Shown one piece after another: positions 1-64,000 of a stretch of DNA of 64,000 bases. The DNA comes from an uncultured Chloroflexia bacterium. Lineage in GTDB: Bacteria > Chloroflexota > Limnocylindria > Limnocylindrales > CSP1-4. The position numbers and the translations under genes are program-made. Location of the stretch: positions 1,280,001-1,344,000 of the forward strand of contig CAWEZH010000002.1 in the NCBI GenBank assembly GCA_963813535.1. Reading direction: 5' to 3'. Every line of letters starts with the position of its first letter. Positions within the stretch are counted from its first letter, which is position 1. A model generated the notes under the pieces. The model did no database searches and had not been told where the DNA came from. It was given only the letters and a program-made list of their open reading frames with translations.

Positions 1-635
1 GAGGCATGCGCTGCGCGGCCGGGCACCGTGAGCCGGAATGTGATCGCACCCGCGTGGGCGATCACGACATCGAGCTGCGATGGCTCGGTGATCACGGCGA
101 GGTCACCGACGGCGCCGGCACGGATCGCGGCGAGCGTGCCCTGTCCGCCGTCCTCCTCGGATGGCACGAGCACCACCACCAGCTCACCCGCGAGGTCGGT
201 CAGGCCGCCGGCTTCGGAGGCCAGGGAACGGACCGCAGCCAGGATCGCCGCGACACCGCCCTTCATGTCGCACGCCCCGCGGCCGTACAGCCGTCCGTCG
301 CGGATCTCGGCGGCCCACGGATCGACCGTCCACGTCGATGGATCGCCAGGTGGCACCACGTCGAGATGACCGGACAGGATCAGTCGTCGGCCACCCTGCT
401 TCCCGCCGCGCCCAACGATGACCGGCAGCGTGGACCGTGTCATCTCCTCGCCCGGCCAGGCCGGATCCTGACGCGACGTGTCCAGGTCGGGCCGGATGAC
501 TTCGACCCTGAGACCGAGCTCCTGGAGCGCGCCAGCGGCCCAGTCGGCGACGACTTCCTCGGACCCGGTGATGCTCCTGATCCGGACGAGTGTGGTCAGG
601 TCGTCGAGGAGCCGATCCGGATCGATCTCAGCCAC
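1..635 (-). CDS. M20 family peptidase/deacylase (ArgE/DapE-like), 3' end outside window
   Basis: Manual translation gives LYGRGACDMKGG, VPSEEDGG, VITEPS and GRAAHAS motifs; GTG start at 635 overlaps the upstream gene's stop. Confidence 0.85.
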   Translation of the reverse strand, partial: MAEIDPDRLLDDLTTLVRIRSITGSEEVVADWAAGALQELGLRVEVIRPDLDTSRQDPAWPGEEMTRSTLPVIVGRGGKQGGRRLILSGHLDVVPPGDPSTWTVDPWAAEIRDGRLYGRGACDMKGGVAAILAAVRSLASEAGGLTDLAGELVVVLVPSEEDGGQGTLAAIRAGAVGDLAVITEPSQLDVVIAHAGAITFRLTVPGRAAHA

Positions 636-1491
636 GAAGGATCGGGCGGGTCATGCAGGTCGGTCCGCCGGAACCGTTGATGCCGATCTCGATCGCCGGA
701 TACGTGTGGACTTCGCACCCAGCGGCCGCCAGCGCCGCAGACGTGACCGGGTTGCCCTCGGCGAGGATGACCACGCCTGGACGGACAGCGAGCACATTGC
801 AGCCGAGCGTCGTGAACTCCTCATCCGGGACCTCGATCAGTCGGACACCCAGGTCCTGCAGCAGTTCCCATAGGCCGACCGGCAGCAGCGGCAGGTAGAC
901 CACCGCGAGGTCGTCGGCGACCGGCGAGATCACGCTCAACAGGTGGATCAGCTCACCCGCTCCCTTCCAGTAGGGCACATCGAAGGTCCGGATGTCACCG
1001 CCGACCAGCTCCGCCAGCTGCGCCAGGCCTGACGAATTCGAGCGCAACGTGCGCCCGACACAGAAGAGGTCCGGCCGCAGCCAGAAGGTGTCGCCGCCCT
1101 CGACGGTGCCGGATGGCTCGATGCGGCCCAGGGTCGGGATGCCCGCAGCGGACATCCAGCGCTCGAGGACGGCCGGCTCGCCCGCCCGATTCGGCTTGCC
1201 CGGCCGCAACGGGATCGCGCCGCGATCCGTGACCAGCAACGGGTCGAAGGTGTAGACGAGGTCGGGGTCGTCCAACTCCTCATCGAGCACGTGGACGGTC
1301 GGCCCGAGCTTCGCCAGCACCTCCACGAAGGCTTCGTGCTCCCGACGCGCCACCTCGAGGTCGACCGCGTGCAGGAAGCCGTGGGCCGGATCGTCGAACG
1401 CGCGCCCGAATGCCTGGCCCGGTCGCTTGACGAGCACGTCCCGGAGCGGTGCGGTCATGCTCTGGGCGCCGTAGCCCTGGGCGGTGATCAT
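628..1491 (-). CDS. Amidinotransferase / dimethylarginine dimethylaminohydrolase family protein
   Basis: DLVYTFDP, VEGGD, LIHL and C-terminal GGPTCMTRP (catalytic Cys); ATG at 1491 lies 6 nt below TATCCT. Confidence 0.85.
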   Translation of the reverse strand: MITAQGYGAQSMTAPLRDVLVKRPGQAFGRAFDDPAHGFLHAVDLEVARREHEAFVEVLAKLGPTVHVLDEELDDPDLVYTFDPLLVTDRGAIPLRPGKPNRAGEPAVLERWMSAAGIPTLGRIEPSGTVEGGDTFWLRPDLFCVGRTLRSNSSGLAQLAELVGGDIRTFDVPYWKGAGELIHLLSVISPVADDLAVVYLPLLPVGLWELLQDLGVRLIEVPDEEFTTLGCNVLAVRPGVVILAEGNPVTSAALAAAGCEVHTYPAIEIGINGSGGPTCMTRPILRG

Positions 1492-1540
1492 CGGCGAAGG
1501 ATAGCCGCGGGCCCGGCGGCCGGAGTACGCTGCCGGGACC

Positions 1541-1795
1541 ATGGCCGCCTATGCCGTGATGGCTCGCATCGACCGCGTCGATCCGCACCTCGCGCTGCGC
1601 GACGTCAAGCGGGTTGCCGATCGCGACGAGCCGCCCGCCGGGCTGTCGACCGGTGAGGCGAGCGACGACGTCGCTGCCATCGAGATCGACCGCGCGTCGG
1701 AGCCCGGCCCCATCGCCGAACGGCTCACCCGACTCCACGAGCTGTGGCGACAGACGACCTTCTACCTGTTCGATGCGGAGAGCTGGCGGACCTGA
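1541..1795 (+). CDS. Small hypothetical protein
   Basis: Fills the intergenic gap with protein-like composition ending WRQTTFYLFDAESWRT; start at 1541 or 1559. Confidence 0.6.
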   Translation: MAAYAVMARIDRVDPHLALRDVKRVADRDEPPAGLSTGEASDDVAAIEIDRASEPGPIAERLTRLHELWRQTTFYLFDAESWRT

Positions 1796-1820
1796 TCCCG
1801 GACCAGCGCGGCGGGCCGGG

Positions 1821-4309
1821 TCAGCCCCAGCGTTCCTGCCGATCGACCGACTCGAGCCAGTCATGCGCGGCTGCCTCGGCCGCATCGTGTGACATGGGGT
1901 CGGCCATGGCGCGGTGGAGGGCAGTCCACGTCGCCTCCTTCGAACGCATGCCGGCGAGCTCCGCGTGGTCGGGCGACGGGACGGTCCCACCCGGATCGGT
2001 CGGCGCGTCGCCCGCGCTGGTCGCCGACCGACCGGACGTGCGCCGCCTCGGGAGGTTCATCACCAACGCGAACAGGACCACCACCAGGGTCATGATCGGG
2101 ACGGGCGTCTCGAAGACGTCCTGACCGAGCCGCATCGCCGCCGCAGCCGGGCCGTTCTGGACGCGGAAGGGTATGACCATGGCCCCGCTGCCGGTCCCGG
2201 ACGCGATCGTCGCATCGGTACGCAGGAAGAGCCTGTGGGGGCCGTCCGACAGCGTGGTCGTGTCGATCGTGATGGGGCCCTTGTACTGCGCGTTCTGCTC
2301 GAAGATCACGCGCCCGCGGTCGACCGGCTCGGCGTGGAACTTGGGATCGACCGAGACGAGCACGTGGGTGACGGGCGATCCGCCGGACCCCTTGGCGAGA
2401 CTCACGCCGAAGGTCCACAAACCCGAAACCGGTCCGCTCGGCAGGTTCGAGGTGAGCCGCGCATTCTCGTAGTCCGTGCCCGTGTACCAGCCGCGCGCCT
2501 CGATGTGTGGCGGCGTTCGGTAGTTGCGGACGGGTCGGCCGCCGCCGTTGGCCAGGGTCGCCGACCACCCGGTGGACGTATAGCCGATGGTGCCGTCAGG
2601 GGACGTCACCTTTGCGTGGAAACGGAACTCCAGGTAGCCGTCCACCGGGACCCTGGTCGTGTCGTAGTCGAGGTGGTACCAGAGATCGCATTGGGCGGTC
2701 GGGCACCGGTAATTCGGCAGGGCCGCGACCTGGTTGACGTCGAGGCTGTCGCCGAACACCGAGACATCGACCTCGTTCAGGGTGCCCGGATTCATGTGGA
2801 GCTGGACATGCATGTCGAGCGGGACGATCCCCCTGATCGGTTGGTCCAGCGGGAAGCACGTCGACAGGTGGACGTGCTGGCTCATCCCCTCCACGGGCAC
2901 GCCTGGCACCGCCCACCAGTCCTGGGTTTCGAGCATCACTCGCGGCTCGGCGTAGCCCGTGCAGTTCACGGGGTCGGGCCCGGACGGCGGTGTCGGCGTC
3001 GGCGTGGCGGTCGGGGTCGGCGTCGGTTCAGGCGTGGGCGTCGGCGTCGGGACCGGTGTCGGTGTGGGCGTCGGAGTCGAGGTCGGGGTCGGCTCCGGTG
3101 TCGCCGTCGGGGTCGGTTCGGCGGTCGCCGTCGGCGTCGGGGTCGGGGTCGCAAGGGCGGCGTCGAGGACCTCGATCCTCGTGGTGATCGCGACCTGGGG
3201 CCTCACGCCATCGCCGACGGTCAACGTGACGTCGTAGAAGCCCGGTGTCGCGTACGTGTGCAGCGGGTTCGCCGATGTGCCGTGCGGGGACGAATCGCCG
3301 TAGTCCCAGTCCCAGATCGTCGGTGCGCCTGATGACGTGTCCGTGAACTGCATGTCGAGCGACGACGGCACCTGACCGAAACCGAAGCTCGCGGCCAGCG
3401 GTGGCGGGGTCGGTGTCGCGGTGGGCGTCGGTGTCGGTGTCGGGGTCGGCGTCGGGGTCGGCGTCGGTGTCGGTGTCGGGGTCGGCGTCGGGGTTGGTGT
3501 TGCGGTCGGTGTGGGCGTCGGTGTGGCTGTTGGTGTCGGCGTGGGTGTCGGGGTCGGTGTCGGGGTGGGTGTCGGCGGTGGGCGTCGGTCGGTGTGGGCG
3601 TCGGTGTCGGCGTTGCGGTCGGTGTGGGCGTCGGTGTCGGCGTTGGTGTCGGGGTCGGTGTCGGGGTTGGTGTCGGAGTCGGAGCCGCGGTCGGTGTCGG
3701 CGTCGGGGTCGGAGTAGCCGTCGCTGTGGTCAGCACGAGCTGTGGCGGGTTCGCCCCCTCGCGGCTCGAGAAGATCACGCTGTTCGTGTTCGTCGTCGTG
3801 ATCCCGATCGAGTACGTACCGTTGCCGGGGAATGACGCGGGAGGTAGGACCAGCTCGGCCCAGGTGTTGGCAGTGACGGCCCCGATCGTGCCCAGCGCAG
3901 CACCCATCGCCGGCTTGTTGTTCCAGGTCACCGTGGTCTCCGCCCAGGTGGCCGTGACCGCGAAGAACCGGCCACCCACCGGACTCGCGTCGGTGACGAA
4001 GAGGCGCAAGCGCGCAGCCGTCATCGTTCCGGTCATGCCGGAGACGGCGAAACGCATGTAGACCCGATACTCGGGTGTGGGAGCACGGACCTGAAGGGTC
4101 GGCTGGGTGCCCTTGTTGCTCGTCGGCCCCGATGTCGTCACGAGGGCATCGGCGTTGCTGAGGAACGTCGACGTGGCGGCGTATGTGACCCGGGCGCCAC
4201 CGAACCCCACGCTCCATCCGATCAGGATCGTGACGATGACAGCCGTCACGGCATTCCTGTTCGGTCGGACCGGCTGGGGACGCGCTGCTCGGGGCTCGTG
4301 CTGGGGCAT
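1821..4309 (-). CDS. Secreted/membrane-anchored protein (signal, DNRLRE/CBM96-like domain, PT linker, PKD domain, PT linker, unknown domain, TM), frameshifted near 3575-3595
   Basis: ORF 3221..4309 gives the signal peptide and [19 protein letters not shown]; ORF 1821..4343 gives the PKD motif FTDTSSG..WDWDYGD..HTY and the C-terminal TM; the frames swap inside the PT repeat. Confidence 0.75.
2986..3150 (-). repeat. Pro-Thr codon tandem repeat (linker 2)
   Basis: Degenerate 6-bp repeats encoding (PT)n with PE/TA variants. Confidence 0.85.
3404..3725 (-). repeat. Pro-Thr codon tandem repeat (linker 1) containing the frameshift
   Basis: About 320 bp of GGNGTC/GGNGTG-type hexamer repeats. Confidence 0.9.
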
Positions 4310-4395
4310 GAGCCAAGATCCCCCTGTTTCCAGCCGTCAACACCGTAACACGCCCATATCGCCGACACGTGGCGATATCGCAAACGCATAACAGG

Positions 4396-5523
4396 CTATG
4401 TAGGCGGCTCCCCGAATCGGGCCGGATCGAGCGCGGCCGGGATCGGTGATCCGATACCCGCCACGAGGTCGGCGATCAGGCGTCCCGAAGCAGGTCCGGT
4501 CGAGATGCCCCACGGTCCGTGGCCGGCCGCGACCCACAGCCCATGCGTCCCAGGGACTCGCCCGATCAGCGGCCGCCCGTCAAGGCTGAGTGGTCGGGCG
4601 CATAGGCGGGGCAGATCGCGCGGGGCGTCGCCGATGGCCGGGACGAACGACGCTCCACGCCGCACGATGGACGACACCAGCGCCAACGGGTCCGGCTCCT
4701 CGACCAGGAAGGTCGAGCCCAATGAGCTGGAACCCGCCGCGGTGACGAGGCTGAACGCGTGGGCGGCGTCATCGTCTTCCTCGATGTCGGGCTCGATCGA
4801 GATCTCCGCTTCCTCGAGCACATGCCGCGGTGGTTCGGCCAGCCGTACCGGCACCACCACGCCCCAGCGACGAACGATCGGCTGCCAGGCGCCACTCGGA
4901 TCGACGATCCCCGGCGTCCATGGGCCCGCGGCCACCACCACGTCACTCGCGGCGAGGCGCTCTCCATCGGCGATGCCGACGCCGAGCACCCGCTCGCCGT
5001 CGCGCCAGATCCGCGCGTCACCGAACCGGATCTCGACACCGCGGTGCTCGGCCAGCAGGCGGTACGCGTGCGTCGCGGCCGCCGGCGCCACGGGGTACCC
5101 GATCGATAGACGGCACGCGGCCACCCCATCCGCGAGTGACGGCTCGAGCCGTCGGACCTCGGATGGTGCGAGAAAGGACGGCTCGAGTTGGGGATACATC
5201 GATGCCAGCTCGGCCGCCACGCGTCGCACACCGTCGACGTCGCGGGTGACGCTCAGCAAGCCCGCGGGCTCTGGGGCGATGTCGAGCCCGTCCAGCTCGC
5301 GATACATCGCGAGCGTCTCGACATACAACTCGATCAGGACGCTGTCGAAGGGGTGCTGGACGACACCCGAGTTCCGACCCGATGCACCCGCCGCGATGGC
5401 GGTCTTCTCGACGAGCACGACCCGCCGACCGCCTTCCGCAAGATGCGCCGCGGCCGAGACACCGACGATACCGCCGCCGATGACGACGACATCGACCGTC
5501 GGGCGGGTGCGCTGCGCAGGCAT
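4396..5523 (-). CDS. FAD-dependent oxidoreductase (DAO/glycine oxidase family)
   Basis: [35 protein letters not shown]. Confidence 0.9.
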
Positions 5524-5634
5524 CGGCCGATGATGGCATGGACCAACCCCCGTGGATCCGGCGGTCCGATGCGGAGCCGCCGAGCGGTGGTTGCGTTGTC
5601 AACGACTACGGGAACGTGTACCATCCCGGACGGC

Positions 5635-6132
5635 ATGACCCTCACCGACCACGCTGACGCGCGGCCCCTCTCGTCGCGCGACCCGAGACTGGAGCCCTGG
5701 CGCGCCTTCCTTACCGCCCATGCCCGCGTCACGCGTCGGCTGGACGAGGAGCTGCGTGCCGAGCACGACCTCTCGCTGGCTGAGTACGACGCGCTCCTGA
5801 CGATCGCCGATGCACCAGAACGCCGGATCCGGATGCGACAACTCGCCGATCGCGTGATCCTCAGCAAGAGCGGTGTCACGCGGTTGATCGACCGTCTCGT
5901 GCTCGATGGCCTGGTGGAGCGCAAGGCCTGCGCAAGTGACGCTCGTGGTGCCGAGGCGGTCTTGACGTCGGCGGGTCTCGAGCGCCTCCGCCGAGCGTCG
6001 CGGACCCATCTGCGAGGGATCGCCCAGCACTTCCTCGCCGCCGTCGAAGACGCCGACATCCCGACCATCCAGCGGTCGATGCTGGCGGTCGCCGACCATG
6101 CCGGTCCGGGCAGCGGCGACGCCTCCGACTGA
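5635..6132 (+). CDS. MarR family transcriptional regulator
   Basis: LSLAEYDALL..RMRQLADRVILSKSGVTRLIDRL..DARG wHTH. Confidence 0.9.
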   Translation: MTLTDHADARPLSSRDPRLEPWRAFLTAHARVTRRLDEELRAEHDLSLAEYDALLTIADAPERRIRMRQLADRVILSKSGVTRLIDRLVLDGLVERKACASDARGAEAVLTSAGLERLRRASRTHLRGIAQHFLAAVEDADIPTIQRSMLAVADHAGPGSGDASD

Positions 6133-6862
6133 CGACGCCGGCTCGTCCGGTCGGGGCCGGCTGTACGTTGGCACGAGCGGGTTCGCCTATCCAGGCTGGA
6201 GCCCGCGCTTCTACCCGCGTGGACTGAAGGGCGACGGCTTCCTCCGCCACTACGCGTCCCTGTTGCCGGCGGTCGAGCTCAACAACACGTTCTACCAATC
6301 GCCATCGCCGTCGAAGGTCGCGACCTGGCTCGACGCGACCCCGCCCGACTTCCGCTTCAGCGTCAAGGCCCAGCGCGGCGGGTCGTGGAGGGCCATGGGC
6401 GGGTCACCCGATCAGGGGCTGCCCTGGCTCACGGACCCGATCCGGAAGTTCGGCGACAAGCTCGGGACCATCCTGTTCCGCGTCCCGGACACGGCGAAGC
6501 GCGATGACGACCGACTCGGGGCGCTGCTGGAGGCGTGGCCCAGGGAGCTGCCCTTGACCATCGAGTTCAGGGATCCCACCTGGGCCGTCGACGAGGTCAC
6601 GACGCTGTTGCGAGATGCGGGGGCCGTGCTCTGCACGACGGAGGCCGCCGAGGACGAGGGACCGCCGACACTTCGGCGCACCGGCTCATTCCTCTATCTC
6701 CGTCTCCGCCGACACGACTACGCACCGGTCGAGGTCGCCGCGTGGCACGACCGGCTCGAGCCGTTCCTCGCCGCAGGCGACGACGCGTTCGTCTTCTTTC
6801 GCCACGATGAGACGGGTCGTGGCGCCGAGCTGGCTCTCGAGCTCGGCGCGACCTTCGATTAG
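6098..6862 (+). CDS. DUF72 family protein
   Basis: YVGTSGFAYPGW, VELNNTFY, FRFSVKA, YLRLR. Confidence 0.9.
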   Translation: MPVRAAATPPTDDAGSSGRGRLYVGTSGFAYPGWSPRFYPRGLKGDGFLRHYASLLPAVELNNTFYQSPSPSKVATWLDATPPDFRFSVKAQRGGSWRAMGGSPDQGLPWLTDPIRKFGDKLGTILFRVPDTAKRDDDRLGALLEAWPRELPLTIEFRDPTWAVDEVTTLLRDAGAVLCTTEAAEDEGPPTLRRTGSFLYLRLRRHDYAPVEVAAWHDRLEPFLAAGDDAFVFFRHDETGRGAELALELGATFD

Positions 6863-7191
6863 CCCGTGCCGCGCGAGTACTCCGCCGGCCCGAACATCAC
6901 GAGCAGGACCAGGCGCTCCTCGATGTCGAGGAAGCGATGCTCGACGGCCGCACCGACGAAGACGACGGATCCGCTTCGGATGGGCCGCACCTCGCCACCG
7001 ACCATGACCTTTGCGCGGCCGGACATCACCACGTACAGCTCGTCCTCGGTGTGGGGCGACTGCGGATCGGTCGCACCGGCATCGAGGACATACAGGCCAC
7101 CCGACAGGTCGGGGACGGAGACGAACTCGTGATAGAGGCGACCGCTCGCCGTCCGAGCCGACTCGAGCTCGTCGAGCTCCCATGCATCCAT
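6859..7191 (-). CDS. Cupin domain protein
   Basis: QSPHTEDELYVVMSG..VFVGAAVEHRF. Confidence 0.85.
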   Translation of the reverse strand: MDAWELDELESARTASGRLYHEFVSVPDLSGGLYVLDAGATDPQSPHTEDELYVVMSGRAKVMVGGEVRPIRSGSVVFVGAAVEHRFLDIEERLVLLVMFGPAEYSRGTG

Positions 7192-7278
7192 CACCCGAGC
7201 CTACTGCCCAAGCCGGCACCGCGGGGCGGCGAGGTCCGCCTGACGACCCATCCGGACGATCCCCGCTAGCATCCGCCG

Positions 7279-8541
7279 ATGCGAACGGCGCTCGCCACCT
7301 CGTTGCTCGCGATCGTCGTCGTGGGCGCCTGTGCGAACCCCGTGCCGTCCCCCGCCACTCCCGGCGCCTCCGCGCCGGCCAGCTCCTCCGAGGCGGCAGC
7401 CCCGAGCAGCGCGGCGCCGTCCCCGACTACGGTGCCTTCGGGCGGACCGGCCGTCGGCGAGCCGCCCCGACTCTCGATCGAACCGGTCATCGACTCGCTG
7501 ACAACACCGGTCGACATCGCCTGGCGACCTGATGACCCGGACACGCTGTTCATCGTCGAACAGGTCGGCCGCATCCGCATCTTCCGCGACGGCCGACTCA
7601 TCGAGCGGCCGTTCCTCGACATCGGCGGGCTGGTCCGCGCCGGCGGGGAGCAGGGGCTGCTCGGCCTGGCATTCCTTCCGAGCGGCGAGGCAGGTCGCTT
7701 CTTCGTCTACTACACCGACGCCGAAAACCAACAGGTCGTCGCTTCGTACGACACCGATCCGGATGATCCGGACGTGGCCGCGCCGAGCACGGCCACGATC
7801 TGGCTTCGCATGGCGGATCGCTTCGGCAACCACAACGGTGGTTCGCTGGCGTTCGGGCCGGATGGCTACCTCTATATCGGGACGGGCGATGGTGGCGGTG
7901 CGGGCGACCCGCTCGACTCCGGTCGGCACCTCGATACGCTGCTCGCCAAGGTCCTCCGGATCGACGTGGCCGGTGCTCCCTCAGACGGCGATCCGCGCTA
8001 TGGCATCCCGCCGGACAATCCGTTCGCCACGACCGCCGGTGCGCGCCCCGAGATCTGGTTGACCGGCCTGCGCAACCCGTGGCGGATCCGGTTCGATCGC
8101 GCGAACGGCGACCTGTGGATCGGCGACGTCGGGCAAGGCGATCGCGAGGAGATCGACGTCGCGCGGACCGGGGTCGGTGGCCTCGACTACGGATGGAACC
8201 TCATGGAAGGCACCGCCTGCTTCCGCTCGGCCGACTGCGATACGACGGGCCTTACCCTGCCGGTCACGGAGTACGACCACGACCTGGGTTGCTCCGTCAC
8301 CGGCGGGACCGTGTACCGCGGCGCGGGCGATCCCACGCTCCGAGGCTGGTACATCTTCTCGGACTACTGCTCGGGCGAGTTCTGGGCCATCGATGCCGCG
8401 CGTGACACGACCGAGCAGCCGGCGATCGTCGCCGAGACCGATCTGTCGATCAGTGCGATCGCCGAGGATGCCGCGGGGGGGCTCTACGCAACCGACCTGT
8501 CGACCGGCCAGCTGCTCAGGATCACTGCCCGCGGCGGTTGA
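7279..8541 (+). CDS. PQQ-dependent sugar dehydrogenase (GSDH) family lipoprotein
   Basis: Lipobox VGAC; GEQGLLGLAF, NHNGGSLAFGPDGYLY, GLRNPWR. Confidence 0.9.
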   Translation: MRTALATSLLAIVVVGACANPVPSPATPGASAPASSSEAAAPSSAAPSPTTVPSGGPAVGEPPRLSIEPVIDSLTTPVDIAWRPDDPDTLFIVEQVGRIRIFRDGRLIERPFLDIGGLVRAGGEQGLLGLAFLPSGEAGRFFVYYTDAENQQVVASYDTDPDDPDVAAPSTATIWLRMADRFGNHNGGSLAFGPDGYLYIGTGDGGGAGDPLDSGRHLDTLLAKVLRIDVAGAPSDGDPRYGIPPDNPFATTAGARPEIWLTGLRNPWRIRFDRANGDLWIGDVGQGDREEIDVARTGVGGLDYGWNLMEGTACFRSADCDTTGLTLPVTEYDHDLGCSVTGGTVYRGAGDPTLRGWYIFSDYCSGEFWAIDAARDTTEQPAIVAETDLSISAIAEDAAGGLYATDLSTGQLLRITARGG

Positions 8542-8547
8542 TCCGCG

Positions 8548-9195
8548 CTAACTGGCGCGGTAGGTCACGGTCACCGTGACGGCGACTTCGAGCATGCCGG
8601 CCTCGACCGGGGTGGCCACGTCGGCGGCCATGGCCATCCGCTCGGCTTTCGGAAAGGGTCCGGGCGGGCGGGGTGGTCCACCTTCCAGGATGTCGGTCAC
8701 GCCCTGGATCGTCAGGCCCGCAGCCTCGGCGAGGACGTCGGCACGGGCGCGCGCCTCGCCCATCGCCGCGACCCTGGCTTCCCGCTCCGGGAGCGCCGGG
8801 TCCGAGACTCGGAACGTGAGGCCGTCCATGCTCGTCGCCCCGGCCGCCAGTGCGGCGTCGACCACGGCCCCGAGCGTCGCAAGATCACGAACCGTGACCT
8901 CGACGACGTTCGCGACCTCGTAGCCGGTCAGCGTCGGGGCACGACCGTCGCGGTAGTCGTAGCGCGGTTGCACGGAGAGGAGCGAGGTCCGTACATCGGG
9001 GTGGGCGACACCGGCGCCTTCGACCGCGGAGAGGATGGCGTCCATCTGCACGCCGGCCTGGGCACGGGCTGCTTCGACCGAGGGCTTGGCGACGGTGACG
9101 CCCAAGCGCAGGTCGGCGACGTCGGGCTGCACCGCGATGCGACCTGTGCCGCTTACGACGATCGTGCCGGCGGCCGACGTCTTCGTCTCGGGCAT
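8548..9195 (-). CDS. SIMPL (DUF541) domain protein
   Basis: IVVSGTG..PDVADLRLGV..ARARADVLAEAAG; AAGGAGG upstream. Confidence 0.85.
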   Translation of the reverse strand: MPETKTSAAGTIVVSGTGRIAVQPDVADLRLGVTVAKPSVEAARAQAGVQMDAILSAVEGAGVAHPDVRTSLLSVQPRYDYRDGRAPTLTGYEVANVVEVTVRDLATLGAVVDAALAAGATSMDGLTFRVSDPALPEREARVAAMGEARARADVLAEAAGLTIQGVTDILEGGPPRPPGPFPKAERMAMAADVATPVEAGMLEVAVTVTVTYRAS

Positions 9196-9357
9196 GGATA
9201 CAGGCCTCCTTGCGGGACGGGCCCACGATGGTAGCGGTAGACCGAGATCGATGGTCCTGAGGTGGTGCGTGGACGCGCCACGAGCGAGCGCGTGCCATGC
9301 GCCACCGGAGCCCCGGTCGGACCCGCCTGCCTTTCCCGTCTCGGGCCCGCGCGTCAT

Positions 9358-9409
9358 TGTCACGGCGTTGCAATCCCGCCTCGAGGGGACGCCACGGCGT
9401 CGCAATCCC
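9358..9409 (+). promoter_or_regulatory. Two tandem copies of the direct-repeat operator upstream of the GAF-PAS kinase
   Basis: TGTCA-CGGCGT-TGCAA at 9358 and CGCCA-CGGCGT-CGCAA at 9390; CACGGCGTYGCAATCCC repeats 32 bp apart. Confidence 0.6.
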
Positions 9410-9518
9410 ATCGGTAGTGCACTCGCGGTTCCGGACATGAAGCCAGGGCAGGCTGCGTGCTGGTCTCCGCGCGATACCCCGCGCACCCGTCATCCGCCCC
9501 TGATCCAGACGAGGTGCC

Positions 9519-11579
9519 GTGACCGCTCTACCGCCGATCACCCAAGAGACGGATGACGGCCGCCGCGCGCCGACGACCGACATCCCCACGCGCGGTGACA
9601 CGCTCCTCGACAAGGACGACGTGGCGCTTGCCACGTTCCTGGCCGATGCCGGCCGGATCCTCGGATCCTCGCTCGACAGTGCGGCGACGCTGCGACAGAT
9701 CGCCGACCTGATCGTCCCCGGCGTCGCCGATTGGTGCGCCATCGACATGCTCGATGCGGAGGGTCGGCTGATCCCTCTCGCGCTCGCCCACCGCGACCCG
9801 GAACGGGTCCGTCTCGTGGAGGAGCTTCGCACGAGGTATCCAGCCGACCCGGACGCCGATGTCGGAACGTACGCGGTCGCCCGCACCGGCCAGGCCATGG
9901 TCATCCCCATCATCGACGAGGCGACGATCGCAACCTCCGCCCGCGACGACGGCCACCAGGAGTTGCTCCGTCGGTTGCAGCTCCACTCGTGGATGTGCGC
10001 TCCGATGACGGTCGCCGGGAGGGTGCTGGGCACGATCGGATTCGCCGCTGCCGAAAGTGGTCGCACGTTCGAGGCACGACATGTCGCGTTCGCAGTCGAC
10101 CTTGCAGCGCGGGCTGGTGCCGCCATCGAGAATGCCCGCGCATTCCAGACGGCCGACCGTTTCCGCCAGATCCTCGACGCGGTCGCCGAGGCCGTCTTCG
10201 TCCTCGAGCCAGCGACCGAGATCATCCAGGGCACGAATCACGGCGCCAGCGTCCTGCTCGGGCGGTCCGCCCGCGAGCTCGCCGGCCACCGCCTCTCGGA
10301 CCTTGTCGAGGAGGGCGAGGACGGCCTGTCGCGGATCATCCGCGCCGTCAGGGAGGGTCGTTCGGAGGCGCGCACGATCCCGCTCCACTTCCTGCGCGAC
10401 GGAGCGCCATCTGTGCCGGCGGAGGTCCTGCTCCAACGAGTCGACCTGCCCGGCGAGCCACCCACGACCGTCGCGATCGCCCGCGACGTCCGCGAGCGAC
10501 AGGAGGCGCAGGGCCGGCTTAGGCGACTCGCGGAGGCCGAGCACGCTCGGGCGGCGGAGCTCAACGCGGTCATCCGGGCCATGGGCGATGGCGTCATCGT
10601 GTGCGGGCCGGACGGCAAGACCATCCTCGCCAACCCGGCCGGCCAGGCCATGTTCCCGGGTGGAGCCGAGACGAGCTATGCCAGCATCCTGTCCCGGCTG
10701 CACGATCCGGACGGCGATGCTCCCCCGCTGGGCACTCGCGCCGGGCCGGTGGTCCTCCGGACTCTCGCGGAGCCGGAGCGTTGGATCGAGGTCGCGACAT
10801 ACCCCGTCGCCGACAGGACCAACGACGGCGAGCCTGGCGGCGAGACGATCCTCGTCCTCCGCGACGTGACCGAGCAGCGGCAACGAGAGGCCGTCCGAGA
10901 GACGTTCATCGGTGTGTTGTCGCACGAACTGCGAACGCCGGTCACCACGATCTTCGGCGGCGCGCGCGTCCTCGCGCGTGAGGACAGCGGCCTGGATGAG
11001 GCGACACGACGCGAGATCCTCGTCGACGTGGCCGAGGAGGCCGAGCGGCTCAAGCGACTCGTCGAAGATGTCGTCGCGCTGAACCGCTTCGGCGAGAGCG
11101 ACGGGGACCTCGGGCGAGAACCGGTCCTGCTCCAGCGCATCGTGCCGAGCGTCGTCGCCTCGGAGGAGGAGCGCTGGCCGGGCGTCTCCTTCACGCTCGA
11201 GATGGTCCCCGGCCTGCCCACCGTGGTCGCCGACCCGACGTACCTCGAGCAGGTGATCCGGAACCTGCTCGCCAACGCTGCGAAGTACGGCGGTCCCGGC
11301 GCGGCGGTGGAGGTCGTGGTCGAATACGACCGGGTCGTCGACGAGGTCGCGGTATGCGTTCGCGACGATGGGCCGGGCATCGAGTTGCAGGAGGCCGAGC
11401 GGCTCTTCGAACTGTTCTACCGCTCTCCGAATACCGCGACCGCCACGACCGGCGCCGGGATCGGCCTGTTCGTCTGTGCGCGGCTGGTCCGCGCCATGGG
11501 CGGGCGTGTCTGGGCGAGGCCGCTGCCCGCGGGTGGCGCCGAGTTCGCCTTCGCGCTCCGCGTGATGCCCGACGACTGA
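9519..11579 (+). CDS. GAF-PAS-PAS sensor histidine kinase (cytoplasmic)
   Basis: GAF (VPGVADWC), PAS segments, SHELRTP H-box, NLLANAAKY, GAGIGL; no TM. Confidence 0.92.
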   Translation: MTALPPITQETDDGRRAPTTDIPTRGDTLLDKDDVALATFLADAGRILGSSLDSAATLRQIADLIVPGVADWCAIDMLDAEGRLIPLALAHRDPERVRLVEELRTRYPADPDADVGTYAVARTGQAMVIPIIDEATIATSARDDGHQELLRRLQLHSWMCAPMTVAGRVLGTIGFAAAESGRTFEARHVAFAVDLAARAGAAIENARAFQTADRFRQILDAVAEAVFVLEPATEIIQGTNHGASVLLGRSARELAGHRLSDLVEEGEDGLSRIIRAVREGRSEARTIPLHFLRDGAPSVPAEVLLQRVDLPGEPPTTVAIARDVRERQEAQGRLRRLAEAEHARAAELNAVIRAMGDGVIVCGPDGKTILANPAGQAMFPGGAETSYASILSRLHDPDGDAPPLGTRAGPVVLRTLAEPERWIEVATYPVADRTNDGEPGGETILVLRDVTEQRQREAVRETFIGVLSHELRTPVTTIFGGARVLAREDSGLDEATRREILVDVAEEAERLKRLVEDVVALNRFGESDGDLGREPVLLQRIVPSVVASEEERWPGVSFTLEMVPGLPTVVADPTYLEQVIRNLLANAAKYGGPGAAVEVVVEYDRVVDEVAVCVRDDGPGIELQEAERLFELFYRSPNTATATTGAGIGLFVCARLVRAMGGRVWARPLPAGGAEFAFALRVMPDD

Positions 11580-11582
11580 CGC

Positions 11583-12557
11583 CTAGAGCCAGTGGCGCCA
11601 GCGGGCGACGCCGATGATCCCCACGGCGAGGCCCACCATGCCACCGATCACCAGCAGGAAGTTCGAGGGCTCGTCGAAGAACCCGAGCTTGAAGTTCATG
11701 CCCATGATCCCGGCCAGGACGACCGCGGGCAGCAGGACGGCCGACAGGAGCGTCAGCGTCCGCATCACGTCGTTCGCGCGCTGGGACACCCGACCCATGT
11801 GGATGTCGAACGTCCCGAGGAGGCGGTCGCGCAGTCCCTCGACGGAGGACATCGCGGCCTCGAGACGGTCGACCAGCCCGGGCCACGGCTTGCCGATCGC
11901 ATCGTCGATGCCGATCCTCGGCAGACCGAGCGTCGAGAAGGCGTCGCGATGGGGAGCGAGCGTCCGGCGCACCTCCCCGATCCGAAGGCGTAGCGCGACG
12001 ATGGCCGTCAGGATGTCGTCGCCGTGCCGCCCGTGGAGTGCACGCTCGTCAAGCTCGTCGATCTCTCGCTCGATCTGCTCCACCAAGAGGAAATAGCCGA
12101 CAAGCACTTCGTCCACGAGGGCCGACACCAGGTCGCCCGCAGCGAGGTGGCCGAGGGCGGTCTCGCCGTCGAGGCCGTCGCGGAAGCGCTTGAGGGCCTC
12201 GACGTGCCCCTCGTGGACGGTCACCACCACGTCCTTCCCGGCCAGCAGGTCGATCTCGCGACGGACCAGTCGACCGGGATCCTTCTCGTCAGGCTCCATG
12301 GCCTGGAGCGTGATGTGGAGCAGGTCGGCGGTCCGGGTCAGGCGCGCGCGCCCTTCATCCGTGGTCAGTCGCTCCATGTCCGCTTCGCGCAGGCCGAGCA
12401 ACTCGACCGTATCCACGAGCTCCCTTTCCTCCTCGCGGCTGTCGATGTCGACCCACAGCAGCCGTTTCGGGCCGAGCGAGCGGACGATCTCTTCGGTCAG
12501 CTCGACCCGGCGATCGCGTGCATCCGCGTCGAAAAGGCGGGCGCTGACGCTGCTCAG
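11583..12557 (-). CDS. corA: CorA-family divalent cation transporter (probable CTG start)
   Basis: GMN motif with two C-terminal TMs; the frame stays open upstream through LLWVDID to a CTG overlapping the upstream TGA. Confidence 0.8.
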   Translation of the reverse strand: MSSVSARLFDADARDRRVELTEEIVRSLGPKRLLWVDIDSREEERELVDTVELLGLREADMERLTTDEGRARLTRTADLLHITLQAMEPDEKDPGRLVRREIDLLAGKDVVVTVHEGHVEALKRFRDGLDGETALGHLAAGDLVSALVDEVLVGYFLLVEQIEREIDELDERALHGRHGDDILTAIVALRLRIGEVRRTLAPHRDAFSTLGLPRIGIDDAIGKPWPGLVDRLEAAMSSVEGLRDRLLGTFDIHMGRVSQRANDVMRTLTLLSAVLLPAVVLAGIMGMNFKLGFFDEPSNFLLVIGGMVGLAVGIIGVARWRHWL

Positions 12558-12691
12558 CGTACGAAGCTCAGCAGGCCGGCAGCGACGACGGCGACGACGG
12601 CGACCAGGTACTGCAGCGCGAGCATCGTCCGGTCATGGGGTGGATCGACGTCCCATGAGCCGGTCGGCGTGGCGGCGGGATCGAACAGCAT
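12554..12691 (-). CDS. 45-aa small membrane protein
   Basis: GAGGG RBS; MLFDP..MLALQYLVAVVAVVAAGLLSFVR; stop overlaps the corA start. Confidence 0.6.
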   Translation of the reverse strand: MLFDPAATPTGSWDVDPPHDRTMLALQYLVAVVAVVAAGLLSFVR

Positions 12692-12854
12692 CGATGTAGG
12701 GCCCTCATGCGTCCGTGGTCGACGGCATCGTGCTGGTCGCCGCCATGCGACGAGGGCAGTTAGCGGAGCGTAGCGCATCGCGTCCGCATGACAACGCCGC
12801 AGTCGTGGCGCGTGCGGGCACCACCCCGCCGCTTCGTGTCCGCATCACTCGGAA

Positions 12855-12920
12855 TGCGAGCAGCCTGCAACGTCACTCGGCATCGCGCTGGCATCCCCGA
12901 CGCGTGCTTCCCCGTACGGT
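12855..12920 (+). promoter_or_regulatory. Direct-repeat operator + 44 nt + -10 element
   Basis: TGCGA-GCAGCC-TGCAA-N44-TACGGT. Confidence 0.7.
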
Positions 12921-12993
12921 CGGAACGGCCCACGGATGGCCGACCGGTGACGGCCTCATATCGGTCGCGCCTGGAACCCCAGGAGGTATACCC

Positions 12994-13155
12994 ATGCTTA
13001 AGCGACTTCTTCTTTTGGTGGCCCTAGGGGCTGCCCTCGCGGCCTGCTCGCCGTCCGGTAGCGCGAGCTCGCCGGGAACGGAGACCATCGCGCCGGTCGA
13101 GTCCGGCGTGCCGTCGGCCAGCGAGATGCCGAGCGAGTCCGCCTCGCCGTCCTGA
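12994..13155 (+). CDS. 53-aa small lipoprotein with Ser/Pro-rich tail
   Basis: AGGAGG RBS; MLKRLLLLVALGAALAAC lipobox; followed by a hairpin. Confidence 0.8.
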   Translation: MLKRLLLLVALGAALAACSPSGSASSPGTETIAPVESGVPSASEMPSESASPS

Positions 13156-13170
13156 TCGACCACAGCTACC

Positions 13171-13201
13171 GACGCCGGGCCCCGCAGTGGGGTCCGGCGT
13201 C
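13171..13201 (+). terminator. Intrinsic terminator-like hairpin
   Basis: GACGCCGGGCCCC / GGGGTCCGGCGTC stem. Confidence 0.7.
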
Positions 13202-13241
13202 TTCGTGTCCGGATCCCCGCGACCACGAAGTCACGCGGCGG

Positions 13242-13307
13242 ATTCATGCCGTTGTTACGCGCCGGCCCCCGTCCGTTGTCCGAAGACTTCGTGACGACGA
13301 CGACAGT
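13242..13307 (+). promoter_or_regulatory. Direct-repeat operator + 44 nt + -10 element
   Basis: ATTCA-TGCCGT-TGTTA-N44-GACAGT. Confidence 0.55.
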
Positions 13308-13378
13308 GGCGCCGAACCCCGAACGGGTCATAACCCCAGCAAGCGGGTGAGACGCCCGCAAGGGGAAGGAGGTAGATC

Positions 13379-13660
13379 GTGAGCATCATCGCGTGGATCG
13401 TGCTCGGTGCAATCGCCGGGTACTTGGCCGGTTTTCTCGTCAAGGGTGACGAGGGGCTTGGGATCATCGGGCACATCGTGCTCGGGATCGTCGGCGCGCT
13501 CATCGGCGGGTTCGTCGCCGGGGCACTGTTCAACAGCGATCCCATCAACGGGGCGCTCGACATCAGCTCCATCGTCGTCGCGACGATCGGTGCCGTCGCC
13601 ACGGTCGTGGTCGTGAGTGCCGTGATGGGCCGGAGCCGCGTGGGTCGCGGGCCCATCTGA
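13379..13660 (+). CDS. GlsB/YeaQ/YmgE family stress-response membrane protein
   Basis: IIAWIVLGAIAGYLA..IVLGIVGALIGG; AAGGAGGT RBS. Confidence 0.92.
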   Translation: MSIIAWIVLGAIAGYLAGFLVKGDEGLGIIGHIVLGIVGALIGGFVAGALFNSDPINGALDISSIVVATIGAVATVVVVSAVMGRSRVGRGPI

Positions 13661-13696
13661 GCCCCCAGTCCGGGCCACCGCCCGGACGCCTGAATG

Positions 13697-13726
13697 ACGG
13701 AGCCCACCTCGCCAGGTGGGCTCCGT
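13697..13726 (+). terminator. Hairpin (terminator-like)
   Basis: ACGGAGCCCACCT-cgcc-AGGTGGGCTCCGT followed by TGCTTT. Confidence 0.65.
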
Positions 13727-13762
13727 TGCTTTCACCATCAACGCACAGGAAGGAATCACCAG

Positions 13763-14239
13763 ATGTCGAGGATCGTCGAATCCATCGATGTGGACGTCCC
13801 CGTCCGCATGTCGTACGCCCAGTGGACGCAGTTCGAGGAGTTCCCGCGCTTCATGGAGGGCGTGAAGGAGGTCCGCCAGGTCGACGACACGACGATCGAG
13901 TGGACTGCTGAGATCAAGAGCATCGAACGATCGTGGAAGGCTGAGATCACCGAGCAGGAGCCGGACACCGTCATCGCATGGCGCTCCACGAGCGGCGCCA
14001 CGAACGACGGGCGAGTCACGTTCGAGCCGCTGGGCGAGAACCGGACGAGAGTCACCCTGCAGCTCGACGTCGAGCCCGATGATCCGATCGAGAAGGCCGG
14101 GGACGCGCTGGGCTTCGTCGAGCGCCAGGTGGAGGGAGATCTGCGCCGGTTCAAGGAGTTCATCGAAGCGCGAGGAACGCCGACCGGCGGCTGGCGGGGC
14201 GAGGTCGGGGGCGGCCAGAAGGTTGGGAGCAGCCGCTGA
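13763..14239 (+). CDS. SRPBCC / polyketide cyclase-dehydrase family protein
   Basis: SIDVDVPV..YAQWTQFEEFPRFMEGV..DLRRFKEFIE..GGWRGEV. Confidence 0.92.
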   Translation: MSRIVESIDVDVPVRMSYAQWTQFEEFPRFMEGVKEVRQVDDTTIEWTAEIKSIERSWKAEITEQEPDTVIAWRSTSGATNDGRVTFEPLGENRTRVTLQLDVEPDDPIEKAGDALGFVERQVEGDLRRFKEFIEARGTPTGGWRGEVGGGQKVGSSR

Positions 14240-14371
14240 GCCGCGAGGCCCATGCAAGGGCCAGCAGGCCGAGTGCACGGACGACCGTGACGTGAATGGG
14301 CCCACGCTGCTCATGTGGCTCCTGTACCACTGGGGGTCCGGGAGCCACATCTACGCTATGAGGACGACCCG

Positions 14372-14674
14372 ATGATGGACGCACCCGCCATCGAGCAGAC
14401 ACCAGGGACGCACCGCGCGCTCTTCGCGTGGTTCTCGAGTCCGCGCGTCGCGGTCCGGACCGCCGTCCGCCTCGGCGAGACGGTGCCTGGGGCCCGTGTC
14501 TGCATCCGACCGTCCGAGGATCACGGAGCTGAAGGGCCGGTCGTAGCGCTGAGCGCCCAGATCCCGTGGTCGTTGTCGACCATGGTGACCCGCCAGCTCA
14601 GCGGTCTCGGCGTCGCCGTCCTGTGGGATGCCGACGACATCGTTGACGAGCCGACTCTCCGAGCGGCCGTATGA
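14372..14674 (+). CDS. Hypothetical protein
   Basis: GAGGA RBS and plausible composition; no recognised family. Confidence 0.5.
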   Translation: MMDAPAIEQTPGTHRALFAWFSSPRVAVRTAVRLGETVPGARVCIRPSEDHGAEGPVVALSAQIPWSLSTMVTRQLSGLGVAVLWDADDIVDEPTLRAAV

Positions 14675-14680
14675 CCGCCT

Positions 14681-14746
14681 TGTCATGCGTCTGTAATGTC
14701 GCGAGCCTGCGACATGGCGGCAACGGGACACGCGCTGGCCTACGGT
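14681..14746 (+). promoter_or_regulatory. Direct-repeat operator + 44 nt + -10 element (candidate sRNA promoter)
   Basis: TGTCA-TGCGTC-TGTAA-N44-TACGGT. Confidence 0.72.
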
Positions 14747-14752
14747 CAGCCG

Positions 14753-14851
14753 AACAGAAAGATCACCACAAGGCGGGCGCTTGTGACGGGGCGCACCTCC
14801 TTTAGCACGGACGGTTCGGGTCCCCTCCCCGGGCCGTCCGTCGCCTTTTCT
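14753..14851 (+). ncRNA. Candidate small RNA with anti-Shine-Dalgarno seed
   Basis: Begins 6 nt below TACGGT; hairpin CACAAG/CTTGTG; unpaired CACCTCCTTT at 14794-14803; 14-bp stem with TCCCCTC loop and a T tract. Confidence 0.55.
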
Positions 14852-14885
14852 GCGTCAGATACCAGCACACACGAGAGGTCATGAC

Positions 14886-15239
14886 ATGAGCGCGACGACA
14901 TCCGGCCGCGGGAACTCCGCGGCGACAGACAACGATCCGAAGGAACGCCTGGCATCGACTGCCCGCCAGGCCGCCGATACGGTCGGCGGTGTGGCCGGTG
15001 AGGTCGCCGCTCGCCTGCCCGAGGCGGCCACGACGACACGGGACGCGCTCGAAGAAGCGAATCGCCGGGTCCGAGCGGGGTCTGACGAGACGCTCAAGCT
15101 CGTGGGCGCCGCGTCACTGGCATTCGCCACAGGCCTGCTCTTCGGCGGCGCCAATCGACTGCTGGTGATCGCCGCCCTCGTGCCTGCCGCGCTGGTCGGC
15201 TCGGAGTACGCCCAGCGCCAGACGTCGACCACCAAGTAG
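14886..15239 (+). CDS. Hypothetical membrane protein (helical N-terminus, C-terminal hydrophobic hairpin)
   Basis: GAGAGG RBS; two hydrophobic segments. Confidence 0.7.
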   Translation: MSATTSGRGNSAATDNDPKERLASTARQAADTVGGVAGEVAARLPEAATTTRDALEEANRRVRAGSDETLKLVGAASLAFATGLLFGGANRLLVIAALVPAALVGSEYAQRQTSTTK

Positions 15240-15267
15240 CGGTCACGTCCACGGCTTCGTCGCGCGG

Positions 15268-15333
15268 CGCAACGGCACTGATAGCAGCCGGCCGCCGCGA
15301 TGGGACATCCCGCAACACGCCCGGCCGTAAGTT
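15268..15333 (+). promoter_or_regulatory. Direct-repeat operator + 44 nt + -10 element
   Basis: CGCAA-CGGCAC-TGATA-N44-TAAGTT. Confidence 0.62.
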
Positions 15334-15379
15334 CGACCCGACCCGCGACCTGCGGGGGCGCGAAGGAGGTATCGAGCTG

Positions 15380-15583
15380 ATGGATGACGTGAAGCGCACC
15401 GCGCGTGAAGCGGAGAACGAGGCGAAGGAACAGGCTCGCCGAGCCGATGGCGATGAGAGCCTGGCCGACAAGGCCGCCAACGTTGGTGACGACGTCCGCA
15501 CAGGCCTTGGCAATGCCGGCGACAAGATCGACGAAGAGGTCGATCGCGCCAAGTTCCGCCAGGAGCACGGCGACGACGTCTGA
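15380..15583 (+). CDS. 67-aa hydrophilic CsbD/hydrophilin-like small protein
   Basis: AAGGAGGT RBS; highly charged; repeated ANVGDD/GNAGDK. Confidence 0.75.
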   Translation: MDDVKRTAREAENEAKEQARRADGDESLADKAANVGDDVRTGLGNAGDKIDEEVDRAKFRQEHGDDV

Positions 15584-15606
15584 TCGCCGACCCTGACCTC
15601 GAGATA

Positions 15607-15639
15607 GACGAAGCCCCGGCTCGCGGCCGGGGCTTCGTC
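15607..15639. terminator. Hairpin between convergent genes
   Basis: GACGAAGCCCCGGC-tcgcg-GCCGGGGCTTCGTC. Confidence 0.8.
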
Positions 15640-15661
15640 GCGTTTGACGACCGAAACCCCT

Positions 15662-16771
15662 TCACCTCGCCTTGCGTCGGCGGCTCGAACCTGCGGCCGT
15701 CCGTGCTCGCTGGCGGAGCAACCGCACGACCGCCATCTCTTCCGTCCGGTCAGCCTCGGTGGGCGGCGCCTGCTGCTGCTCGGCCGCGTCGACGAGGGCG
15801 CCACCGAGGCTCCCATCCAGATACGCATCGAGCACGGCGGGGTGGACGTAGCTGCCGCGAGCGACCGCCGGGGTGTTCCCGAGCTTCTCCGCCGTCAGCC
15901 GCATCGCCTCGACCACGTTCCGACGCGCTGCGGGCCCATGGTCCTCCGGCTGGAGGGCCCGAAGTGCGCGATAGGCGAGCAGCGTGCCGGCCCACGTTCG
16001 GAAGTCCTTGGCCGTGAAGTCGCCACCCGACGCCTCGCGCAGGTACTCGTTCACGTCGTCCGACGTGACGTCACGGAGCTCACCGTCCTCGTCCACGTAC
16101 TGGAAGAGGTCCTGCCCGGGCAGATCCTGGCAGCGGCGGACGATCGTCGCCAGGCGTCGGTCACGCAGCCCGACCTCGTGCATGGTCCCGCCCTTGCCCC
16201 GGAACCGGAAGCGCACGCTCGACCCGCGGACCTTGGCGTGTCGGTCGCGCATCGTCGTGAGGCCGAAGGATCTGTTGAGGCGTGCATATTCGTCGTTCCC
16301 GACCCGGATCAGCGTCAGTTCGAGCAGTCGGACGACAGTGGCAAGCACCTTCGCGCGCGACAGACCACGGCGAGCGAGGTCCCGCTCGCACCGACGGCGG
16401 ATGTGGGGCAACGCCTTGGCGAAGGCGATCATCCGCGCGAAGTTGTCGGTGCCGCGCTCGGCATGCCAGCGCGAGTGGTAGCGGTACTGCTTGCGCCCTC
16501 GTGCGTCGCGACCGGTCGCCTGCAGGTGCCCGTTGGGCCACGGGCAGATCCAGACGTCCGTCCACGCGGGTGGGATGACGATCGTGCGGATCCGCTCGAG
16601 GACGTCCGGATCGCGGATGGTTGCGCCGTCCGTGTCGCGGTACGTGAAGCCACGTCCGGCGCGGCGGCGGGTGAAGCCTGGGCGGCTGTCGGTCGAGTAG
16701 CGCAGGCCGCTGGCGCGTGCGACCTCACGCGGATCGGGGCGGCTGGCTGCAGTCGTCGGTGCGTCGGTCAT
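15662..16771 (-). CDS. DNA topoisomerase IB (bacterial, poxvirus-like)
   Basis: IPPAWTDVWIC, GRDARGRKQYRYH, IRVGNDEY, FRGKGG, FTAKDFRTW, LGNTPAVARGSYVHP. Confidence 0.95.
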   Translation of the reverse strand: MTDAPTTAASRPDPREVARASGLRYSTDSRPGFTRRRAGRGFTYRDTDGATIRDPDVLERIRTIVIPPAWTDVWICPWPNGHLQATGRDARGRKQYRYHSRWHAERGTDNFARMIAFAKALPHIRRRCERDLARRGLSRAKVLATVVRLLELTLIRVGNDEYARLNRSFGLTTMRDRHAKVRGSSVRFRFRGKGGTMHEVGLRDRRLATIVRRCQDLPGQDLFQYVDEDGELRDVTSDDVNEYLREASGGDFTAKDFRTWAGTLLAYRALRALQPEDHGPAARRNVVEAMRLTAEKLGNTPAVARGSYVHPAVLDAYLDGSLGGALVDAAEQQQAPPTEADRTEEMAVVRLLRQRARTAAGSSRRRKAR

Positions 16772-16822
16772 GACGGCCACGGTACGGGTGCCCGCCTCGC
16801 ACGGATACGGGTCGAGGGGCTT

Positions 16823-16888
16823 CGCTACATGCCTGCAATCTCGCATCCAAGCCGGGTTCGGCTTGCCGATAGGGACCATGCCGATACT
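16823..16888 (+). promoter_or_regulatory. Direct-repeat operator + 44 nt + -10 element
   Basis: CGCTA-CATGCC-TGCAA-N44-GATACT. Confidence 0.62.
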
Positions 16889-17004
16889 GGAAGTCGGTCC
16901 TGTCGCGACTCCTGCTCTGGGGGACGGTCGCGATAGGACTCCTTTCTACTCGGCGAACCGAGCCCGCAGGCGACGGTCGACCGGCCCCGCAGGAGACCCC
17001 GGTC

Positions 17005-17976
17005 ATGGACGCAGTCACCATCGACGGAGCATCGAAGCACTTCGGCGACGAGGTCGTCTTGAGCGACGTCACGATCTCCGTCCAGGAAGGTTCGATCCTC
17101 GGGATCATCGGGCCGTCCGGCGCGGGCAAGACCACACTGGTTCGCCTCATGACCGGTGCGCTCGCCCCGACCGAGGGCGAGATCCGGGTCATGGGCGAGG
17201 ACCCGCAGCACCTGAAGCGGCGCACACGCGAGCGGATCGGCTACATGCCCCAGCTGTTCGCTCTCTACCCCGACCTCACGGCCCGCGAGAACGTCGATTT
17301 CGTGGCTTCTCTGTTCGGCCTGCTGTGGTGGCGCCGCCGACGGCGGACGCGTCAGGTGCTCGAGCTGGTGGACCTGTGGGACGTGCGCAAGAGACGCGCG
17401 GGCCGACTATCGGGCGGCATGCAGCGACGCCTCGAGCTTGCCTCGGCCCTGGTGCACGACCCACAGATCCTGTTCCTCGACGAGCCGACCGCCGGGATCG
17501 ACCCGCTGCTCCGTGCCGCGATCTGGCACGAGCTGACGCGGCTCCGCGACGCCGGCCGGACCCTGCTGGTGACCACCCAATACGTCGGCGAAGCCGAGCG
17601 CTGCGACGCCGTGCTCCTCATCTCGGACGGCAGGGTCATCGCGACCGGCACGCCCGACGAACTGCGCCGGTCGGCGATCGGCGGCGACCTGGTGGAGATC
17701 GAGACATCCGAGCCGATCGACGCCAGCGCCCTCCGCAGCATCGGCGGAATCCGGCGCATCGAGCAGCGCGGGCCGAACGAGATCCGGGCGACCGTCGACG
17801 AAGCGTCCAAGGTCCTCCCGGAGATCGTCGAGGCGATCAATGCGCTCGGGATCGACGTCGATTCTGCTGCTGAGGCGCGCCCGTCCTACGATGAGGTCTT
17901 CGCCATCCTCGTCGAGCGGGCGCGGTCATCCCCGCCGGATGGCGAACGCACCGCCGGCGGCGAGCGAGCCGCCTGA
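17005..17976 (+). CDS. ABC-2 type transporter ATP-binding protein
   Basis: GPSGAGKT, LSGGM, LFLDEPT. Confidence 0.93.
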   Translation: MDAVTIDGASKHFGDEVVLSDVTISVQEGSILGIIGPSGAGKTTLVRLMTGALAPTEGEIRVMGEDPQHLKRRTRERIGYMPQLFALYPDLTARENVDFVASLFGLLWWRRRRRTRQVLELVDLWDVRKRRAGRLSGGMQRRLELASALVHDPQILFLDEPTAGIDPLLRAAIWHELTRLRDAGRTLLVTTQYVGEAERCDAVLLISDGRVIATGTPDELRRSAIGGDLVEIETSEPIDASALRSIGGIRRIEQRGPNEIRATVDEASKVLPEIVEAINALGIDVDSAAEARPSYDEVFAILVERARSSPPDGERTAGGERAA

Positions 17977-19169
17977 TGCGGACCATCCTCACCACCATCT
18001 GGCGGCTGCTCGCCTTCGTCGGCAAGGAGCTCGTCGAGACCGTTCGGCGACCAGGCGCGATCGTGAGCCTCGTGGTCGGCCCATTCCTGATCATGGCCGT
18101 GTTCGGGCTGGGATTCAGCGGCATCCGGCGCCCGCTCGAAACGATCGTCGTGATCCCGCCAGCGAGCCAGCTCCCCGCCACCGAGGCCGACTACCAGGAA
18201 CTCGCCGGACCTGCCCTCCACATCGCCGGCGTCGTCGGGGATCGGACCGAGGCAGAGGCGAGCCTGCGAGCCGGTGACATCGACCTCGTGGTGGTCGCCC
18301 CCGAGGATCCCGAGGGCGCCTTCCGGGCGGGCGAGCGCTCGACGATCGAGATCCTGGTCGACGAGGTCGACCCCGTGGCCGAGAACTACGCCACCATCCT
18401 CGGCGGCGCCCTGGCGAATGCGGTGAACCGACAGATCATCGAGCAGGCCGTCGAGGAGGGTCAGGGCTACGCGGTCCAGGCCGGCGAGGAGGCGGTGGAG
18501 GCACTGTCACCGGAGGTGGTCGCCGCGCCGACCGAGGCCCGCCTTGCCAACCTCGCACCACAGAGCCCGACCGTCACGTCGTACTTCGGACCGGCCGTCC
18601 TCGCGCTGATCCTCCAACACCTCGCCGTGACCCTCGTCTCGATGTCGCTCGTGCGCGAACGCTCCAGCGGTGTGATGGAACTGTTCCGGATCGCCCCGGT
18701 CACCGCCTCCGAGGTGCTCGCGGGCAAGGTGCTGGCCTTCGGCCTGCTCGGTTTCGTGGTCGCCGGACTGACGATCGTGCTGATGGTGACTTTCCTTGGC
18801 GTGCCGTCACTGGCCGATCCGGGGGCGCTCGCAGGGGTCGTGGGTCTGCTGCTCCTGGCGTCTCTCGGGTTCGGGCTGCTGATCGCCGTCGTCTCCGACT
18901 CGGAGCGGCAAGCCGTGCAGCTGTCCCTGCTGGTGCTGCTCGCCTCGGTGTTCTTCAGCGGCTTCGTCCTGGCCATCGACCAGTTCACGCCACCCGTGCG
19001 CGCGCTCGCGTATGCGCTACCGGTGACCCACGGGATCCAGCTGCTGCAGGACGTGATGCTGCGCGGGTCGACGAACAACCTATGGCAGGCCGGCGCGCTC
19101 GGCGTGATCGCCGCGGTGACGCTGATCGCGGCCTGGCTCCTGTTGCGCCGCAATATGCGAACGGCCTAG
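17976..19169 (+). CDS. ABC-2 type transporter permease
   Basis: N-terminal TM, extracytoplasmic loop, VRERSSG, multiple TMs, LPVTH. Confidence 0.9.
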   Translation: MRTILTTIWRLLAFVGKELVETVRRPGAIVSLVVGPFLIMAVFGLGFSGIRRPLETIVVIPPASQLPATEADYQELAGPALHIAGVVGDRTEAEASLRAGDIDLVVVAPEDPEGAFRAGERSTIEILVDEVDPVAENYATILGGALANAVNRQIIEQAVEEGQGYAVQAGEEAVEALSPEVVAAPTEARLANLAPQSPTVTSYFGPAVLALILQHLAVTLVSMSLVRERSSGVMELFRIAPVTASEVLAGKVLAFGLLGFVVAGLTIVLMVTFLGVPSLADPGALAGVVGLLLLASLGFGLLIAVVSDSERQAVQLSLLVLLASVFFSGFVLAIDQFTPPVRALAYALPVTHGIQLLQDVMLRGSTNNLWQAGALGVIAAVTLIAAWLLLRRNMRTA

Positions 19170-19183
19170 TAGCTCCGCAGCGC

Positions 19184-19249
19184 TGCCACGGGCCTGCAAC
19201 GCCCGCTCGCGCGATGCGCGCCAAGCCGTTGCGGCCTCACTGCCACCCT
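19184..19249 (+). promoter_or_regulatory. Direct-repeat operator + 44 nt + -10 element
   Basis: TGCCA-CGGGCC-TGCAA-N44-CACCCT. Confidence 0.62.
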
Positions 19250-19281
19250 GTGATCAGCGACCTCCCGCATGGAGAAGCCCG

Positions 19282-19467
19282 ATGACCGACGAACGAACCA
19301 ACGAGTTCCCGGGGACGCATACGGATGACGACGAGACGGGCGACGACGCCAGGGACGCCGTCGACCGCGAGCCGCAGCCCGACAAGGATGAGCCGAACCC
19401 GCTGCTGCGCGAGGGCGCGAGCGCCCCGGACGCCGCGGACATCGAGGACCCTGACGAGCAGCTGTGA
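19282..19467 (+). CDS. 61-aa acidic, probably disordered small protein
   Basis: GGAG RBS; D/E-rich; has its own candidate promoter. Confidence 0.7.
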   Translation: MTDERTNEFPGTHTDDDETGDDARDAVDREPQPDKDEPNPLLREGASAPDAADIEDPDEQL

Positions 19468-19492
19468 GAGCGGCGGCCTCGACGTCGCAGCG

Positions 19493-20623
19493 TCAGGCGG
19501 GGACTTCGGCCGCTCCGGTCGGCTCGATCTGGGGCTCCGCGATGATCGGGACCGTGACGCGACGGCGCGGCGACGACTCGTTGCCGAGCATCTCGCGGTA
19601 GATCGCCTCATAACCGTCGGTCATCCGCTCCACCGAGAACCGCTCGATGACCGAATCCCGGATCGCCTGGCGATCAAGATCGGCGACGCGGTCGACGCGG
19701 AACGCCATGGCGCGCACGTCGTCTCCGAAGAAGCCATCGACACCATCGCGAACGAGCTCCGGTAGTGCGCCCGTCGGCCGCGCGATGACCGGGGTGCCGC
19801 AGGCCAGTGCCTCGATGGCGACGAGACCGAACGGCTCCGGCCACGACCCGGGCATCAGCGCCGCGTAGCTCTCGGCGAAGAGCTGGTCCCGATCGGCCTG
19901 CGAGATCTCGCCCACGTACTCCACAGAGTCGCCGGCGGCCTTGAGGGCCGGATGGAAGACCTCATCGTAGTATTCGCGCTCGATGCCGCCGGCGGCGACC
20001 TTGGCGGCGATCTTCAGGCGACGCCCAGCCGCCTGGGCGATCTCGATCGACTCGACGATCCCCTTCTCGGGAGCGACCCGCCCGACGAAGCACAGCGCGT
20101 CCGAGCGCGCCTTGCCGAACGGCGACTCAGCGAGTCGAAGCCCGTTGTATACGACGCCCGCCCATGGGATGTCTGGATGGGTCGACGCCTGGTTCTGGCT
20201 GATGGCCACGAGCCCCTGTGGCGGATCCGCCAACAGCTCCTCGGCCCATGGCAGATCGAGACGACCGTGGAATGTGGACACGACCGGCACCGGCGAGATC
20301 CGCGCCAGCAGCAAGCTCATCCACTCGAGGTGACTGTGGATCAGGTCGAACTCGCGCACGTGAGCGAGGACCGCGTGCAACGTCTGCTGAAAGTACGGCA
20401 ACGAGTCACCCGTGTAGCCGATCGGCCGCAGGGCATTCGGGACCGTCTCGATGTGGCGCCCGGGCACGATCGAATCGCCGCTGGCGAACGTCGTGACGGC
20501 GTGTCCGCGCCGGTCGAGCTCGGTGACGAGGCCGTGCACGATCCTCTCCGTCCCGCCGTACGCGGCGGGCGGGACACGTTCGAACGGTGGTGCGACCTGG
20601 GCGATCCGAAGGGGAACTGACAA
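19493..20623 (-). CDS. Glycosyltransferase family 4
   Basis: RIAQVAP..YGGTERIV; EPFGLVAIEALACGTPVIA; TTG start after GGAG. Confidence 0.92.
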   Translation of the reverse strand: MSVPLRIAQVAPPFERVPPAAYGGTERIVHGLVTELDRRGHAVTTFASGDSIVPGRHIETVPNALRPIGYTGDSLPYFQQTLHAVLAHVREFDLIHSHLEWMSLLLARISPVPVVSTFHGRLDLPWAEELLADPPQGLVAISQNQASTHPDIPWAGVVYNGLRLAESPFGKARSDALCFVGRVAPEKGIVESIEIAQAAGRRLKIAAKVAAGGIEREYYDEVFHPALKAAGDSVEYVGEISQADRDQLFAESYAALMPGSWPEPFGLVAIEALACGTPVIARPTGALPELVRDGVDGFFGDDVRAMAFRVDRVADLDRQAIRDSVIERFSVERMTDGYEAIYREMLGNESSPRRRVTVPIIAEPQIEPTGAAEVPA

Positions 20624-20716
20624 CGGTGGCTCCGAAAAACGAGGTTGACCGCGAACCCCTCGAGGGAGCCCGCGGTCATAGTGTCTCACTCCCGGTCCGA
20701 CCGGGAGTCCTAGGCG

Positions 20717-21163
20717 TTAGCGATCGGGATCGAGATCCGGCCGACGGCCTTCCTTGAGGTCCTCTTCGGTCTTGTCGCCGACGCCGGCGCCACCGGCAGC
20801 GCCGACCGCACCGCCAACGACCGCGCCGGGAGGCCCGGCCACCGCGGCACCGATGGCGGCGCCGGCGGCACCTCCGCCCAGTGCGCCGGTCCCGGAACCC
20901 GTCTCGTCGTCGCCTTCCGCGGCCTCACCGGCGACGGCACCACCGACCGCGCCGATCGCGCCACCGACGACGGCACCCGGAGGGCCGCCGACCGCCGCGC
21001 CGACCGCCGCACCCGCGAGGGCCCCGCCACCAGCGCCGAGCGCTTCGGCACCAACCTCGTCGTCGTCGTCGACGGCATCACGGCGATCCATCGCCTCCCT
21101 GTCGAGGGTGGGGTCGAGCGGGTCGACGTCACCATCGATGCGGTCCCTGTCAGTCCTATCCAT
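20717..21163 (-). CDS. Glycine-zipper repeat protein with acidic termini
   Basis: Two GAAVGAAVGGPPGAVVGGAIGA units; AAGGAGG RBS. Confidence 0.8.
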   Translation of the reverse strand: MDRTDRDRIDGDVDPLDPTLDREAMDRRDAVDDDDEVGAEALGAGGGALAGAAVGAAVGGPPGAVVGGAIGAVGGAVAGEAAEGDDETGSGTGALGGGAAGAAIGAAVAGPPGAVVGGAVGAAGGAGVGDKTEEDLKEGRRPDLDPDR

Positions 21164-21198
21164 CGTCGATCGGCCTCCTTGACCTGGGGGTCCAGCGG

Positions 21199-21264
21199 AC
21201 CGTACGGGACCGTTCCACGGCCGGATGTCATCGCCACTGGGTGCGGTGTATCACCCGGATATCA
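21199..21264 (-). promoter_or_regulatory. Direct-repeat operator + 44 nt + -10 element
   Basis: Minus strand reads TGATA-TCCGGG-TGATA-N44-TACGGT. Confidence 0.72.
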
Positions 21265-21374
21265 GCGGTCCGTGTGTGCTTCACGAGCGGTGTCACCTGT
21301 CACCGTCGAGCCGGCCTCGGACCGGCGTGGGTCATACTTCCTGCCGACCTCGTGGACCCGCAGGGAGGAGCGCG

Positions 21375-23030
21375 TTGACGGACCACGAACCGGGAACGGC
21401 AGCCACAGCTTCAGGCCGCGCCAAGGGCGAGATCGCGCGGACGCGCGACGTTCGCCTCGAGACCGGGCAGGCCATCCTCGCCGGTCTGTTCATCGCGTGG
21501 CTTGCGATCGCGACGAAGGCGGCGATCAACGAGGCAGTCGGGGCCAACTCCTATTACGTGATCCTGATGGCCGCGGCCGTGCTCGCGGCCTGGTTCGGCG
21601 GGCTCTCCGGCGGCATCACCGCAGTCGTCGCGACGGTCGTCCTGAACCAGGTCATCTTCGTCGGCAGAGAGAGCGCCCCGAATGCCGCCCAGTTCCTGCA
21701 GGCGCTCTACCTCGTCACTGCGACGGCGACGGTCCTCCTGGTGGCATCGCGCCGTGCCGCCACCGATCGCCTGGCAGATGCGCTGGCGGAGGTTGCGGCT
21801 CTGGCGGAGGAGGTCGAGGCGCGGGACGCCCGGCTCGAGCTGATGCTGTCGGCGTCCGGCACAGGCTTCTGGGAATGGGACATCGACACCGGTGTGCTGA
21901 CCTGGTCCGAGGCCATCTTCCGACAGCACGGCCTCGAGCCCGGTCCCGAGGCGCCGGAGTTCGCCGCCTACCTGGACATGATCCATCCGGACGACCGCGG
22001 GACGTTCGAGAGTGCCATCGCTTCAGCGCTCGACGATGTCGGCGGCTTCTCACTCGATTTCCGCGTCGTCTGGCCCGACGGCTCGATCCACTGGACCCAT
22101 GGCGCCGGCAGGATCTTCAAGGACGATGCGGGGCGGCCGATCCGGATGATCGGCACCGGCCAGGACATCACCGACCGTCGACGGATCTCCGACGAGCGCG
22201 ACCGACTCCTTGACGACGAGCGACGGGCCGGGGCATTCCGCGAGGCCTTCGTTGACGTCATCAGCCATGAGCTTCGAACGCCGATCACGACGATCATGGG
22301 GCTCGCCCAGATCCTGGCTCGGCCCGGACGCACCGATGACGAGGCGTCGCGGATGGCGCTCCTCGAGGACGTCCGCTCCGAATCGGAGCGATTGCATCGA
22401 CTCGTGGAGGATCTGGTCGTTCTCAGCCGCGTCGAACGCGGGCGCCTCGAGGTGGAGGCCGAGCCCATCGAAGCGCGCCGGCTCATCGACCGCATCGTCA
22501 CGCAGGAAGCGCGCGAGCTTCCGACCATCACGGTGGAGACGGATCTCGACCTCGACCTGCCGATCGTCGCGGGCGAGACCACCTATGTCGAGCAGATCGT
22601 GCGCAACCTGTTGAACAACGCCGCGAAGTACACGCCGGCGGGAACGCGGGTCGTGGTGTCGGCGAAGAAAGCCGACGGCGCCGTCGAGATCCGGGTGAGC
22701 GACGAAGGGCCGGGCATCCCGCGCTCCTCGCTCGATCGGATCTTCGAGCTCTTCTACCGGGACCCGACCAGCTCGCGCATCGTGGCCGGCTCGGGCATCG
22801 GCCTCTTCGTCTGCGCCAGCCTGGTCGAGGCGATGGGCGGGCGGATCTGGGCGCGGCGGCCGGAGGGAGGCGGCACGGAAATCGGCTTCGCCTTGCGGGT
22901 CCTCGAGCCGGATCCGTCGGACGACCATGATTGGGTGGCGGCCAAGCCACCGACCGCGACGCTGAGTGCGCCACTGGCGGCCCCGGATCCGACACCGGCC
23001 CTCAGCGAGGGAACGACCCAGGCCACCTGA
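21375..23030 (+). CDS. Membrane (DUF4118-like) PAS sensor histidine kinase
   Basis: Four TMs, PAS_3 (GFWEWD..IHPDDR..DGSIHW), SHELRTP, NLLNNAAKY; TTG start after GGAGGAG. Confidence 0.92.
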   Translation: MTDHEPGTAATASGRAKGEIARTRDVRLETGQAILAGLFIAWLAIATKAAINEAVGANSYYVILMAAAVLAAWFGGLSGGITAVVATVVLNQVIFVGRESAPNAAQFLQALYLVTATATVLLVASRRAATDRLADALAEVAALAEEVEARDARLELMLSASGTGFWEWDIDTGVLTWSEAIFRQHGLEPGPEAPEFAAYLDMIHPDDRGTFESAIASALDDVGGFSLDFRVVWPDGSIHWTHGAGRIFKDDAGRPIRMIGTGQDITDRRRISDERDRLLDDERRAGAFREAFVDVISHELRTPITTIMGLAQILARPGRTDDEASRMALLEDVRSESERLHRLVEDLVVLSRVERGRLEVEAEPIEARRLIDRIVTQEARELPTITVETDLDLDLPIVAGETTYVEQIVRNLLNNAAKYTPAGTRVVVSAKKADGAVEIRVSDEGPGIPRSSLDRIFELFYRDPTSSRIVAGSGIGLFVCASLVEAMGGRIWARRPEGGGTEIGFALRVLEPDPSDDHDWVAAKPPTATLSAPLAAPDPTPALSEGTTQAT

Positions 23031-23045
23031 GTCCGTCGCCGGCGG

Positions 23046-25736
23046 TCAGAGAGCGGCCGGGTCGACCTTGTCGGGATCGAGACCGAGATCACGCACCGCC
23101 TTCGCGGCCTTGGCCGGCGGGAGCGCCCCGCAGCGCGCAAGGGCGACCATGGTCGCGGCGGCGATGTGCTTCGGGTCGATCTCGAACAGCGCACGCAGGT
23201 CTTCGCGGGTGCCGCTGCGACCGAAGCCATCGGTGCCGAGCGAGAGGTAGTGATCCGGTAGCCAGCGCGCGACCATGTCCGGCAGAGCCTTCAGCCAGTC
23301 GGTCGCAACGACGATCGGGCCACCCTCGAACGGCAGGATCTGGCTGACGTACGGAACGCGCGGCTTGCGCGCGTCGGGGTGGAAGCGGTTCCACCGTTCA
23401 GCCTCGAGCGCCTCCCGTCGGAGGAGCGGGAATGACGGCGCGCTGAAGATCTCGGCCGCGACGCCGAACCGCTCGGCCAGCAGGTCGCGCGCAGCGATGG
23501 ACTGCTCGAGGATGGCTCCCGACCCGACCAATCGCGCCAGATGGGCGTCCTTGCCGATCGAGGGTGCCTCGGCGAAGCGGTACAGGCCGCGCAGGATCTG
23601 CTCGTCCGTCAGGCCCTCGGGTCGCGCCGGCTGCTTGTAGTTCTCGTTGTGGATGGTGATGTAGTAGAAGACGTCCTCGGGCTTCGCGCCGTACATCCGC
23701 TCGATGCCGTCGCGCACGATCGCTGCCAGCTCGTAGGCGTACGCCGGGTCGTAGCCGCGCACATTCGGGATATTCGCTGCGAGCAGGTGCGAGTGCCCGT
23801 CATCGTGCTGCAGTCCCTCGCCGGCGAGAGTCGTCCGTCCGGATGTCGCGCCCATCAGGAAGCCGCGGCCACGTGCATCGCCGAACTGCCACATCTGGTC
23901 GCCGGTCCGCTGGAAGCCGAACATCGAGTAGAAGATGTAGAACGGGATCATCGAGAGACCGTGCGTGGCATATGACGTGCCGGCCGCCTGGAACGACGCC
24001 ATCGAGCCGGCTTCGGTGATGCCCTCCTCGAGGACCTGCCCGTCGGTCGCCTCGCGATACGACAGCACCAGGTCGGAGTCGACCGGCTCGTAGCGCTGAC
24101 CCAGCGCGGCGTAGATCCCGACCTCCTTGAACAACGGGTCCATCCCGAACGTGCGCGCTTCGTCGGGGATGATCGGCACGATGCGCGGACCGAGCTCCTT
24201 GTCGCGGATCAGGTTCCGCAGGATGCGGCTGAAGACCATCGTCGTCGAGACCGGCGTCTGGCTGCCGCCCTCGAACTCGGCGTCGACCTCGGGCGCTGGA
24301 GCTGGCAGTGGCTTCGAGCGGACGACTCGCTTGGGGATCTCGCCGCCGAGTGCCACGCGTCGTTCGCGCAGGTACTGGACTTCCTCGGAGTCGGGGCCGG
24401 GGTGGTAGTACGGCGCGTCCTTGAGCTTGTCGTCCGGGATCGGGAGCTGGAGTCGATCGCGGAAGACCGTCAGCTCCTTCTCCGATAGCTTCTTGGCCTG
24501 GTGGGTGATGTTGCGGGCCTCGACGCCCGGACCGAGCGTCCACCCCTTCACGGTCTTGGCGAGGATGACCGTCGGGGCGCCCTTGAACTCCACCGCGGCC
24601 TTGTAGGCGGCGTACAGCTTCCGGTAGTCGTGACCGCCTCGGCGCAGCTTGGCAAGGTCGTCGTCGGAGAGGTGCTCGACGAGCTTCCGCAGCCGCTGGT
24701 CGGGGCCGAAGAAGTGCTCGCGGATGTAGCCACCGCCGGCGACGCTGAACTTCTGGAACTCTCCGTCGAGTGTGTCGTTCATCTGCTGGACGAGGACCCC
24801 GTCCACGTCGCGCGCAAGCAACTCGTCCCACTCGCGGGCCCAGATGACCTTGATGACGTTCCAGCCGGAGCCTCGGAAGACCGCCTCGAGCTCCTGGATG
24901 ATCTTGCCGTTGCCACGAACCGGCCCGTCGAGTCGCTGCAGGTTGCAGTTGACGACGAAGGTCAGGTTGTCGAGCCCTTCGCGAGCGGCGACATGGAGCG
25001 CGCCGAGCGACTCCGGCTCGTCCGTCTCGCCGTCGCCGAGGAAGGCCCACACGCGCGAACCCGACGTATCGAGCAGGCCGCGGTTCTGGAGATACCGATT
25101 GAAGCGAGCCTGGTAGATCGCACTGATCGGCCCGAGACCCATCGAGACCGTCGGGTATTCCCAGAAGTCGGGCATCAGACGGGGATGCGGATAGGAGCTG
25201 AGCCCCACGCCCGGCTTGCCCTCACGGCGGAAGTGGTCCAGCTGGCTCTCGCTCAGGCGTCCCTCCAGGAACGCGCGGGCATAGATGCCGGGGGCCGCGT
25301 GACCCTGGTAGAAGATCTGGTCGCCCGCCGCGCCGTCGTCCTTGCCACGGAAGAAATGGTTGAACCCGACCTCGTACAGGCTGGCCGAGCTGGCATACGT
25401 GGACAGGTGACCGCCGATGCCCGCGAACTGGTTGTTCGCGCGAAGCACCATCGCGACCGCGTTCCAGCGCACGATGCGACGGATGCGAAGTTCCATCGCC
25501 TCGTCGCCCGGGAAGGCCGGTTCCTGCTCCGGGCTGATGGTGTTGATGTAGCGCGTCTGCGTCAGCGGCGGCAGACCGATCTGCAACTGCCGGGCGCGCT
25601 TGAGCAACTTGTAGACGAGGAACCTGGCGCGGGTCTCACCCTCCTGCTCGACCACCTGGTCGAGCGACGTCATCCAGTCCTCGGTCTCCGCGGGGTCGAT
25701 GTCGGGCAGCTGGTGCTTGAACTCGTCGAAATACAT
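23046..25736 (-). CDS. aceE: Pyruvate dehydrogenase E1, homodimeric type
   Basis: YINTISPEQEP, GGHLSTYAS, SSYPHP, GDGETDEPES, GEGLQHDDG. Confidence 0.96.
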   Translation of the reverse strand: MYFDEFKHQLPDIDPAETEDWMTSLDQVVEQEGETRARFLVYKLLKRARQLQIGLPPLTQTRYINTISPEQEPAFPGDEAMELRIRRIVRWNAVAMVLRANNQFAGIGGHLSTYASSASLYEVGFNHFFRGKDDGAAGDQIFYQGHAAPGIYARAFLEGRLSESQLDHFRREGKPGVGLSSYPHPRLMPDFWEYPTVSMGLGPISAIYQARFNRYLQNRGLLDTSGSRVWAFLGDGETDEPESLGALHVAAREGLDNLTFVVNCNLQRLDGPVRGNGKIIQELEAVFRGSGWNVIKVIWAREWDELLARDVDGVLVQQMNDTLDGEFQKFSVAGGGYIREHFFGPDQRLRKLVEHLSDDDLAKLRRGGHDYRKLYAAYKAAVEFKGAPTVILAKTVKGWTLGPGVEARNITHQAKKLSEKELTVFRDRLQLPIPDDKLKDAPYYHPGPDSEEVQYLRERRVALGGEIPKRVVRSKPLPAPAPEVDAEFEGGSQTPVSTTMVFSRILRNLIRDKELGPRIVPIIPDEARTFGMDPLFKEVGIYAALGQRYEPVDSDLVLSYREATDGQVLEEGITEAGSMASFQAAGTSYATHGLSMIPFYIFYSMFGFQRTGDQMWQFGDARGRGFLMGATSGRTTLAGEGLQHDDGHSHLLAANIPNVRGYDPAYAYELAAIVRDGIERMYGAKPEDVFYYITIHNENYKQPARPEGLTDEQILRGLYRFAEAPSIGKDAHLARLVGSGAILEQSIAARDLLAERFGVAAEIFSAPSFPLLRREALEAERWNRFHPDARKPRVPYVSQILPFEGGPIVVATDWLKALPDMVARWLPDHYLSLGTDGFGRSGTREDLRALFEIDPKHIAAATMVALARCGALPPAKAAKAVRDLGLDPDKVDPAAL

Positions 25737-25789
25737 GCTCGTGTCTATCGTAGGGCGCTCCGTCCTCGGGCGGAGGTTGCGGGTGGGAA

Positions 25790-26179
25790 CTACTCCGTTT
25801 CGAGACCCTCCTGCGCCACGCCCTCCAGGCGGAGGGTGGTGTCGAGGATCTCGTCGCGGACCATCGACCGAGTCGACGGATCGCCCGCGTACTTGCGCTC
25901 CAACGCGGCCGAGGTTCGGGCGGTGGATCCGGGATCGTGGGCCGGGATCGCCCGTGCGGGTATCCGCCGCTTGCCGACGTGGATCGCGATCTCGGGGTTC
26001 GCCACCGCCTCCCGATACCACCTAGCCGTCGGACCACGCCAGGATCGGACGAACACATCGTCGCCGTCGACGACGGCCCAGATGGTCGTCCGATGGATCG
26101 GACCAGCGCCGCGGGACGTCTCGATGCGGACGGTCTTCGCCCGGTCGATGAGGTCCAGGTCGTCCTTCGTCATGGCCAT
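25790..26179 (-). CDS. DUF2255 family (split beta-barrel-like) protein
   Basis: TTIWAVVDGDDVFVRSWRG..WYR..KY. Confidence 0.75.
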   Translation of the reverse strand: MAMTKDDLDLIDRAKTVRIETSRGAGPIHRTTIWAVVDGDDVFVRSWRGPTARWYREAVANPEIAIHVGKRRIPARAIPAHDPGSTARTSAALERKYAGDPSTRSMVRDEILDTTLRLEGVAQEGLETE

Positions 26180-26248
26180 GGCTGCAGGGTAGCGGCGCCC
26201 GATGGCACGTGTCGCTGGGCTCGTCGCGGTCTGCGCGAGCGGCCGTCC

Positions 26249-26315
26249 TGTAATGCCGATGTATCGGTTTTGCAATGTCGGTCGGCCATCGGCGGCAGGG
26301 GTCGGCCGGGATGCT
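26249..26315 (+). promoter_or_regulatory. Triple direct-repeat operator upstream of the small gene and response regulator
   Basis: TGTAA-N6-TGTAT-N6-TGCAA; GATGCT at 26310. Confidence 0.65.
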
Positions 26316-26339
26316 GGCCTCCTAGGAGGTTCGACAGAC

Positions 26340-26531
26340 ATGACCGATCATCACGACACCGTGGTCGTCAAGGACGGCGGCTCCAACACCGGGGTGATCC
26401 TCGGGATCATCGCGATCATCATCGTGCTCGCCCTCGGGTGGTATTTTCTGATGGGCCCTGGCGCGGGTTCCACCAGCCAGCCCAGCGACGTCAACGTCAA
26501 CGTCGAGCTGCCGAGCGTCGCGCCGTCCTGA
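26340..26531 (+). CDS. 63-aa single-TM small protein
   Basis: AGGAGG RBS; TM GVILGIIAIIIVLALGWYFL. Confidence 0.8.
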   Translation: MTDHHDTVVVKDGGSNTGVILGIIAIIIVLALGWYFLMGPGAGSTSQPSDVNVNVELPSVAPS

Positions 26532-26590
26532 GCGACGGTCCGCTGACGTTCGGACGCCTCGTCCGGCACCATTGACCCAGGAGGTGCCAT

Positions 26591-27346
26591 GTGAGTACCC
26601 AACCCCTCGTTCTCGTCGCCGACGACGAGCCTCGCATCACGAAGCTTGTTTCGATCGCGCTCGGCGAGGAAGGGTTCCGCGTCGTGACCGCGAGTGGTGG
26701 TGAGGACGCCCTCCAGAAAGCCGAGGAGGTTCGGCCCGATATCGTCCTCCTCGACATCGTCATGCCCGACCTCGACGGGATCGAGGTCATGCGCCAGCTG
26801 CGCGAGCGTCGGCCCGTGGCGGTCATCCTGCTGACGGCCAAGGGCTCGACCGCCGACAAGGCCAAGGGCCTCGACCTCGGCGCCGACGACTACATCGCCA
26901 AGCCGTTCCACCCCGACGAGCTCGCGGCACGCGTGCGTGCGGTGCTGCGCCGATCATCGGGCGCCAGCCCGGGCTCGGGCGTGCTCGCGTTCGACGACAT
27001 CGAGATCGACCTCGAGCGGCGGATGGTGACCCGCAACGGGGAACTGGTGCAGCTTTCCCGCACGGAATGGTTGCTGTTGCAGCACCTGGCCGCGAATGCC
27101 GGCAAGGTCGTCCTGCACACCGAGCTGCTCACCAAGGTGTGGGGCCCGGAGTACCGCGACGACCTGCAGTACCTGCGGGTCTGGGTGTCGCGCGTCCGCC
27201 GTAAGCTAGGCGCCGAGCCCGGCGAGCCGGGTCGGATCAAGACCTTCCAGGGCATCGGCTACTTGCTCGATGTCCAGCCGCCGACGCCACCCGAGACGGT
27301 CCAGGCGACACCGACCCAGGACGAGGAGTCCGCGCTCATCGGCTAG
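26591..27346 (+). CDS. OmpR/PhoB-family response regulator (KdpE-like)
   Basis: VADDE, LLDIVMPDLDG, GADDYIAKPF, VWGPEY..YLRVWVSRVRRKL..GIGY. Confidence 0.95.
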   Translation: MSTQPLVLVADDEPRITKLVSIALGEEGFRVVTASGGEDALQKAEEVRPDIVLLDIVMPDLDGIEVMRQLRERRPVAVILLTAKGSTADKAKGLDLGADDYIAKPFHPDELAARVRAVLRRSSGASPGSGVLAFDDIEIDLERRMVTRNGELVQLSRTEWLLLQHLAANAGKVVLHTELLTKVWGPEYRDDLQYLRVWVSRVRRKLGAEPGEPGRIKTFQGIGYLLDVQPPTPPETVQATPTQDEESALIG

Positions 27347-27355
27347 GCTCCATCG

Positions 27356-27961
27356 ATGCAGCGCTACTCGCCCACGACGGCGCTCGTCATCGTCGACGTC
27401 CAGAACGACTTCGCCGACCCGAAGGGCAGCCTGTATGTCAGGGGCGGTGAGGCCGTCGCCGGCATCATCAACGGCGAGATCGCCATGGCGGCGTCGGCGG
27501 GTGCGTCGATCGTCGCCACACAGGACTGGCATCCCGAGTCGACGCCCCATTTCGAGAAGGACGGGGGCATCTGGCCGGTCCACTGCGTCGGCGACACGTG
27601 GGGCGCCGAGCTGCATCCGGATCTCGCCCTGCCGGAAGAATCGCCACGGGTCCGCAAGGGCACCAACGGCGAGGACGGCTACTCGGGCTTCACGATGCGC
27701 GATCCGACATCCGGCGAGGAGATGCCGACGGAGCTCGACCGGCTCCTCCGCGACCGTGGGGTCGCTCAAGTCGTGGTCGTCGGCCTCGCGACCGACTACT
27801 GCGTCTCCGCTACGGCCCTCGACGCGGTGCGGCTCGGCTACGACACCTCCGTGCTGAGTGACGCGGTCGCGGCGGTCGATCTCAAGGAGGGCGACGGCGA
27901 TCGGGCGCTCCAGACCATGCGCGACGCTGGTGTCGTGATGTGGCAGACGCGGATGCGCTGA
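27356..27961 (+). CDS. pncA: Nicotinamidase/pyrazinamidase
   Basis: VDVQNDF, TQDWHP, WPVHCV, GLATDYCV. Confidence 0.9.
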   Translation: MQRYSPTTALVIVDVQNDFADPKGSLYVRGGEAVAGIINGEIAMAASAGASIVATQDWHPESTPHFEKDGGIWPVHCVGDTWGAELHPDLALPEESPRVRKGTNGEDGYSGFTMRDPTSGEEMPTELDRLLRDRGVAQVVVVGLATDYCVSATALDAVRLGYDTSVLSDAVAAVDLKEGDGDRALQTMRDAGVVMWQTRMR

Positions 27962-27971
27962 CCGACGACGC

Positions 27972-28874
27972 GTGCAGCTTCACCTCGTCGACGCCACCTA
28001 CGAGCTCTTCCGGGCCCACTACGCACCCCGGCCGCCCGTTCTCGGGCGTGATGGCGTGGTGCTGTCCGGCGTGTCGGGGCTGGCGGAGCAGATGCTGTAC
28101 CTGCTCCGCGAGGAGGGCGCGACCCACCTCGGTTGCGCGACCGACCGTGTCATCGAGTCGTTCCGCAACGACCTCTTCGCGGCGTACAAGTCGTCGGCTG
28201 GTATGCCCCGCGACCTGCTCGCCCAGTTCCCGATCGCCGAGGCCGCGGTCGAGGCGCTCGGGATCACCCTCTGGCCGATGGTCGAATGGGAGGCCGACGA
28301 CGCGATCGCAGCCGCTGCGGTCCGCTTCGCGGCCGACCCGCGAGTCGAACGGATCCTCATCTGCACGCCGGACAAGGACATGGCCCAGCTGGTCCAGGAC
28401 GACCGGGTCGTGCTGTGGGACCGGCGCCGCAACCTCACCTACGACGACGCAGGTGTTCGCACCAAGTGGGGCGTGCCACCGGCCTCGATCCCGGACTACC
28501 TCGCCGTCGTCGGCGACTCGTCGGACGGCTATCCGGGGATCCCCGGCTGGGGCGCGAAAGGCGCTGCCGCGGTGCTGGCCACGTACGGACATCTCGAAGG
28601 GATACCCGAGCGGGCATCGACCTGGGAGGTGCCCGGCGTCACTGGTGGTCGGGCGATGACGCTAGCCGCCTCACTCCGCGATCACATGGACGAGGCGTTC
28701 CTGTACCGCGACCTTGCCCGCCTGCGAACGACCGACGACGGTGTCCAGATCCGCCAGACCGATCCCGAGGAGCTGCGCTGGGATGGAGCACCCCGCGCGA
28801 CCTGGGAAGCCTTCTGCGACGAATGGGGTCTGGACCGGCTGCGCAAGCGCCCCCATCGCTGGCTGGACGAGTAG
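27972..28874 (+). CDS. Stand-alone 5'-3' exonuclease / flap endonuclease
   Basis: FRNDLFAAYK, EADD, PDKDMAQL, GDSSDGYPGIPGWGAK. Confidence 0.92.
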   Translation: MQLHLVDATYELFRAHYAPRPPVLGRDGVVLSGVSGLAEQMLYLLREEGATHLGCATDRVIESFRNDLFAAYKSSAGMPRDLLAQFPIAEAAVEALGITLWPMVEWEADDAIAAAAVRFAADPRVERILICTPDKDMAQLVQDDRVVLWDRRRNLTYDDAGVRTKWGVPPASIPDYLAVVGDSSDGYPGIPGWGAKGAAAVLATYGHLEGIPERASTWEVPGVTGGRAMTLAASLRDHMDEAFLYRDLARLRTTDDGVQIRQTDPEELRWDGAPRATWEAFCDEWGLDRLRKRPHRWLDE

Positions 28875-28876
28875 CG

Positions 28877-29701
28877 CTACTTCACCAGGTCGAGCAACGT
28901 CCCGTGATGCGGATCCGGGGCGGCGATCACCCCGATCGACTTCGGCACGTGCGAGATGTCGAACCACGGGCCGCCGTCCATCGCCGTCACCCGTGCGCCA
29001 CCCCGCTCGGCGATCAGCCCCGCCGCCGCGATGTCCCACGCCGACAGGCCGCCCTGCTGGATGAATGCATCGAACCGACCGTTGCCGACATAGGCCAACG
29101 CGAGCGCCGCGGAGCCCATCGAGCGCGGGATACGGATCGCCTTGCGCACGTTCCGGATCCGCCCCGCCACCGAGCGGCCGGAGAGCGCCATCGAGACGAC
29201 GAAATCGATCAGGTTCTCCTTGTCCGACGCCCGCATGGCCTGGCTCTCCGTCCCCAGCGTCGACATGTGGATGGCCGGCCCATCGGCTCTGGCGGCGAAC
29301 GTCTCGGCTCGGGTCGGGTCGTGTACGACACCCACCCGCGGCTCGCCATCGACGACCAGGGCGATCGAGACACAGAAGAAGGGGATGCCGTTCGCGTAGT
29401 TCACGGTGCCGTCGAGCGGATCGATGATCCACACCCTCCCCCGCCCCGAGGTCGGTGCCTCGCCCGCGACCGCGTGATGCTCGCCACTCTCCTCGGCCAG
29501 GATCGCGTCTGTCGGGTGGTAGGTCCGGATCGACTCGATGATGAGTTCCTCGGAGAGGTGATCAGCTTCTGTCACGACGTCCCGGGCACTCTTGTAGTCG
29601 ATGCGCTCGAGACGCTCGTAGCGATCCATCAGGATCTCGCCGGCCCGCGCCGCCAGGGCGACGGCGAACTCGAGGTCCTCGGGCGGACGCGAGCTGGTCA
29701 C
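28877..29701 (-). CDS. Inositol monophosphatase family protein
   Basis: DVVTEAD, ILAEE, WIIDPLDGTVNY, WDIAAAGLI; GTGA overlap. Confidence 0.92.
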   Translation of the reverse strand: MTSSRPPEDLEFAVALAARAGEILMDRYERLERIDYKSARDVVTEADHLSEELIIESIRTYHPTDAILAEESGEHHAVAGEAPTSGRGRVWIIDPLDGTVNYANGIPFFCVSIALVVDGEPRVGVVHDPTRAETFAARADGPAIHMSTLGTESQAMRASDKENLIDFVVSMALSGRSVAGRIRNVRKAIRIPRSMGSAALALAYVGNGRFDAFIQQGGLSAWDIAAAGLIAERGGARVTAMDGGPWFDISHVPKSIGVIAAPDPHHGTLLDLVK

Positions 29702-30183
29702 GGCGTCCGGCACGTGACCTCCAGTTCGGTGGGCGTGGAGCCGAATTCGGTGACGATTGCCTCGAAGGTGCGCCGCTCGTGGGATCCCAGCCGCGGGCTC
29801 GTCACGAAGGCCGCGGCCCCGGTGCCGCCATCCCCGGCCCGGTTGATCCGGCACGTCGTCTGTCCGCCCGAATCCCCGTCGTTCGTGACGCTCAGCGTGA
29901 CGGCGAGCCCGTCACCTGCAGTCGTCACGGCGTCGACCGTCGCGGGGAACGGCCCGATCCCGGCGACCGACAGGCGCGCGGCGACGGCCAACAGGGCGAT
30001 GGCCACCGCGACGGCGACGAACACCGATCCGTGGACCTGACCGGACGCCACATCGCGCAGCCCGAGGGGGTTGCACTCATCGCACAGGCCGACCCCGGGA
30101 CCGACCGGAGCGCCACAGCGGGCGCATGGATGGGTCGGTTCGGCCGGACCCGCAGCGCGTGGAGCCGAGGTCGTCGGGGTCAC
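29698..30183 (-). CDS. Zinc-ribbon + TM hypothetical protein
   Basis: CARC..CDEC, one TM, extracytoplasmic Cys pair. Confidence 0.7.
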   Translation of the reverse strand: MTPTTSAPRAAGPAEPTHPCARCGAPVGPGVGLCDECNPLGLRDVASGQVHGSVFVAVAVAIALLAVAARLSVAGIGPFPATVDAVTTAGDGLAVTLSVTNDGDSGGQTTCRINRAGDGGTGAAAFVTSPRLGSHERRTFEAIVTEFGSTPTELEVTCRTP

Positions 30184-30234
30184 GGTCCGATGGTGCCACG
30201 AAACGGTCGCTCGCCCTCGACCGGGCGAGTCGTG

Positions 30235-31083
30235 TCACCAGCGCGCGACGGACTCCACGAGCGCGTCGATGTCAGCGGTCGAGCGGGCGGTGACGATCGC
30301 ACCATCGGCGCCGGCCTCCCGCCAGCGCTCCCATTCGTCGCGCGGTTCGTGTACCCACGGCGAGTCCAGGATCGTGCTGGGGTCCTTGTCCCAGGTGCTT
30401 CCCTGGAACCCGACGAGGACGGTCTGGTCATCGCGTTCTTTGCCCGCCGCCTCGAGGCCCTCGAGGTACACGGGCAGGTTCTCCACGAAGTTGTCGTCGA
30501 ACGCGGTCCAGCCATCGCCGATGCGTGCCGCGAGCGCGGCACCCGCCCGCGTCTCGCCGCCGACGATGATCGGCGGCGGCGGATCGGGGACCGGGAACGC
30601 CACGGCATCGCGGAGCGGATAGTGGGGCGACGGCCGCGAAACCGGCCCGCCCGTCCACAGCGCCCGGATGACCCCGACGGCCTCCTCCAGTCGGACCACG
30701 CGTTCGGGTGCGGGCGGAAAGTCGATGCCGTAGGCCTCGTGCTCCTTCGGGGCGCCGCCGATGCCGATGCCCAGCACCAGCCGGCCTCCCGTCGCGATCT
30801 GGAGCGTGGACGCCATGCGGGCGACCACGGCCGGGTGTCGGTTCATGACATTCATGACGAACGTGCCGACCGTTGCCCGGCGCGTTTGCGCCGCAGCGAG
30901 GGTCAGGATGGTCCACGACTCGACGACGGGTACGGTCGGATCGCCTCTGCCGACGAAGTGGTCCCAGCACCACAGGCCCGCGAACCCCGCTTCGTCGAGC
31001 CGGCGCGCGCTCTCAAGCCACCAACCCGGCGTGGCACGGATCGACCGGATGCAGACCCCGATGGGCAGGCGCTCGTCGGTCAC
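30235..31083 (-). CDS. LLM class (probably F420-dependent) oxidoreductase
   Basis: LWCWDHF, RHPAVVARMASTL..GRLVLGIG; GTGA overlap. Confidence 0.88.
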   Translation of the reverse strand: MTDERLPIGVCIRSIRATPGWWLESARRLDEAGFAGLWCWDHFVGRGDPTVPVVESWTILTLAAAQTRRATVGTFVMNVMNRHPAVVARMASTLQIATGGRLVLGIGIGGAPKEHEAYGIDFPPAPERVVRLEEAVGVIRALWTGGPVSRPSPHYPLRDAVAFPVPDPPPPIIVGGETRAGAALAARIGDGWTAFDDNFVENLPVYLEGLEAAGKERDDQTVLVGFQGSTWDKDPSTILDSPWVHEPRDEWERWREAGADGAIVTARSTADIDALVESVARW

Positions 31084-31937
31084 CGACGCGAGAGATCCGT
31101 CTCGAACAACCGCACGTCCTCGGCGGCGATGGCGTGGCCGTCGCCGCGCGTCGGACCGAGCGCGGCGCGCGCGCCCAGCGAGTCGAGATCCGCCGGGAAC
31201 CGCCCGATCAGGTCGAGGACGACCTTCTGGATCCGCTCGGCGTTCGCCTGGAAGACCTCGAGGACATCGGTCGCATTGACCGCGTCGGTGCCTTCGTGCA
31301 CGCCTGCGTCGTAGTCGGTGATCAGGCTGATGTTCACGACCGCGATCCCGAGCTCGCGGCACAGCCACGCCTCGGGATACTGGGTCATGTTGATGACCTC
31401 CCAGCCCGCATCGGAGAACCACTTCGACTCGGCCTTGGTCGAGAACCGCGGACCCTGGATGACCACCACCGTGCCACGCTCGTGGACCTCGATGCCGTGG
31501 TCGCGGATGGTCTCGATCGTCAACTGGCGCAGGACGGGGTCGTACGTCTCGGCCGAGGACAGGTGCGTGACGATCGGCCCGTCGTAGAAGGTATCCGCAC
31601 GGCCGGACGTGCGATCGACGAACTGGTCGCACACGACGAAGTCGCCCGGCTTGACGTCGAGCGCGAGCGACCCGGCGGCACATGGTGAGATCGCCGCCTT
31701 GACTCCGAGTGACTTCATGGCCCAGACATTCGCGCGGTAGTTGATGCGGTGGGGCGGGATCGTATGGCGACGCCCGTGGCGCGGGAGGAAGGCCACCCGC
31801 CGGCCGCCAACGTCGGCCAGGAACAGTGAATCGGACGGAGCGCCATACGGGGTGTCGACCTTGATCTCGCGCACGTCGTCGAGCAGCGCGTAGAACCCCG
31901 AACCTCCGAAGACGCCGATCTCCGCCGTGTCCGCCAC
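31080..31937 (-). CDS. mtnP: S-methyl-5'-thioadenosine phosphorylase
   Basis: IGVFGGSG, FLPRHG..INYRAN, GPRFSTKAES, INMT, ITDYD. Confidence 0.93.
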   Translation of the reverse strand: MADTAEIGVFGGSGFYALLDDVREIKVDTPYGAPSDSLFLADVGGRRVAFLPRHGRRHTIPPHRINYRANVWAMKSLGVKAAISPCAAGSLALDVKPGDFVVCDQFVDRTSGRADTFYDGPIVTHLSSAETYDPVLRQLTIETIRDHGIEVHERGTVVVIQGPRFSTKAESKWFSDAGWEVINMTQYPEAWLCRELGIAVVNISLITDYDAGVHEGTDAVNATDVLEVFQANAERIQKVVLDLIGRFPADLDSLGARAALGPTRGDGHAIAAEDVRLFETDLSRR

Positions 31938-32058
31938 CCGTCCCTCCGTTCGTGCTGGTCGGTCCCCCGTCGAGGTCGCCTGCGTCAAGTATGCCGGGCT
32001 ACGATGGTCCAGCCGTGACGGGGCCGTGGCTTCGTCGACGGCGGAACGGAGCCAGACG

Positions 32059-32439
32059 ATGACCGACTCGCCATCCCCGCCGAATGACTCCAACCCGACC
32101 ACGCGATACGACCCTCCACCGCCCGAGGATCCGGTCGTGCCGGCCGGCGCTCAGGGCGCGGCGCCCGATGCTCCCACTCCGCCGCCGGTCTCCTCGTCGG
32201 CACCGCCACCGCCTCCCCCGATGGCCCCCGCACCCACCTGGCGCTCTCGACGCGACGACCCCGGCCGCACCGGGTCGATCATCTTCGGCGTCATCCTCCT
32301 GGCCGTCGGGCTGTGGTTCTTCGCCGACCAGACGCTCGGGCTCGACATGCCGCGGCTCCGCTGGAGCGAGCTCTGGCCGCTGCTGATCATCGCGATCGGC
32401 GCCTGGGTCGTGCTCGCGTCGATGCGTCGAGGCCGATGA
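32059..32439 (+). CDS. DUF5668/LiaI-LiaF-like membrane protein with Pro-rich N-terminus
   Basis: GVILLAVGLWFF..LWPLLIIAIG. Confidence 0.75.
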   Translation: MTDSPSPPNDSNPTTRYDPPPPEDPVVPAGAQGAAPDAPTPPPVSSSAPPPPPPMAPAPTWRSRRDDPGRTGSIIFGVILLAVGLWFFADQTLGLDMPRLRWSELWPLLIIAIGAWVVLASMRRGR

Positions 32440-33107
32440 CGTCCGATACGCCAGGTTGGGTCCAGGGCGACGGGTCGCTGCAGGACCGACTGACGCTGGC
32501 CGATTGGCGTCGGCGGGTCGCCGCTCTGTATGCGGAGGTGCGCACGATGGCGGCAAGCGACCCAGGCGTCGCGCTGGCCCACTGGCGAACCGTCCGTGAG
32601 TGGCTGTTCCGCGACCATCCCCAGTCGCCGGTGCCGGTGGCGGAGCGAGCGTCGTTCGTCGCGCACCATTTCGAGCACGATCCCGCGCTCCGATTCGTGA
32701 CACCGATCGAGCCCGCACCCGCCACCGATCCAGGTGCGCTCTCGATGGAGCTGCCGAACAGCGGCACCGACACCCTGTCGTTCCGGCGGATCGGCACGGT
32801 CCGGCTGCGCTTCCCCGCCGGCGAGCGACGCCTTTCGGTCTTCTGGATGGCCGGCTATGCCGGTGGTCTGTTCATCCCGTTCCGCGACGCGACGAACGGG
32901 GAGGAAACGTATGCCGCAGGCCGCTATCTGATCGATGCCGCGAAGTCGCACGACCTCGGCGTGGACACGTCGACCGGCGGTGTGATCCTCGACTTCAACT
33001 TCGCGACCCAGCCGTCGTGCGCGTTCGACCCGCGCTGGGCCTGCCCGCTGGCGCCTCCGGAGAATTGGCTCGACATCGCGGTCCGCGCCGGCGAACGGCT
33101 GACCTAG
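32436..33107 (+). CDS. DUF1684 family protein
   Basis: LFIPFRDATNGEETYAAGRYL..LDFNFA.QPSCAF..WACPLAP. Confidence 0.9.
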   Translation: MTSDTPGWVQGDGSLQDRLTLADWRRRVAALYAEVRTMAASDPGVALAHWRTVREWLFRDHPQSPVPVAERASFVAHHFEHDPALRFVTPIEPAPATDPGALSMELPNSGTDTLSFRRIGTVRLRFPAGERRLSVFWMAGYAGGLFIPFRDATNGEETYAAGRYLIDAAKSHDLGVDTSTGGVILDFNFATQPSCAFDPRWACPLAPPENWLDIAVRAGERLT

Positions 33108-33143
33108 CCGGACCGTCCGGCGTCCGCCGCGTACCATCCGTCG

Positions 33144-33584
33144 ATGACCGAGACGACCGCGACCGCGTCACCGCTCACCCCGGCGATCCGCGAGTTCATC
33201 GCCGAAACGCGCTTCACGAGCATCGCCACGCTCGACCCCGACGGTGCGCCGCGCCAGGCCGTCGTCTGGTATCGACTCGACGGCGAGGAGATCGTGCTGA
33301 ACAGCGCGGTCGGTCGGCGTTGGCCGGCGAATCTCGTCCGTGACGGCCGCATCAGCCTCGCCGTCCTCGACGCAGGCGGTTACAGGTGGGTCGGGCTGAC
33401 CGGCGTGGCGACACCAGTCACCGACCAGCCGACCGCCCAGGCGGACATCGCCGAGATGGCTCGCCGCTACCACGCCGACGATCCTGCCAAGGCCGAGCGG
33501 CTCATCGCGAACCGTTTCCAGCGCCAGGAGCGCATCAGCTTCCGGGTCCGCGTCGATGCGGCCCACGAGCACCTCGAGGACTGA
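33144..33584 (+). CDS. PPOX class (probably F420-dependent) oxidoreductase
   Basis: IATLDPDGAPRQAVVWY..NLVRDGRISL. Confidence 0.85.
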   Translation: MTETTATASPLTPAIREFIAETRFTSIATLDPDGAPRQAVVWYRLDGEEIVLNSAVGRRWPANLVRDGRISLAVLDAGGYRWVGLTGVATPVTDQPTAQADIAEMARRYHADDPAKAERLIANRFQRQERISFRVRVDAAHEHLED

Positions 33585-33587
33585 CCG

Positions 33588-34529
33588 ATGGCTGGAGACG
33601 CGATGCCCGTCAAGTTCGGGCTCCAGCTGTGGTCGCAGGCCACCGACTGGCCGTCGTTCCGCGACGCCGCGCTGGCCGCCGAGGCGAACGGCTGGGACTC
33701 GGTCTGGACCTGGGACCACCTGCTCGCGATCTTCGGCCCATGGGAGCAACCGATCTTCGAGGGGTGGAGCGCGCTGGCCGCGCTCGGTCCGATCACGAGT
33801 CGAGTCCGACTCGGGTTGATGGTCGGTGCCAACACGTTCCGCAACCCGGGTGTCACGACGAAGCTCGCGACGACGCTCGATCACGTCTCCGAGGGGCGCG
33901 CGGTCGTCGGCATCGGTGCGGCGTGGTTCGAACGCGAGCACGACGCATTCGGCATCCCGTTCGGCGCGAGCCCGGGCGAACGGATCGGCTGGCTCGATGA
34001 GGCCGTGATGCTGATGCGCCGATTGCTTGACGGCGAGCGCGTCGACCACACGGGCCCGACCTACGCGATGCACGACGCGTTGTGCGAACCGCGCCCCATC
34101 CAACCGCATCTCCCGATCCTCATCGGTGGCAGCGGGCGACAGAAGACGCTGCGGGTCGTCGCGGAGCGGGCGGACGGCTGGAACACGTCAGGGTCGTTCG
34201 ACGAGGTCCAGGACGCCCTGCAGACGCTCGAGCGCCACTGCGCGGCCATCGGTCGCGATCCCGCGACGATCGAGAAGACCGTCAGCTTCCACATCGTGTT
34301 GCGCGATGACGCCTTCGCGGCCGCTGTGCGCACGCGAGAGCTCCTGGCACACAACGGCGTCGACCCGGGTGATTTTGACGGCTCCCTCGCGGGAACGCCC
34401 GCCCAGGTCGCGGACGAATTGGGCCGGCATCAAGCGCTCGGTTTCGAGACGTTCATCGTGCGCATGCCCGCCCCGTACGACCTCGAGACGATCGAGCGGA
34501 TGCGGGAGGTCGCCGACCTCCTGGTCTGA
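33588..34529 (+). CDS. LLM class F420-dependent oxidoreductase
   Basis: VWTWDHL, FRNPG..LATTLDHVSEGR, PILIGGSG. Confidence 0.9.
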   Translation: MAGDAMPVKFGLQLWSQATDWPSFRDAALAAEANGWDSVWTWDHLLAIFGPWEQPIFEGWSALAALGPITSRVRLGLMVGANTFRNPGVTTKLATTLDHVSEGRAVVGIGAAWFEREHDAFGIPFGASPGERIGWLDEAVMLMRRLLDGERVDHTGPTYAMHDALCEPRPIQPHLPILIGGSGRQKTLRVVAERADGWNTSGSFDEVQDALQTLERHCAAIGRDPATIEKTVSFHIVLRDDAFAAAVRTRELLAHNGVDPGDFDGSLAGTPAQVADELGRHQALGFETFIVRMPAPYDLETIERMREVADLLV

Positions 34530-34537
34530 GGGTCTGC

Positions 34538-35812
34538 TCAGGGGCCCGCACTGGTCGACCGGCGGTTCCACTCCGTCATGATCGCCTGCTCGAGGCGCTT
34601 GGCCTGGCTGCGCGGGAAGCTCACGGTCAGGTGGCCCCGATTGCGATGGACCAGCTTGCCCCACACCACCTCAGGACACGGGCTGGTGGGGCACACCCAC
34701 CGCTCCGGGTTGATGAACCCGGCCTTCCTCGCGCGGGCGACCCCGGCCTCGACGTTCAACCACGTGTAGCTGATCGCGCTCGAGACCGACGTCGCACAGC
34801 GGATCGAGTGCTTCGGGTTGCGGGCGAGGCACCCCGCCGGACTCCAGATGCGCGAGTTGGGCGTGTCCGCCAGGATGATGACACGACGCGCATACGGCAC
34901 GAGCCGGGCGAGCGTCCAGCGCATGCCCGTGATCCAGGCATCGGTCCGCGTCTTGCCGGTCAGGATCCGCCCGGCGTGGTTCGCGGCCACGAAGCCGCGC
35001 GAGCCGGACAGGAGGACGATGGCCGGCCGGATCTGACGGAGGCGCTCGACAGCACGGAGCCGCCACGAGAGACAGCCGCGGTCGATGGCGCGCTTGGTCT
35101 TGTCGTACGAGAGGAGCTTGGCCGGCGGACAGGTCGAGCGGGTCATGTTGATGAAGCGCCAGCCGCGGGCCTTCGCCACCCGCTCGACGGCCGGGAACCA
35201 GCTGAGCGCATGGCTGTCGCCGAACAGCACGATCGTCGTCTTGGCGCGGACGTTGGCGTAGATGCATCTCGACGACCCAGGTGCGGCCCAGTGGCAGCCA
35301 TCGCGATGCGGAAGCGGCATCTCGCGCGACACGCGGTCGAGACTCGCAAGCAGGGATCGCGGGACCGGCCCATCGACGGTCGCGGCTCGCTTGGGTGGAA
35401 CGATGGTCGGCGGAGGCGGCGCCGGCGGCGCGGGCGTGGGAGTCGGCGTCGGCACGGGCGTGGGCGTGGCGGTCGGTGTCGCCGTGGGTGTCGCCGTCGG
35501 GGTCGATGTCGGTGTGGCGGTCGGCGTCGCCGTGGGTGTCGCAGTCGGCGTGGCCGTGGGTGTCGGCTCCGGTGTCGCGGTCGGTGTCGGCTCCGGTGTC
35601 GCCGTCGGTGTCGGCTCCGGGGTGGGCGTCGGCGTGGGCTCGGCATCGGCCCCGATGGCGGCCAGCCGCTGACTCCCGTCGGATGGGAGGGGCGGTCCCC
35701 ATGCGCTCACGATCGTCGCGATGAGCGTGGCGACGATGACGATCGTGATCCCGAGCGACAGCCCGCCGCCCATCCGTGCCTGGACCGACGCGGCGCCGAG
35801 GTGGCGGAACAT
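34538..35812 (-). CDS. Membrane-anchored PT-linker SGNH hydrolase-domain protein
   Basis: TM, (PT)n linker, VLFGDSHA, several Cys pairs, terminal HRNRGHL; start uncertain. Confidence 0.78.
   Translation of the reverse strand: MFRHLGAASVQARMGGGLSLGITIVIVATLIATIVSAWGPPLPSDGSQRLAAIGADAEPTPTPTPEPTPTATPEPTPTATPEPTPTATPTATPTATPTATPTSTPTATPTATPTATPTPVPTPTPTPAPPAPPPPTIVPPKRAATVDGPVPRSLLASLDRVSREMPLPHRDGCHWAAPGSSRCIYANVRAKTTIVLFGDSHALSWFPAVERVAKARGWRFINMTRSTCPPAKLLSYDKTKRAIDRGCLSWRLRAVERLRQIRPAIVLLSGSRGFVAANHAGRILTGKTRTDAWITGMRWTLARLVPYARRVIILADTPNSRIWSPAGCLARNPKHSIRCATSVSSAISYTWLNVEAGVARARKAGFINPERWVCPTSPCPEVVWGKLVHRNRGHLTVSFPRSQAKRLEQAIMTEWNRRSTSAGP
35430..35645 (-). repeat. Pro-Thr-Ala codon tandem repeat linker
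   Basis: Encodes (PT/TA/PE)n, in frame. Confidence 0.85.
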
Positions 35813-36040
35813 CACATCCCCTCGGGCGCCGACCGGCTTCGAATGTCGAGCACCCCTCATCGACGCTTCGAACGCGGTCGTATTACGGCCGGCGATCAGC
35901 CGGCCGCGGCGGTCAGACATGACAGACTTGATGTCGCATCGCAGTGCCACCCTGGTGAAGGAGGACCCCGTGACCGTTGGCGGCGGAACCGTACGCGCCA
36001 GGTCAAGACGCGTCCACCCTTCCAGGGGGCCATCTGGCAC

Positions 36041-36994
36041 ATGAAGGTCGTCCTGCTGGCCGGTGGCGTGGGTGGGGCGAAGATGGCCGATGGCCTCGCC
36101 TCACAGGTCGGTCGCGACCTCACCGTCGTGGTCAACACCGGCGACGACCTCGAGCTCCATGGGCTCGCGATCTGGCCCGATCACGACACGGTCGCCTACA
36201 CGCTGGCTGGACTCGACGACGAGGTCCGAGGTTGGGGTGTCAATGGCGAGAGCTGGACCGTGATGGACCGGCTCGAGGGGCTCGGAGAACGGGAATGGTT
36301 CCGGCTCGGCGACAAGGACCTCGCGACCCACATCTGGCGGACGGATCGGTTGCGCGCGGGTCGACGAGCGACCGAGGTCGCGCTCGAGCTCACCGCTGCG
36401 ATGGGCATCGGATCGCGGATCCTGCCGATGGCCGATGAACCTGTCCGGACCGAGGTCCGCACGGACGATGGCTGGCTCGAGTTCCAGGAGTACTTCGTCC
36501 ATCGCCACCAGGAGCCGACGGTGCACGAGGTCCGCTTCCGCGGGATCGACACGGCGCGGGCCACCCCGGAGGTCATCGCCGGCGTCGCTCAAGCCGAGGT
36601 GATCGTCATCGCACCGTCGAACCCGATCGTCTCGGTCGACCCGATCCTTGCCGTTCCCGGGACCCGCGCGGCGGTCGAGGAGGCACGGGCGCGACGGATA
36701 CCCATCGTCGCCGTCAGCGGGATCGTCGGCGGGAAGGCGCTCAAGGGACCAGCCGACCGGATGCTGGCATCCCTTGGCGAGGAGCCGAGCGCATCTGGTG
36801 TGGCGGCGCGGTACGCGCCGCTTCTCAGTCATTTCGTGCTCGACGACGTCGATAGGGCGCTCGAGCCGGCCATCCGGAAGCTCGGCGTCGAGACCCTCGT
36901 GACCGACACGATCATGACCGACGACACGTCACGGGCCAGGCTGGCCGGCGAGATCCTGCGATTCGCGACGGCGTCCGTCGGCAGGACCCGATGA
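36041..36994 (+). CDS. cofD: 2-phospho-L-lactate transferase (CofD/FbiA)
   Basis: LAGGVGGAK, VNTGDD, WFRLGDKDLATH, FQEYFV, APSNP. Confidence 0.95.
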   Translation: MKVVLLAGGVGGAKMADGLASQVGRDLTVVVNTGDDLELHGLAIWPDHDTVAYTLAGLDDEVRGWGVNGESWTVMDRLEGLGEREWFRLGDKDLATHIWRTDRLRAGRRATEVALELTAAMGIGSRILPMADEPVRTEVRTDDGWLEFQEYFVHRHQEPTVHEVRFRGIDTARATPEVIAGVAQAEVIVIAPSNPIVSVDPILAVPGTRAAVEEARARRIPIVAVSGIVGGKALKGPADRMLASLGEEPSASGVAARYAPLLSHFVLDDVDRALEPAIRKLGVETLVTDTIMTDDTSRARLAGEILRFATASVGRTR

Positions 36995-37614
36995 CCACGC
37001 CTCGGATCGTCGCCATCGTCCCGGTGGGCTCCATCGAAGGGGCGAAATCGCGGCTCGGCGCGGTCCTCGACGCGGAGGAACGCCACGACCTCGCCCTGCG
37101 CCTCGCCGAAACGACGATCCGCGCCGCGGTCGCGACACCAGGCATCGATGAGACGTTGGTGATCACCCCGGACGATGAGGTGCGCGAGCTCGGCTTGCGG
37201 GCGGGCGCCCGGCCGATGCGCCAGAGCAGCCGAGGACTCAACGACGGCCTGCGCGAGGCGCGGGATGAGGCCATCGCGGGTGGCGCCAGTGCGGTCCTCG
37301 TGCTGCCGATCGACATCCCACGGATATCGGCAGCGTCGCTTGGTCCGCTTGTCGATCTCGCCAGAGGCGCGACGAGTCCACTCGTCGCGATCGTTCCCGA
37401 CCGTCACGGCCGCGGTACGAACGCGTTGGTACTCAGGCCGCCGGACGTGATCGACTTCTGCTTCGGCGGCGACAGCTGGCAGGCACACCTCGAGGCAGCT
37501 CGCGAGGCCGATGCGACGATCGAAACCCTCGACGGGCCCCTGACACTCGACATCGACACGCCCGAGGACCTGCTGCTCGCGCAGGCCGAGATGCCCGAGA
37601 CGGTCGGTGGCTGA
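36991..37614 (+). CDS. cofC: Phospholactate/PEP guanylyltransferase (CofC/FbiD)
   Basis: AKSRL, GLN, PIDIP, GTNAL, DIDTPEDL. Confidence 0.93.
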   Translation: MTTPRIVAIVPVGSIEGAKSRLGAVLDAEERHDLALRLAETTIRAAVATPGIDETLVITPDDEVRELGLRAGARPMRQSSRGLNDGLREARDEAIAGGASAVLVLPIDIPRISAASLGPLVDLARGATSPLVAIVPDRHGRGTNALVLRPPDVIDFCFGGDSWQAHLEAAREADATIETLDGPLTLDIDTPEDLLLAQAEMPETVGG

Positions 37615-38374
37615 CCGCATCGAGGCCGTCGCCATCGAGGGTCTCGGAGAGATCGTCCCCGGGGACGACCTGCCGGCCCTCATCGCCAGCGCAGTCGCGG
37701 GCGCAACGAGCGTCCTGCCGCTGCGTGACGACGATGTCCTGGTCGTCACCCAGAAGGTCGTGTCGAAGGCCGAGGGCGCCGTGGTCGACCTGACCACGAT
37801 CGAGCCGCGAGCCGAGGCGGTCGAGTACGCCCAGCGGTTCGACCGTGACCCACGCCAGGTCGAGCTCGTGCTTCGCGAAGCGAAGCGGGTCGTGCGCATG
37901 GACAACGGTCTGGTCATCACCGAGACCCACCATGGGTTCGTCTGCGCGAACGGCGGTATCGATGCGTCGAACGTCGGGCCACGTACCGGGGACATCGTCA
38001 CGCTGCTGCCGCGCGACCCGGACGCCTCCGCCGACGCGATCCGGGCGGCGATCCGAGACCGCATCGGGCATGACCTGCCGGTGATCGTGTCGGACAGCTT
38101 CGGGCGGCCCTGGCGGTTCGGCATCGTCGATGTCGCGATCGGCGTGTCGGGCCTGCTGCCGCTCGACGATCTCCGTGGCACCCCCGACGCCGACGGCCGC
38201 GTGATGAAGTCGACGGTCCGCGCCGTCGCCGACCAGATCGCCTCGGCCGCGGAGCTCGCACTCGGCAAGACGGCCCGCCGGCCGCTGGCCCTGGTCCGCG
38301 GCGCCACGTTCCGCCGCGGCGAGGGCCGCATCGCGGATATGGTCATGCCCGCGGAGATGGACCTCTTCCGCTAA
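37607..38374 (+). CDS. cofE: Coenzyme F420-0:L-glutamate ligase (single domain)
   Basis: QKVVSKAEG, CANGGIDASN, LPRDPDASA, DSFGRPWR, DLFR. Confidence 0.95.
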   Translation: MADRIEAVAIEGLGEIVPGDDLPALIASAVAGATSVLPLRDDDVLVVTQKVVSKAEGAVVDLTTIEPRAEAVEYAQRFDRDPRQVELVLREAKRVVRMDNGLVITETHHGFVCANGGIDASNVGPRTGDIVTLLPRDPDASADAIRAAIRDRIGHDLPVIVSDSFGRPWRFGIVDVAIGVSGLLPLDDLRGTPDADGRVMKSTVRAVADQIASAAELALGKTARRPLALVRGATFRRGEGRIADMVMPAEMDLFR

Positions 38375-38384
38375 CCTCCGGCCG

Positions 38385-39284
38385 ATGAAGGTCGGGCTCC
38401 AGATCTGCTCGTTCACGTGGCCCGGTGGGTCCGAGGCGATCGCACCGACCCTCGCCCGGATCGTCCGGGACGCCGACGAGATGGGCTTCGACTCGATCTG
38501 GGTCATGGACCACTTCTTCCAGATCCGTGGCGTCGGCCGGATCGAGGAACCCATGCTCGAGGGCATGACGACTCTTGGCTTCATGGCCGCCCATTCCATA
38601 CGCGCCCGGCTGGGGCTCATGGTCGGTGGCATCCACTACCGCAACCCGGGGCTGTGGGTCAAGGCGACGACGACGCTCGACGTCCTCTCGGGCGGCCGCG
38701 CCTGGCTGGGCATCGGCGCGGCCTGGAACCAGGAGGAATCGCGCGCGCTCGGCTTCCCGTTCCCACCGCTCGGCGAGCGGTTCGAGATGCTCGAGGAGAC
38801 ACTCCGGATCGCCCACGGGATGTTCGAGGGCGAGCGCGGGTCGGAGGGGAGCTTCCAGGGTCGTCACTTCCGCGCCGAGCGGCTCATGAACTCCCCGCAG
38901 TCGATCTCCCGACCCCGCATCCCGATCATGGTCGGCGGCGGGGGTGAGAAGAAGACGCTTCGGCTCGTCGCCCAGTACGCCGACGCGTGCAATGTCTTCG
39001 GTTCGCCGGAGGGCATCGCGCGGAAGTTCGCGATCCTCGACGAGCACTGTGCGGCCGTCGGGCGCGACCCGCGCGAGATCGAGCGGTCGACCCTCCAGAA
39101 CGTCCGTCTCGGGCCACCGAGCTCCACCCGCACCGAGTCGCCCCAACAGATCGTCGACCGCTTCGGCGAGCTATGGGACGCCGGCGCAGAGCACATCATC
39201 TTCGAGCTGAAGGACGCCAGCGAGCCCGAGTACATGGAGGGGCTCGGCAGGGACGTTCTGCCCGCGCTCCACGCCATCGGTTGA
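38385..39284 (+). CDS. LLM class F420-dependent oxidoreductase
   Basis: WVMDHFFQI, YRNPG..TTLDVLSGGRAWLGIGAAW, GGGGEKKTLRLVAQYADACN. Confidence 0.93.
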   Translation: MKVGLQICSFTWPGGSEAIAPTLARIVRDADEMGFDSIWVMDHFFQIRGVGRIEEPMLEGMTTLGFMAAHSIRARLGLMVGGIHYRNPGLWVKATTTLDVLSGGRAWLGIGAAWNQEESRALGFPFPPLGERFEMLEETLRIAHGMFEGERGSEGSFQGRHFRAERLMNSPQSISRPRIPIMVGGGGEKKTLRLVAQYADACNVFGSPEGIARKFAILDEHCAAVGRDPREIERSTLQNVRLGPPSSTRTESPQQIVDRFGELWDAGAEHIIFELKDASEPEYMEGLGRDVLPALHAIG

Positions 39285-39349
39285 CCTAGGATGTGCGGAG
39301 AAACGCGATGCCATCACGCTCCGGGACGGCGTGGCTCGGCGCGGCGCCC

Positions 39350-39368
39350 GATACCCCCTGGGGGTATC
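39350..39368. promoter_or_regulatory. CsoR/RcnR-type operator over the trxB -35 region
   Basis: Perfect palindrome GATACCCCC-T-GGGGGTATC, 13 nt upstream of TAGCAT. Confidence 0.7.
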
Positions 39369-39394
39369 AGTGACGAAGGTGTAGCATAAGTTCG

Positions 39395-40462
39395 ATGACT
39401 GACACGCCCAACCCGTTCGGCGGGTTCTCGATCGCGATCGATGAGAGTCCCGCCCCGAGCGACCCGGTGACCAAACCGGGCGGCCCATCGACGGTCGAGA
39501 GCGGCGAGGGCCGCGTCGATGCGAAGCTCGTGGTCATCGGCTCAGGGCCCGCCGGACTGACGGCCGCGATCTACGCGGCCCGCGCCAACCTCGAGCCGGT
39601 CGTGCTCGCCGGGTCGGCGCCGGGCGGCCAACTGATGCTGACCAGCGACGTCGAGAACTACCCCGGCTTTCCGGACGGCATCCAGGGGCCGGAGTTGATG
39701 GCCGCGTTCCGTGGGCAGGCCGAACGCTTCGGCTCGCAGGTGGTCGACGTCGACATCGACAAGGTCGACTTCTCCGAGCGTCCGTTCCGGATCTGGGCGC
39801 GCGGGACCGAATACCGCGCCCAGGCGGTGATCGTGGCTACGGGCGCATCCGCACTGTGGCTCGGCATCGATAGTGAGACCAGGCTCCGCGGCAGGGGCGT
39901 ATCGGCGTGCGCCACCTGCGACGGCTTCTTCTTCAAGGATCGCGAGATTGCCGTCGTCGGCGGCGGCGACACGGCGTTCGAGGAGGCGACCTACCTCACC
40001 CGGTTCGCGACCAAGGTCCATCTGCTCCACCGTCGTGACACGTTCCGAGCGAGCAAGATCATGGTCGACCGGGCGCTCGCCCATCCCAAGATCGACGTCC
40101 ACCCGAACGTGGCGGTGGAGGAGGTCATCGGCACGGAGAAGGTGCGCGGCCTGAAGCTTCGCGACACGAAGACCGGCGGGATCGAGGAGATGGCCGTCGA
40201 GGGCGTGTTCATCGCCATCGGCTACGAGCCGAACACCGGCCCGTTCCGTGACTGGCTGGAGGTCGACGAGAAGGGCTACCTCGTCGTCCACGACGAAACT
40301 CGGTCGAAAGTCGATGGCGTGTTCATCGCCGGCGACGTCCATGACCATCGATATCGGCAGGCGGTGACCGCCGCAGCCGACGGCTGCAAGGCTGCTATCG
40401 ACGCCGAGCGCTGGCTCGAGGCACAGGGGATCACCGAAGCCGCGACCGCGACGGCCTGGTAG
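39395..40462 (+). CDS. trxB: Thioredoxin reductase
   Basis: GSGPAG, VENYPGF, SACATCDG, GGGDTA, YRQAVTAA. Confidence 0.96.
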   Translation: MTDTPNPFGGFSIAIDESPAPSDPVTKPGGPSTVESGEGRVDAKLVVIGSGPAGLTAAIYAARANLEPVVLAGSAPGGQLMLTSDVENYPGFPDGIQGPELMAAFRGQAERFGSQVVDVDIDKVDFSERPFRIWARGTEYRAQAVIVATGASALWLGIDSETRLRGRGVSACATCDGFFFKDREIAVVGGGDTAFEEATYLTRFATKVHLLHRRDTFRASKIMVDRALAHPKIDVHPNVAVEEVIGTEKVRGLKLRDTKTGGIEEMAVEGVFIAIGYEPNTGPFRDWLEVDEKGYLVVHDETRSKVDGVFIAGDVHDHRYRQAVTAAADGCKAAIDAERWLEAQGITEAATATAW

Positions 40463-40467
40463 GCCGC

Positions 40468-41196
40468 GTGGCAGTCCCGCGCCGCGAGGCGATCCTGGAG
40501 CGCCTCGGCGTGATGCCGCCCGTGTGGACGATCGTGCGGTCCGCGCTGGATGCAGCGCTCACCGATGCCGAGACCAGGGTCGACCGATCCGGGCGACCGA
40601 TCACGGCACTCGACGCCGGCTGCGGCCGCGTGTCGCAGCTCCGACCCTTCCGGTCCCGCATCGGGCGCCTGGTCGGAGCGGACATCCACCAACCGGACGA
40701 TCCCCTGCCCCACCTCGACGACTTCGTCGCCGTCGACGTGTGCGGCGCCCCCGACACCTTCCCACCCGGGACATTCGACCTGATCCTGTCGAGCTTCACG
40801 CTCGAACACTTCGCCCGGCCGTCGGCTGCGCTCGCGAACCTGCGGCAGTGGCTGGCCCCGGACGGGACGCTCATCGCCACGACGGTCAACCGGCGCCACC
40901 CGTTCGTCGCCGCCTACCTCGGCTTGCCCGACCCCGTCCGACGGCGTGTCCAACCGCTGGTCAAGTCGACTGCCGCCGACGCGCACCCGCTCGTCGGCGC
41001 CTGCAATGAGCTGTCCACGGTCGTCGATGCCCTCGCCGATGCCGGTTTCCGCGATGTCGAGGTCACCACGGTCGGACACCTCGCCCGGGCATGGGGCCGG
41101 ACCTGGCCGACGTTCGCGCTCGGCCTGGCGGGCGACCTCATCGCAAAGGACGCACCTTCCCGCCGGTCGACGATCGTCGCGGTCGCGAGGGCCTGA
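40468..41196 (+). CDS. Class I SAM-dependent methyltransferase
   Basis: LDAGCG, FDLILSSFTLEH, LAPDG. Confidence 0.85.
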   Translation: MAVPRREAILERLGVMPPVWTIVRSALDAALTDAETRVDRSGRPITALDAGCGRVSQLRPFRSRIGRLVGADIHQPDDPLPHLDDFVAVDVCGAPDTFPPGTFDLILSSFTLEHFARPSAALANLRQWLAPDGTLIATTVNRRHPFVAAYLGLPDPVRRRVQPLVKSTAADAHPLVGACNELSTVVDALADAGFRDVEVTTVGHLARAWGRTWPTFALGLAGDLIAKDAPSRRSTIVAVARA

Positions 41197-43280
41197 TGGG
41201 CTTTCCGCGAAGCGGCGGCGTGCGTGCCGCGACCGGTGGCGTGAGCCGCGGCGGCCGGGGTACCGGCGGTGGCTCGGGTGGCTTCTTCGGCCGCGGCCCA
41301 TCGGAGGATTTCGTTCCGGTACCGAAGGAGCGCCGCGGCCAGACGATCCGGCGCATCCTCGTGTTCTTCAAGCCCTACCGGCCGCAGATCGCCGTCGTCC
41401 TGATCGCGATCCTCATGACGAGCTTCCTCGGGCTGGTCAACCCCTACCTGCTCAAGTTGCTCATCGACGAGGCGATTCCCCAGCGCGACCTGCGGTTGCT
41501 AACCATCTACGTGGGACTGATGATCGTCCTGCCGATCATCACGGGTCTCATCGGCGTCGGTCAGTCCTACCTCAACAACCTCATCGGGCAGCGGGTCATG
41601 CAGGACCTGCGTGGGGCGTTGTACCGGCACCTGCAGTCGATGCCGCTGCGATTCTTCACCGAGACCCGGACGGGCGAGATCCAGAGCCGCCTGGCCAACG
41701 ACGTCGGTGGCGTCCAGTCGGTCGTGACCGACACGGCGAGTTCCGTGACGTCCAACCTGGCCATCGCCGCCAGCACGATCGTCGCGATGTGGCTGATCGA
41801 CTGGCGACTGACCGTCCTGTCGCTCGGTCTGCTGCCGTTCTTCATGTACCTCACGTTCCGCGTCGGCAAGGTGCGCCGCGAGGTGTCGAGCGAGACCCAG
41901 AAGTCGCTGGCCGAGATGTCGGCGCTGACCGAGGAGACCCTGAGCGTCAGCGGGATGCTGCTGTCCAAGACCTTCGGTCAGCAGGCGAACTCGGAAAAGA
42001 AGTTCCGAGCGCTCAATGCCAGGCTGGCCGAGCTCCAGATCCGCCAGGCGATGGTCGGCCGCTGGTTCTTCATGATCATCGGGACGATCTTCAGCATCAC
42101 CCCGGCGTTCGTGTACTGGCTCGCCGGCTGGCTGACGATCCAGAACGATCCGACCGCGCCGACGATCGGCGACATCGTGGCGTTCACGACGCTACAGAGT
42201 CGGCTCTTCTTCCCGATGGGCCAGCTGCTCAACGTGCAGGTCGAGATCCAGGGCGCTTTGGCGTTGTTCGACCGGATCTTCGAGTACCTCGAGATGGATC
42301 CGGAGATCATCGATGCGCCGGATGCCGTGGATCTCGCACCGACAGCCGTTCGCGGTCACGTCCGGTTGCGCGATGTGGCCTTCCGCTACCCAACCGAGGC
42401 CGTACCGTCCGAACGGGCCGCGGCGGCGTTGGCACGCAAGGACGGACTCGAGGAAGAGCAGGTCGAGGTCGCTGTCGCTGCCGCGTCGGTCGACGTCGCG
42501 GCGGTCGAGACGTTGGTCAACGCGAGCGCACGACCGGGCGAGATGCCTGCCATCGAGATGCTGCCGACGTTCGCGCTCGAGGACATCGACTTCGAGGCAG
42601 AGCCAGGAGAACTGGTCGCCCTGGTCGGGCCATCGGGCTCGGGCAAGACGACGACCACGTACTTGATCCCGCGGCTGTACGACGTCGACGCCGGGGCGGT
42701 CGAGATCGACGGCATCGACGTTCGGCGAATCAAGCTCGCGTCACTCGGCCGGATGATCGGCGTCGTGACGCAGGAGACGTACCTGTTCCACGCGTCGGTG
42801 CGCGAGAACCTGCTCTACGCCAGGCCCGAAGCGACCGAGGATGAGGTGCGCGACGCGGCTCGCGCGGCGGCGATGCACGACAGGGTCATGGAGCTGCCCG
42901 AGGGCTACGACACGATCGTCGGCGAGCGTGGCTACAAGCTGTCGGGCGGCGAGAAGCAGCGCATCGCGATCGCCCGCGTGCTGCTCAAGGACCCTCGCAT
43001 CCTCATCCTCGACGAGGCGACGTCGGCGCTGGACACCGTCTCGGAGCGGCTCATCCAGGCCGCGTTCGAGCGGCTCATGGAGGGTCGGACCACGATCGCC
43101 ATCGCCCACCGGCTCTCGACGATCCTCCGCGCGGACCGGATCCTGGTCTACGACCGCGGCCGGGTCGTCGAGCGCGGCACGCACGCCGAACTGCTCGAGC
43201 AGGGCGGCTTGTACGCGCGGCTGTATCGCGAACAGTTCCTCACCGAGGCCTCCCCGACGGAGGTCGGCGCGGCCCGCTAG
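41196..43280 (+). CDS. ABC exporter, fused TMD-NBD
   Basis: Six-TM domain, GPSGSGKT, LSGGEKQR, ILDEAT, AHRLST. Confidence 0.93.
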   Translation: MGFPRSGGVRAATGGVSRGGRGTGGGSGGFFGRGPSEDFVPVPKERRGQTIRRILVFFKPYRPQIAVVLIAILMTSFLGLVNPYLLKLLIDEAIPQRDLRLLTIYVGLMIVLPIITGLIGVGQSYLNNLIGQRVMQDLRGALYRHLQSMPLRFFTETRTGEIQSRLANDVGGVQSVVTDTASSVTSNLAIAASTIVAMWLIDWRLTVLSLGLLPFFMYLTFRVGKVRREVSSETQKSLAEMSALTEETLSVSGMLLSKTFGQQANSEKKFRALNARLAELQIRQAMVGRWFFMIIGTIFSITPAFVYWLAGWLTIQNDPTAPTIGDIVAFTTLQSRLFFPMGQLLNVQVEIQGALALFDRIFEYLEMDPEIIDAPDAVDLAPTAVRGHVRLRDVAFRYPTEAVPSERAAAALARKDGLEEEQVEVAVAAASVDVAAVETLVNASARPGEMPAIEMLPTFALEDIDFEAEPGELVALVGPSGSGKTTTTYLIPRLYDVDAGAVEIDGIDVRRIKLASLGRMIGVVTQETYLFHASVRENLLYARPEATEDEVRDAARAAAMHDRVMELPEGYDTIVGERGYKLSGGEKQRIAIARVLLKDPRILILDEATSALDTVSERLIQAAFERLMEGRTTIAIAHRLSTILRADRILVYDRGRVVERGTHAELLEQGGLYARLYREQFLTEASPTEVGAAR

Positions 43281-43283
43281 CGG

Positions 43284-43772
43284 ATGCCGACCCACAAGTC
43301 CGTCCGCCTGGAGCACCGGGGCGGGATGGCGTTCCACGCCGAGCCCTCGTCGGGTCACCCCATGGACTTCGACGACCGCGAGTCGAACACCGGTGCGAGT
43401 CCGGTCGAGACCGTCCTGTCGGCGTTGGGGTCGTGTTCGGCGATGGATGTGATCGGGATCCTGGCCAAGAAGCGCCAGGAGATCAGCGCGTATCGGATCG
43501 AGGTGAGCGGCTCACAACGCGACGAGTACCCGCAGGTCTACAGCGAGATCGTCGTGACGCATGAGCTCGAAGGGCCGGGTTTGTCCGAGGCCGCCGTCCG
43601 CCGCGCGATCGAGCTGTCGGCGACCAAGTACTGCCCGGTCAGCGCGATGATCGCCGCCGGCGCGACCACGATCCATCACCGCTACCGCATCCGGACGGCG
43701 GGCGCCGAGCACGCCAGGGAAGACGAGGTCATCTCGACCGGCCCGTACCGCCGGCCGGACGTCCTCGGGTAG
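43284..43772 (+). CDS. OsmC family protein
   Basis: SPVE..LGSCSAMDV..KYCPVS. Confidence 0.9.
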   Translation: MPTHKSVRLEHRGGMAFHAEPSSGHPMDFDDRESNTGASPVETVLSALGSCSAMDVIGILAKKRQEISAYRIEVSGSQRDEYPQVYSEIVVTHELEGPGLSEAAVRRAIELSATKYCPVSAMIAAGATTIHHRYRIRTAGAEHAREDEVISTGPYRRPDVLG

Positions 43773-43823
43773 GACAGGCGTTGGTCCTGCCGGCGTCAGG
43801 ACCCGCCGCCCACAGAACGCCAG

Positions 43824-43862
43824 GTTGCATGACTATGCACTGGCGTTGTATAGTCATGCGCC
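43824..43862 (+). promoter_or_regulatory. Tandem ARG boxes overlapping the arg operon promoter
   Basis: GTTGCATGACTATGCACT-ggc-GTTGTATAGTCATGCGCC (18-3-18), containing TTGCAT-N18-TATAGT. Confidence 0.88.
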
Positions 43863-43931
43863 CATGACGACGGTCTGTCAGGTCTCTGCGAGCAACCCGA
43901 GCCAGCCGCCTGTGAGCGGCCCCGAGCGCCT

Positions 43932-45089
43932 GTGAGCGCGGGGCTCGGATCGCCCGCGGCGGTCTCGACGGACCGCTCGTCCGGGGTCATGCCCCGCTCG
44001 GAGCGAGGGGTCCAGCCCGACGGCGGGCCTCGACGGCTCCGCGTCGGCATCGTCGGCGCCACCGGCTATGTCGGTGCCGAGCTCATCCGGCTTCTGTCCC
44101 GTCACCCGAACGTCGACATCGTGGGGCTGGCCGGTCGCGACCGTCACGACGACCCGATCGGCGGCTATCACCCGCATCTTGCCGCCACCGACCTCACCGT
44201 CCGCACCAACCTTCCCGAGGTCGACGCCGCGTTCCTTGCCCTCCCGCACGGCGCGGCGGTCGACCTCGTCCCTGATCTCATCGCCGCCGGGACCACGGTC
44301 ATTGACCTTGGTCCCGACTTCCGGCTGCGCGATCCGGACGACTACCCGCGCTGGTACGGCTTCGATCACCCCCGGCCCGACCTTCTCGAGCTCGCCGTCT
44401 ACGGCCTCCCCGAGCTCCATCGCGAGGAGCTCCGGGCACTCGTCGACGCTGACGTGGCCATCGTCGGTTCGCCCGGCTGCTACCCGACGGCGACGCTGCT
44501 CGCCCTGGCTCCGCTCGCCCGCGCCGGTCTCATCGGTGACCTCGTGGTCGATGCCAAGAGCGGCGTGTCCGGCGCCGGCCGCGACCCGAAGCCCGAGATG
44601 ATGTTCGGCGAGGTCGACGAGAGCGTGAAGGCGTACGGCCTGGGCGGCCATCGCCACGTCGCCGAGATCGAGCAGGAGCTAGCCGTCGCCGCGCTCGATG
44701 CCGGCCTCGAGCCAGATGCCAACCCCGGTGCGATGGCCGTCGACTTCCTCCCGCATCTCATCCCGATGGTGCGTGGCATCCTCTCGACGAATCACGTTCG
44801 GCCGACTCGCCCCATAACCCAGGCCGAAGTCGACGATCTCTACCGGACGGCGTACGCCGACGAGCCGTTCGTCCGGGTCGTCGCCGACCCGCCGGCCACG
44901 AAGCACACGACGGGGAGCAACCACGTCCTCGTGCACGCCCGGGTCGACGAGCGCACGGAGCGGCTGATCGTGATCGCCGCCGAGGACAACCTCGTGAAGG
45001 GTGCCGCCGGTCAGGCGATCCAGGCGTTCAACATCGTCCACGGGCTGGCCGAGACGGCCGGCCTCGAGCAGCTCCCGCTGGCGCCCTGA
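43932..45089 (+). CDS. argC: N-acetyl-gamma-glutamyl-phosphate reductase
   Basis: GATGYVG, YGLPE, PGCYPT, SGVSGAG, DNLVKGAAGQA; start uncertain. Confidence 0.95.
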   Translation: MSAGLGSPAAVSTDRSSGVMPRSERGVQPDGGPRRLRVGIVGATGYVGAELIRLLSRHPNVDIVGLAGRDRHDDPIGGYHPHLAATDLTVRTNLPEVDAAFLALPHGAAVDLVPDLIAAGTTVIDLGPDFRLRDPDDYPRWYGFDHPRPDLLELAVYGLPELHREELRALVDADVAIVGSPGCYPTATLLALAPLARAGLIGDLVVDAKSGVSGAGRDPKPEMMFGEVDESVKAYGLGGHRHVAEIEQELAVAALDAGLEPDANPGAMAVDFLPHLIPMVRGILSTNHVRPTRPITQAEVDDLYRTAYADEPFVRVVADPPATKHTTGSNHVLVHARVDERTERLIVIAAEDNLVKGAAGQAIQAFNIVHGLAETAGLEQLPLAP

Positions 45090-46450
45090 TGGCCGTCTCC
45101 GAGCTGTCGTCGCCGTCACGCCCGGCCGTGGAGCGGCGGGCAGCCATGCCCGGTGGCTTCGTCGCCGGGGGTGCCACGGCCGGCATCAAGGCCTCGGGCC
45201 GGCCGGACCTCGGCCTCATCGTGGCGACCGAGGGATCCGCGGCGGCCGCCGCCGTGTTCACCCCGAACGCCTTCGCGGCCGCTCCCGTGACGCTGTCCCG
45301 GGCCAATCTCGCGGCCACCTCGGATGATCCGCGCGGCGGGTTCGGCTTCGCCTCGGCGATCGTGTCGACCAGCGGCTGTGCGAACGCCGCGACCGGCGCC
45401 GCTGGTGACGGCGACCAGGAACGGGTCGGTGGGATCGTGTCGTCCGCCCTCGGCATCGACACCGAGCGCGTGCTGCACCTGTCGACCGGCATCATCGGTA
45501 CGCGCCTGCCGCTCGATCGCGTCGAGAAGGGCGTCGCGTCGCTCACACCGACGCTCACCGGCGATGACGACAGCCTCGCGGCCGTCGCCGAGGCCCTGCG
45601 CACGACCGACTCGGTCGCCAAGGTCGCCACGACGTCCCTGGTGCTGCCCGCCGTCGATGGCGAGCCGATGACCGTGACGATCACCGGCATCGCGAAGGGG
45701 GTCGGCATGATCCATCCGAACATGGCGACGATGTTGTCGGTCCTCCTGACCGACGCTGCCGCCGCGCCCGAGGTCCTCTGGGGCCTGCTCAGACCGGCCG
45801 CCGCTCGGACCTGGGACCAGCTGTCGGTCGATGGCGATACGAGCACCAACGACACGGTGTTCCTGCTGGCGTCGGGCAAGGCCGGGGCAGCTCCATTGAG
45901 CGCCGGCGGGAATGCAGCGGTGGCGTTCGGTGCCGCGCTCGAGGCCGTGGCACGTGACCTTGCGCGTCAGCAAGCGGCCGACGGCGAGGGGGCGACGATC
46001 CTGATCACCGCCTCGGTCACGGGCGCCGCGGATGACACCGAAGCACGCGCAGTCGCGCGCGCCGTCGTGTCGAGCAGCCTGGTGAAGGCCGCCGCACACG
46101 GCAAGGACCCCAACTGGGGTCGCATCGCGGGCGCGGCGGGGAATGCCGTGACGGCGTCCGCCGCTGTGCTCGAAGCGGCGGGTCTGTCCCGCGACGAGGC
46201 CACTGCCCGCGCCGCCCAGCCAGCCGCGCTCGACCCGGATCGGCTGCGCATCTCCATCGCCGGCCACCTGGTCTTCGATGGCAGCAAGGGCGGACCGCTC
46301 GACTTCGATCGCGCCGCCGCGCGCGCCGCGATGGACGCCCCTGAGCTCCTGATCGAGCTCGATCTGGGCCTCGGCGCCGGCACCGGCGAAGCCTTCGGCT
46401 GCGACCTGACCGAGGAATATGTCATCGAGAACTCGGAGTACACCACCTGA
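45089..46450 (+). CDS. argJ: Ornithine acetyltransferase / N-acetylglutamate synthase
   Basis: KGVGMIHPNMATML, DGDTSTNDT, DGEGAT, DPNWGRI. Confidence 0.96.
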   Translation: MAVSELSSPSRPAVERRAAMPGGFVAGGATAGIKASGRPDLGLIVATEGSAAAAAVFTPNAFAAAPVTLSRANLAATSDDPRGGFGFASAIVSTSGCANAATGAAGDGDQERVGGIVSSALGIDTERVLHLSTGIIGTRLPLDRVEKGVASLTPTLTGDDDSLAAVAEALRTTDSVAKVATTSLVLPAVDGEPMTVTITGIAKGVGMIHPNMATMLSVLLTDAAAAPEVLWGLLRPAAARTWDQLSVDGDTSTNDTVFLLASGKAGAAPLSAGGNAAVAFGAALEAVARDLARQQAADGEGATILITASVTGAADDTEARAVARAVVSSSLVKAAAHGKDPNWGRIAGAAGNAVTASAAVLEAAGLSRDEATARAAQPAALDPDRLRISIAGHLVFDGSKGGPLDFDRAAARAAMDAPELLIELDLGLGAGTGEAFGCDLTEEYVIENSEYTT

Positions 46451-47235
46451 TGTCCGAGATCCTCGTCGTCAAGTTGGGTGGCACCACCATCGCGGAGCAG
46501 TCGCAGGTGCTCGCGGACGTGGCAGCGATCGCCCGTCGCCGGCCGGTCGTCCTCGTCCACGGCGGCGGCAAGCGCATCACCGAGTGGCTGGAGCGCCTCG
46601 GCGTGCCGTCGAAGTTCGAGGGCGGTCTCCGCGTCACCGATGCCCAGTCCCTCGAAGTGGCCGCCGCGGTCCTACGCGGAGTCGTCAACAGCGAGCTCGT
46701 CGCCGGGTTGCGCGATCTCGGCGTCGATGCGGTCGGGCTGTCAGGGGTCGATGGCGGGCTGCTCATCGCGGAGCGCATCCCCCATCTCGGCCTCGTCGCC
46801 AGCGTGACCGGCTTACGCCGCGACCTGCTCGACGCGGTCCTCGTCTCGGGCCAGGTGCCGGTCGTCGCGCCGCTCGCGAGGGACGCCGAGGGCATCGTCT
46901 GCAATGTCAACGCCGACGACGCCGCGGCGGGCATCGCCGCCGGCCTCGGTGCCCGCCAACTCGTCCTCCTCACCGATGTCGACGGCGTCCGCGACGCCGA
47001 CGGCGGCAAGCTCGACACCCTGACCGTGGCCGAGGCGGAGCACCTCATCGACAGCGGCGTCATCGCCGGCGGTATGGTGCCCAAGATTCGTGCGGCTCTG
47101 TCGGCGCTGGGCTGGGAGGGAGCGGAGGCGATCATCGCCGACGCCGCTGCGGACGATGCGCTGGAACGCGCCCTGAGCGACCCGACCTTCGGCACGCGCA
47201 TCACGGCGACGCGCCAGGCGGTGGGCGCGGCATGA
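46450..47235 (+). CDS. argB: Acetylglutamate kinase
   Basis: VKLGG, VHGGG, GLRVTD, NVNAD, GGMVPK. Confidence 0.95.
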   Translation: MSEILVVKLGGTTIAEQSQVLADVAAIARRRPVVLVHGGGKRITEWLERLGVPSKFEGGLRVTDAQSLEVAAAVLRGVVNSELVAGLRDLGVDAVGLSGVDGGLLIAERIPHLGLVASVTGLRRDLLDAVLVSGQVPVVAPLARDAEGIVCNVNADDAAAGIAAGLGARQLVLLTDVDGVRDADGGKLDTLTVAEAEHLIDSGVIAGGMVPKIRAALSALGWEGAEAIIADAAADDALERALSDPTFGTRITATRQAVGAA

Positions 47236-47777
47236 ACGGCAGGACGTCCGGCCAGGATCTCAAGCGGCTCCGCCAGCGCGCCATCCGCCAGGTGATCGCG
47301 TCGCGCCCGATCGGCAGCCAGCGTGAGCTGGTCGATGCACTGACCGCACAGGGCTTCGATGTCACGCAGGCCACCGTCAGTCGCGACATCACGGAACTGG
47401 GTCTGCTCAAGGCGCCCCGGACCGACGGGGCCGTGTACGTGTCGCCCGAGGACGTCGCTTCGCGCGCGCCGGCGACGCTGCCGACCGCCGGCGTCACCGG
47501 CGCGACTAGAGACGACCGCCTCGGCCGCATCCTCTCCGATGTCCCCGTCACGGTCGGCCGGAGCGGCTTGATCCTCGTCCTGACCGGCACACCCGGAACG
47601 GCGAGCGTCGTCGCGCAGGCCATCGACGAGTCCTCCCTGCAGGAGCAGGAGGGCACGCTGGCGGGCGACAATACGCTCCTGGTCCTGTTCGCCGACGAAG
47701 TCCGCCTCGAGCGCTGGCTCGCGCGCTTCGAGGCCATCCAACGGTCGATCGCGGAGGAGGTTCCCGCACCGGTATGA
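47232..47777 (+). CDS. argR: Arginine repressor
   Basis: SQRELV..VTQATVSRDITELG; GTLAGDNT. Confidence 0.95.
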   Translation: MNGRTSGQDLKRLRQRAIRQVIASRPIGSQRELVDALTAQGFDVTQATVSRDITELGLLKAPRTDGAVYVSPEDVASRAPATLPTAGVTGATRDDRLGRILSDVPVTVGRSGLILVLTGTPGTASVVAQAIDESSLQEQEGTLAGDNTLLVLFADEVRLERWLARFEAIQRSIAEEVPAPV

Positions 47778-49058
47778 AGAAGGTCGTTCTCGCCTATTCC
47801 GGCGGTCTGGACACGTCCGTCGCCGTCTCCTGGCTCAAGGAGCAGTACGACGCCGAGGTCGTGACGTTGACGGTCGATCTCGGCGGCGGGTCGCTGCGCG
47901 AAGGCGTCGAGCGGCGCGCCATGTCCGCCGGTGCCTCGCGTGCCTACGTGATCGATGCGCGAGAGCGCTTCATCACCGACTACGTCTGGCCGCACCTCCA
48001 GGCCAATGCGCTGTACCAGGGCGCCTACCCGCTGGCGACGGCGCTCGCCAGGCCCCTCATCGCCCAACTGCTCGTGGAGGTCGCCCGACGCGAGAGCGCC
48101 GACGCCGTCGCCCACGGTTGCACCGGCAAGGGCAACGACCAGGTCCGGTTCGACGTCGCGACCCACGCGCTCGATCCGGGGCTCGAGGTCGTCGCTCCGA
48201 TGCGCGTGGGCATGGGCCTGACCCGCGACCAGGAGATCGACTACGCCAACGAACGTGGCATCGAGATCCCGATCACCAAGCAGTCGCCCTACTCGATCGA
48301 CGTGAACCTGTGGGGCCGGTCGTGCGAGACCGGCGTCCTCGAGGACCCCTGGGTCACGCCACCGCCCGACGCCTACGAGTGGACGGTCGAACCGTCCGCA
48401 GCCCCGGATCCGGTCGAGATCGTCATCGACTTCGAGGGGGGCGTGCCCGTGGCGATCGACGGGGAGCGCCTCGGTGCCGGTCGAGCTCGTCCAGCGGCTC
48501 CACGACCTGGGCGGCACGCACGGCGTCGGCCGGATCGATCACGTCGAGGATCGGCTGGTCGGGATCAAGAGCCGGGAGATCTATGAGACGCCGGCGGCCA
48601 CCATCCTGCACGCTGCCCATCGGGCGCTGGAAGGGCTCACGCTGACCCGCGACACACTCCGGTTCAACCGGCTTGTCGCGGACGAGCTGTCGCGCCTCAT
48701 CTACGACGGGCTGTGGTTCAGCGCCCTGTCGCGTGACCTGCGCGCCTATGTCGCCTCTTCACAGCGGGTCGTGTCGGGCGAGGTCCGGATGCGGCTCGAC
48801 CACGGCCAGGCGGTCGTGGCCGGTCGCAAGTCGCCGCTGTCGCTCTACGACAAGAGCCTGGCGACGTACGACGAGGGCGATGCGTTCGACCACGCGAGTG
48901 CCGTCGGGTTCATCGAGATCTTCGGTCTGCCGCTGCGGGTCGAGGCGGCGCGACACGGTGCCGTGGGAGCACGCTACGGTGCGGCCTGGTCGTGGACCGA
49001 TCCCCTGCTCGAAACATTGCCGACCACGGTCACCGATCCGGAGCCGGCGGCGGTCTGA
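47774..49058 (+). CDS. argG: Argininosuccinate synthase with a +1 frameshift near 48473
   Basis: LAYSGGLDTS and GKGNDQVRF in one frame; GRIDHVEDRLVGIKSREIYE in the next frame; span is 3n+1. Confidence 0.92.
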
Positions 49059-49109
49059 CGCTCCGGCTCCACGGCGACCGGCGCGTATCGCATGCCCGAT
49101 GATCGGCCC

Positions 49110-50336
49110 ATGACGACCGACCGGGTGCCGATCGGCGACGCCACCTTCCGTGAGCTCGCGTTCCTCCACGAGATCGCCCAGCTCGCGACACAGGCACGCG
49201 ACTGGGACGAGCTGATGCGGTCGATCGTCGATGGGACGACGGCCGCGATGGACGTCGAGGTCTGCTCGTTCTACCTGGCCGACCACGAACGGACCCGGCT
49301 GACCCTCGCCGCGACGAACGGCCTCGATACGACCCAGGTCGGTCACGTGAGCCTGGCCTGGGGCGAGGGCATCACCGGCCGCGTCGCCGCGACGCGTTCG
49401 CCGATCTCGGTCGAGGACGTGACGCGCGACGAGCGATTCGCCTGGGTGCGCGGCTTCGACATCGAGGGCCTGGCCGGGATGCTGTCGGTCCCGCTGGTCT
49501 GGCATGACGGGGTCGTGGGCGTCCTCAATGTCCAGACACGGGCAGTTCGTCGGTTCGAGCCCGACGAGATCGATCTCCTCCAGACGATCGGCGCGCTGCT
49601 CGCCGGGATCGTCGAGAAGGGCCGGCTGACGGCCGAGGTCGAAGCGCGACTCGCCCAGCTCACCGCCCTCGACACGGCGCGGTCGGAGCTGTTGAGCGTC
49701 GTGACACACGAGCTTCGGACGCCGCTGTCGATCGTGCGCGTCTACGTCGACCTGCTGGCCGAGGCCTCGCGCGAACGCGCCGACACAGCGGACTGGCGCG
49801 AGGCGGCGAACGAGCAACTCGCACGCCTCGACCGACTCGTGGACTCGATCCTGGCGTCGGTCCGCGGCGAGGGACTCACCGGTCTGTCACGAGCGCCGTT
49901 CGAAGCGGTCCAGGCCGTCGACGAGGTCGTCGAGACGCTCCGGCTCCTGCTCCGGCCGCATCCGATCCGCTGGGCCCGCCCCGATGCACCGATGACCGCC
50001 ATCGGCGACGAGACTCGGTTCCGACAGGTCCTCGAGCAGTTGCTCGAGAACGAGTCGAAGTACGCGCCGACGGAGGAGGGCGTCAGCATCGGGATCTGGC
50101 GGCTCGGCGACGAGATCCAGGTCTACGTGACCGATGACGGCCCGGGTGTACCGGTCGACGAATGGGAGAGCGTGTTCGAACCGTTCGTACGGCTCGAGGG
50201 TCGTGCTCGATCGCGCGGGTCAGGGATCGGCCTGTTCGCCGCGCGTCGGCTCATGTCCGCGATGGGCGGACGCATCTTCCTCGAACCCAATGGCTTCGCC
50301 GGCTCGCGGTTCGTGGTGGGCCTGCCGGCCGGCTAG
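49110..50336 (+). CDS. GAF-domain sensor histidine kinase (orphan)
   Basis: GAF (LAATNGL..GEGITG), THELRTP, DDGPG, GSGIGL; alternative start at 49092. Confidence 0.9.
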   Translation: MTTDRVPIGDATFRELAFLHEIAQLATQARDWDELMRSIVDGTTAAMDVEVCSFYLADHERTRLTLAATNGLDTTQVGHVSLAWGEGITGRVAATRSPISVEDVTRDERFAWVRGFDIEGLAGMLSVPLVWHDGVVGVLNVQTRAVRRFEPDEIDLLQTIGALLAGIVEKGRLTAEVEARLAQLTALDTARSELLSVVTHELRTPLSIVRVYVDLLAEASRERADTADWREAANEQLARLDRLVDSILASVRGEGLTGLSRAPFEAVQAVDEVVETLRLLLRPHPIRWARPDAPMTAIGDETRFRQVLEQLLENESKYAPTEEGVSIGIWRLGDEIQVYVTDDGPGVPVDEWESVFEPFVRLEGRARSRGSGIGLFAARRLMSAMGGRIFLEPNGFAGSRFVVGLPAG

Positions 50337-50357
50337 GTCGAGCTTCCAGTAAGCCCA

Positions 50358-50391
50358 GGAAGGGGCCCGTCCTTCGGGACGGGCCCCTTCC
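50358..50391. terminator. Strong hairpin between convergent genes
   Basis: 15-bp stem with C(TTCG)G tetraloop. Confidence 0.85.
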
Positions 50392-50439
50392 ATGTGGTCC
50401 GGGCCGGAGGAGGCGACCCGGTGGGCCGAGGAGGATCGA

Positions 50440-51468
50440 TCAGGGGCCCGCCGTCGCGGCTGCCGAGGGGATGCCCTGCTCGCTGCCGATCAGACGATGC
50501 TCATCAGCGAGGCGTCGATAGATGGCGGCCGTCGCACCGATGGCGTCCCGATAAGGCGTCACCGGGACGTCGCCGAGCTCAGCCACGCAGTCGTGGGCGA
50601 TGTCCGCCGGGAATGGCAGCTCGGTCGGGGCGACAGTGATGCGACCGGCCGCCTCGGGCACGGCGTCCTCGATCGCCCGGACCCAGTCGTCGAGGGCGAC
50701 TGCATCGCCGCCGAGGTTGTATACAGGCGAGCCGCCGCCGGGGCTGCGGCTGGCGAGGATGAGCGTCCGGGCCACGTCCTCGGCGTACTGGAACAGCGTG
50801 CGCCCGCCGAACGAGATCTCGAATGGCTCTCCGAGGACCGCCGCGGCGATCGCCACGGTCGGGCTGCTCGTCATGCCCTGGTCGCGCCCGGCACCGTACA
50901 CGGTCATCGGCCGTAGCCCGACGCTCGACACGCCGTAGTCGGCCCAGTACAGCCGCGCCGTTCCCTCGTTCGCCAGCTTGTAGACGCCATACAGATTGCC
51001 CGGATGGGCATCGGCATCCTCCTCGAGTCGGCCCGTCGCCGCATCGACATCCGATGGCGCATACATCCCGATCGACCCCGTGTACACGACAGGCGCCATG
51101 CCCGGACCGCGGCGTCGGACCGCCTCGAACACGTTGACGGTGCCCGTGACATTGACCTGCGCCCCGCGGACCGGATCGGCGCGGCAGAACGGGACCTGCA
51201 GTGCCGCCAGGTGGATGACGTTCGTGACGTCATGGTCGGCCAGGGCGCCCTCGAGCGAGCCGAGATCGGTGATGTCCCCATTGACGACGGTCACACGATC
51301 CAGTTCGTCGGGCTCGACGATCTGGGCGATGCGCCGCGGGTCGCGACCAAGGTCGAACGCGACCACCGGAACGCCCTCACGGACCAGCGTTCGCACGGTC
51401 CACGCTCCGATGCAACCGAGCGCGCCGGTGACGAGGAACCGCTCGCCGCGCCCGTCCGGCGCGGTCAC
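50440..51468 (-). CDS. NAD-dependent epimerase/dehydratase family (extended SDR)
   Basis: LVTGALGCIG, IHLAA, YGVYK; GTGA overlap. Confidence 0.9.
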   Translation of the reverse strand: MTAPDGRGERFLVTGALGCIGAWTVRTLVREGVPVVAFDLGRDPRRIAQIVEPDELDRVTVVNGDITDLGSLEGALADHDVTNVIHLAALQVPFCRADPVRGAQVNVTGTVNVFEAVRRRGPGMAPVVYTGSIGMYAPSDVDAATGRLEEDADAHPGNLYGVYKLANEGTARLYWADYGVSSVGLRPMTVYGAGRDQGMTSSPTVAIAAAVLGEPFEISFGGRTLFQYAEDVARTLILASRSPGGGSPVYNLGGDAVALDDWVRAIEDAVPEAAGRITVAPTELPFPADIAHDCVAELGDVPVTPYRDAIGATAAIYRRLADEHRLIGSEQGIPSAAATAGP

Positions 51469-52349
51469 GCTGCCGCCTCGCCGCGGTCGAACCGGCAGGT
51501 GTTCTCGAGCCGGCCGATGCCATCGATCTCGACGACGACGCGGGCCCCGTCCCCGAGGAAGCGGGGCGGGTCGCGGAAGGCGCCGACACCTGCCGGCGTG
51601 CCGGTTGCGATGACATCGCCGGGCTCGAGCGTGAATGCCTCCGAGCAATGACTGATGATCTCCGCGACCGAGAAGTACATCAGCGCGGTGCTGGCGTCCT
51701 GGACGACCTCGCCGTCGACCGTGCAGCGGATCGCCAGCTGTTGTGGATCGCCGACCACATCGGCCGTGACCAGATACGGGCCCATCGGGCAGAACGTATC
51801 CAGCGATTTGCCGCGGATCCACTGCCCGTCACCGAACTGCAGGTCACGAGCCGACACATCGTTGAGGCAGGTGTACCCGAACACGTGATCGAGCGCGGCG
51901 TCAGGCGCCACCCGACGCGCCGTCCGGCCGATGACGACAGCGAGCTCCGCCTCCCAGTCGACCTGGCCAGTGAGTCCCGGATCCCACCGGATGTCGACGC
52001 CCGGGCCGATCACCGAGCTCGGCCACTTCGCGAAGATGAGCGGGGCCGCAGGCGGCTCGACACCCTCCTCGGCGGCGTGCTCGCGGTAGTTGCGCCCGAT
52101 CGCGACGATCTTGCCGGGCCGCGGCACGGGGGCCAGAAGCTCGATGTCGGCGAGGGGCCGACCGCGCTCGGCGATGCGTGCCTTGGACGCCGCGGCGCGC
52201 AGCTCGTCGACGACGTCGCGCCCGGCACGGAGCAGGGCGCCGATCGTGGCCGGACCACCCGGGACGACCGAAGTGGCGGGAAGCCAGCGGTCGGCATCGA
52301 CGACGCCCAGCGTCTCGATGTCCGCGGACTGGCAGGAGAGCAAGCGCAC
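51465..52349 (-). CDS. Fumarylacetoacetate hydrolase family protein
   Basis: IGRNY, DWEAEL, NDVSARDLQ, GKS.DTFCPMGP, GDVIATGTP. Confidence 0.93.
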   Translation of the reverse strand: MRLLSCQSADIETLGVVDADRWLPATSVVPGGPATIGALLRAGRDVVDELRAAASKARIAERGRPLADIELLAPVPRPGKIVAIGRNYREHAAEEGVEPPAAPLIFAKWPSSVIGPGVDIRWDPGLTGQVDWEAELAVVIGRTARRVAPDAALDHVFGYTCLNDVSARDLQFGDGQWIRGKSLDTFCPMGPYLVTADVVGDPQQLAIRCTVDGEVVQDASTALMYFSVAEIISHCSEAFTLEPGDVIATGTPAGVGAFRDPPRFLGDGARVVVEIDGIGRLENTCRFDRGEAAA

Positions 52350-52363
52350 GGTCGCTCCACTGT

Positions 52364-52379
52364 GTTCAGCATTCTGGCC
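52364..52379. promoter_or_regulatory. Probable IclR operator (divergent FAH/AKR promoter)
   Basis: GTTCAGCATTCTGGCC matches the site at 55287. Confidence 0.65.
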
Positions 52380-52458
52380 GTTGGACCGAGGACTGGACGA
52401 TACGCTAGCCTCTGCATTCGCGTCAATCACAACGGGCGTCGCGAGGATATGGTGAGTC

Positions 52459-53487
52459 ATGGCGCTCGATCCCAAGGAACGTGTCGCGCTCGGCCGAACG
52501 GGGTTGACGGTGACGCGGCTTGCGCTCGGCGGGGCATCGATCGGCGGGCTGTTCTCGGCAGTCGACGAGGCGGCAGCGATCGCGACGGTCCGCCACGCCT
52601 GGGACCTCGGTGTTCGCACGTTCGACACCGCCCCGCTCTACGGCTACGGCACATCGGAACGCCGCATGGGACAGGCCCTGAAGGACCGGCCGCGGGACGC
52701 ATTCGTGCTGTCCACCAAGGTCGGTCGATTGGTCCACCACGAATCCGCGATCCGCGCTGGGGCCGACGTCGACCGGCAGCGCCTCGGGACGAAGGACGAT
52801 GCGTACTACGAGCGGGCCGAGCCCCTCCGCATCGTGTTCGACTACAGCGCCGACGGCGTGCGCCGGTCACTCGAGGCGAGTCTCGAGCGACTCGGCCTCG
52901 ACCGCGTCGACATCGCGCTGATCCATGACCCCGACGATCACTGGCGGGAGGCGATCGACGGCGCGTGGCCGGCCCTCGCCCGGCTTCGCGACGAGGGCGT
53001 CGTGCGCGCGGTCGGCGCGGGCATGAACCGATCGGAGATGCTCACCCGCTTCGCCCGTGAGACCGACATGGATGTCCTCCTGCTCGCGAACCGCTACACG
53101 CTGCTGGACCAGGGCGCCCTGGCGACGCTGCTGCCCGCCTGCGCCGAGCGTGGGATCGCGATCCTGCTCGGCGGGGTGATGAACACCGGGATCCTGGCCG
53201 ACCCCCGGCCCGGCAGCCGGTTCGACTATGGGCCGGCTCGCGCCGACCTCGTGGCCCAGGCCCAGCGGCTTGCCGCGGTCTGCGCGCGGTACGACGTCCC
53301 GCTTCGTGCCGCCGCGATCCAGTTCCCGCTCGCGCACCCGGCGGTCGCCTCGTTGGTCGCCGGCGTTCGAAGCATCGCCCATCTCGACGACTATCCGGCG
53401 ATGATGGCGGTGCCCATCCCGGCCGACCTTTGGACCGAGCTCCGAGCCGAGGGCCTGATCGCGCCCGAGGCGCCGGTGCCCGCATGA
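52459..53487 (+). CDS. Aldo/keto reductase, L-fucose (D-threo-aldose) 1-dehydrogenase-like
   Basis: FDTAPLYG, STKVGR, FDYSADGV, IHDPD; gene context. Confidence 0.88.
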   Translation: MALDPKERVALGRTGLTVTRLALGGASIGGLFSAVDEAAAIATVRHAWDLGVRTFDTAPLYGYGTSERRMGQALKDRPRDAFVLSTKVGRLVHHESAIRAGADVDRQRLGTKDDAYYERAEPLRIVFDYSADGVRRSLEASLERLGLDRVDIALIHDPDDHWREAIDGAWPALARLRDEGVVRAVGAGMNRSEMLTRFARETDMDVLLLANRYTLLDQGALATLLPACAERGIAILLGGVMNTGILADPRPGSRFDYGPARADLVAQAQRLAAVCARYDVPLRAAAIQFPLAHPAVASLVAGVRSIAHLDDYPAMMAVPIPADLWTELRAEGLIAPEAPVPA

Positions 53488-54332
53488 CGCCGATCCAGAC
53501 CGTCGACGCCCACCACCACTTCTGGGATCCGGCGACAGCCGACTATCCGTGGCTGACCGACGACCTCGCGGTCATCCGCCGGCCATTCGCTCCCGACGAC
53601 CTCGAGCCTGAACTCGAGGCCGCGGGGATCGACGCCACGGTCCTCGTGCAGACGCGATCGAGCCTCGATGAGACGCGCGAGTTCCTGCAGCTGGCCGAAG
53701 CGACGCCGTTCATCCGTGGCGTGATCGGTTGGGTGGATCTCACCGCGGCCACCGTGGGAGAGACGATCGCAGCCCTCCGCTCCGTGCCGGGTGGCGACCG
53801 TCTCGTCGGCATCCGCCACCAGGTCCACGACGAGCCGGACCCCGAGTGGCTCCTGAGAGATGAGGTCGTCGACGGGATCCGCGCCGTCGGCGCCGCGGGT
53901 CTCGCGTATGACCTCCTGATCCGACCGCGCGAGCTACCGGCTGCCCTGCGAGTGGCGCGGCGACTGCCGGAGGTCCGATTCGTCATCGACCACTTGGCCA
54001 AGCCGCCGATCGCGGGCGGGGATGGGCAGGGGTGGTGGGACGGGATCGCGGCCTTCGCCGCGCTCGACCATGTCGCGTGCAAGATCTCGGGCCTGGTGAC
54101 CGAGGCGTCGTGGTCGTCGTGGACGCCCTCGATCCTGCAGCCGTACGTCGACCACGCGATCGCGGCCTTCGGACCGACCCGACTCATGTTCGGATCTGAC
54201 TGGCCGGTCTGCCTGCTCGCTGCGACCTACGCCCAGGTGGTCGATGTCGCGCGTACGACGCTCGGCAGCCTCACGCCGTCGGAGCGGGCGGCGGTGTTCG
54301 GGGTGAACGCGGCACGCATCTACCGGCTATGA
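53484..54332 (+). CDS. Amidohydrolase_2, L-fuconolactonase-like
   Basis: DAHHHFW, IDHLAKP, CKISGL, MFGSDWPVC. Confidence 0.88.
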   Translation: MTPIQTVDAHHHFWDPATADYPWLTDDLAVIRRPFAPDDLEPELEAAGIDATVLVQTRSSLDETREFLQLAEATPFIRGVIGWVDLTAATVGETIAALRSVPGGDRLVGIRHQVHDEPDPEWLLRDEVVDGIRAVGAAGLAYDLLIRPRELPAALRVARRLPEVRFVIDHLAKPPIAGGDGQGWWDGIAAFAALDHVACKISGLVTEASWSSWTPSILQPYVDHAIAAFGPTRLMFGSDWPVCLLAATYAQVVDVARTTLGSLTPSERAAVFGVNAARIYRL

Positions 54333-55165
54333 CCGTCGGTGCGGAGGCGTGCCGCGCCGCTGGCCGGCGCCGAGCGCAGGGGATCCGATAGCCGATCGGT
54401 GAGCCGATGCAGGTCGGCGATGAGGGCCGGCACACGGTCGTACGTGGCACGTGCCTTGAGCAATGTGATGCTCGCGGCATATGGGCCGTCGCCCGGTCCG
54501 CGGCCGGGGATCGCGATGCCGAAGCAGACCACCCCCTCCACGGTCTCCTCATCGTCCATCGAGTAGCCGCGCTGCCGCACGACCGCCAGATCGGCCAAGA
54601 GCGCCTCGAGCGTCCGCAGCGACCGGCGCGTCAGGCTCGGCAGCTCGACGCCCCGCAACCGGTCCTCTACCTCGGCCGGATCGAGCGCCGCCAGGGCCGC
54701 CTTGCCCGTCGCCGTGACGCTGGCCGGGAGGCGCCGACCGATCTGCGAGGTGAGGCGGACCGGCTGTCGCCCGTCATGACGGGCGAGATAGGTCATCTCT
54801 CCTCCGTCGAGGACGGCGAGTTGGATCGTCTCGTCCGAGCCGGCCTCGAGCTCCAGGCACGCGTCGTAGAACTCCCGGACGAGGTCGATCGTCGCGAGAT
54901 ACGCGCCGCCGAGCTCGGCTAGCCGGCGGCCGAGGGCGAAGCCCGTGCCGACCCGTCGGACCAGGCCGGCGTCGGCGAGCGCGCCGCAGACATTGGCGAT
55001 GGATGACTTCGGCAGACCAAGCCGGCGAGCGAGCTCGCTCGGTCCCGCCGCGACCCCGCCGTTCTCAGCGAGCAGGTCGAGGATCGCGGCCGCGCGGGTG
55101 ACCGCCGGAGCGAGCGACTCGCTCTCGGCGACCGCGTCGTCCTCGGCTCGAACCGTGTCGGTCAT
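54320..55165 (-). CDS. IclR family transcriptional regulator
   Basis: APAVTRA..LGLPKSS HTH; GRRLPA..TATGKA; DDEE. Confidence 0.93.
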   Translation of the reverse strand: MTDTVRAEDDAVAESESLAPAVTRAAAILDLLAENGGVAAGPSELARRLGLPKSSIANVCGALADAGLVRRVGTGFALGRRLAELGGAYLATIDLVREFYDACLELEAGSDETIQLAVLDGGEMTYLARHDGRQPVRLTSQIGRRLPASVTATGKAALAALDPAEVEDRLRGVELPSLTRRSLRTLEALLADLAVVRQRGYSMDDEETVEGVVCFGIAIPGRGPGDGPYAASITLLKARATYDRVPALIADLHRLTDRLSDPLRSAPASGAARLRTDGHSR

Positions 55166-55210
55166 CGCCTTCTACCCCTCGATCTCGGTAGCGAACGTCC
55201 GGCCAATACC

Positions 55211-55302
55211 GGTCAACCTGCTGAACCGCGTGCGATATCTTGACTTTGGTCGCGGTGTCGCCATACTGGCCAGCATACCGCCGTCCGTTCAGTATGCTGG
55301 AC
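55211..55302. promoter_or_regulatory. Divergent promoter region with IclR-type operators
   Basis: GTTCAGTATGCTGGAC at 55287, weaker GGTCAACCTGCTGAAC at 55211, TTGACT-N16-CATACT. Confidence 0.65.
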
Positions 55303-55338
55303 GATGCGCGGAGAATGTCAAGAGGAGGGCCTCACGCC

Positions 55339-56898
55339 GTGTCTCGGTTCCGCATGGTCGCGGCAGCGATCATCCCGATTCTCGTCCTGACGGCCTGCAG
55401 CCCATCGGCCAGTCCGTCGCCATCCGCATCGGCCGCGTCGGCCGAGCCGCCGCCGTCGGCATCGGCGTCGGCGGAAGCCACGCCCGCCGGCTCGCCGGGC
55501 ACCAAGTTCGCCGGCATCAGCGTCAATCTCCTCACCTTCAACGGTCCGCAAGTCGCAGAGCCGCTCCAGCGGCGCGCTCCGGACTGGGAGCAGCTTACCG
55601 GCGGCCACGTCAATGTCGTCGCGGTCGGTTTCCAGACGATCTACGACAAGGCGCTGCTCGACGCGTCGACCGGGACGAACTCGTTCGACGGCTACGTCTT
55701 CGACCCGCAGTGGCTGGGCGACTTCGTCGGCCCGGGCTATCTGCTCGACCTCACCGACCGGGTGTCGGCCGACAGCCAGCTCGATTGGCAGGACATCGGG
55801 CCGTTCTTCCGTGACTTCAACGCCACCTACAACGGCAAGGTCTACACGATCCCGCTCGACGGCGACTTCCACATGGTCTATTACCGATCCGACCTGCTGG
55901 AGAAGGATGGCTTGAAGCCGCCGGCCACGTGGGACGACTACATGACGATCGCCGCGAAGTACAACGGCCAGGACCTCAACGAAGACGGTGAGCCGGACTA
56001 CGGCTCGTGCATCGCCAAGAAGAAGGGCGCCCAGAGCTACTGGTGGATCATCTCCATCGCGGCCGGCCTGCTGCAGGGCAAGGGCACCAACGAAGGCGCG
56101 TTCTTCGACACGGCCAACCTGAACCCGCTGTTCGGCCAGAACGACGCCATCACCAAGGCCCTCGACATGTACGCCAAGACGGCGACCGTCGGCCCGCCCG
56201 ATGAGCTGAACATGGACGTCGGCGGCACGCGCGGCCTGTTCACCACCGGACGTTGCGCGCTGTCCATGGACTGGGGCGACATCGGGACGCTGGCCCCGGG
56301 CACGTACGCCCAGGACAAGACCGGCGCCACGATCACCCCAGGCTGGAAGGAGGTCCTCGATCGCTCGAGCGGCAAGCTCGTCGCCTGCGATGGGACGACG
56401 TGCCCGAACGCCGTCGATGGCGTGAACTACGCGCCGTTCGCCTCGTTCGGCGGCTGGTCGGGGGCGGTCAACGCCGCCTCTCCCAAGGAGAACCAGGACG
56501 CCGTCTACGACTTCCTGTCGTACATGAGCGCCCCGGCCCAGTCCGGCATCGATGTCACACTGGGCAAGACCGGCTACAACCCGTATCGGACGTCACACTT
56601 CTCGAATATCCAGCCGTGGATCGATGCGGGTCTCAGCCAGGCCGCCGCCGAGAATTACCTCGGCGCCATCAAGTCCAGCCTCGAGAACTCGAACATGGTC
56701 CTCGACATGCGGATCCCGCTGACCAAGCGCTACCAGCAGGACGTGCTGGATACGGCGGTCTCGCAATACCTCGCCGGCGAACTCGATGCCGCTGGCGCAG
56801 AGCAGGCGATCGCCGACGGCTGGAACGCGATCAGCGACGAGGCCGGGAAGGACGCCCAGCTCGCCGCGTATGTCGCCAGTCTTGGCGTCGAGCGGTAG
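55339..56898 (+). CDS. Sugar ABC transporter substrate-binding lipoprotein
   Basis: Lipobox LTAC; YTIPLDGD, YYRSDL, PATWDDY. Confidence 0.92.
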   Translation: MSRFRMVAAAIIPILVLTACSPSASPSPSASAASAEPPPSASASAEATPAGSPGTKFAGISVNLLTFNGPQVAEPLQRRAPDWEQLTGGHVNVVAVGFQTIYDKALLDASTGTNSFDGYVFDPQWLGDFVGPGYLLDLTDRVSADSQLDWQDIGPFFRDFNATYNGKVYTIPLDGDFHMVYYRSDLLEKDGLKPPATWDDYMTIAAKYNGQDLNEDGEPDYGSCIAKKKGAQSYWWIISIAAGLLQGKGTNEGAFFDTANLNPLFGQNDAITKALDMYAKTATVGPPDELNMDVGGTRGLFTTGRCALSMDWGDIGTLAPGTYAQDKTGATITPGWKEVLDRSSGKLVACDGTTCPNAVDGVNYAPFASFGGWSGAVNAASPKENQDAVYDFLSYMSAPAQSGIDVTLGKTGYNPYRTSHFSNIQPWIDAGLSQAAAENYLGAIKSSLENSNMVLDMRIPLTKRYQQDVLDTAVSQYLAGELDAAGAEQAIADGWNAISDEAGKDAQLAAYVASLGVER

Positions 56899-56971
56899 CT
56901 CAGCCTCAGCCGACCAAGGGAGCCTGAGCGTCGACGGTCAGGCTCCCGAAACCCGCGAACCGCGCCGAGCG

Positions 56972-58075
56972 ATGACGTCGCTCGGCGCGTGGCGTTCCGA
57001 CGGGGCGGCTCGCTGGCTGTTCATCTGGCCCACGGTCCTGTTCATCCTCGTCCTGTCGCTCTTCCCCCTGGTCGCCTCGCTCGCGCTATCGCTCTCGAGG
57101 CTGGCCTTCCACCAGGGTGGCGTCGACCTCAAGTTCATCGGATTCACGAACTACCAGCAGCTCCTCTTCGGTCTGGAGCGCAGCCACTTCCTCGGCGTCC
57201 TCAAGTCCCCGTCGCCCGTGGGCTGGGCGATCCTCATCGCGACGATCGCGGTCACCACGTACGCCTGGATGCGCTCAGCGCGGAGCGGCCAGGTCGGCCC
57301 GTTCGGGCTCGTCCTCCGCTTGTTCGGCGGCCTACTGCTGGTCGGGTTCGTCTGGCTGCTGGTGCAGACCATGGCAAGCGAGGGAGGTCGTCCCGGGTCG
57401 CTGATCGTGACGTTGATCTTCGTGGTCGTGGGGATCGCGCTCCAGTACCTGCTGGGGCTCGGTCTCGCCCTGCTCGCGGTCCAGCAGGTGCCATGGCGCC
57501 GCTTCTTCCGGATCGTCTTCCTGATCCCGTTGACGATCACGCCGGTCGGCGTCGGGTACATGTTCCTCATGCTGACCGACACCTCGAAGGGACCGCTCGA
57601 ACCCCTCTGGGTCGCTCTCGGTCTGCGCGACTTCACGTGGGTGACCGATCCATGGCTGGCCCGGGCCGCCGTGATCATCGGCGACACGTGGCAGTGGACG
57701 CCGTTCGTGTTCATCGTGCTGCTGGCCGCCGTCGAGAGCCTCGACCAGGAGGTGCGTGAGGCGGCGCTCGCCGATGGCGCCAGCCGCTGGCAGTCGTTCC
57801 GGCACATCACGTTCCCTGCCTTGCTGCCAGTGACGACGACCATCATCCTCATCCGCCTCATCGAGGGTTTCAAGATCATCGACATGCCGAACATCCTGCT
57901 GGGCGGTGGCCCAGGGACGGCGACGCAATCGATGACGCTCCAGGCGTACATCGACTGGAACACGCTGAACCTCGGCCGGTCGGCCGCGGTCGCCTATCTC
58001 CTGCTCCTCCTGGTGACGATCATCGCGACCGTGTACGTCAGCCTGGTCCGGCGACGGGTGACGGAGACCGTATGA
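56972..58075 (+). CDS. Carbohydrate ABC transporter permease
   Basis: DTWQWTPF, EAALADGAS..FRHIT. Confidence 0.92.
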   Translation: MTSLGAWRSDGAARWLFIWPTVLFILVLSLFPLVASLALSLSRLAFHQGGVDLKFIGFTNYQQLLFGLERSHFLGVLKSPSPVGWAILIATIAVTTYAWMRSARSGQVGPFGLVLRLFGGLLLVGFVWLLVQTMASEGGRPGSLIVTLIFVVVGIALQYLLGLGLALLAVQQVPWRRFFRIVFLIPLTITPVGVGYMFLMLTDTSKGPLEPLWVALGLRDFTWVTDPWLARAAVIIGDTWQWTPFVFIVLLAAVESLDQEVREAALADGASRWQSFRHITFPALLPVTTTIILIRLIEGFKIIDMPNILLGGGPGTATQSMTLQAYIDWNTLNLGRSAAVAYLLLLLVTIIATVYVSLVRRRVTETV

Positions 58076-59097
58076 CCAACCCGTTCCGCCGCCGATCCGC
58101 GGCCGATCTCTCGGTGCCGGCCAAGATCGTCGCGTTCCTGCTCCTGTGTGGCTGGGCGATCGTCGTCCTGTTCCCGATCTACTGGTTGATCGTGACGTCG
58201 TTCAAGACCCCGTACGACGTCGACAAGGGTCCGTTCTACCTGCCGTTCGTGGATTTCCAGCCGACCCTCGATGCGTGGCGCTACATCCTGGTCGAGCTCG
58301 GCAATGACACGCTCCGCCCGTACGTGAACACGGTGATCGTGGGCCTGACCAGCGCGACCATCGCCCTGGTGATGGGGTCGTTCACGGCCTACGCACTCGT
58401 GCGCTTCACCTATCGGCCAAAGCTCGGGCTGATCGGCGTGGCCATCGGGACGATCGCGTTCGCGTTCGTGGCCATGGCCATCGGAGCGCCCGTGCCGATC
58501 GCCGTCGCTGCGGCCGTCGCGATCTTCATCCTGCTCGCCCAGACGATCGGGCGGCGCTTCCGCCGGACACTGGCCAACAGCGACATCGCGTTCTGGCTGA
58601 TCTCGCAGCGGATCCTGCCGCCGATCGCCATCGCGATCCCGCTCTACGTGCTGTTCCAGCAGGTCGGGCTGCTGGACAGCCTGGCGGCACTCGTGATCAC
58701 CTACGTCGCTGCCAACCTCCCGATCGTCGTCTGGCTCATGCGCGAGTACTTCATGTCGCTGCCGCGCGAGCTCGAGGAGTCCGCCGCCGTCGACGGTGCG
58801 TCGGTCTACCAGATCGTGCGGTCGATCGTGCTGCCCATCTCGGTACCGGGCCTGGTGGCGACATTTCTCATCGTCCTGATCTTCGCGTGGAACGAATTCC
58901 TCATCGCGCTCGTGCTGACCAGCGCCGATGCGCAGACGATGCCCCTCCAGGTCGCCGCCCAGAATGCGACCCGCGGGCCGCAGTGGTGGGCGATGTCGGT
59001 CCTGATCATCATCATGATCACCCCCGTGGTCGTGATGGCGATCGCCCTCGAGCGGTTCATCACACGGGGCATCCTCGTCGGTGCATTGAAGGGCTGA
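58072..59097 (+). CDS. Carbohydrate ABC transporter permease
   Basis: LPRELEESAAVDGAS, FAWNEF, GALKG. Confidence 0.92.
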   Translation: MTNPFRRRSAADLSVPAKIVAFLLLCGWAIVVLFPIYWLIVTSFKTPYDVDKGPFYLPFVDFQPTLDAWRYILVELGNDTLRPYVNTVIVGLTSATIALVMGSFTAYALVRFTYRPKLGLIGVAIGTIAFAFVAMAIGAPVPIAVAAAVAIFILLAQTIGRRFRRTLANSDIAFWLISQRILPPIAIAIPLYVLFQQVGLLDSLAALVITYVAANLPIVVWLMREYFMSLPRELEESAAVDGASVYQIVRSIVLPISVPGLVATFLIVLIFAWNEFLIALVLTSADAQTMPLQVAAQNATRGPQWWAMSVLIIIMITPVVVMAIALERFITRGILVGALKG

Positions 59098-59100
59098 GGC

Positions 59101-60402
59101 GTGACCAGGATCTCCGAGCTCGACGTCCTCGACATCCGCTTCCCGACGTCACGCGACCTCGATGGGTCGGACGCGATGAACCCGGACCCCGACTACTCCG
59201 CGGCGTACGTCGTCGTCCGCGACAAGGCCGGTGACGACCTCGAGGGCCACGGCCTGACGTTCACGATCGGACGCGGCACGGAGGTCGTCGTCTCGGCGGT
59301 CGAGGCACTCCGGCCGTTGGTCGTGGGACGCTCGAGCGAGGAGCTGTTCGCCGACATGGGCGCGTTCTGGCGGTCGCTGGTCGGCGATAGCCAGCTGCGC
59401 TGGATCGGCCCGGAGAAGGGCGTCATCCACCTCGCCACGGCCGCGGTCGTCAACGCGGTGTGGGACCTGTTCGCGAAGCGGGCCGGGAAGCCGCTCTGGC
59501 AGCTCGTCGCCGACATGTCACCGGCCGAGCAGGTCGCGCTGGTCGACTTCCGCTACATCACCGACCTGCTAACGCCCGACGCCGCCCTCGCCCGTCTCGA
59601 GCGACTGGCACCGACACGTGGTGAGCGCGTGGCGGAGCTGCGGCGCGACGGCTATCCCGCGTACACCACGTCCGTCGGATGGCTCGGCTACCCGGACGAC
59701 AAGGTGCGTCGCCTGTGCCGGGAGGCGATCGCCGAGGGCTGGACCCGCTTCAAGATGAAGGTCGGGGCGGACGTGGCCGACGACATCCGGCGGGGCGGCA
59801 TCATCCGCGAGGAGATCGGCCCCGACCGCATGCTGGCGGTCGACGCCAACCAGCGCTGGGACGTGGGGCAGGCGATCGACTGGATGCGCCAGCTCGCGCC
59901 CATCGACCCGTACTGGATCGAGGAGCCGACGAGTCCCGACGACATCCTCGGTCACGCGGCGATCGCCCGGGCCGTGGCGCCGGTCAGGGTCGCGACCGGC
60001 GAACACGTCCACAACCGGGTGATGTTCAAACAGCTATTGCAAGCCGACGCGATCGGCGTTTGCCAGATCGACGCGTGCCGGCTTGGCGGCGTCAACGAGG
60101 TCCTGGCGGTCCTGCTCATGTCGGCCGAGACCGGTGTTCCGGTCTGCCCGCACGCCGGCGGCGTCGGACTGTGTGAGTTGGTCCAGCACCTGTCGATCAT
60201 CGACTACGTGTGCGTCAGCGGCTCACTCGAGGGCCGGATGATCGAGTACGTCGACCACCTCCACGAGCACTTCCTCGACCCGGTGATCATCCGCGATGGG
60301 TCGTACCTGGTCCCGACGCGGCCCGGCTACAGCGCCCAGATGCGGCCCGCGTCGCTCGAGCGATACCGCTACCCGGGCGGTGCCGCCTGGGCGAACGCGT
60401 GA
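59101..60402 (+). CDS. L-fuconate dehydratase (enolase superfamily)
   Basis: [52 protein letters not shown]. Confidence 0.93.
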
Positions 60403-60722
60403 AGCGGTACGGCCAGCGGATCCGAGTCCGCCCCGAGTCCATCGAGGATTACGAGCGGCTGCACGCCGACCCGTGGCCGGGCGTGCTCGAACGGATCCAC
60501 CGCTCGAACATCCGCAACTACTCGATCTTTCGGCACGGGACCGACCTGTTCGCCTACTTCGAGTACGTCGGCGACGACTTCGCGGCGGACATGGCGGCGA
60601 TGGCCGCCGACGAGACCACCCAGCGCTGGTGGGCCCTCACCGACGCCATGCAGGACCCGCTGCCCGACCGCCAGCCGGGCACCTGGTGGACGGCGATCGA
60701 GGAGGTCTTCCACACCGACTGA
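60399..60722 (+). CDS. L-rhamnose/L-fucose mutarotase (DUF718)
   Basis: [31 protein letters not shown]. Confidence 0.9.
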
Positions 60723-60734
60723 CCGCCGGTCCGG

Positions 60735-61844
60735 TCAGGCGGGGCTCGCGACGACCCGCGATTCTTCGGCCCGGAGGCGGGCGTAGCCCGGCTTGACGAC
60801 CTCATTGATGAGGCGGAGTCGCTCGTCGAACGGCGCGAACGCCGACTTGAGGGCGTTGATCGTCAGCCACTCCATCTCGCCGAGGCCGATACGGAACGCC
60901 TCGTCGAGGGCAGCGAACTCGCTCGACATCGAGACGCCGCTCATCAGCCGGTTATCGGTGTTGAGGGTCACCCGGAAGCGCAGTCGCCGGAGCAGGTCGA
61001 TGGGGTGCTCCGCGATCGAGGGGGCGGCCGCGGTGTGCACGTTCGACGTCGGGCACATCTCCAGGGGCACGCGACGGTCACGGACGAATGTCGCGAGCCG
61101 ACCGAGCTCGACCGTCCCGTCGTCGCGCACGCTGATGTCGTCGACGATGCGGACGCCGTGGCCCAGCCGCTCGGCACCGCAGTACTGGAGCGCTTCCCAG
61201 ATCGACGGCAGCCCGAACGACTCGCCGGCATGGATCGTGATGTGGAAGTTCTCGCGACGGACGTACTCGAACGCGTCGAGGTGGCGCGTCGGTCGGTAGC
61301 CGGCTTCGGGTCCGGCGATGTCGAAACCGACCACGCCCGCGTCGCGCCAGCGGACGGCGCATTCGGCGACCTCGACCGAGCGAGCGGCTTGGCGCATGGC
61401 CGTGACGAGCATCTTCATGACGATCGGATGGCCGGCCGCCTCGGCGTTCCGTGCCCCGATCGAGAAGCCCTCGAGGTTCGCGGCCACCACGTCGTCGAGC
61501 GTCAGGCCACGTTCCGTGGACAGCTCGGGGGCGTAGCGGACCTCGGCGTATACGACACCGTCGGCGGCCAGGTCCTCCGCGCACTCGGCCGCGACCCGGA
61601 CGATCGCGTCGCGCTCCTGCATCACGCCGACGGTGTGGGCGAAGGTCTCGAGATAGAGCTCGAGGGACTTGCGGTCGGCGCCTCGACGGATGTGCGCCGC
61701 CAACTCGTCGGGATCGGTCGTGGGTAGCCCGTCGTAGCCGTGCTCGGCGGCCAGATCGACGATCGTCGACGGTCGCAACCCACCGTCGAGGTGGTCGTGG
61801 AGCAACGCCTTGGGAGCCTGGCGGATCGTCTCCTGACGCAGCAT
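60735..61844 (-). CDS. add: Adenosine deaminase
   Basis: [30 protein letters not shown]. Confidence 0.94.
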
Positions 61845-61974
61845 GTGGCGGGATGGTACAAGCCTGCGGCAAGCGTGGTCGCCATCGACCATTGACCGAT
61901 TCGCGGGGCTCGGCGGACCATAGGGGGAGTCCGGTCCGGTGAGGACCGATACAGGAACAGGGGGTTTCGCCACG

Positions 61975-62733
61975 GTGCACTCCACGATCGCCGCCCGACG
62001 CAGCACGCTCCTCCGACTCGTGATGACAGGGCTGATGGCGCTGGTCGCGCTCGGCGCACCGGTCGCCGTCGCAGCCGCCGGTTCGGCGACGTACCGCGAT
62101 TGCACGTCGATCGACGTCGCCGCCGGGGCGGACCTCCACCGCTGCAACCTCGCCGATTCGACGATCATCGGGCTCGACCTGCACGGCATCAACGTTGCGT
62201 GGTCCGATCTGTCGCGCGTCAGCGGCGGGTGTGACCCGGACCTGCCGCGGACGAACCTGGCCGGCGCGATCGCCTATCGCGCGATCTTCGTGGACGCCCA
62301 GCTATGCGACGCGATCCTGAGCGGGGCCGACCTGCATGGCTCGGATCTGACGGGTGCCTCCCTCGAGGACGCCTCCGTGGACGGGGCGAATCTGTCCCGG
62401 GCGACGCTTACCGGTGCGGGTGCGGCATTCGCCCCATTCATGGACAGCGACCTGTCCAACGCTGTCTGGCGCGACGGATTCGCGAACGGCGCCACGTTCG
62501 ATGGCGCCGACCTTCACCGCATCGACTTCCGGGGCACGGACCTGCGGTCGTCGAGCTTCGTGGGTTCGGATCTCCGCTATGCGCAGCTTGACGGCGTCGA
62601 TCTCAGCGATGCCGACCTGACGGACGCGAACCTTCGACGAGCGACCGGCCTCGCGTCGGCGACGTTCTCGAACACGACGTGTGCGGACGGGACCAATAGC
62701 GATGCCAATGGCGGGACCTGCGTCGGTCACTGA
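61975..62733 (+). CDS. Secreted pentapeptide-repeat protein
   Basis: Signal peptide, A(D/N)Lxx repeats, terminal [12 protein letters not shown]. Confidence 0.88.
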
Positions 62734-62766
62734 CCGACGCCGCCTGCGAGGAGCGCTCTTCGTGTC

Positions 62767-64000
62767 CTAGGGCTGGGCGCCCTCGAGCCGTCGCCGGGCC
62801 GCGCTGAGTGCATCCGCGACTCGCGTCGGGGCGGTGCCACCGATGACGTCGCAGGAGGCAAGCGCACCGTCCACCGACGCTGCCCCACGCACGATCTCGC
62901 CGATCGTCTCGTCGTCGGCGAGGGCCTTGGCGCTCGGGTCGCCCGCGGCACCGAGCGCCAGGCCGATCATCGGGTCGGGAACCTGGTCGAGCCGGACGCC
63001 GGCCTCTTCGGCCTGGGCGACGATCGAACCGACGACGTGGTGGGCGACGCGGAACGGGATACCGCGGCGTACGAGGGCATCGGCGACCGCGGTCGCGGTG
63101 GTATAGCCCTCGTCGGCCGCGGTCCGCATGCGTTCGCGATCGACCGCGACCGTGTCGAGCAGGCCGCTCATGACGCCGAGGGACGCCGCATACACGGCGA
63201 CCGCGTCGAACAGTGGCGCCTTGTCCTCCTGCAGGTCGCGCTGGTACGCGAGCGGAAGACCCTTGACCAAGGTCAGCAGCCCGGCTTGGGCGCCGATGAC
63301 CCGCGCTGCACGTCCGCGGACGAGCTCGGCCGGGTCGGGGTTCCTCTTGTTCGGCATGACCGACGAGCCGGTCGAGAAGGCATCACTCACCCGCACGAAG
63401 CCGAACCGGGGGTTCGACCACCACGTGATCTCCTCGGCGAGCCGGCTGAGGTGGACCATACCCAGGGCGATCGCTCCGACGATCTCGATGACGAAGTCGC
63501 GGTCGCTCACGGCATCGAGTGAGTTGGCGGTCACGCCGTCGAAGCCGAGCTCCTGCGCCGAGGCCTCGCGGTCGAGCGGGAAGCCCGCTCCCGCCAACGG
63601 CCCGGCACCGAGCGGCGAGACATTGGCACGCCGGCGGGCATCGGCGAGACGTGCCCGGTCGCGCTCGGCCATCTCGACATAGGCCAGCAGGTGATGGGCG
63701 AACAGGACGGGCTGGGCCGGCTGGATGTGCGTGGTGCCGGGCAGGATCGCGGTGCCCTCGCGCTCGGCCAGTCCCACGAGCGCCATCTCGAACGAGACCA
63801 GTGCCTTGTCGAGCCGGTCGATCGCACGACGCGACCACAGTCGAAGGTCCGTGGCGACCTGATCGTTGCGCGAGCGACCCGTCTGCAGCTTCCCGGCCAC
63901 GGCGCCGATCCGCTCGGCGAGCGCCGACTCGAGGTTGAGGTGGACGTCCTCGAGCTCGGGATCCCAGGCCATCGACCCATCGGCGACGGCCCCGGCCAGG
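62767..64000 (-). CDS. argH: Argininosuccinate lyase, 5' end outside window
   Basis: EDVH, GRSRNDQ, TGSSVMPNKRNPD, YQRDLQEDK. Confidence 0.95.
   Translation of the reverse strand, partial: LAGAVADGSMAWDPELEDVHLNLESALAERIGAVAGKLQTGRSRNDQVATDLRLWSRRAIDRLDKALVSFEMALVGLAEREGTAILPGTTHIQPAQPVLFAHHLLAYVEMAERDRARLADARRRANVSPLGAGPLAGAGFPLDREASAQELGFDGVTANSLDAVSDRDFVIEIVGAIALGMVHLSRLAEEITWWSNPRFGFVRVSDAFSTGSSVMPNKRNPDPAELVRGRAARVIGAQAGLLTLVKGLPLAYQRDLQEDKAPLFDAVAVYAASLGVMSGLLDTVAVDRERMRTAADEGYTTATAVADALVRRGIPFRVAHHVVGSIVAQAEEAGVRLDQVPDPMIGLALGAAGDPSAKALADDETIGEIVRGAASVDGALASCDVIGGTAPTRVADALSAARRRLEGAQP

Follow-up and report, generated by a model that had tools for sequence, protein, structure and literature searches.

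A fixed-spacing direct-repeat promoter module at putative stress-protection genes of a soil Chloroflexota bacterium and its predicted OmpR-family regulator

How is a cluster of small genes of the stress-protection kind controlled in an uncultured soil Chloroflexota bacterium of Limnocylindria type that is known from metagenome assemblies only? In the window, the whole 64,000-nt stretch of DNA analysed here, the strong sites of one direct repeat all fall within 4.3 to 26.3 kb, a segment best explained as an island of stress-protection genes. The repeat lies at a fixed distance from a promoter hexamer, the arrangement is conserved across species, and it is present at promoters of response-regulator genes. 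All 12 sequences listed in a preliminary description of this DNA were found at their coordinates and on their strands. Its interpretation was supported in part: comparative evidence favours a conserved promoter module at stress-type genes and at a response-regulator gene, with a sigma-A-like -10 hexamer. Its labelling of one product as CsbD-like was not confirmed.

The module consists of the repeat TGYNAY-N5-TGYAAY, whose period is 11 bp, and of a hexamer NANNNT set 44 nt further downstream. Its TGYNAY units are arranged head-to-tail, two at most promoters and three at the response regulator's own promoter, and the 3' end of the repeat lies 44, occasionally 43 or 45, nt upstream of the -10 hexamer. 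The repeat had originally been given as a 5-6-5 pattern; the repeat itself stands, but its half-site is better described as the hexamer TGYNAY. In its original form, YGHNA-N6-TGHWA, the pattern has 9 matches in the window versus 2.29 +/- 1.36 (largest 6) in 100 dinucleotide shuffles. The proposed 44-nt spacing is likewise enriched: repeat, 44 nt and NANNNT occur together 6 times versus 0.04 expected from shuffles (largest 1), namely at 12855, 14681, 15268, 16823 and 19184 on the plus strand and at 21264 on the minus strand. Seven promoters had been claimed to carry the module, and six fit, because the first half-site of the seventh (13242; ATTCA/TGTTA, GACAGT) departs from that description's own consensus, although its 44-nt spacing is present. 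When only intergenic DNA was considered (12,581 bases by crude gene calls, 500 shuffles), 6 repeats were found versus 0.65 (largest 4) and 4 composites versus 0.012 (largest 1). Three repeat matches (9358, 16823 and 21249 on the minus strand) count as coding because the longest ORF was taken, and they sit in the resulting N-terminal extensions. Every site points to a downstream gene that either has a ribosome-binding site or is leaderless, and the spacer between repeat and -10 was searched for a conserved column, with none found.

The leftmost site is a variant. On the minus strand (4342-4393; matrix 23.2 bits), the repeat TGTTAT-N5-TGCGAT (4393-4378) precedes TACGGT (4347-4342) by 30 nt, as had been claimed for a PT surface protein, so that its geometry differs from that of the module. 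The ORF downstream carries a PKD domain in profile searches (1821-4343, minus strand, start uncertain) and has no orthologue among the related loci compared. Upstream of a GAF-PAS kinase gene, the two repeat copies already described were confirmed at 9358-9373 and 9390-9405 (24.5 and 16.9 bits) together with CAGGCT at 9449-9454, the whole site spanning 9358-9454 on the plus strand; the hexamer lies 43 nt after the 9390 repeat, and no NANNNT was found 43-45 nt after the 9358 repeat. Also confirmed was the 45-nt site before a small membrane ORF and corA (11583-12416 or longer), where TGTCAT-N5-CGCGAT (12793-12778) precedes CACGAT on the minus strand (12727-12793; 18.5 bits); the corA orthologue of locus L004 is preceded by a repeat and, 44 nt after it, CACGCT. 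The plus-strand composite at 12855-12920 (TGCGAG-N5-TGCAAC, 44 nt, TACGGT) forms the promoter of a 53-aa lipoprotein gene (12994-13155). At 13242-13307, the weak plus-strand repeat ATTCAT-N5-TGTTAC (15.4 bits), 44 nt before GACAGT, precedes a GlsB-type gene (13379-13660; PF04226, 34.7 bits) and an SRPBCC gene (13694-14239; PF03364, 76.2 bits), both on the plus strand, and in both L005 and L007 the GlsB orthologue is preceded by a repeat with NANNNT 44 nt downstream of it.

The best repeat of the window, TGTCAT-N5-TGTAAT, 44 nt before TACGGT (14681-14746, plus strand; 26.4 bits), precedes an RNA and then a 117-aa gene. The sRNA candidate suggested here earlier proved to be a structured, conserved RNA of roughly 100 nt (14753-14854, plus strand): hairpin 1 carries the invariant stretch CGCUUGUGACGGGGCG and is followed by a terminator hairpin that has CCCCUC as its loop, and by a U-tract. 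A search of Rfam matched no family. Orthologues of the RNA promoter occur in L001 (692), L004 (2805) and L005 (3291). The 117-aa protein (14886-15239, plus strand) is, by translation, hydrophilic in its N-terminal part and hydrophobic in its C-terminal tail; it matches no Pfam family, and in the atlas it falls with Chloroflexota-only hypothetical families, with DUF883_C at 0.78 as a weak lead. In L001, L004 and L005 the repeat likewise precedes its orthologues, and in L005 the gene is separated from the RNA and has its own repeat promoter at 4355 on the minus strand. The next composite (15268-15333, plus strand; CGCAAC-N5-TGATAG, 44 nt, TAAGTT) is the promoter of the gene for a 67-aa hydrophilic protein (15380-15583), whose orthologue in L007 (6549-6773) is preceded by a repeat with GATCCT 44 nt downstream of it. 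This protein had been called CsbD-like, but Pfam gives no CsbD match even at E <= 1.

At 16823-16888, the plus-strand composite CGCTAC-N5-TGCAAT, 44 nt, GATACT is the promoter of an ABC-2 exporter, whose ATPase (17005-17976) and permease (17976-19169) genes were assigned by profile search on the plus strand; orthologous promoters occur in L001 (4277) and L006 (1905). Divergent from it lies a topoisomerase IB gene, likewise found by profile search and probably leaderless (15662-16784, minus strand), with TACCGT at 16784-16779 followed after 7 nt by an ATG at 16771. A degenerate minus-strand repeat overlapping the ABC repeat lies 45 nt upstream of this TACCGT. In L001 the counterpart, also on the minus strand, is a good repeat (TGCAAC-N5-TGCCAC, 44 nt, CACCGT) with an ATG 6 nt after the hexamer. 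Topoisomerase IB is probably a regulon member; the earlier target list, in which the sites named are real, had overlooked it. Further composites drive, on the plus strand, the gene of a 61-aa acidic protein (19282-19467; site 19184-19249, TGCCAC-N5-TGCAAC, 44 nt, CACCCT, 19.8 bits), for which no orthologue was found among the related loci compared, and, on the minus strand, a Gly-zipper gene (20717-21163; site 21199-21264, TGATAT-N5-TGATAC, 44 nt, TACGGT). The orthologous Gly-zipper promoters of L006 (6613, minus), L007 (12094, plus) and L008 (4928, minus) all have TACCGT at 44 nt. A terminator-like hairpin lies by the Gly-zipper gene at 20678-20646.

At the right end of the island lies the operon of a response regulator. 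The triple repeat reported at 26249 was found there (TGTAAT/TGTATC/TGCAAT at 26249, 26260 and 26271), followed by GATGCT (26249-26315, plus strand, matrix match), with a spacing of 45 nt from the first pair rather than 44. The first gene of the operon encodes, by translation, a 61-aa single-pass membrane protein (26346-26531, plus strand), and an equivalent small ORF stands between promoter and regulator in L001, L002, L003 and L005. The second encodes a complete OmpR-family protein with receiver and winged-helix domains in profile searches (26591-27346, plus strand), the proposed repeat binder and the sole such protein among the 52 window ORFs scanned, whose other regulators are of MarR and IclR types. 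Of the 13 evaluable loci, 9 keep a site of 12.8 bits or more upstream of the regulator orthologue, and 8 one of 16.4 bits or more, against a background of 848 windows with a 95th percentile of 11.5 bits; the sites of L010-L013 are weak or irregular (6.5, 10.0, 4.0 and 11.8 bits). L015, of another class, encodes a 61% identical regulator preceded by a triple repeat. In the window no kinase gene adjoins the regulator. A candidate partner is the GAF-PAS-HisKA-HATPase histidine kinase identified with Pfam at 9519-11579 (plus strand, no adjacent response-regulator gene), since kinases 50% identical to it over the C-terminal 347 aa (L009) and 44% identical over 227 aa (L014) lie directly upstream of the regulator orthologue. 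A second candidate is a PAS histidine kinase found by profile search (21225-23030, plus strand, start probably downstream of 21225), which is divergent from the Gly-zipper promoter and whose L004 orthologue (53% over 544 aa) adjoins a minus-strand repeat at 5065.

Conservation beyond the window was examined with a 22-nt matrix derived solely from 13 sites of the window and run at a threshold of at least 13 bits on 15 related loci, where it gave 40 matches. These are followed by NANNNT at an offset of 44 in 18 cases, 45 in 10 and 43 in 3, whereas the remaining 52 offsets tested (20-74) total 36, about 0.7 per offset. For TANNNT, the corresponding counts are 8, 3 and 2, with 3 in total over all other offsets. 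Orthologous promoters share descent, so these counts are not independent events, and frameshifts resembling assembly errors in several loci (L001, L004) make a spacing of 43 versus 44 nt uncertain there. The repeat stands before orthologues of the Gly-zipper, GlsB, 117-aa, small hydrophilin, ABC-2 exporter and CorA genes in several species. At the Gly-zipper, 117-aa, GlsB, YggT-like, ABC and response-regulator promoters, the repeat and the -10 are fixed while the 44-nt spacer has diverged, a pattern that supports reading them as the phylogenetic footprint of a conserved promoter module. In lower-GC Chloroflexota the repeat lies 43 nt before TAAAAT, TATAAT or similar (8 cases versus 0.73 per other offset), and loci from other phyla showed no spacing enrichment (2/0/2 versus 0.65). 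The recognition-helix stretch WGPEYRDD(L/V)Q(Y/I)LR(V/T)W(V/I)SR is common to L001-L022 and L024 and absent from all other compared loci. Repeats 43-45 nt from TANNNT occur in 12 loci (L001, L004-L009, L011, L014, L019, L020 and L022), all of which carry this stretch, as does L013, where the module was detected by the matrix alone; loci without it yield just 4 scattered chance-level matches, in 4 of 44 other-phylum loci.

The claim of housekeeping-sigma promoters agrees with the hexamer, which is sigma-A-like and reads TAAAAT or TATAAT in lower-GC relatives. In the module the -10 is often TAC(C/G)GT, and a conserved -35 element was sought in the spacer of module promoters without success. Start codons lie 6-7 nt past the hexamer at topoisomerase IB in the window and in L001, at the L001 ABC gene and at 5420 in L013, which supports its identity as a -10. 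The identity of the binder, the direction of its effect, the signal it answers and its partner kinase are inferred. In the scheme considered probable, the regulator encoded at 26591 would activate sigma-A-type promoters, its own included, from positions of about -72 to -57; a two-component system might then run the stress response in place of an alternative sigma factor, as had been suggested. Its phosphorylated form would most likely bind the repeat pair as a head-to-tail dimer and recruit RNA polymerase through direct contact, in the manner of class-I-type activators; such contact would explain both the rigid spacing and the missing conserved -35. By activating its own operon (small membrane protein and regulator) and probably a partner kinase gene, it would generate positive feedback. 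The proposed targets comprise the GlsB-type and SRPBCC proteins, the Gly-zipper protein, the 117-aa tail-anchored protein, two small hydrophilic or acidic proteins, the small lipoprotein, the ABC-2 exporter, CorA, the conserved RNA of about 100 nt and, probably, topoisomerase IB.

The link between this regulator and the repeat is one of guilt by association, and a different OmpR-family regulator, of which the rest of the genome surely encodes some, might bind the module, with the 26591 gene as one more target in a cascade. The lack of an adjacent kinase and the four orthologues without a good upstream site would fit such a cascade, which is nevertheless rather unlikely: the repeat precedes nine of the 13 evaluable orthologues and that of L015, the same recognition helix is present wherever modules exceed the chance level in a locus, and among the window ORFs scanned no winged-helix tandem-repeat binder other than the 26591 protein was found. 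It is improbable that an alternative sigma factor reads TAC(C/G)GT in a sigma-run stress regulon, with the repeat as an accessory activator or UP-like element. The -10 is indeed unusually uniform, more so than a generic TANNNT: TACGGT/TACCGT occurs in three window promoters at 44 nt, at topoisomerase IB and at 4347 on the minus strand, these five promoter-placed copies out of 15 in the window all lie inside the island, and the hexamer dominates the orthologous Gly-zipper and 117-aa promoters. However, many module promoters have other hexamers (GATACT, CACCCT, TAAGTT, CATGCT, CAGGCT), lower-GC relatives combine TAAAAT/TATAAT with ATGACA, similar to TTGACA, 18 nt ahead of it, a housekeeping pattern, the spacer holds no conserved ECF- or SigB-type -35, and the window ORFs scanned include no sigma or anti-sigma gene.

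That the repeats serve repression or silencing, or that the regulator represses, is very improbable. Repression from certain positions is known for OmpR-family proteins, RpaB among them, but the RpaB repression sites described in passages of PMC6525291 overlap the transcription start instead of lying at about -65. Here every site is far upstream of the core promoter and keeps the same distance from it, and the promoters have no -35 consensus, which is the pattern of activator dependence. Chance, finally, has next to no probability. The motif is degenerate, was defined by eye and after the fact, and the matrix was trained on the sites first listed; yet the shuffle controls contradict chance, independent spacing peaks appear in other species, and the 44 other-phylum loci show no enrichment. 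A chance origin of the module is refuted by the window shuffles and these peaks.

The proposed activation by the 26591 regulator can be compared with known systems. DrRRA of Deinococcus radiodurans is an OmpR-family regulator with positive control of stress genes, but it belongs to another phylum, and in the passages of PMC10778927 available no fixed-spacing module is described and the putative sites look unrelated to TGYNAY-N5-TGYAAY. Closer is KdpE, whose site at E. coli kdpFABC is TTTATA-N5-TTTACA and whose footprint there falls within -72 to -50, according to passages of PMC3264566; this 6-5-6 geometry (11-bp period) and the upstream position are those of the module. The recognition-helix region (VWGP...YLR...) also resembles KdpE-type proteins of the compared loci, and many close homologues are named KdpE by JGI automatic annotation. 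In contrast, the NCBIfam KdpE model gives 180.9 bits against a cut-off of 325, the half-site read towards the promoter is TGYNAY rather than TTTAYA, the module has many targets rather than one operon, the regulator gene is not beside a KdpD-type kinase, and no kdp genes were found among the window ORFs scanned. The best-scoring NCBIfam model is RpaB (211.3 bits, below the equivalog cut-off of 330). Passages of PMC6525291 describe RpaB as an OmpR-family regulator with a global role; it recognizes imperfect direct repeats, and the sites from which it activates lie upstream, centred near -51 and ranging from -66 to -45. The core TTACA of its HLR1 site is, by our own comparison, the reverse complement of TGTAA, which may serve only as a lead. 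HLR1 differs in having 8-nt repeats 2 nt apart with a 10-bp period instead of 11, the RpaB regulon concerns photosynthesis and light acclimation, and RpaB was not found linked to any Chloroflexi regulon in the literature searched. Tandem winged-helix binding to direct repeats is also shared with PhoB at the pho box and with PhoP, RegX3 and MtrA of M. tuberculosis. By sequence, the closest solved structures are M. tuberculosis PhoP (169.8 bits), RegX3 (168.3), MtrA (165) and KdpE (163.5), and the regulator falls below every NCBIfam equivalog cut-off (MtrA 201/300, PhoB 186/296). The pho box takes the place of the -35 element rather than sitting at about -65. Regulons of SigB, RpoS and EcfG usually contain GlsB/transglycosylase-associated, SRPBCC, Gly-zipper and small hydrophilic proteins, and the gene content of the island is of this kind. 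It differs from them in promoter architecture: no alternative-sigma pattern was found here, and the shared element is followed, 44 nt downstream, by a sigma-A-like -10.

All twelve sequences quoted in the preliminary description are present at the positions and on the strands that it reported. The half-site is better read as a hexamer, TGYNAY, and by our own count the base after the originally proposed pentamer is a pyrimidine in 12 of the 13 sites used for matrix training. The operator thus takes the form TGYNAY-N5-TGYAAY, with an 11-bp period, and is followed after about 44 nt by an NANNNT hexamer read as the -10 element. In the window, where G+C is about 70%, the pattern as first written (YGHNA-N6-TGHWA) occurs nine times, compared with 2.29 +/- 1.36 (largest 6) in 100 shuffles, and the composite of this pattern, 44 nt and NANNNT occurs six times, compared with 0.04 (largest 1). 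Intergenic DNA alone (12,581 bases) contains six repeats versus 0.65 (largest 4) in 500 shuffles and four composites versus 0.012 (largest 1); the intergenic calls behind these figures are crude, and three matches counted as coding lie in N-terminal extensions that arise from the choice of the longest ORF. The 44-nt composite is therefore far commoner in the window than in shuffled sequence. The spacing was reported for seven promoters and is present at all of them, but the first half of the site at 13242 (ATTCA) breaks the consensus proposed with it.

With a matrix trained on the 13 sites, no match of at least 13.2 bits was found outside 4.3-26.3 kb, and the best score in 27-64 kb was 11.2 bits, so the repeat sites form a local island. 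A third soluble GAF histidine kinase without a regulator gene beside it (49059-50336) and MarR-type and IclR-type regulators (5188-6132 and 54320-55171) are also encoded in the window, and no repeat site lies near any of them. Words resembling GCGATG or GACATC occur in some of the 44-nt spacers, for example at 21245-21205 (minus strand), 15284-15327 and 19200-19243, at slightly shifting offsets and not as a conserved column.

The transcription units behind the sites were assigned from Pfam and from their translations. They encode a 53-aa lipoprotein (12994-13155), a transglycosylase-associated/GlsB protein (13379-13660; 34.7 bits against PF04226, above the gathering cut-off of 25.3) together with an SRPBCC protein at 13694, a 117-aa protein at 14886 with a hydrophobic C-terminal tail and no family, a 67-aa hydrophilic protein (15380-15583), an ABC ATPase with an ABC-2 permease (17005-19169), a 61-aa acidic protein (19282), a Gly-zipper protein (20717-21163, minus strand), a small membrane ORF with CorA, a GAF-PAS histidine kinase (9519), and, in one operon, a 61-aa membrane protein (26346) and the OmpR-family response regulator (26591-27346, plus strand). 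The 67-aa ORF had been called CsbD-like, a label that Pfam does not confirm: no CsbD match was obtained at E <= 0.01 or at E <= 1. Atlas neighbours of the 117-aa and 67-aa proteins are hypothetical families limited to Chloroflexota, and the weak leads for them are DUF883_C (0.78) and a YtxH-like family (0.83). A terminator-like hairpin (20646-20678, minus strand) lies directly 3' of the Gly-zipper gene, where it overlaps the start annotated for the GT4 glycosyltransferase ORF (19493-20689).

The topoisomerase IB gene, on the minus strand, carries TACCGT at 16784-16779, only 7 nt ahead of an in-frame ATG at 16771, and is therefore probably leaderless; a degenerate repeat lies 45 nt upstream on its own strand. 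In L001, one of the loci around homologues of the regulator in other genomes, a good repeat stands 44 nt ahead of CACCGT in the topoisomerase IB promoter region (minus strand, about 4160-4300), with the ATG 6 nt further on. In the window, topoisomerase IB and the divergent ABC exporter have their repeats back to back in one shared region, an arrangement kept in L001 and L006. The SIMPL gene (8548 to about 9180, minus strand) was left out of the member count because no repeat lies 43-45 nt from its candidate TACCAT.

Related loci were gathered by one genome scan with the regulator as query, which returned Chloroflexota MAGs. Identity to the regulator is 77-92% in L001-L013 and L021, several of them titled Limnocylindrales or Limnocylindria, and 53-65% in L014-L018, and the remaining loci belong to more distant Chloroflexota and to other phyla. 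Relatives keep a gene order in which AceE is divergent from a small membrane ORF, the regulator, isochorismatase and the 5'-3' exonuclease. The AceE, isochorismatase, exonuclease and IMPase genes are split over frames in L004 (10001-11371 and 6707-9626) and L001 (10808-13141), and the regulator ORF of L004 runs into the isochorismatase gene. These splits look like assembly indels rather than biology, so little weight should be placed on one-base differences in spacing in these two loci.

In 21 loci (314,659 bases), the window-trained matrix produced 54 matches scoring 13 bits or more, against a mean of 15 over twenty shuffles. Hexamer distances were read for 40 matrix matches in 15 high-GC related loci at offsets 20-74. 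NANNNT follows the repeat at offset 43 in 3 cases, at 44 in 18 and at 45 in 10, with 36 occurrences in total over the other 52 offsets, while the stricter TANNNT gives 2, 8 and 3 at these offsets and 3 in total at all others; such counts run over orthologous promoters and are not independent events. The largest NANNNT count elsewhere (4, at offset 34) corresponds to the second pair of the triple repeats. The spacing rule thus reappears in species that had not been used to define it. In orthologous promoters the repeat and the -10 hexamer keep their positions and the spacer sequence differs, and no conserved spacer column appears in the 40 aligned high-GC promoters. Start codons fall 6-7 nt past the hexamer at L001 4349, at L013 5420 and in the topoisomerase IB genes, which supports its assignment as the -10 element.

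Several members recur behind the repeat in relatives of the window. The 117-aa protein does so in L001, L004 and L005, and the Gly-zipper protein in L006, L007 and L008, where, as in the window, TACGGT or TACCGT stands at 44 nt. GlsB is found behind the repeat in L005 and L007, the small hydrophilin in L007, the ABC exporter in L001 and L006, and CorA in L004, each in addition to the window. The GT4 glycosyltransferase has its own repeat promoter in L004 and L005, and a YGGT-family membrane protein follows the repeat in L006 (10990-11403), L007 (5482-5901; 30.5 bits against PF02325), L008 (10971-11381) and L010 (9476-9913). A YGGT-family gene adjoins the regulator gene in L006, L008, L010 and L013. 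None of the 21 loci searched yielded an orthologue of the lipoprotein, the 61-aa acidic protein, the PKD protein, SIMPL or SRPBCC.

The link between the repeats and the regulator can be followed upstream of its own gene. On the coding strand, within 500 nt of the gene in 13 evaluable loci (L021, with 138 nt upstream, was omitted), the best site reaches at least 12.8 bits in nine loci (L001-L009) and at least 16.4 bits in eight, the 95th percentile of 848 background windows being 11.5 bits; L010, L011, L012 and L013 score 6.5, 10.0, 4.0 and 11.8 bits. The first pair is extended by a third repeat unit in the window, L002, L003, L005, L006 and L008, and a triple repeat is also present in L015, a MAG titled Dehalococcoidia whose regulator is 61% identical. 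The -10 element of the regulator promoter is weak, (C/G)ATGCT or similar, at 44 or 45 nt. These putative sites, 11-bp-period repeats upstream of the regulator's own and neighbouring genes, fit the direct-repeat binding of the OmpR/PhoB family.

The recognition-helix stretch WGPEYRDD(L/V)Q(Y/I)LR(V/T)W(V/I)SR is common to L001-L022 and L024 and absent from the other loci, and in a plain pattern scan the module follows this helix across the locus groups. Among orthologues (14 loci, 32 pattern matches), TANNNT occurs at offsets 43, 44 and 45 in 2, 7 and 2 cases, with a mean of 0.06 per other offset. Distant Chloroflexota (22 loci, 56 matches) give 8, 1 and 2, with a mean of 0.73 and a largest count of 3 elsewhere, and other phyla (44 loci, 60 matches) give 2, 0 and 2, with a mean of 0.65. 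All eight offset-43 matches in distant Chloroflexota come from L019, L020 and L022, where the -10 elements are TAAAAT (four times), TATAAT, TATGAT, TAAACT and TAGACT; most sites in these loci also have, 18 nt ahead of the -10, an ATGACA- or ATAACA-like hexamer (offsets 19-24), and most have a T-tract. The GC-corrected matrix missed these lower-GC sites and the plain pattern recovered them (L019 10737 and 15521; L020 3113 minus, 3993, 6960 and 9269; L022 5086 minus, 9877 minus, 10730 and 16175 minus). In each of the three loci one such promoter lies immediately 3' of the regulator gene, and the genes behind it in L020 and L022 encode similar small proteins of about 85-100 aa.

The proposal that these are housekeeping-sigma promoters gains support from the TAAAAT/TATAAT-type -10 and ATGACA-like -35 elements of the lower-GC relatives. 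No -35/-10 pair of SigB, EcfG or RpoS type was found in the aligned promoters, whose -10 is TANNNT-like; an ECF-type promoter with the second half-site as the -35 element (TGCAAC, then CGAT or CGTC) was rejected on finding no fixed spacing in the sequences inspected. Consensus sigma-70 promoters were not found in 12400-21400. A CRP-like palindrome was ruled out, the halves being direct and not inverted repeats. The preferred reading is activation by the response regulator. If the hexamer occupies -12 to -7 (for topoisomerase IB, -13 to -8), the repeat pair would lie at about -72 to -57, where a tandem dimer of the regulator, held at a rigid distance, may contact RNA polymerase in a class-I-type manner. 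This reading is proposed because of the rigid distance, the lack of a -35 consensus and the single orientation towards the gene. The distance of the proposed activator site is fixed, with peaks at 44/45 nt and at 43 nt in lower-GC relatives, and the -35 element is weak or absent in the high-GC set, whereas the lower-GC relatives do have ATGACA-like -35 elements. Positive feedback could arise from the third unit at the regulator promoter and from the two sites ahead of the kinase gene (9358/9390).

The regulator itself has a receiver domain (PF00072, 106.8 bits, residues 7-116) and a winged helix (Trans_reg_C, PF00486, 70.5 bits, residues 151-226), and in alignment with Mycobacterium tuberculosis (Mtb) PhoP its DDE and LLDIVMPDLDG motifs match up, in keeping with a phospho-acceptor aspartate. 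Its nearest solved structures are Mtb PhoP, RegX3, MtrA and KdpE (164-170 bits), and it falls below the cut-off of each of these NCBIfam equivalog models: RpaB (NF045944) 211.3 against 330 bits, MtrA (NF040689) 201.3 against 300, PhoB 186 against 296, and KdpE (NF007820) 180.9 against 325. At E <= 1e-60, 2,809 homologues were found among 8,000 candidates scored; the best 120 of these 2,809 are 83-99% identical, and some clusters hold from several hundred to more than 1,100 members. The automatic JGI pipeline names many close homologues (among P0004-P0119) KdpE. This label is probably misleading, because the NCBIfam KdpE score falls far short of the cut-off and the vicinity contains no kdp genes: none of the 52 window ORFs scanned belongs to a Kdp family, and the neighbours are AceE, isochorismatase and the 5'-3' exonuclease. 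KdpE is the nearest precedent for the repeat geometry: it binds TTTATA-N5-TTTACA, and its footprint lies between -72 and -50 (PMC3264566). RpaB activates from HLR1 sites centred at about -51 (range -66 to -45), which are 8-nt repeats with a 2-nt gap (PMC6525291) and so differ from the 11-bp period found here. The sites printed for DrRRA look unrelated to the present repeat.

A conserved two-hairpin RNA of about 100 nt accompanies the module. It lies at 14753-14854 in the window, at 799-905 in L001, at 2877-2978 in L004 and at 3365-3471 in L005. In the window it follows the 14681 promoter, with the repeat and TACGGT both upstream of the RNA, folds at -55.6 kcal/mol (z = -3.2), and ends, as in L004, in a terminator-like hairpin (14807-14841 in the window) with a U-rich tail. 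The four copies share an invariant 16-nt stretch, CGCTTGTGACGGGGCG, and an invariant CCCCTC loop; in RNA form these are CGCUUGUGACGGGGCG and CCCCUC, the C-rich loop belonging to the terminator hairpin. Over the four sequences, 92.3% of cells are compatible with pairing, compared with 83.0% in shuffles and 43-50% when the partners are slid, and 8 of 26 pairs are altered on both sides versus 3.7 in shuffles, with only four sequences behind these figures. This gives modest evidence that the secondary structure is conserved with compensatory changes. No Rfam family matched at its gathering score anywhere in the window; the sole match in 14600-15000, ftsZ-DE, is at chance level (E = 0.43). A covariance model of the RNA found only its four training copies at E < 0.01 in the window and 36 loci.

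In L001 and L004 the RNA precedes the 117-aa gene. In L005 the RNA is on its own: it has a repeat promoter to itself (22.4 bits, with TAGTCT at 44 nt), a convergent ORF stops at the 3' end of the RNA, and another repeat promoter serves the 117-aa gene. The RNA would be either an independent small RNA or a leader that attenuates and is also able to act alone. Pairing of the C-rich loop with ribosome-binding sites is speculation.

The preliminary observation is thereby confirmed and extended, and its regulon interpretation is largely plausible, with the response regulator as presumed binder; its claim of a general stress response run in place of a sigma factor overreaches. The system is best read as an OmpR-type activator regulon, mechanistically ordinary, in a poorly known lineage, with an unusually clean spacing rule and a new RNA attached. 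A wider reading, which we regard as tentative and rather unlikely, is that a Chloroflexota-wide OmpR-family master stress regulator does the job of alternative sigma factors, with a protectant regulon, a rigidly spaced operator kept across classes of very different GC, and a post-transcriptional arm of its own in the new small RNA with the invariant C-rich loop. If so, a master stress regulator would be abundant in metagenomes under the pipeline label KdpE. Limnocylindria-type Chloroflexota are known almost solely from metagenomes. Among the literature matches listed, no paper addressed this system or an RpaB-type regulon in Chloroflexi, nor gene regulation in Limnocylindria-type Chloroflexota, on which all were ecological or taxonomic. 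The site matrix and the spacing rule constitute a testable regulatory code with which a stress regulon can be predicted in any genome of the phylum. The finding also marks out, as likely stress effectors, one new RNA and several proteins that are specific to Chloroflexota and have no known function.

As to the partner kinase, a kinase related to the 9519 GAF-PAS protein is encoded directly upstream of the regulator in L009 and L014. The L009 kinase is 50% identical to the 9519 kinase versus 46% to the PAS histidine kinase at 21225, and the L014 kinase 44% versus 40%; these identities favour the 9519 kinase as candidate partner only slightly. The orthologue of the 21225 kinase adjoins a repeat in L004. 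Elsewhere in the window, 33108-40462 holds an F420-related cluster that includes a PNPOx-like protein, two luciferase-like monooxygenases, an F420-0:gamma-glutamyl ligase and a pyridine nucleotide-disulphide oxidoreductase.

Follow-up and report, generated by a model that had tools for sequence, protein, structure and literature searches.

Organisation of the locus in the window and in related genomes

The window analysed here, a 64-kb stretch of DNA with a composition of 69% G+C, carries a predicted structured RNA of ~97 nt (14754-14851, + strand) located between a regulated promoter and the gene of a 117-aa protein (14886-15239, + strand). This protein ends in a C-terminal hydrophobic helix, and searches of Pfam and NCBIfam assigned it to no family with a cutoff as loose as E ≤ 10. 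The Atlas clusters closest to it consist of hypothetical proteins from Chloroflexota, and a weak lead points to DUF883_C (score 0.78). The 67-aa protein encoded behind it likewise has no family in Pfam or NCBIfam.

Related loci were collected with the 117-aa ORF, for which 135 homologues were found at E ≤ 1e-3. From an alignment of 30 homologues, 30 loci were retrieved from a collection of species-representative genomes. All come from metagenome-assembled genomes of Chloroflexota; their labels read Chloroflexia, Chloroflexota or Candidatus Limnocylindrales, and in one case Patescibacteria. Counts out of 31 refer to the window plus these 30 loci, all collected via the downstream 117-aa gene. 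Gene order is kept in most of them (neighbour genes named via Pfam): histidine kinase, CorA (minus strand), GlsB-type protein, SRPBCC protein, the RNA element, the 117-aa gene, the 67-aa gene, topoisomerase IB (minus strand) and an ABC transporter.

Another noncoding hairpin was observed in the same region, at 14313-14348 (+ strand) of the window. It comprises 13 predicted pairs and a nearly invariant stretch of 34 nt, is preceded by three conserved blocks starting from ~14240, and is shared, with the same orientation, by the window and 25/30 loci, 3′ of GlsB or of GlsB-SRPBCC. A response-regulator paralogue closely follows it in two loci (L017 and L020). No Rfam match was obtained for this hairpin and no covariation was detected, its sequence hardly varying. 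It may represent another RNA of the same stress cluster. Between this hairpin and the promoter of the element, the window also includes a 119-aa ORF without family (14315-14674, + strand), whose conservation at the protein level (64-81% identity) is limited to L001-L006, the six closest genomes.

A conserved promoter with response-regulator-type repeats

Two direct repeats with 11-bp spacing, TGTCATG-N4-TGTAATG, are located at 14681-14698 (+ strand), ~-65 from the predicted transcription start. Regulators of the OmpR/PhoB family bind direct repeats at 11-bp spacing, and judging from the behaviour of this family the repeats constitute a putative response-regulator site. The pattern has three matches in the window against 0.33 expected, a number reached by 0/100 shuffles. 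The other two matches overlap at 26249-26277 (+ strand), forming three repeats upstream of the regulator operon, 5′ of a 63-aa membrane-like ORF (26340-26531, + strand) which precedes the response-regulator gene. A triple repeat is also present upstream of the regulator orthologue in L025. The repeats at 26249-26277 suggest that the response regulator may control its own expression. Weaker matches to the direct repeats were noticed at 4369-4393 (minus strand), upstream of the gene of a PKD-domain protein (1821-4343, minus strand), and at 12770-12795 (minus strand), upstream of a small membrane ORF that precedes CorA; the genes behind these two boxes are possible further members of the regulon.

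Downstream of the repeats, a conserved promoter block ATGGCGGCAACGGGACA (consensus GTGGCGAGTCCGGGACA; 14714-14730, + strand) covers the -35 region, and a -10 hexamer of the TAnnnT type, TACGGT, is found at 14741-14746 (+ strand). Across homologues this hexamer reads TACGGT, TACCGT, TAGGCT, TATCGT, TACGAT or TAGTGT: T1, A2 and T6 are kept and the middle bases vary. Such a fixed -10 pattern would place the start at ~14753-14755, near 14754, in line with the guess made in the original prediction. A scan with the sigma-70 consensus gave no promoter at this site, the -10 being recognised only via TAnnnT across homologues. A 70-nt profile of the promoter region (14680-14748) matches 31/31 loci with E values from 2e-18 to 5e-4, and the direct-repeat block is conserved in the homologous promoters. 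With this promoter present at every locus and its repeats shared with the region upstream of the regulator, placing the element inside the regulon, as had been proposed, appears reasonable.

Predicted fold of the leader RNA

A 121-nt stretch including the element folds better than its shuffled versions (z = -2.67; 1/200 shuffles equally good). Two domains were distinguished. The first, a sensor-like domain at 14770-14802 (+ strand) defined by MFE folds and covariation, consists of a helix P1 (14770-14776 paired with 14796-14802) enclosing a hairpin hp1, formed in the MFE folds by 14777-14782 and 14789-14794 with the loop GUGACG at 14783-14788. In P1, a G-rich strand pairs with a C/U-rich one, the helix including a mismatch, a bulge and G-U pairs. 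The P1/hp1 fold was obtained in 31/31 per-sequence MFE folds, made without the covariance model. Most of hp1 belongs to a 15-mer (14779-14793, + strand) which is exact in 31/31 loci and occurs once per locus.

This fold bears on the segment at 14793-14803 (+ strand), taken in the original prediction as the unpaired seed of a small RNA. The segment corresponds to the 3′ strand of P1: GCACCUCCUUU pairs with AAGGCGG (14770-14776) both in the MFE structure and in the ensemble. Mean P(unpaired) is 0.30 for the seed 11-mer and 0.20 for CCUCC, opening costs 6.3 kcal/mol, and the same pairing is predicted in 31/31 sequences and supported by covariation. The seed is thus not exposed as had been assumed. 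Nor was the small hairpin CACAAG/CUUGUG retained: it competes with the conserved fold at -7.1 versus -16.7 kcal/mol, and its full 6 bp are found in only 15/31 homologues.

The second domain is an intrinsic-terminator hairpin (14805-14844, + strand) with a 14-bp stem at 14807-14841, two further pairs and a UCCCCUC loop at 14821-14827. The terminator-like stem, its loop and the U tract that had been described at this place were all recovered. The G+C-rich hairpin 14807-14841, with its tail CGCCTTTTCT, is the strongest terminator-like site in positions 1-20000 of the window; it contributes ~23-26 kcal/mol and its loop is accessible, with P(unpaired) = 0.99. The U-rich tail CUUUUCU (14845-14851, + strand) was defined by the T count 3′ of the stem: over the 31 loci, the 12 nt 3′ of the stem contain on average 5.0 T (range 3-7), compared to 1.8 expected from composition.

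In constrained folds of 8/31 sequences, P1/hp1 and the terminator formed independently of each other. Neither consensus folding of truncated alignments nor these constrained folds (8/31 sequences) revealed a conserved antiterminator partner for either arm of the terminator, and the 5′ arm found no consistent partner when the 3′ arm was blocked. An outer helix P0, joining the A-rich 5′ end with the U-tract, appears in the MFE structure of the window; across homologues 65% of its cells pair, in poorly aligned columns. Five homologues (L015, L017, L018, L023 and L029) carry an extra insert of 40-60 nt, partly hairpin-like, between the -10 and P1. Because of these inserts, the 5′ linker of the RNA, as aligned, is variable in length.

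Conservation and covariation

Compared to the window, 25 loci show a mean identity of 93% (minimum 78%) in the RNA core, against 67% in the coding sequence and 53% in the spacer. The MAFFT alignment includes 44 invariant columns. The CCCCUCC of the terminator loop is present in 31/31 loci and the base of the terminator stem is invariant beyond pairing needs. The joint invariance of the hp1 loop, the G-run, the terminator-stem base and the C-rich loop is suggestive of a bound factor or of a tertiary contact.

A covariance model, R1, was built on our own structure and applied to 403 kb of sequence. It recovers the 31 true copies, a single one in each locus, with 85-118 bits, and the next best match reaches 21.7 bits. 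No second copy of the RNA was found in the 64-kb window or in the flanks, the other matches being at or below 21.7 bits or on the reverse strand of the terminator. Four loci have weak co-located matches (14-20 bits, E 0.02-0.4) ~800 nt upstream of the true copy, all on the + strand: L008 5019-5121, L011 5041-5136, L013 5039-5135 and L030 5041-5135.

The alignment fitted to the model is biased towards the structure; in it, pairing is seen for 98.1% of structure cells, and 8 pairs are changed on both sides. On none of five covariation measures did any of 500 shuffles reach the observed value, and sliding the 3′ partners as a control lowered pairing to 45-51%. For the 12 pairs of the P1/hp1 helix, 96.5% of cells pair and 5 pairs are changed on both sides; the corresponding figures for the terminator are 99.4% and 3 pairs. 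P1 in particular varies in sequence with complementarity kept, and for this reason the seed 9-mer is kept in only 18/31 loci, with CCUCC in the 3′ strand of P1 kept in 19/31. Thus the stems are conserved and covary, whereas the seed that the original prediction expected to be conserved with them is not. A site acting at the DNA level was rejected on account of the compensatory changes, which argue for RNA. Judged by these comparisons of sequences, the element is a real, strongly conserved structured RNA of ~100 bases.

The element as a 5′ leader of the 117-aa gene

The element lies directly upstream of the 117-aa gene and on the same strand in 31/31 loci (30/30 relatives, the loci having been collected via this gene). 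The spacer between them (14852-14885, + strand) is poorly conserved and includes the SD GAGAGG at 14873-14878. Where a start codon was assigned (28 loci), 21-64 nt separate it from the end of the terminator's 3′ arm; in L012, the U-tract even abuts the SD, the tail running into GGAGG-N7-ATG. We found no conserved promoter-like block in the spacer, which in most loci is too short for a separate promoter. With the terminator so close to the start and the spacer so short, transcripts of the gene have to pass through the element, which is therefore the 5′ leader of the gene. The U-rich tail found in every locus makes termination look selected for.

We consider it probable that the element is a conserved structured 5′ leader acting as a transcription attenuator of 14886, a gene of the stress cluster, and that it had not been described before. 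An attenuating leader had been mentioned as the alternative in the original prediction and, given the fixed position of the element and a terminator 21-64 nt from the start, it becomes the preferred reading. According to this model, the promoter with its two response-regulator-type repeats and TAnnnT -10 would direct transcription from ~14754. The first ~50 nt would fold into P1 enclosing the invariant hairpin, directly followed by the conserved intrinsic terminator with its invariant C-rich loop and U-rich tail. Most transcripts would end at ~14851, giving an RNA of ~97 nt, and only read-through transcripts would express 14886, attenuation being layered on promoter control. The P1/hp1 domain might respond to temperature, to the ribosome, or to a protein or ligand. 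Like this sensing, the start site, the act of termination and the regulation of read-through are deduced from the arrangement of these features. The leader possibly also serves the 67-aa gene.

Against an attenuator, no conserved antiterminator or other structure excluding the terminator was found, the base and the loop of the terminator stem are invariant where an ordinary attenuator would not need it and would fit an RNA binding a partner equally well, and the linkage count rests on loci collected via the downstream gene.

Two other ways in which the leader might act on the gene were rejected. The SD of the gene is predicted to pair with the 3′ strand of P1 in only 3/27 loci with an identifiable SD (L012, L016 and L019), and sequestration of this SD in cis by the leader was discarded as no consistent partner was predicted. 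An RNA thermometer for the SD was discarded as well: the SD lies beyond the terminator, outside the melting helix, and its predicted pairing is inconsistent. The spacer carries CGTC[AG], complementary to the hp1 loop, in 14/26 loci compared to 7.8 expected, a count inflated by related sequences.

Complementarity to the SD of the response regulator and of other genes

The original prediction proposed a feedback on the ribosome binding site of the response regulator. The 9-nt match on which it relied is genuine: GCACCTCCT (14793-14801) is the exact complement of AGGAGGTGC (26579-26587, + strand), in the SD region of the regulator, 3 nt before its GTG start at 26591. An ATG located two bases before this GTG is followed at once by TGA. 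The SD-like strings quoted upstream of the GlsB, 15380 and 9519 genes are also present. The seed 9-mer has 3 occurrences in the window against 0.45 expected.

Specific feedback on the regulator found no support. In duplex energy, the regulator ranks only 4/53 among the genes of the window for the seed and is outside the top 12 for the terminator loop. An SD-like motif is present at 23/53 predicted gene starts in the window, and any SD pairs with such a C-rich sequence. The 9-nt match therefore has little specificity, and the ranking of targets by duplex energy was itself abandoned as non-discriminating in G+C-rich DNA. In L025, the sole homologue with the start of the regulator in view, neither the 3′ strand of P1 nor the SD region is unchanged.

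The idea that housekeeping genes are leaderless, and would be spared by an anti-SD RNA, received some support. At least five genes of the window (starts at 7279, 27356, 33144, 38385 and 39395) lack an SD and have a TAnnnT 6-7 nt ahead of their start codon, an arrangement suggestive of leaderless mRNAs for these housekeeping-type genes.

Comparison with known RNA families

Rfam 15, suggested as a check in the original prediction, gave no match at the gathering threshold in the 64-kb window or in any of the 12 related loci (out of 30) that were scanned. At E ≤ 10, the best match on 14400-15100 was ftsZ-DE, with 18.1 bits compared to a threshold of 72.2 bits; this match and those to miRNA families were dismissed as weak hairpin look-alikes at chance level. 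Our literature search found no regulatory RNAs described for Limnocylindria, and none relevant for C-rich-loop RNA motifs of Chloroflexi.

The closest resemblance is to terminator-based 5′ leaders: the element separates a promoter from an ORF of the same strand, its structured domain is conserved with covariation, an intrinsic terminator is predicted just ahead of the SD, and the gene would be expressible only by read-through. Unlike these leaders, it has no detectable antiterminator, and the base of its stem and its loop are invariant in sequence. RNA thermometers such as ROSE and fourU rely on SD:anti-SD helices, and P1, an imperfect G-rich:C/U-rich helix with G-U pairs, resembles them, except that the SD of the regulated gene is found beyond the terminator and not in the G-rich strand of P1. 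The 6C sRNA has two C-rich loops, whereas the element has a single one of 7 nt, no Rfam match, and belongs to another phylum and context.

With 6C of Actinobacteria, whose C-rich loops bind G-rich mRNA sites according to PMC6486639, the element shares a high-G+C organism and a C-rich hairpin loop as candidate interaction surface. RsaE/RoxS of Firmicutes are described, in PMC6158497, PMC5419742 and PMC8216469, as C-rich anti-SD sRNAs; similarly, the accessible C-rich motif of the element could pair with G-rich SDs, and its promoter is apparently under a two-component regulator. In contrast to RsaE/RoxS, it shows no covariance-model similarity at E ≤ 10, exposes one C-rich loop, that of the terminator, with a second C-rich stretch buried in P1, and is the leader of a gene instead of an independent locus. 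The element is thus a structured 5′ leader with a terminator, outside any named family.

Alternative readings

Several readings would have the RNA act in trans. The one originally put forward, a free sRNA of ~100 nt using GCACCUCCU as an anti-SD seed to repress the response regulator (in a feedback) as well as GlsB, the 15380 gene and the 9519 kinase, now appears highly improbable. The exact 9-nt complementarity to the SD region of the regulator, the SD-like strings at the other named genes, a conserved promoter and terminator of its own and the apparently leaderless housekeeping genes speak for it; the seed, however, is held in a covarying helix (P(unpaired) 0.2-0.3, 6.3 kcal/mol to open) and poorly conserved (9-mer in 18/31, CCUCC of that strand in 19/31), the regulator does not stand out as a target, both partners differ in L025, and no locus shows the RNA without the downstream gene. 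What survives is thus a conserved RNA with its own promoter and terminator, not its independence from 14886. A dual function, in which the terminated leader would accumulate and act in trans on G-rich SDs through the CCCCUCC loop and not through the P1 strand, seems to us unlikely, though the strongest of the competing readings. Here the motif is both accessible and present in 31/31 loci, and the base of the stem is invariant beyond pairing needs. There are also precedents: in E. coli, 5′-UTR fragments derived from premature termination act as sRNAs or sponges (PMC7815308), and C-rich loops act on G-rich mRNA sites in 6C (PMC6486639) and RsaE (PMC6158497). On the other hand, no target was found with specific or conserved complementarity beyond a generic SD, the loop has only 7 nt so that full pairing of CCUCC needs the top of the stem to be opened (3.2 kcal/mol), and the invariance fits equally a tertiary contact or a protein site in a cis element. 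More speculative, and improbable in our estimate, is a decoy embedded in the regulon: the short leader would be an abundant stress-induced RNA titrating SDs genome-wide and sparing leaderless housekeeping mRNAs. If so, the C-rich loop, with a second anti-SD-like strand once P1 opens, would damp SD-led mRNAs, largely those of the stress cluster. In a bolder form, taken over from the original prediction, the P1-hairpin-CCUCCUUU arrangement seen in 18/31 members would mimic the 3′ end of 16S rRNA.

Two further readings keep the element in cis. Attenuation could be ribosome-mediated, the G-rich strand of P1 serving as SD for the invariant GUG (or a UUG-UGA) in hp1; a short frame translated through the terminator would then suppress termination, with P1 gating translation. 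The G-rich strand indeed lies ~6 nt upstream of the invariant GUG, and the frame from this GUG runs through the terminator in 30/31 loci. We nevertheless judge this very unlikely. A 1-nt insertion in L009, L010, L014, L016, L019 and L021 alters the peptide after 8 residues, and the frame of L026 reaches a stop after only 6 codons. Within the 15-mer, none of the third codon positions varies, indicating that selection acts on RNA and not on a peptide, and a lack of stop codons is to be expected in DNA of 69% G+C. A conserved leader peptide starting at the invariant GUG was accordingly rejected, its frame shifting between close relatives and ending after 6 codons in L026. The frame often ends beside the main start codon, which is explained by stops clustering at the ATGA/TGA of G+C-rich gene starts. 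Finally, the element could be a constitutive 5′-UTR structure, either a stabilising or processing element or a fixed ‘leaky’ terminator, with neither sensing nor activity in trans. This would agree with a very stable hairpin (~23-26 kcal/mol) and with the lack of an alternative fold in our analyses; 44 invariant columns, including both loops, in front of a protein only 53-82% identical exceed what a stabilising stem needs, and of all the readings we give this one the least credence. The attenuating leader remains our preferred reading.

Significance

Limnocylindria are abundant, almost uncultured Chloroflexota of soil and freshwater. The element adds to them an orphan RNA motif with unusually strong conservation, tied to a general-stress cluster under two-component control. 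It is a concrete candidate for a new class of attenuator or riboswitch, or for an anti-SD sRNA derived from an attenuator, and its covariance model is ready for wider searches. Should an effector be found, it would point to a function for a conserved, Chloroflexota-specific family of membrane proteins.
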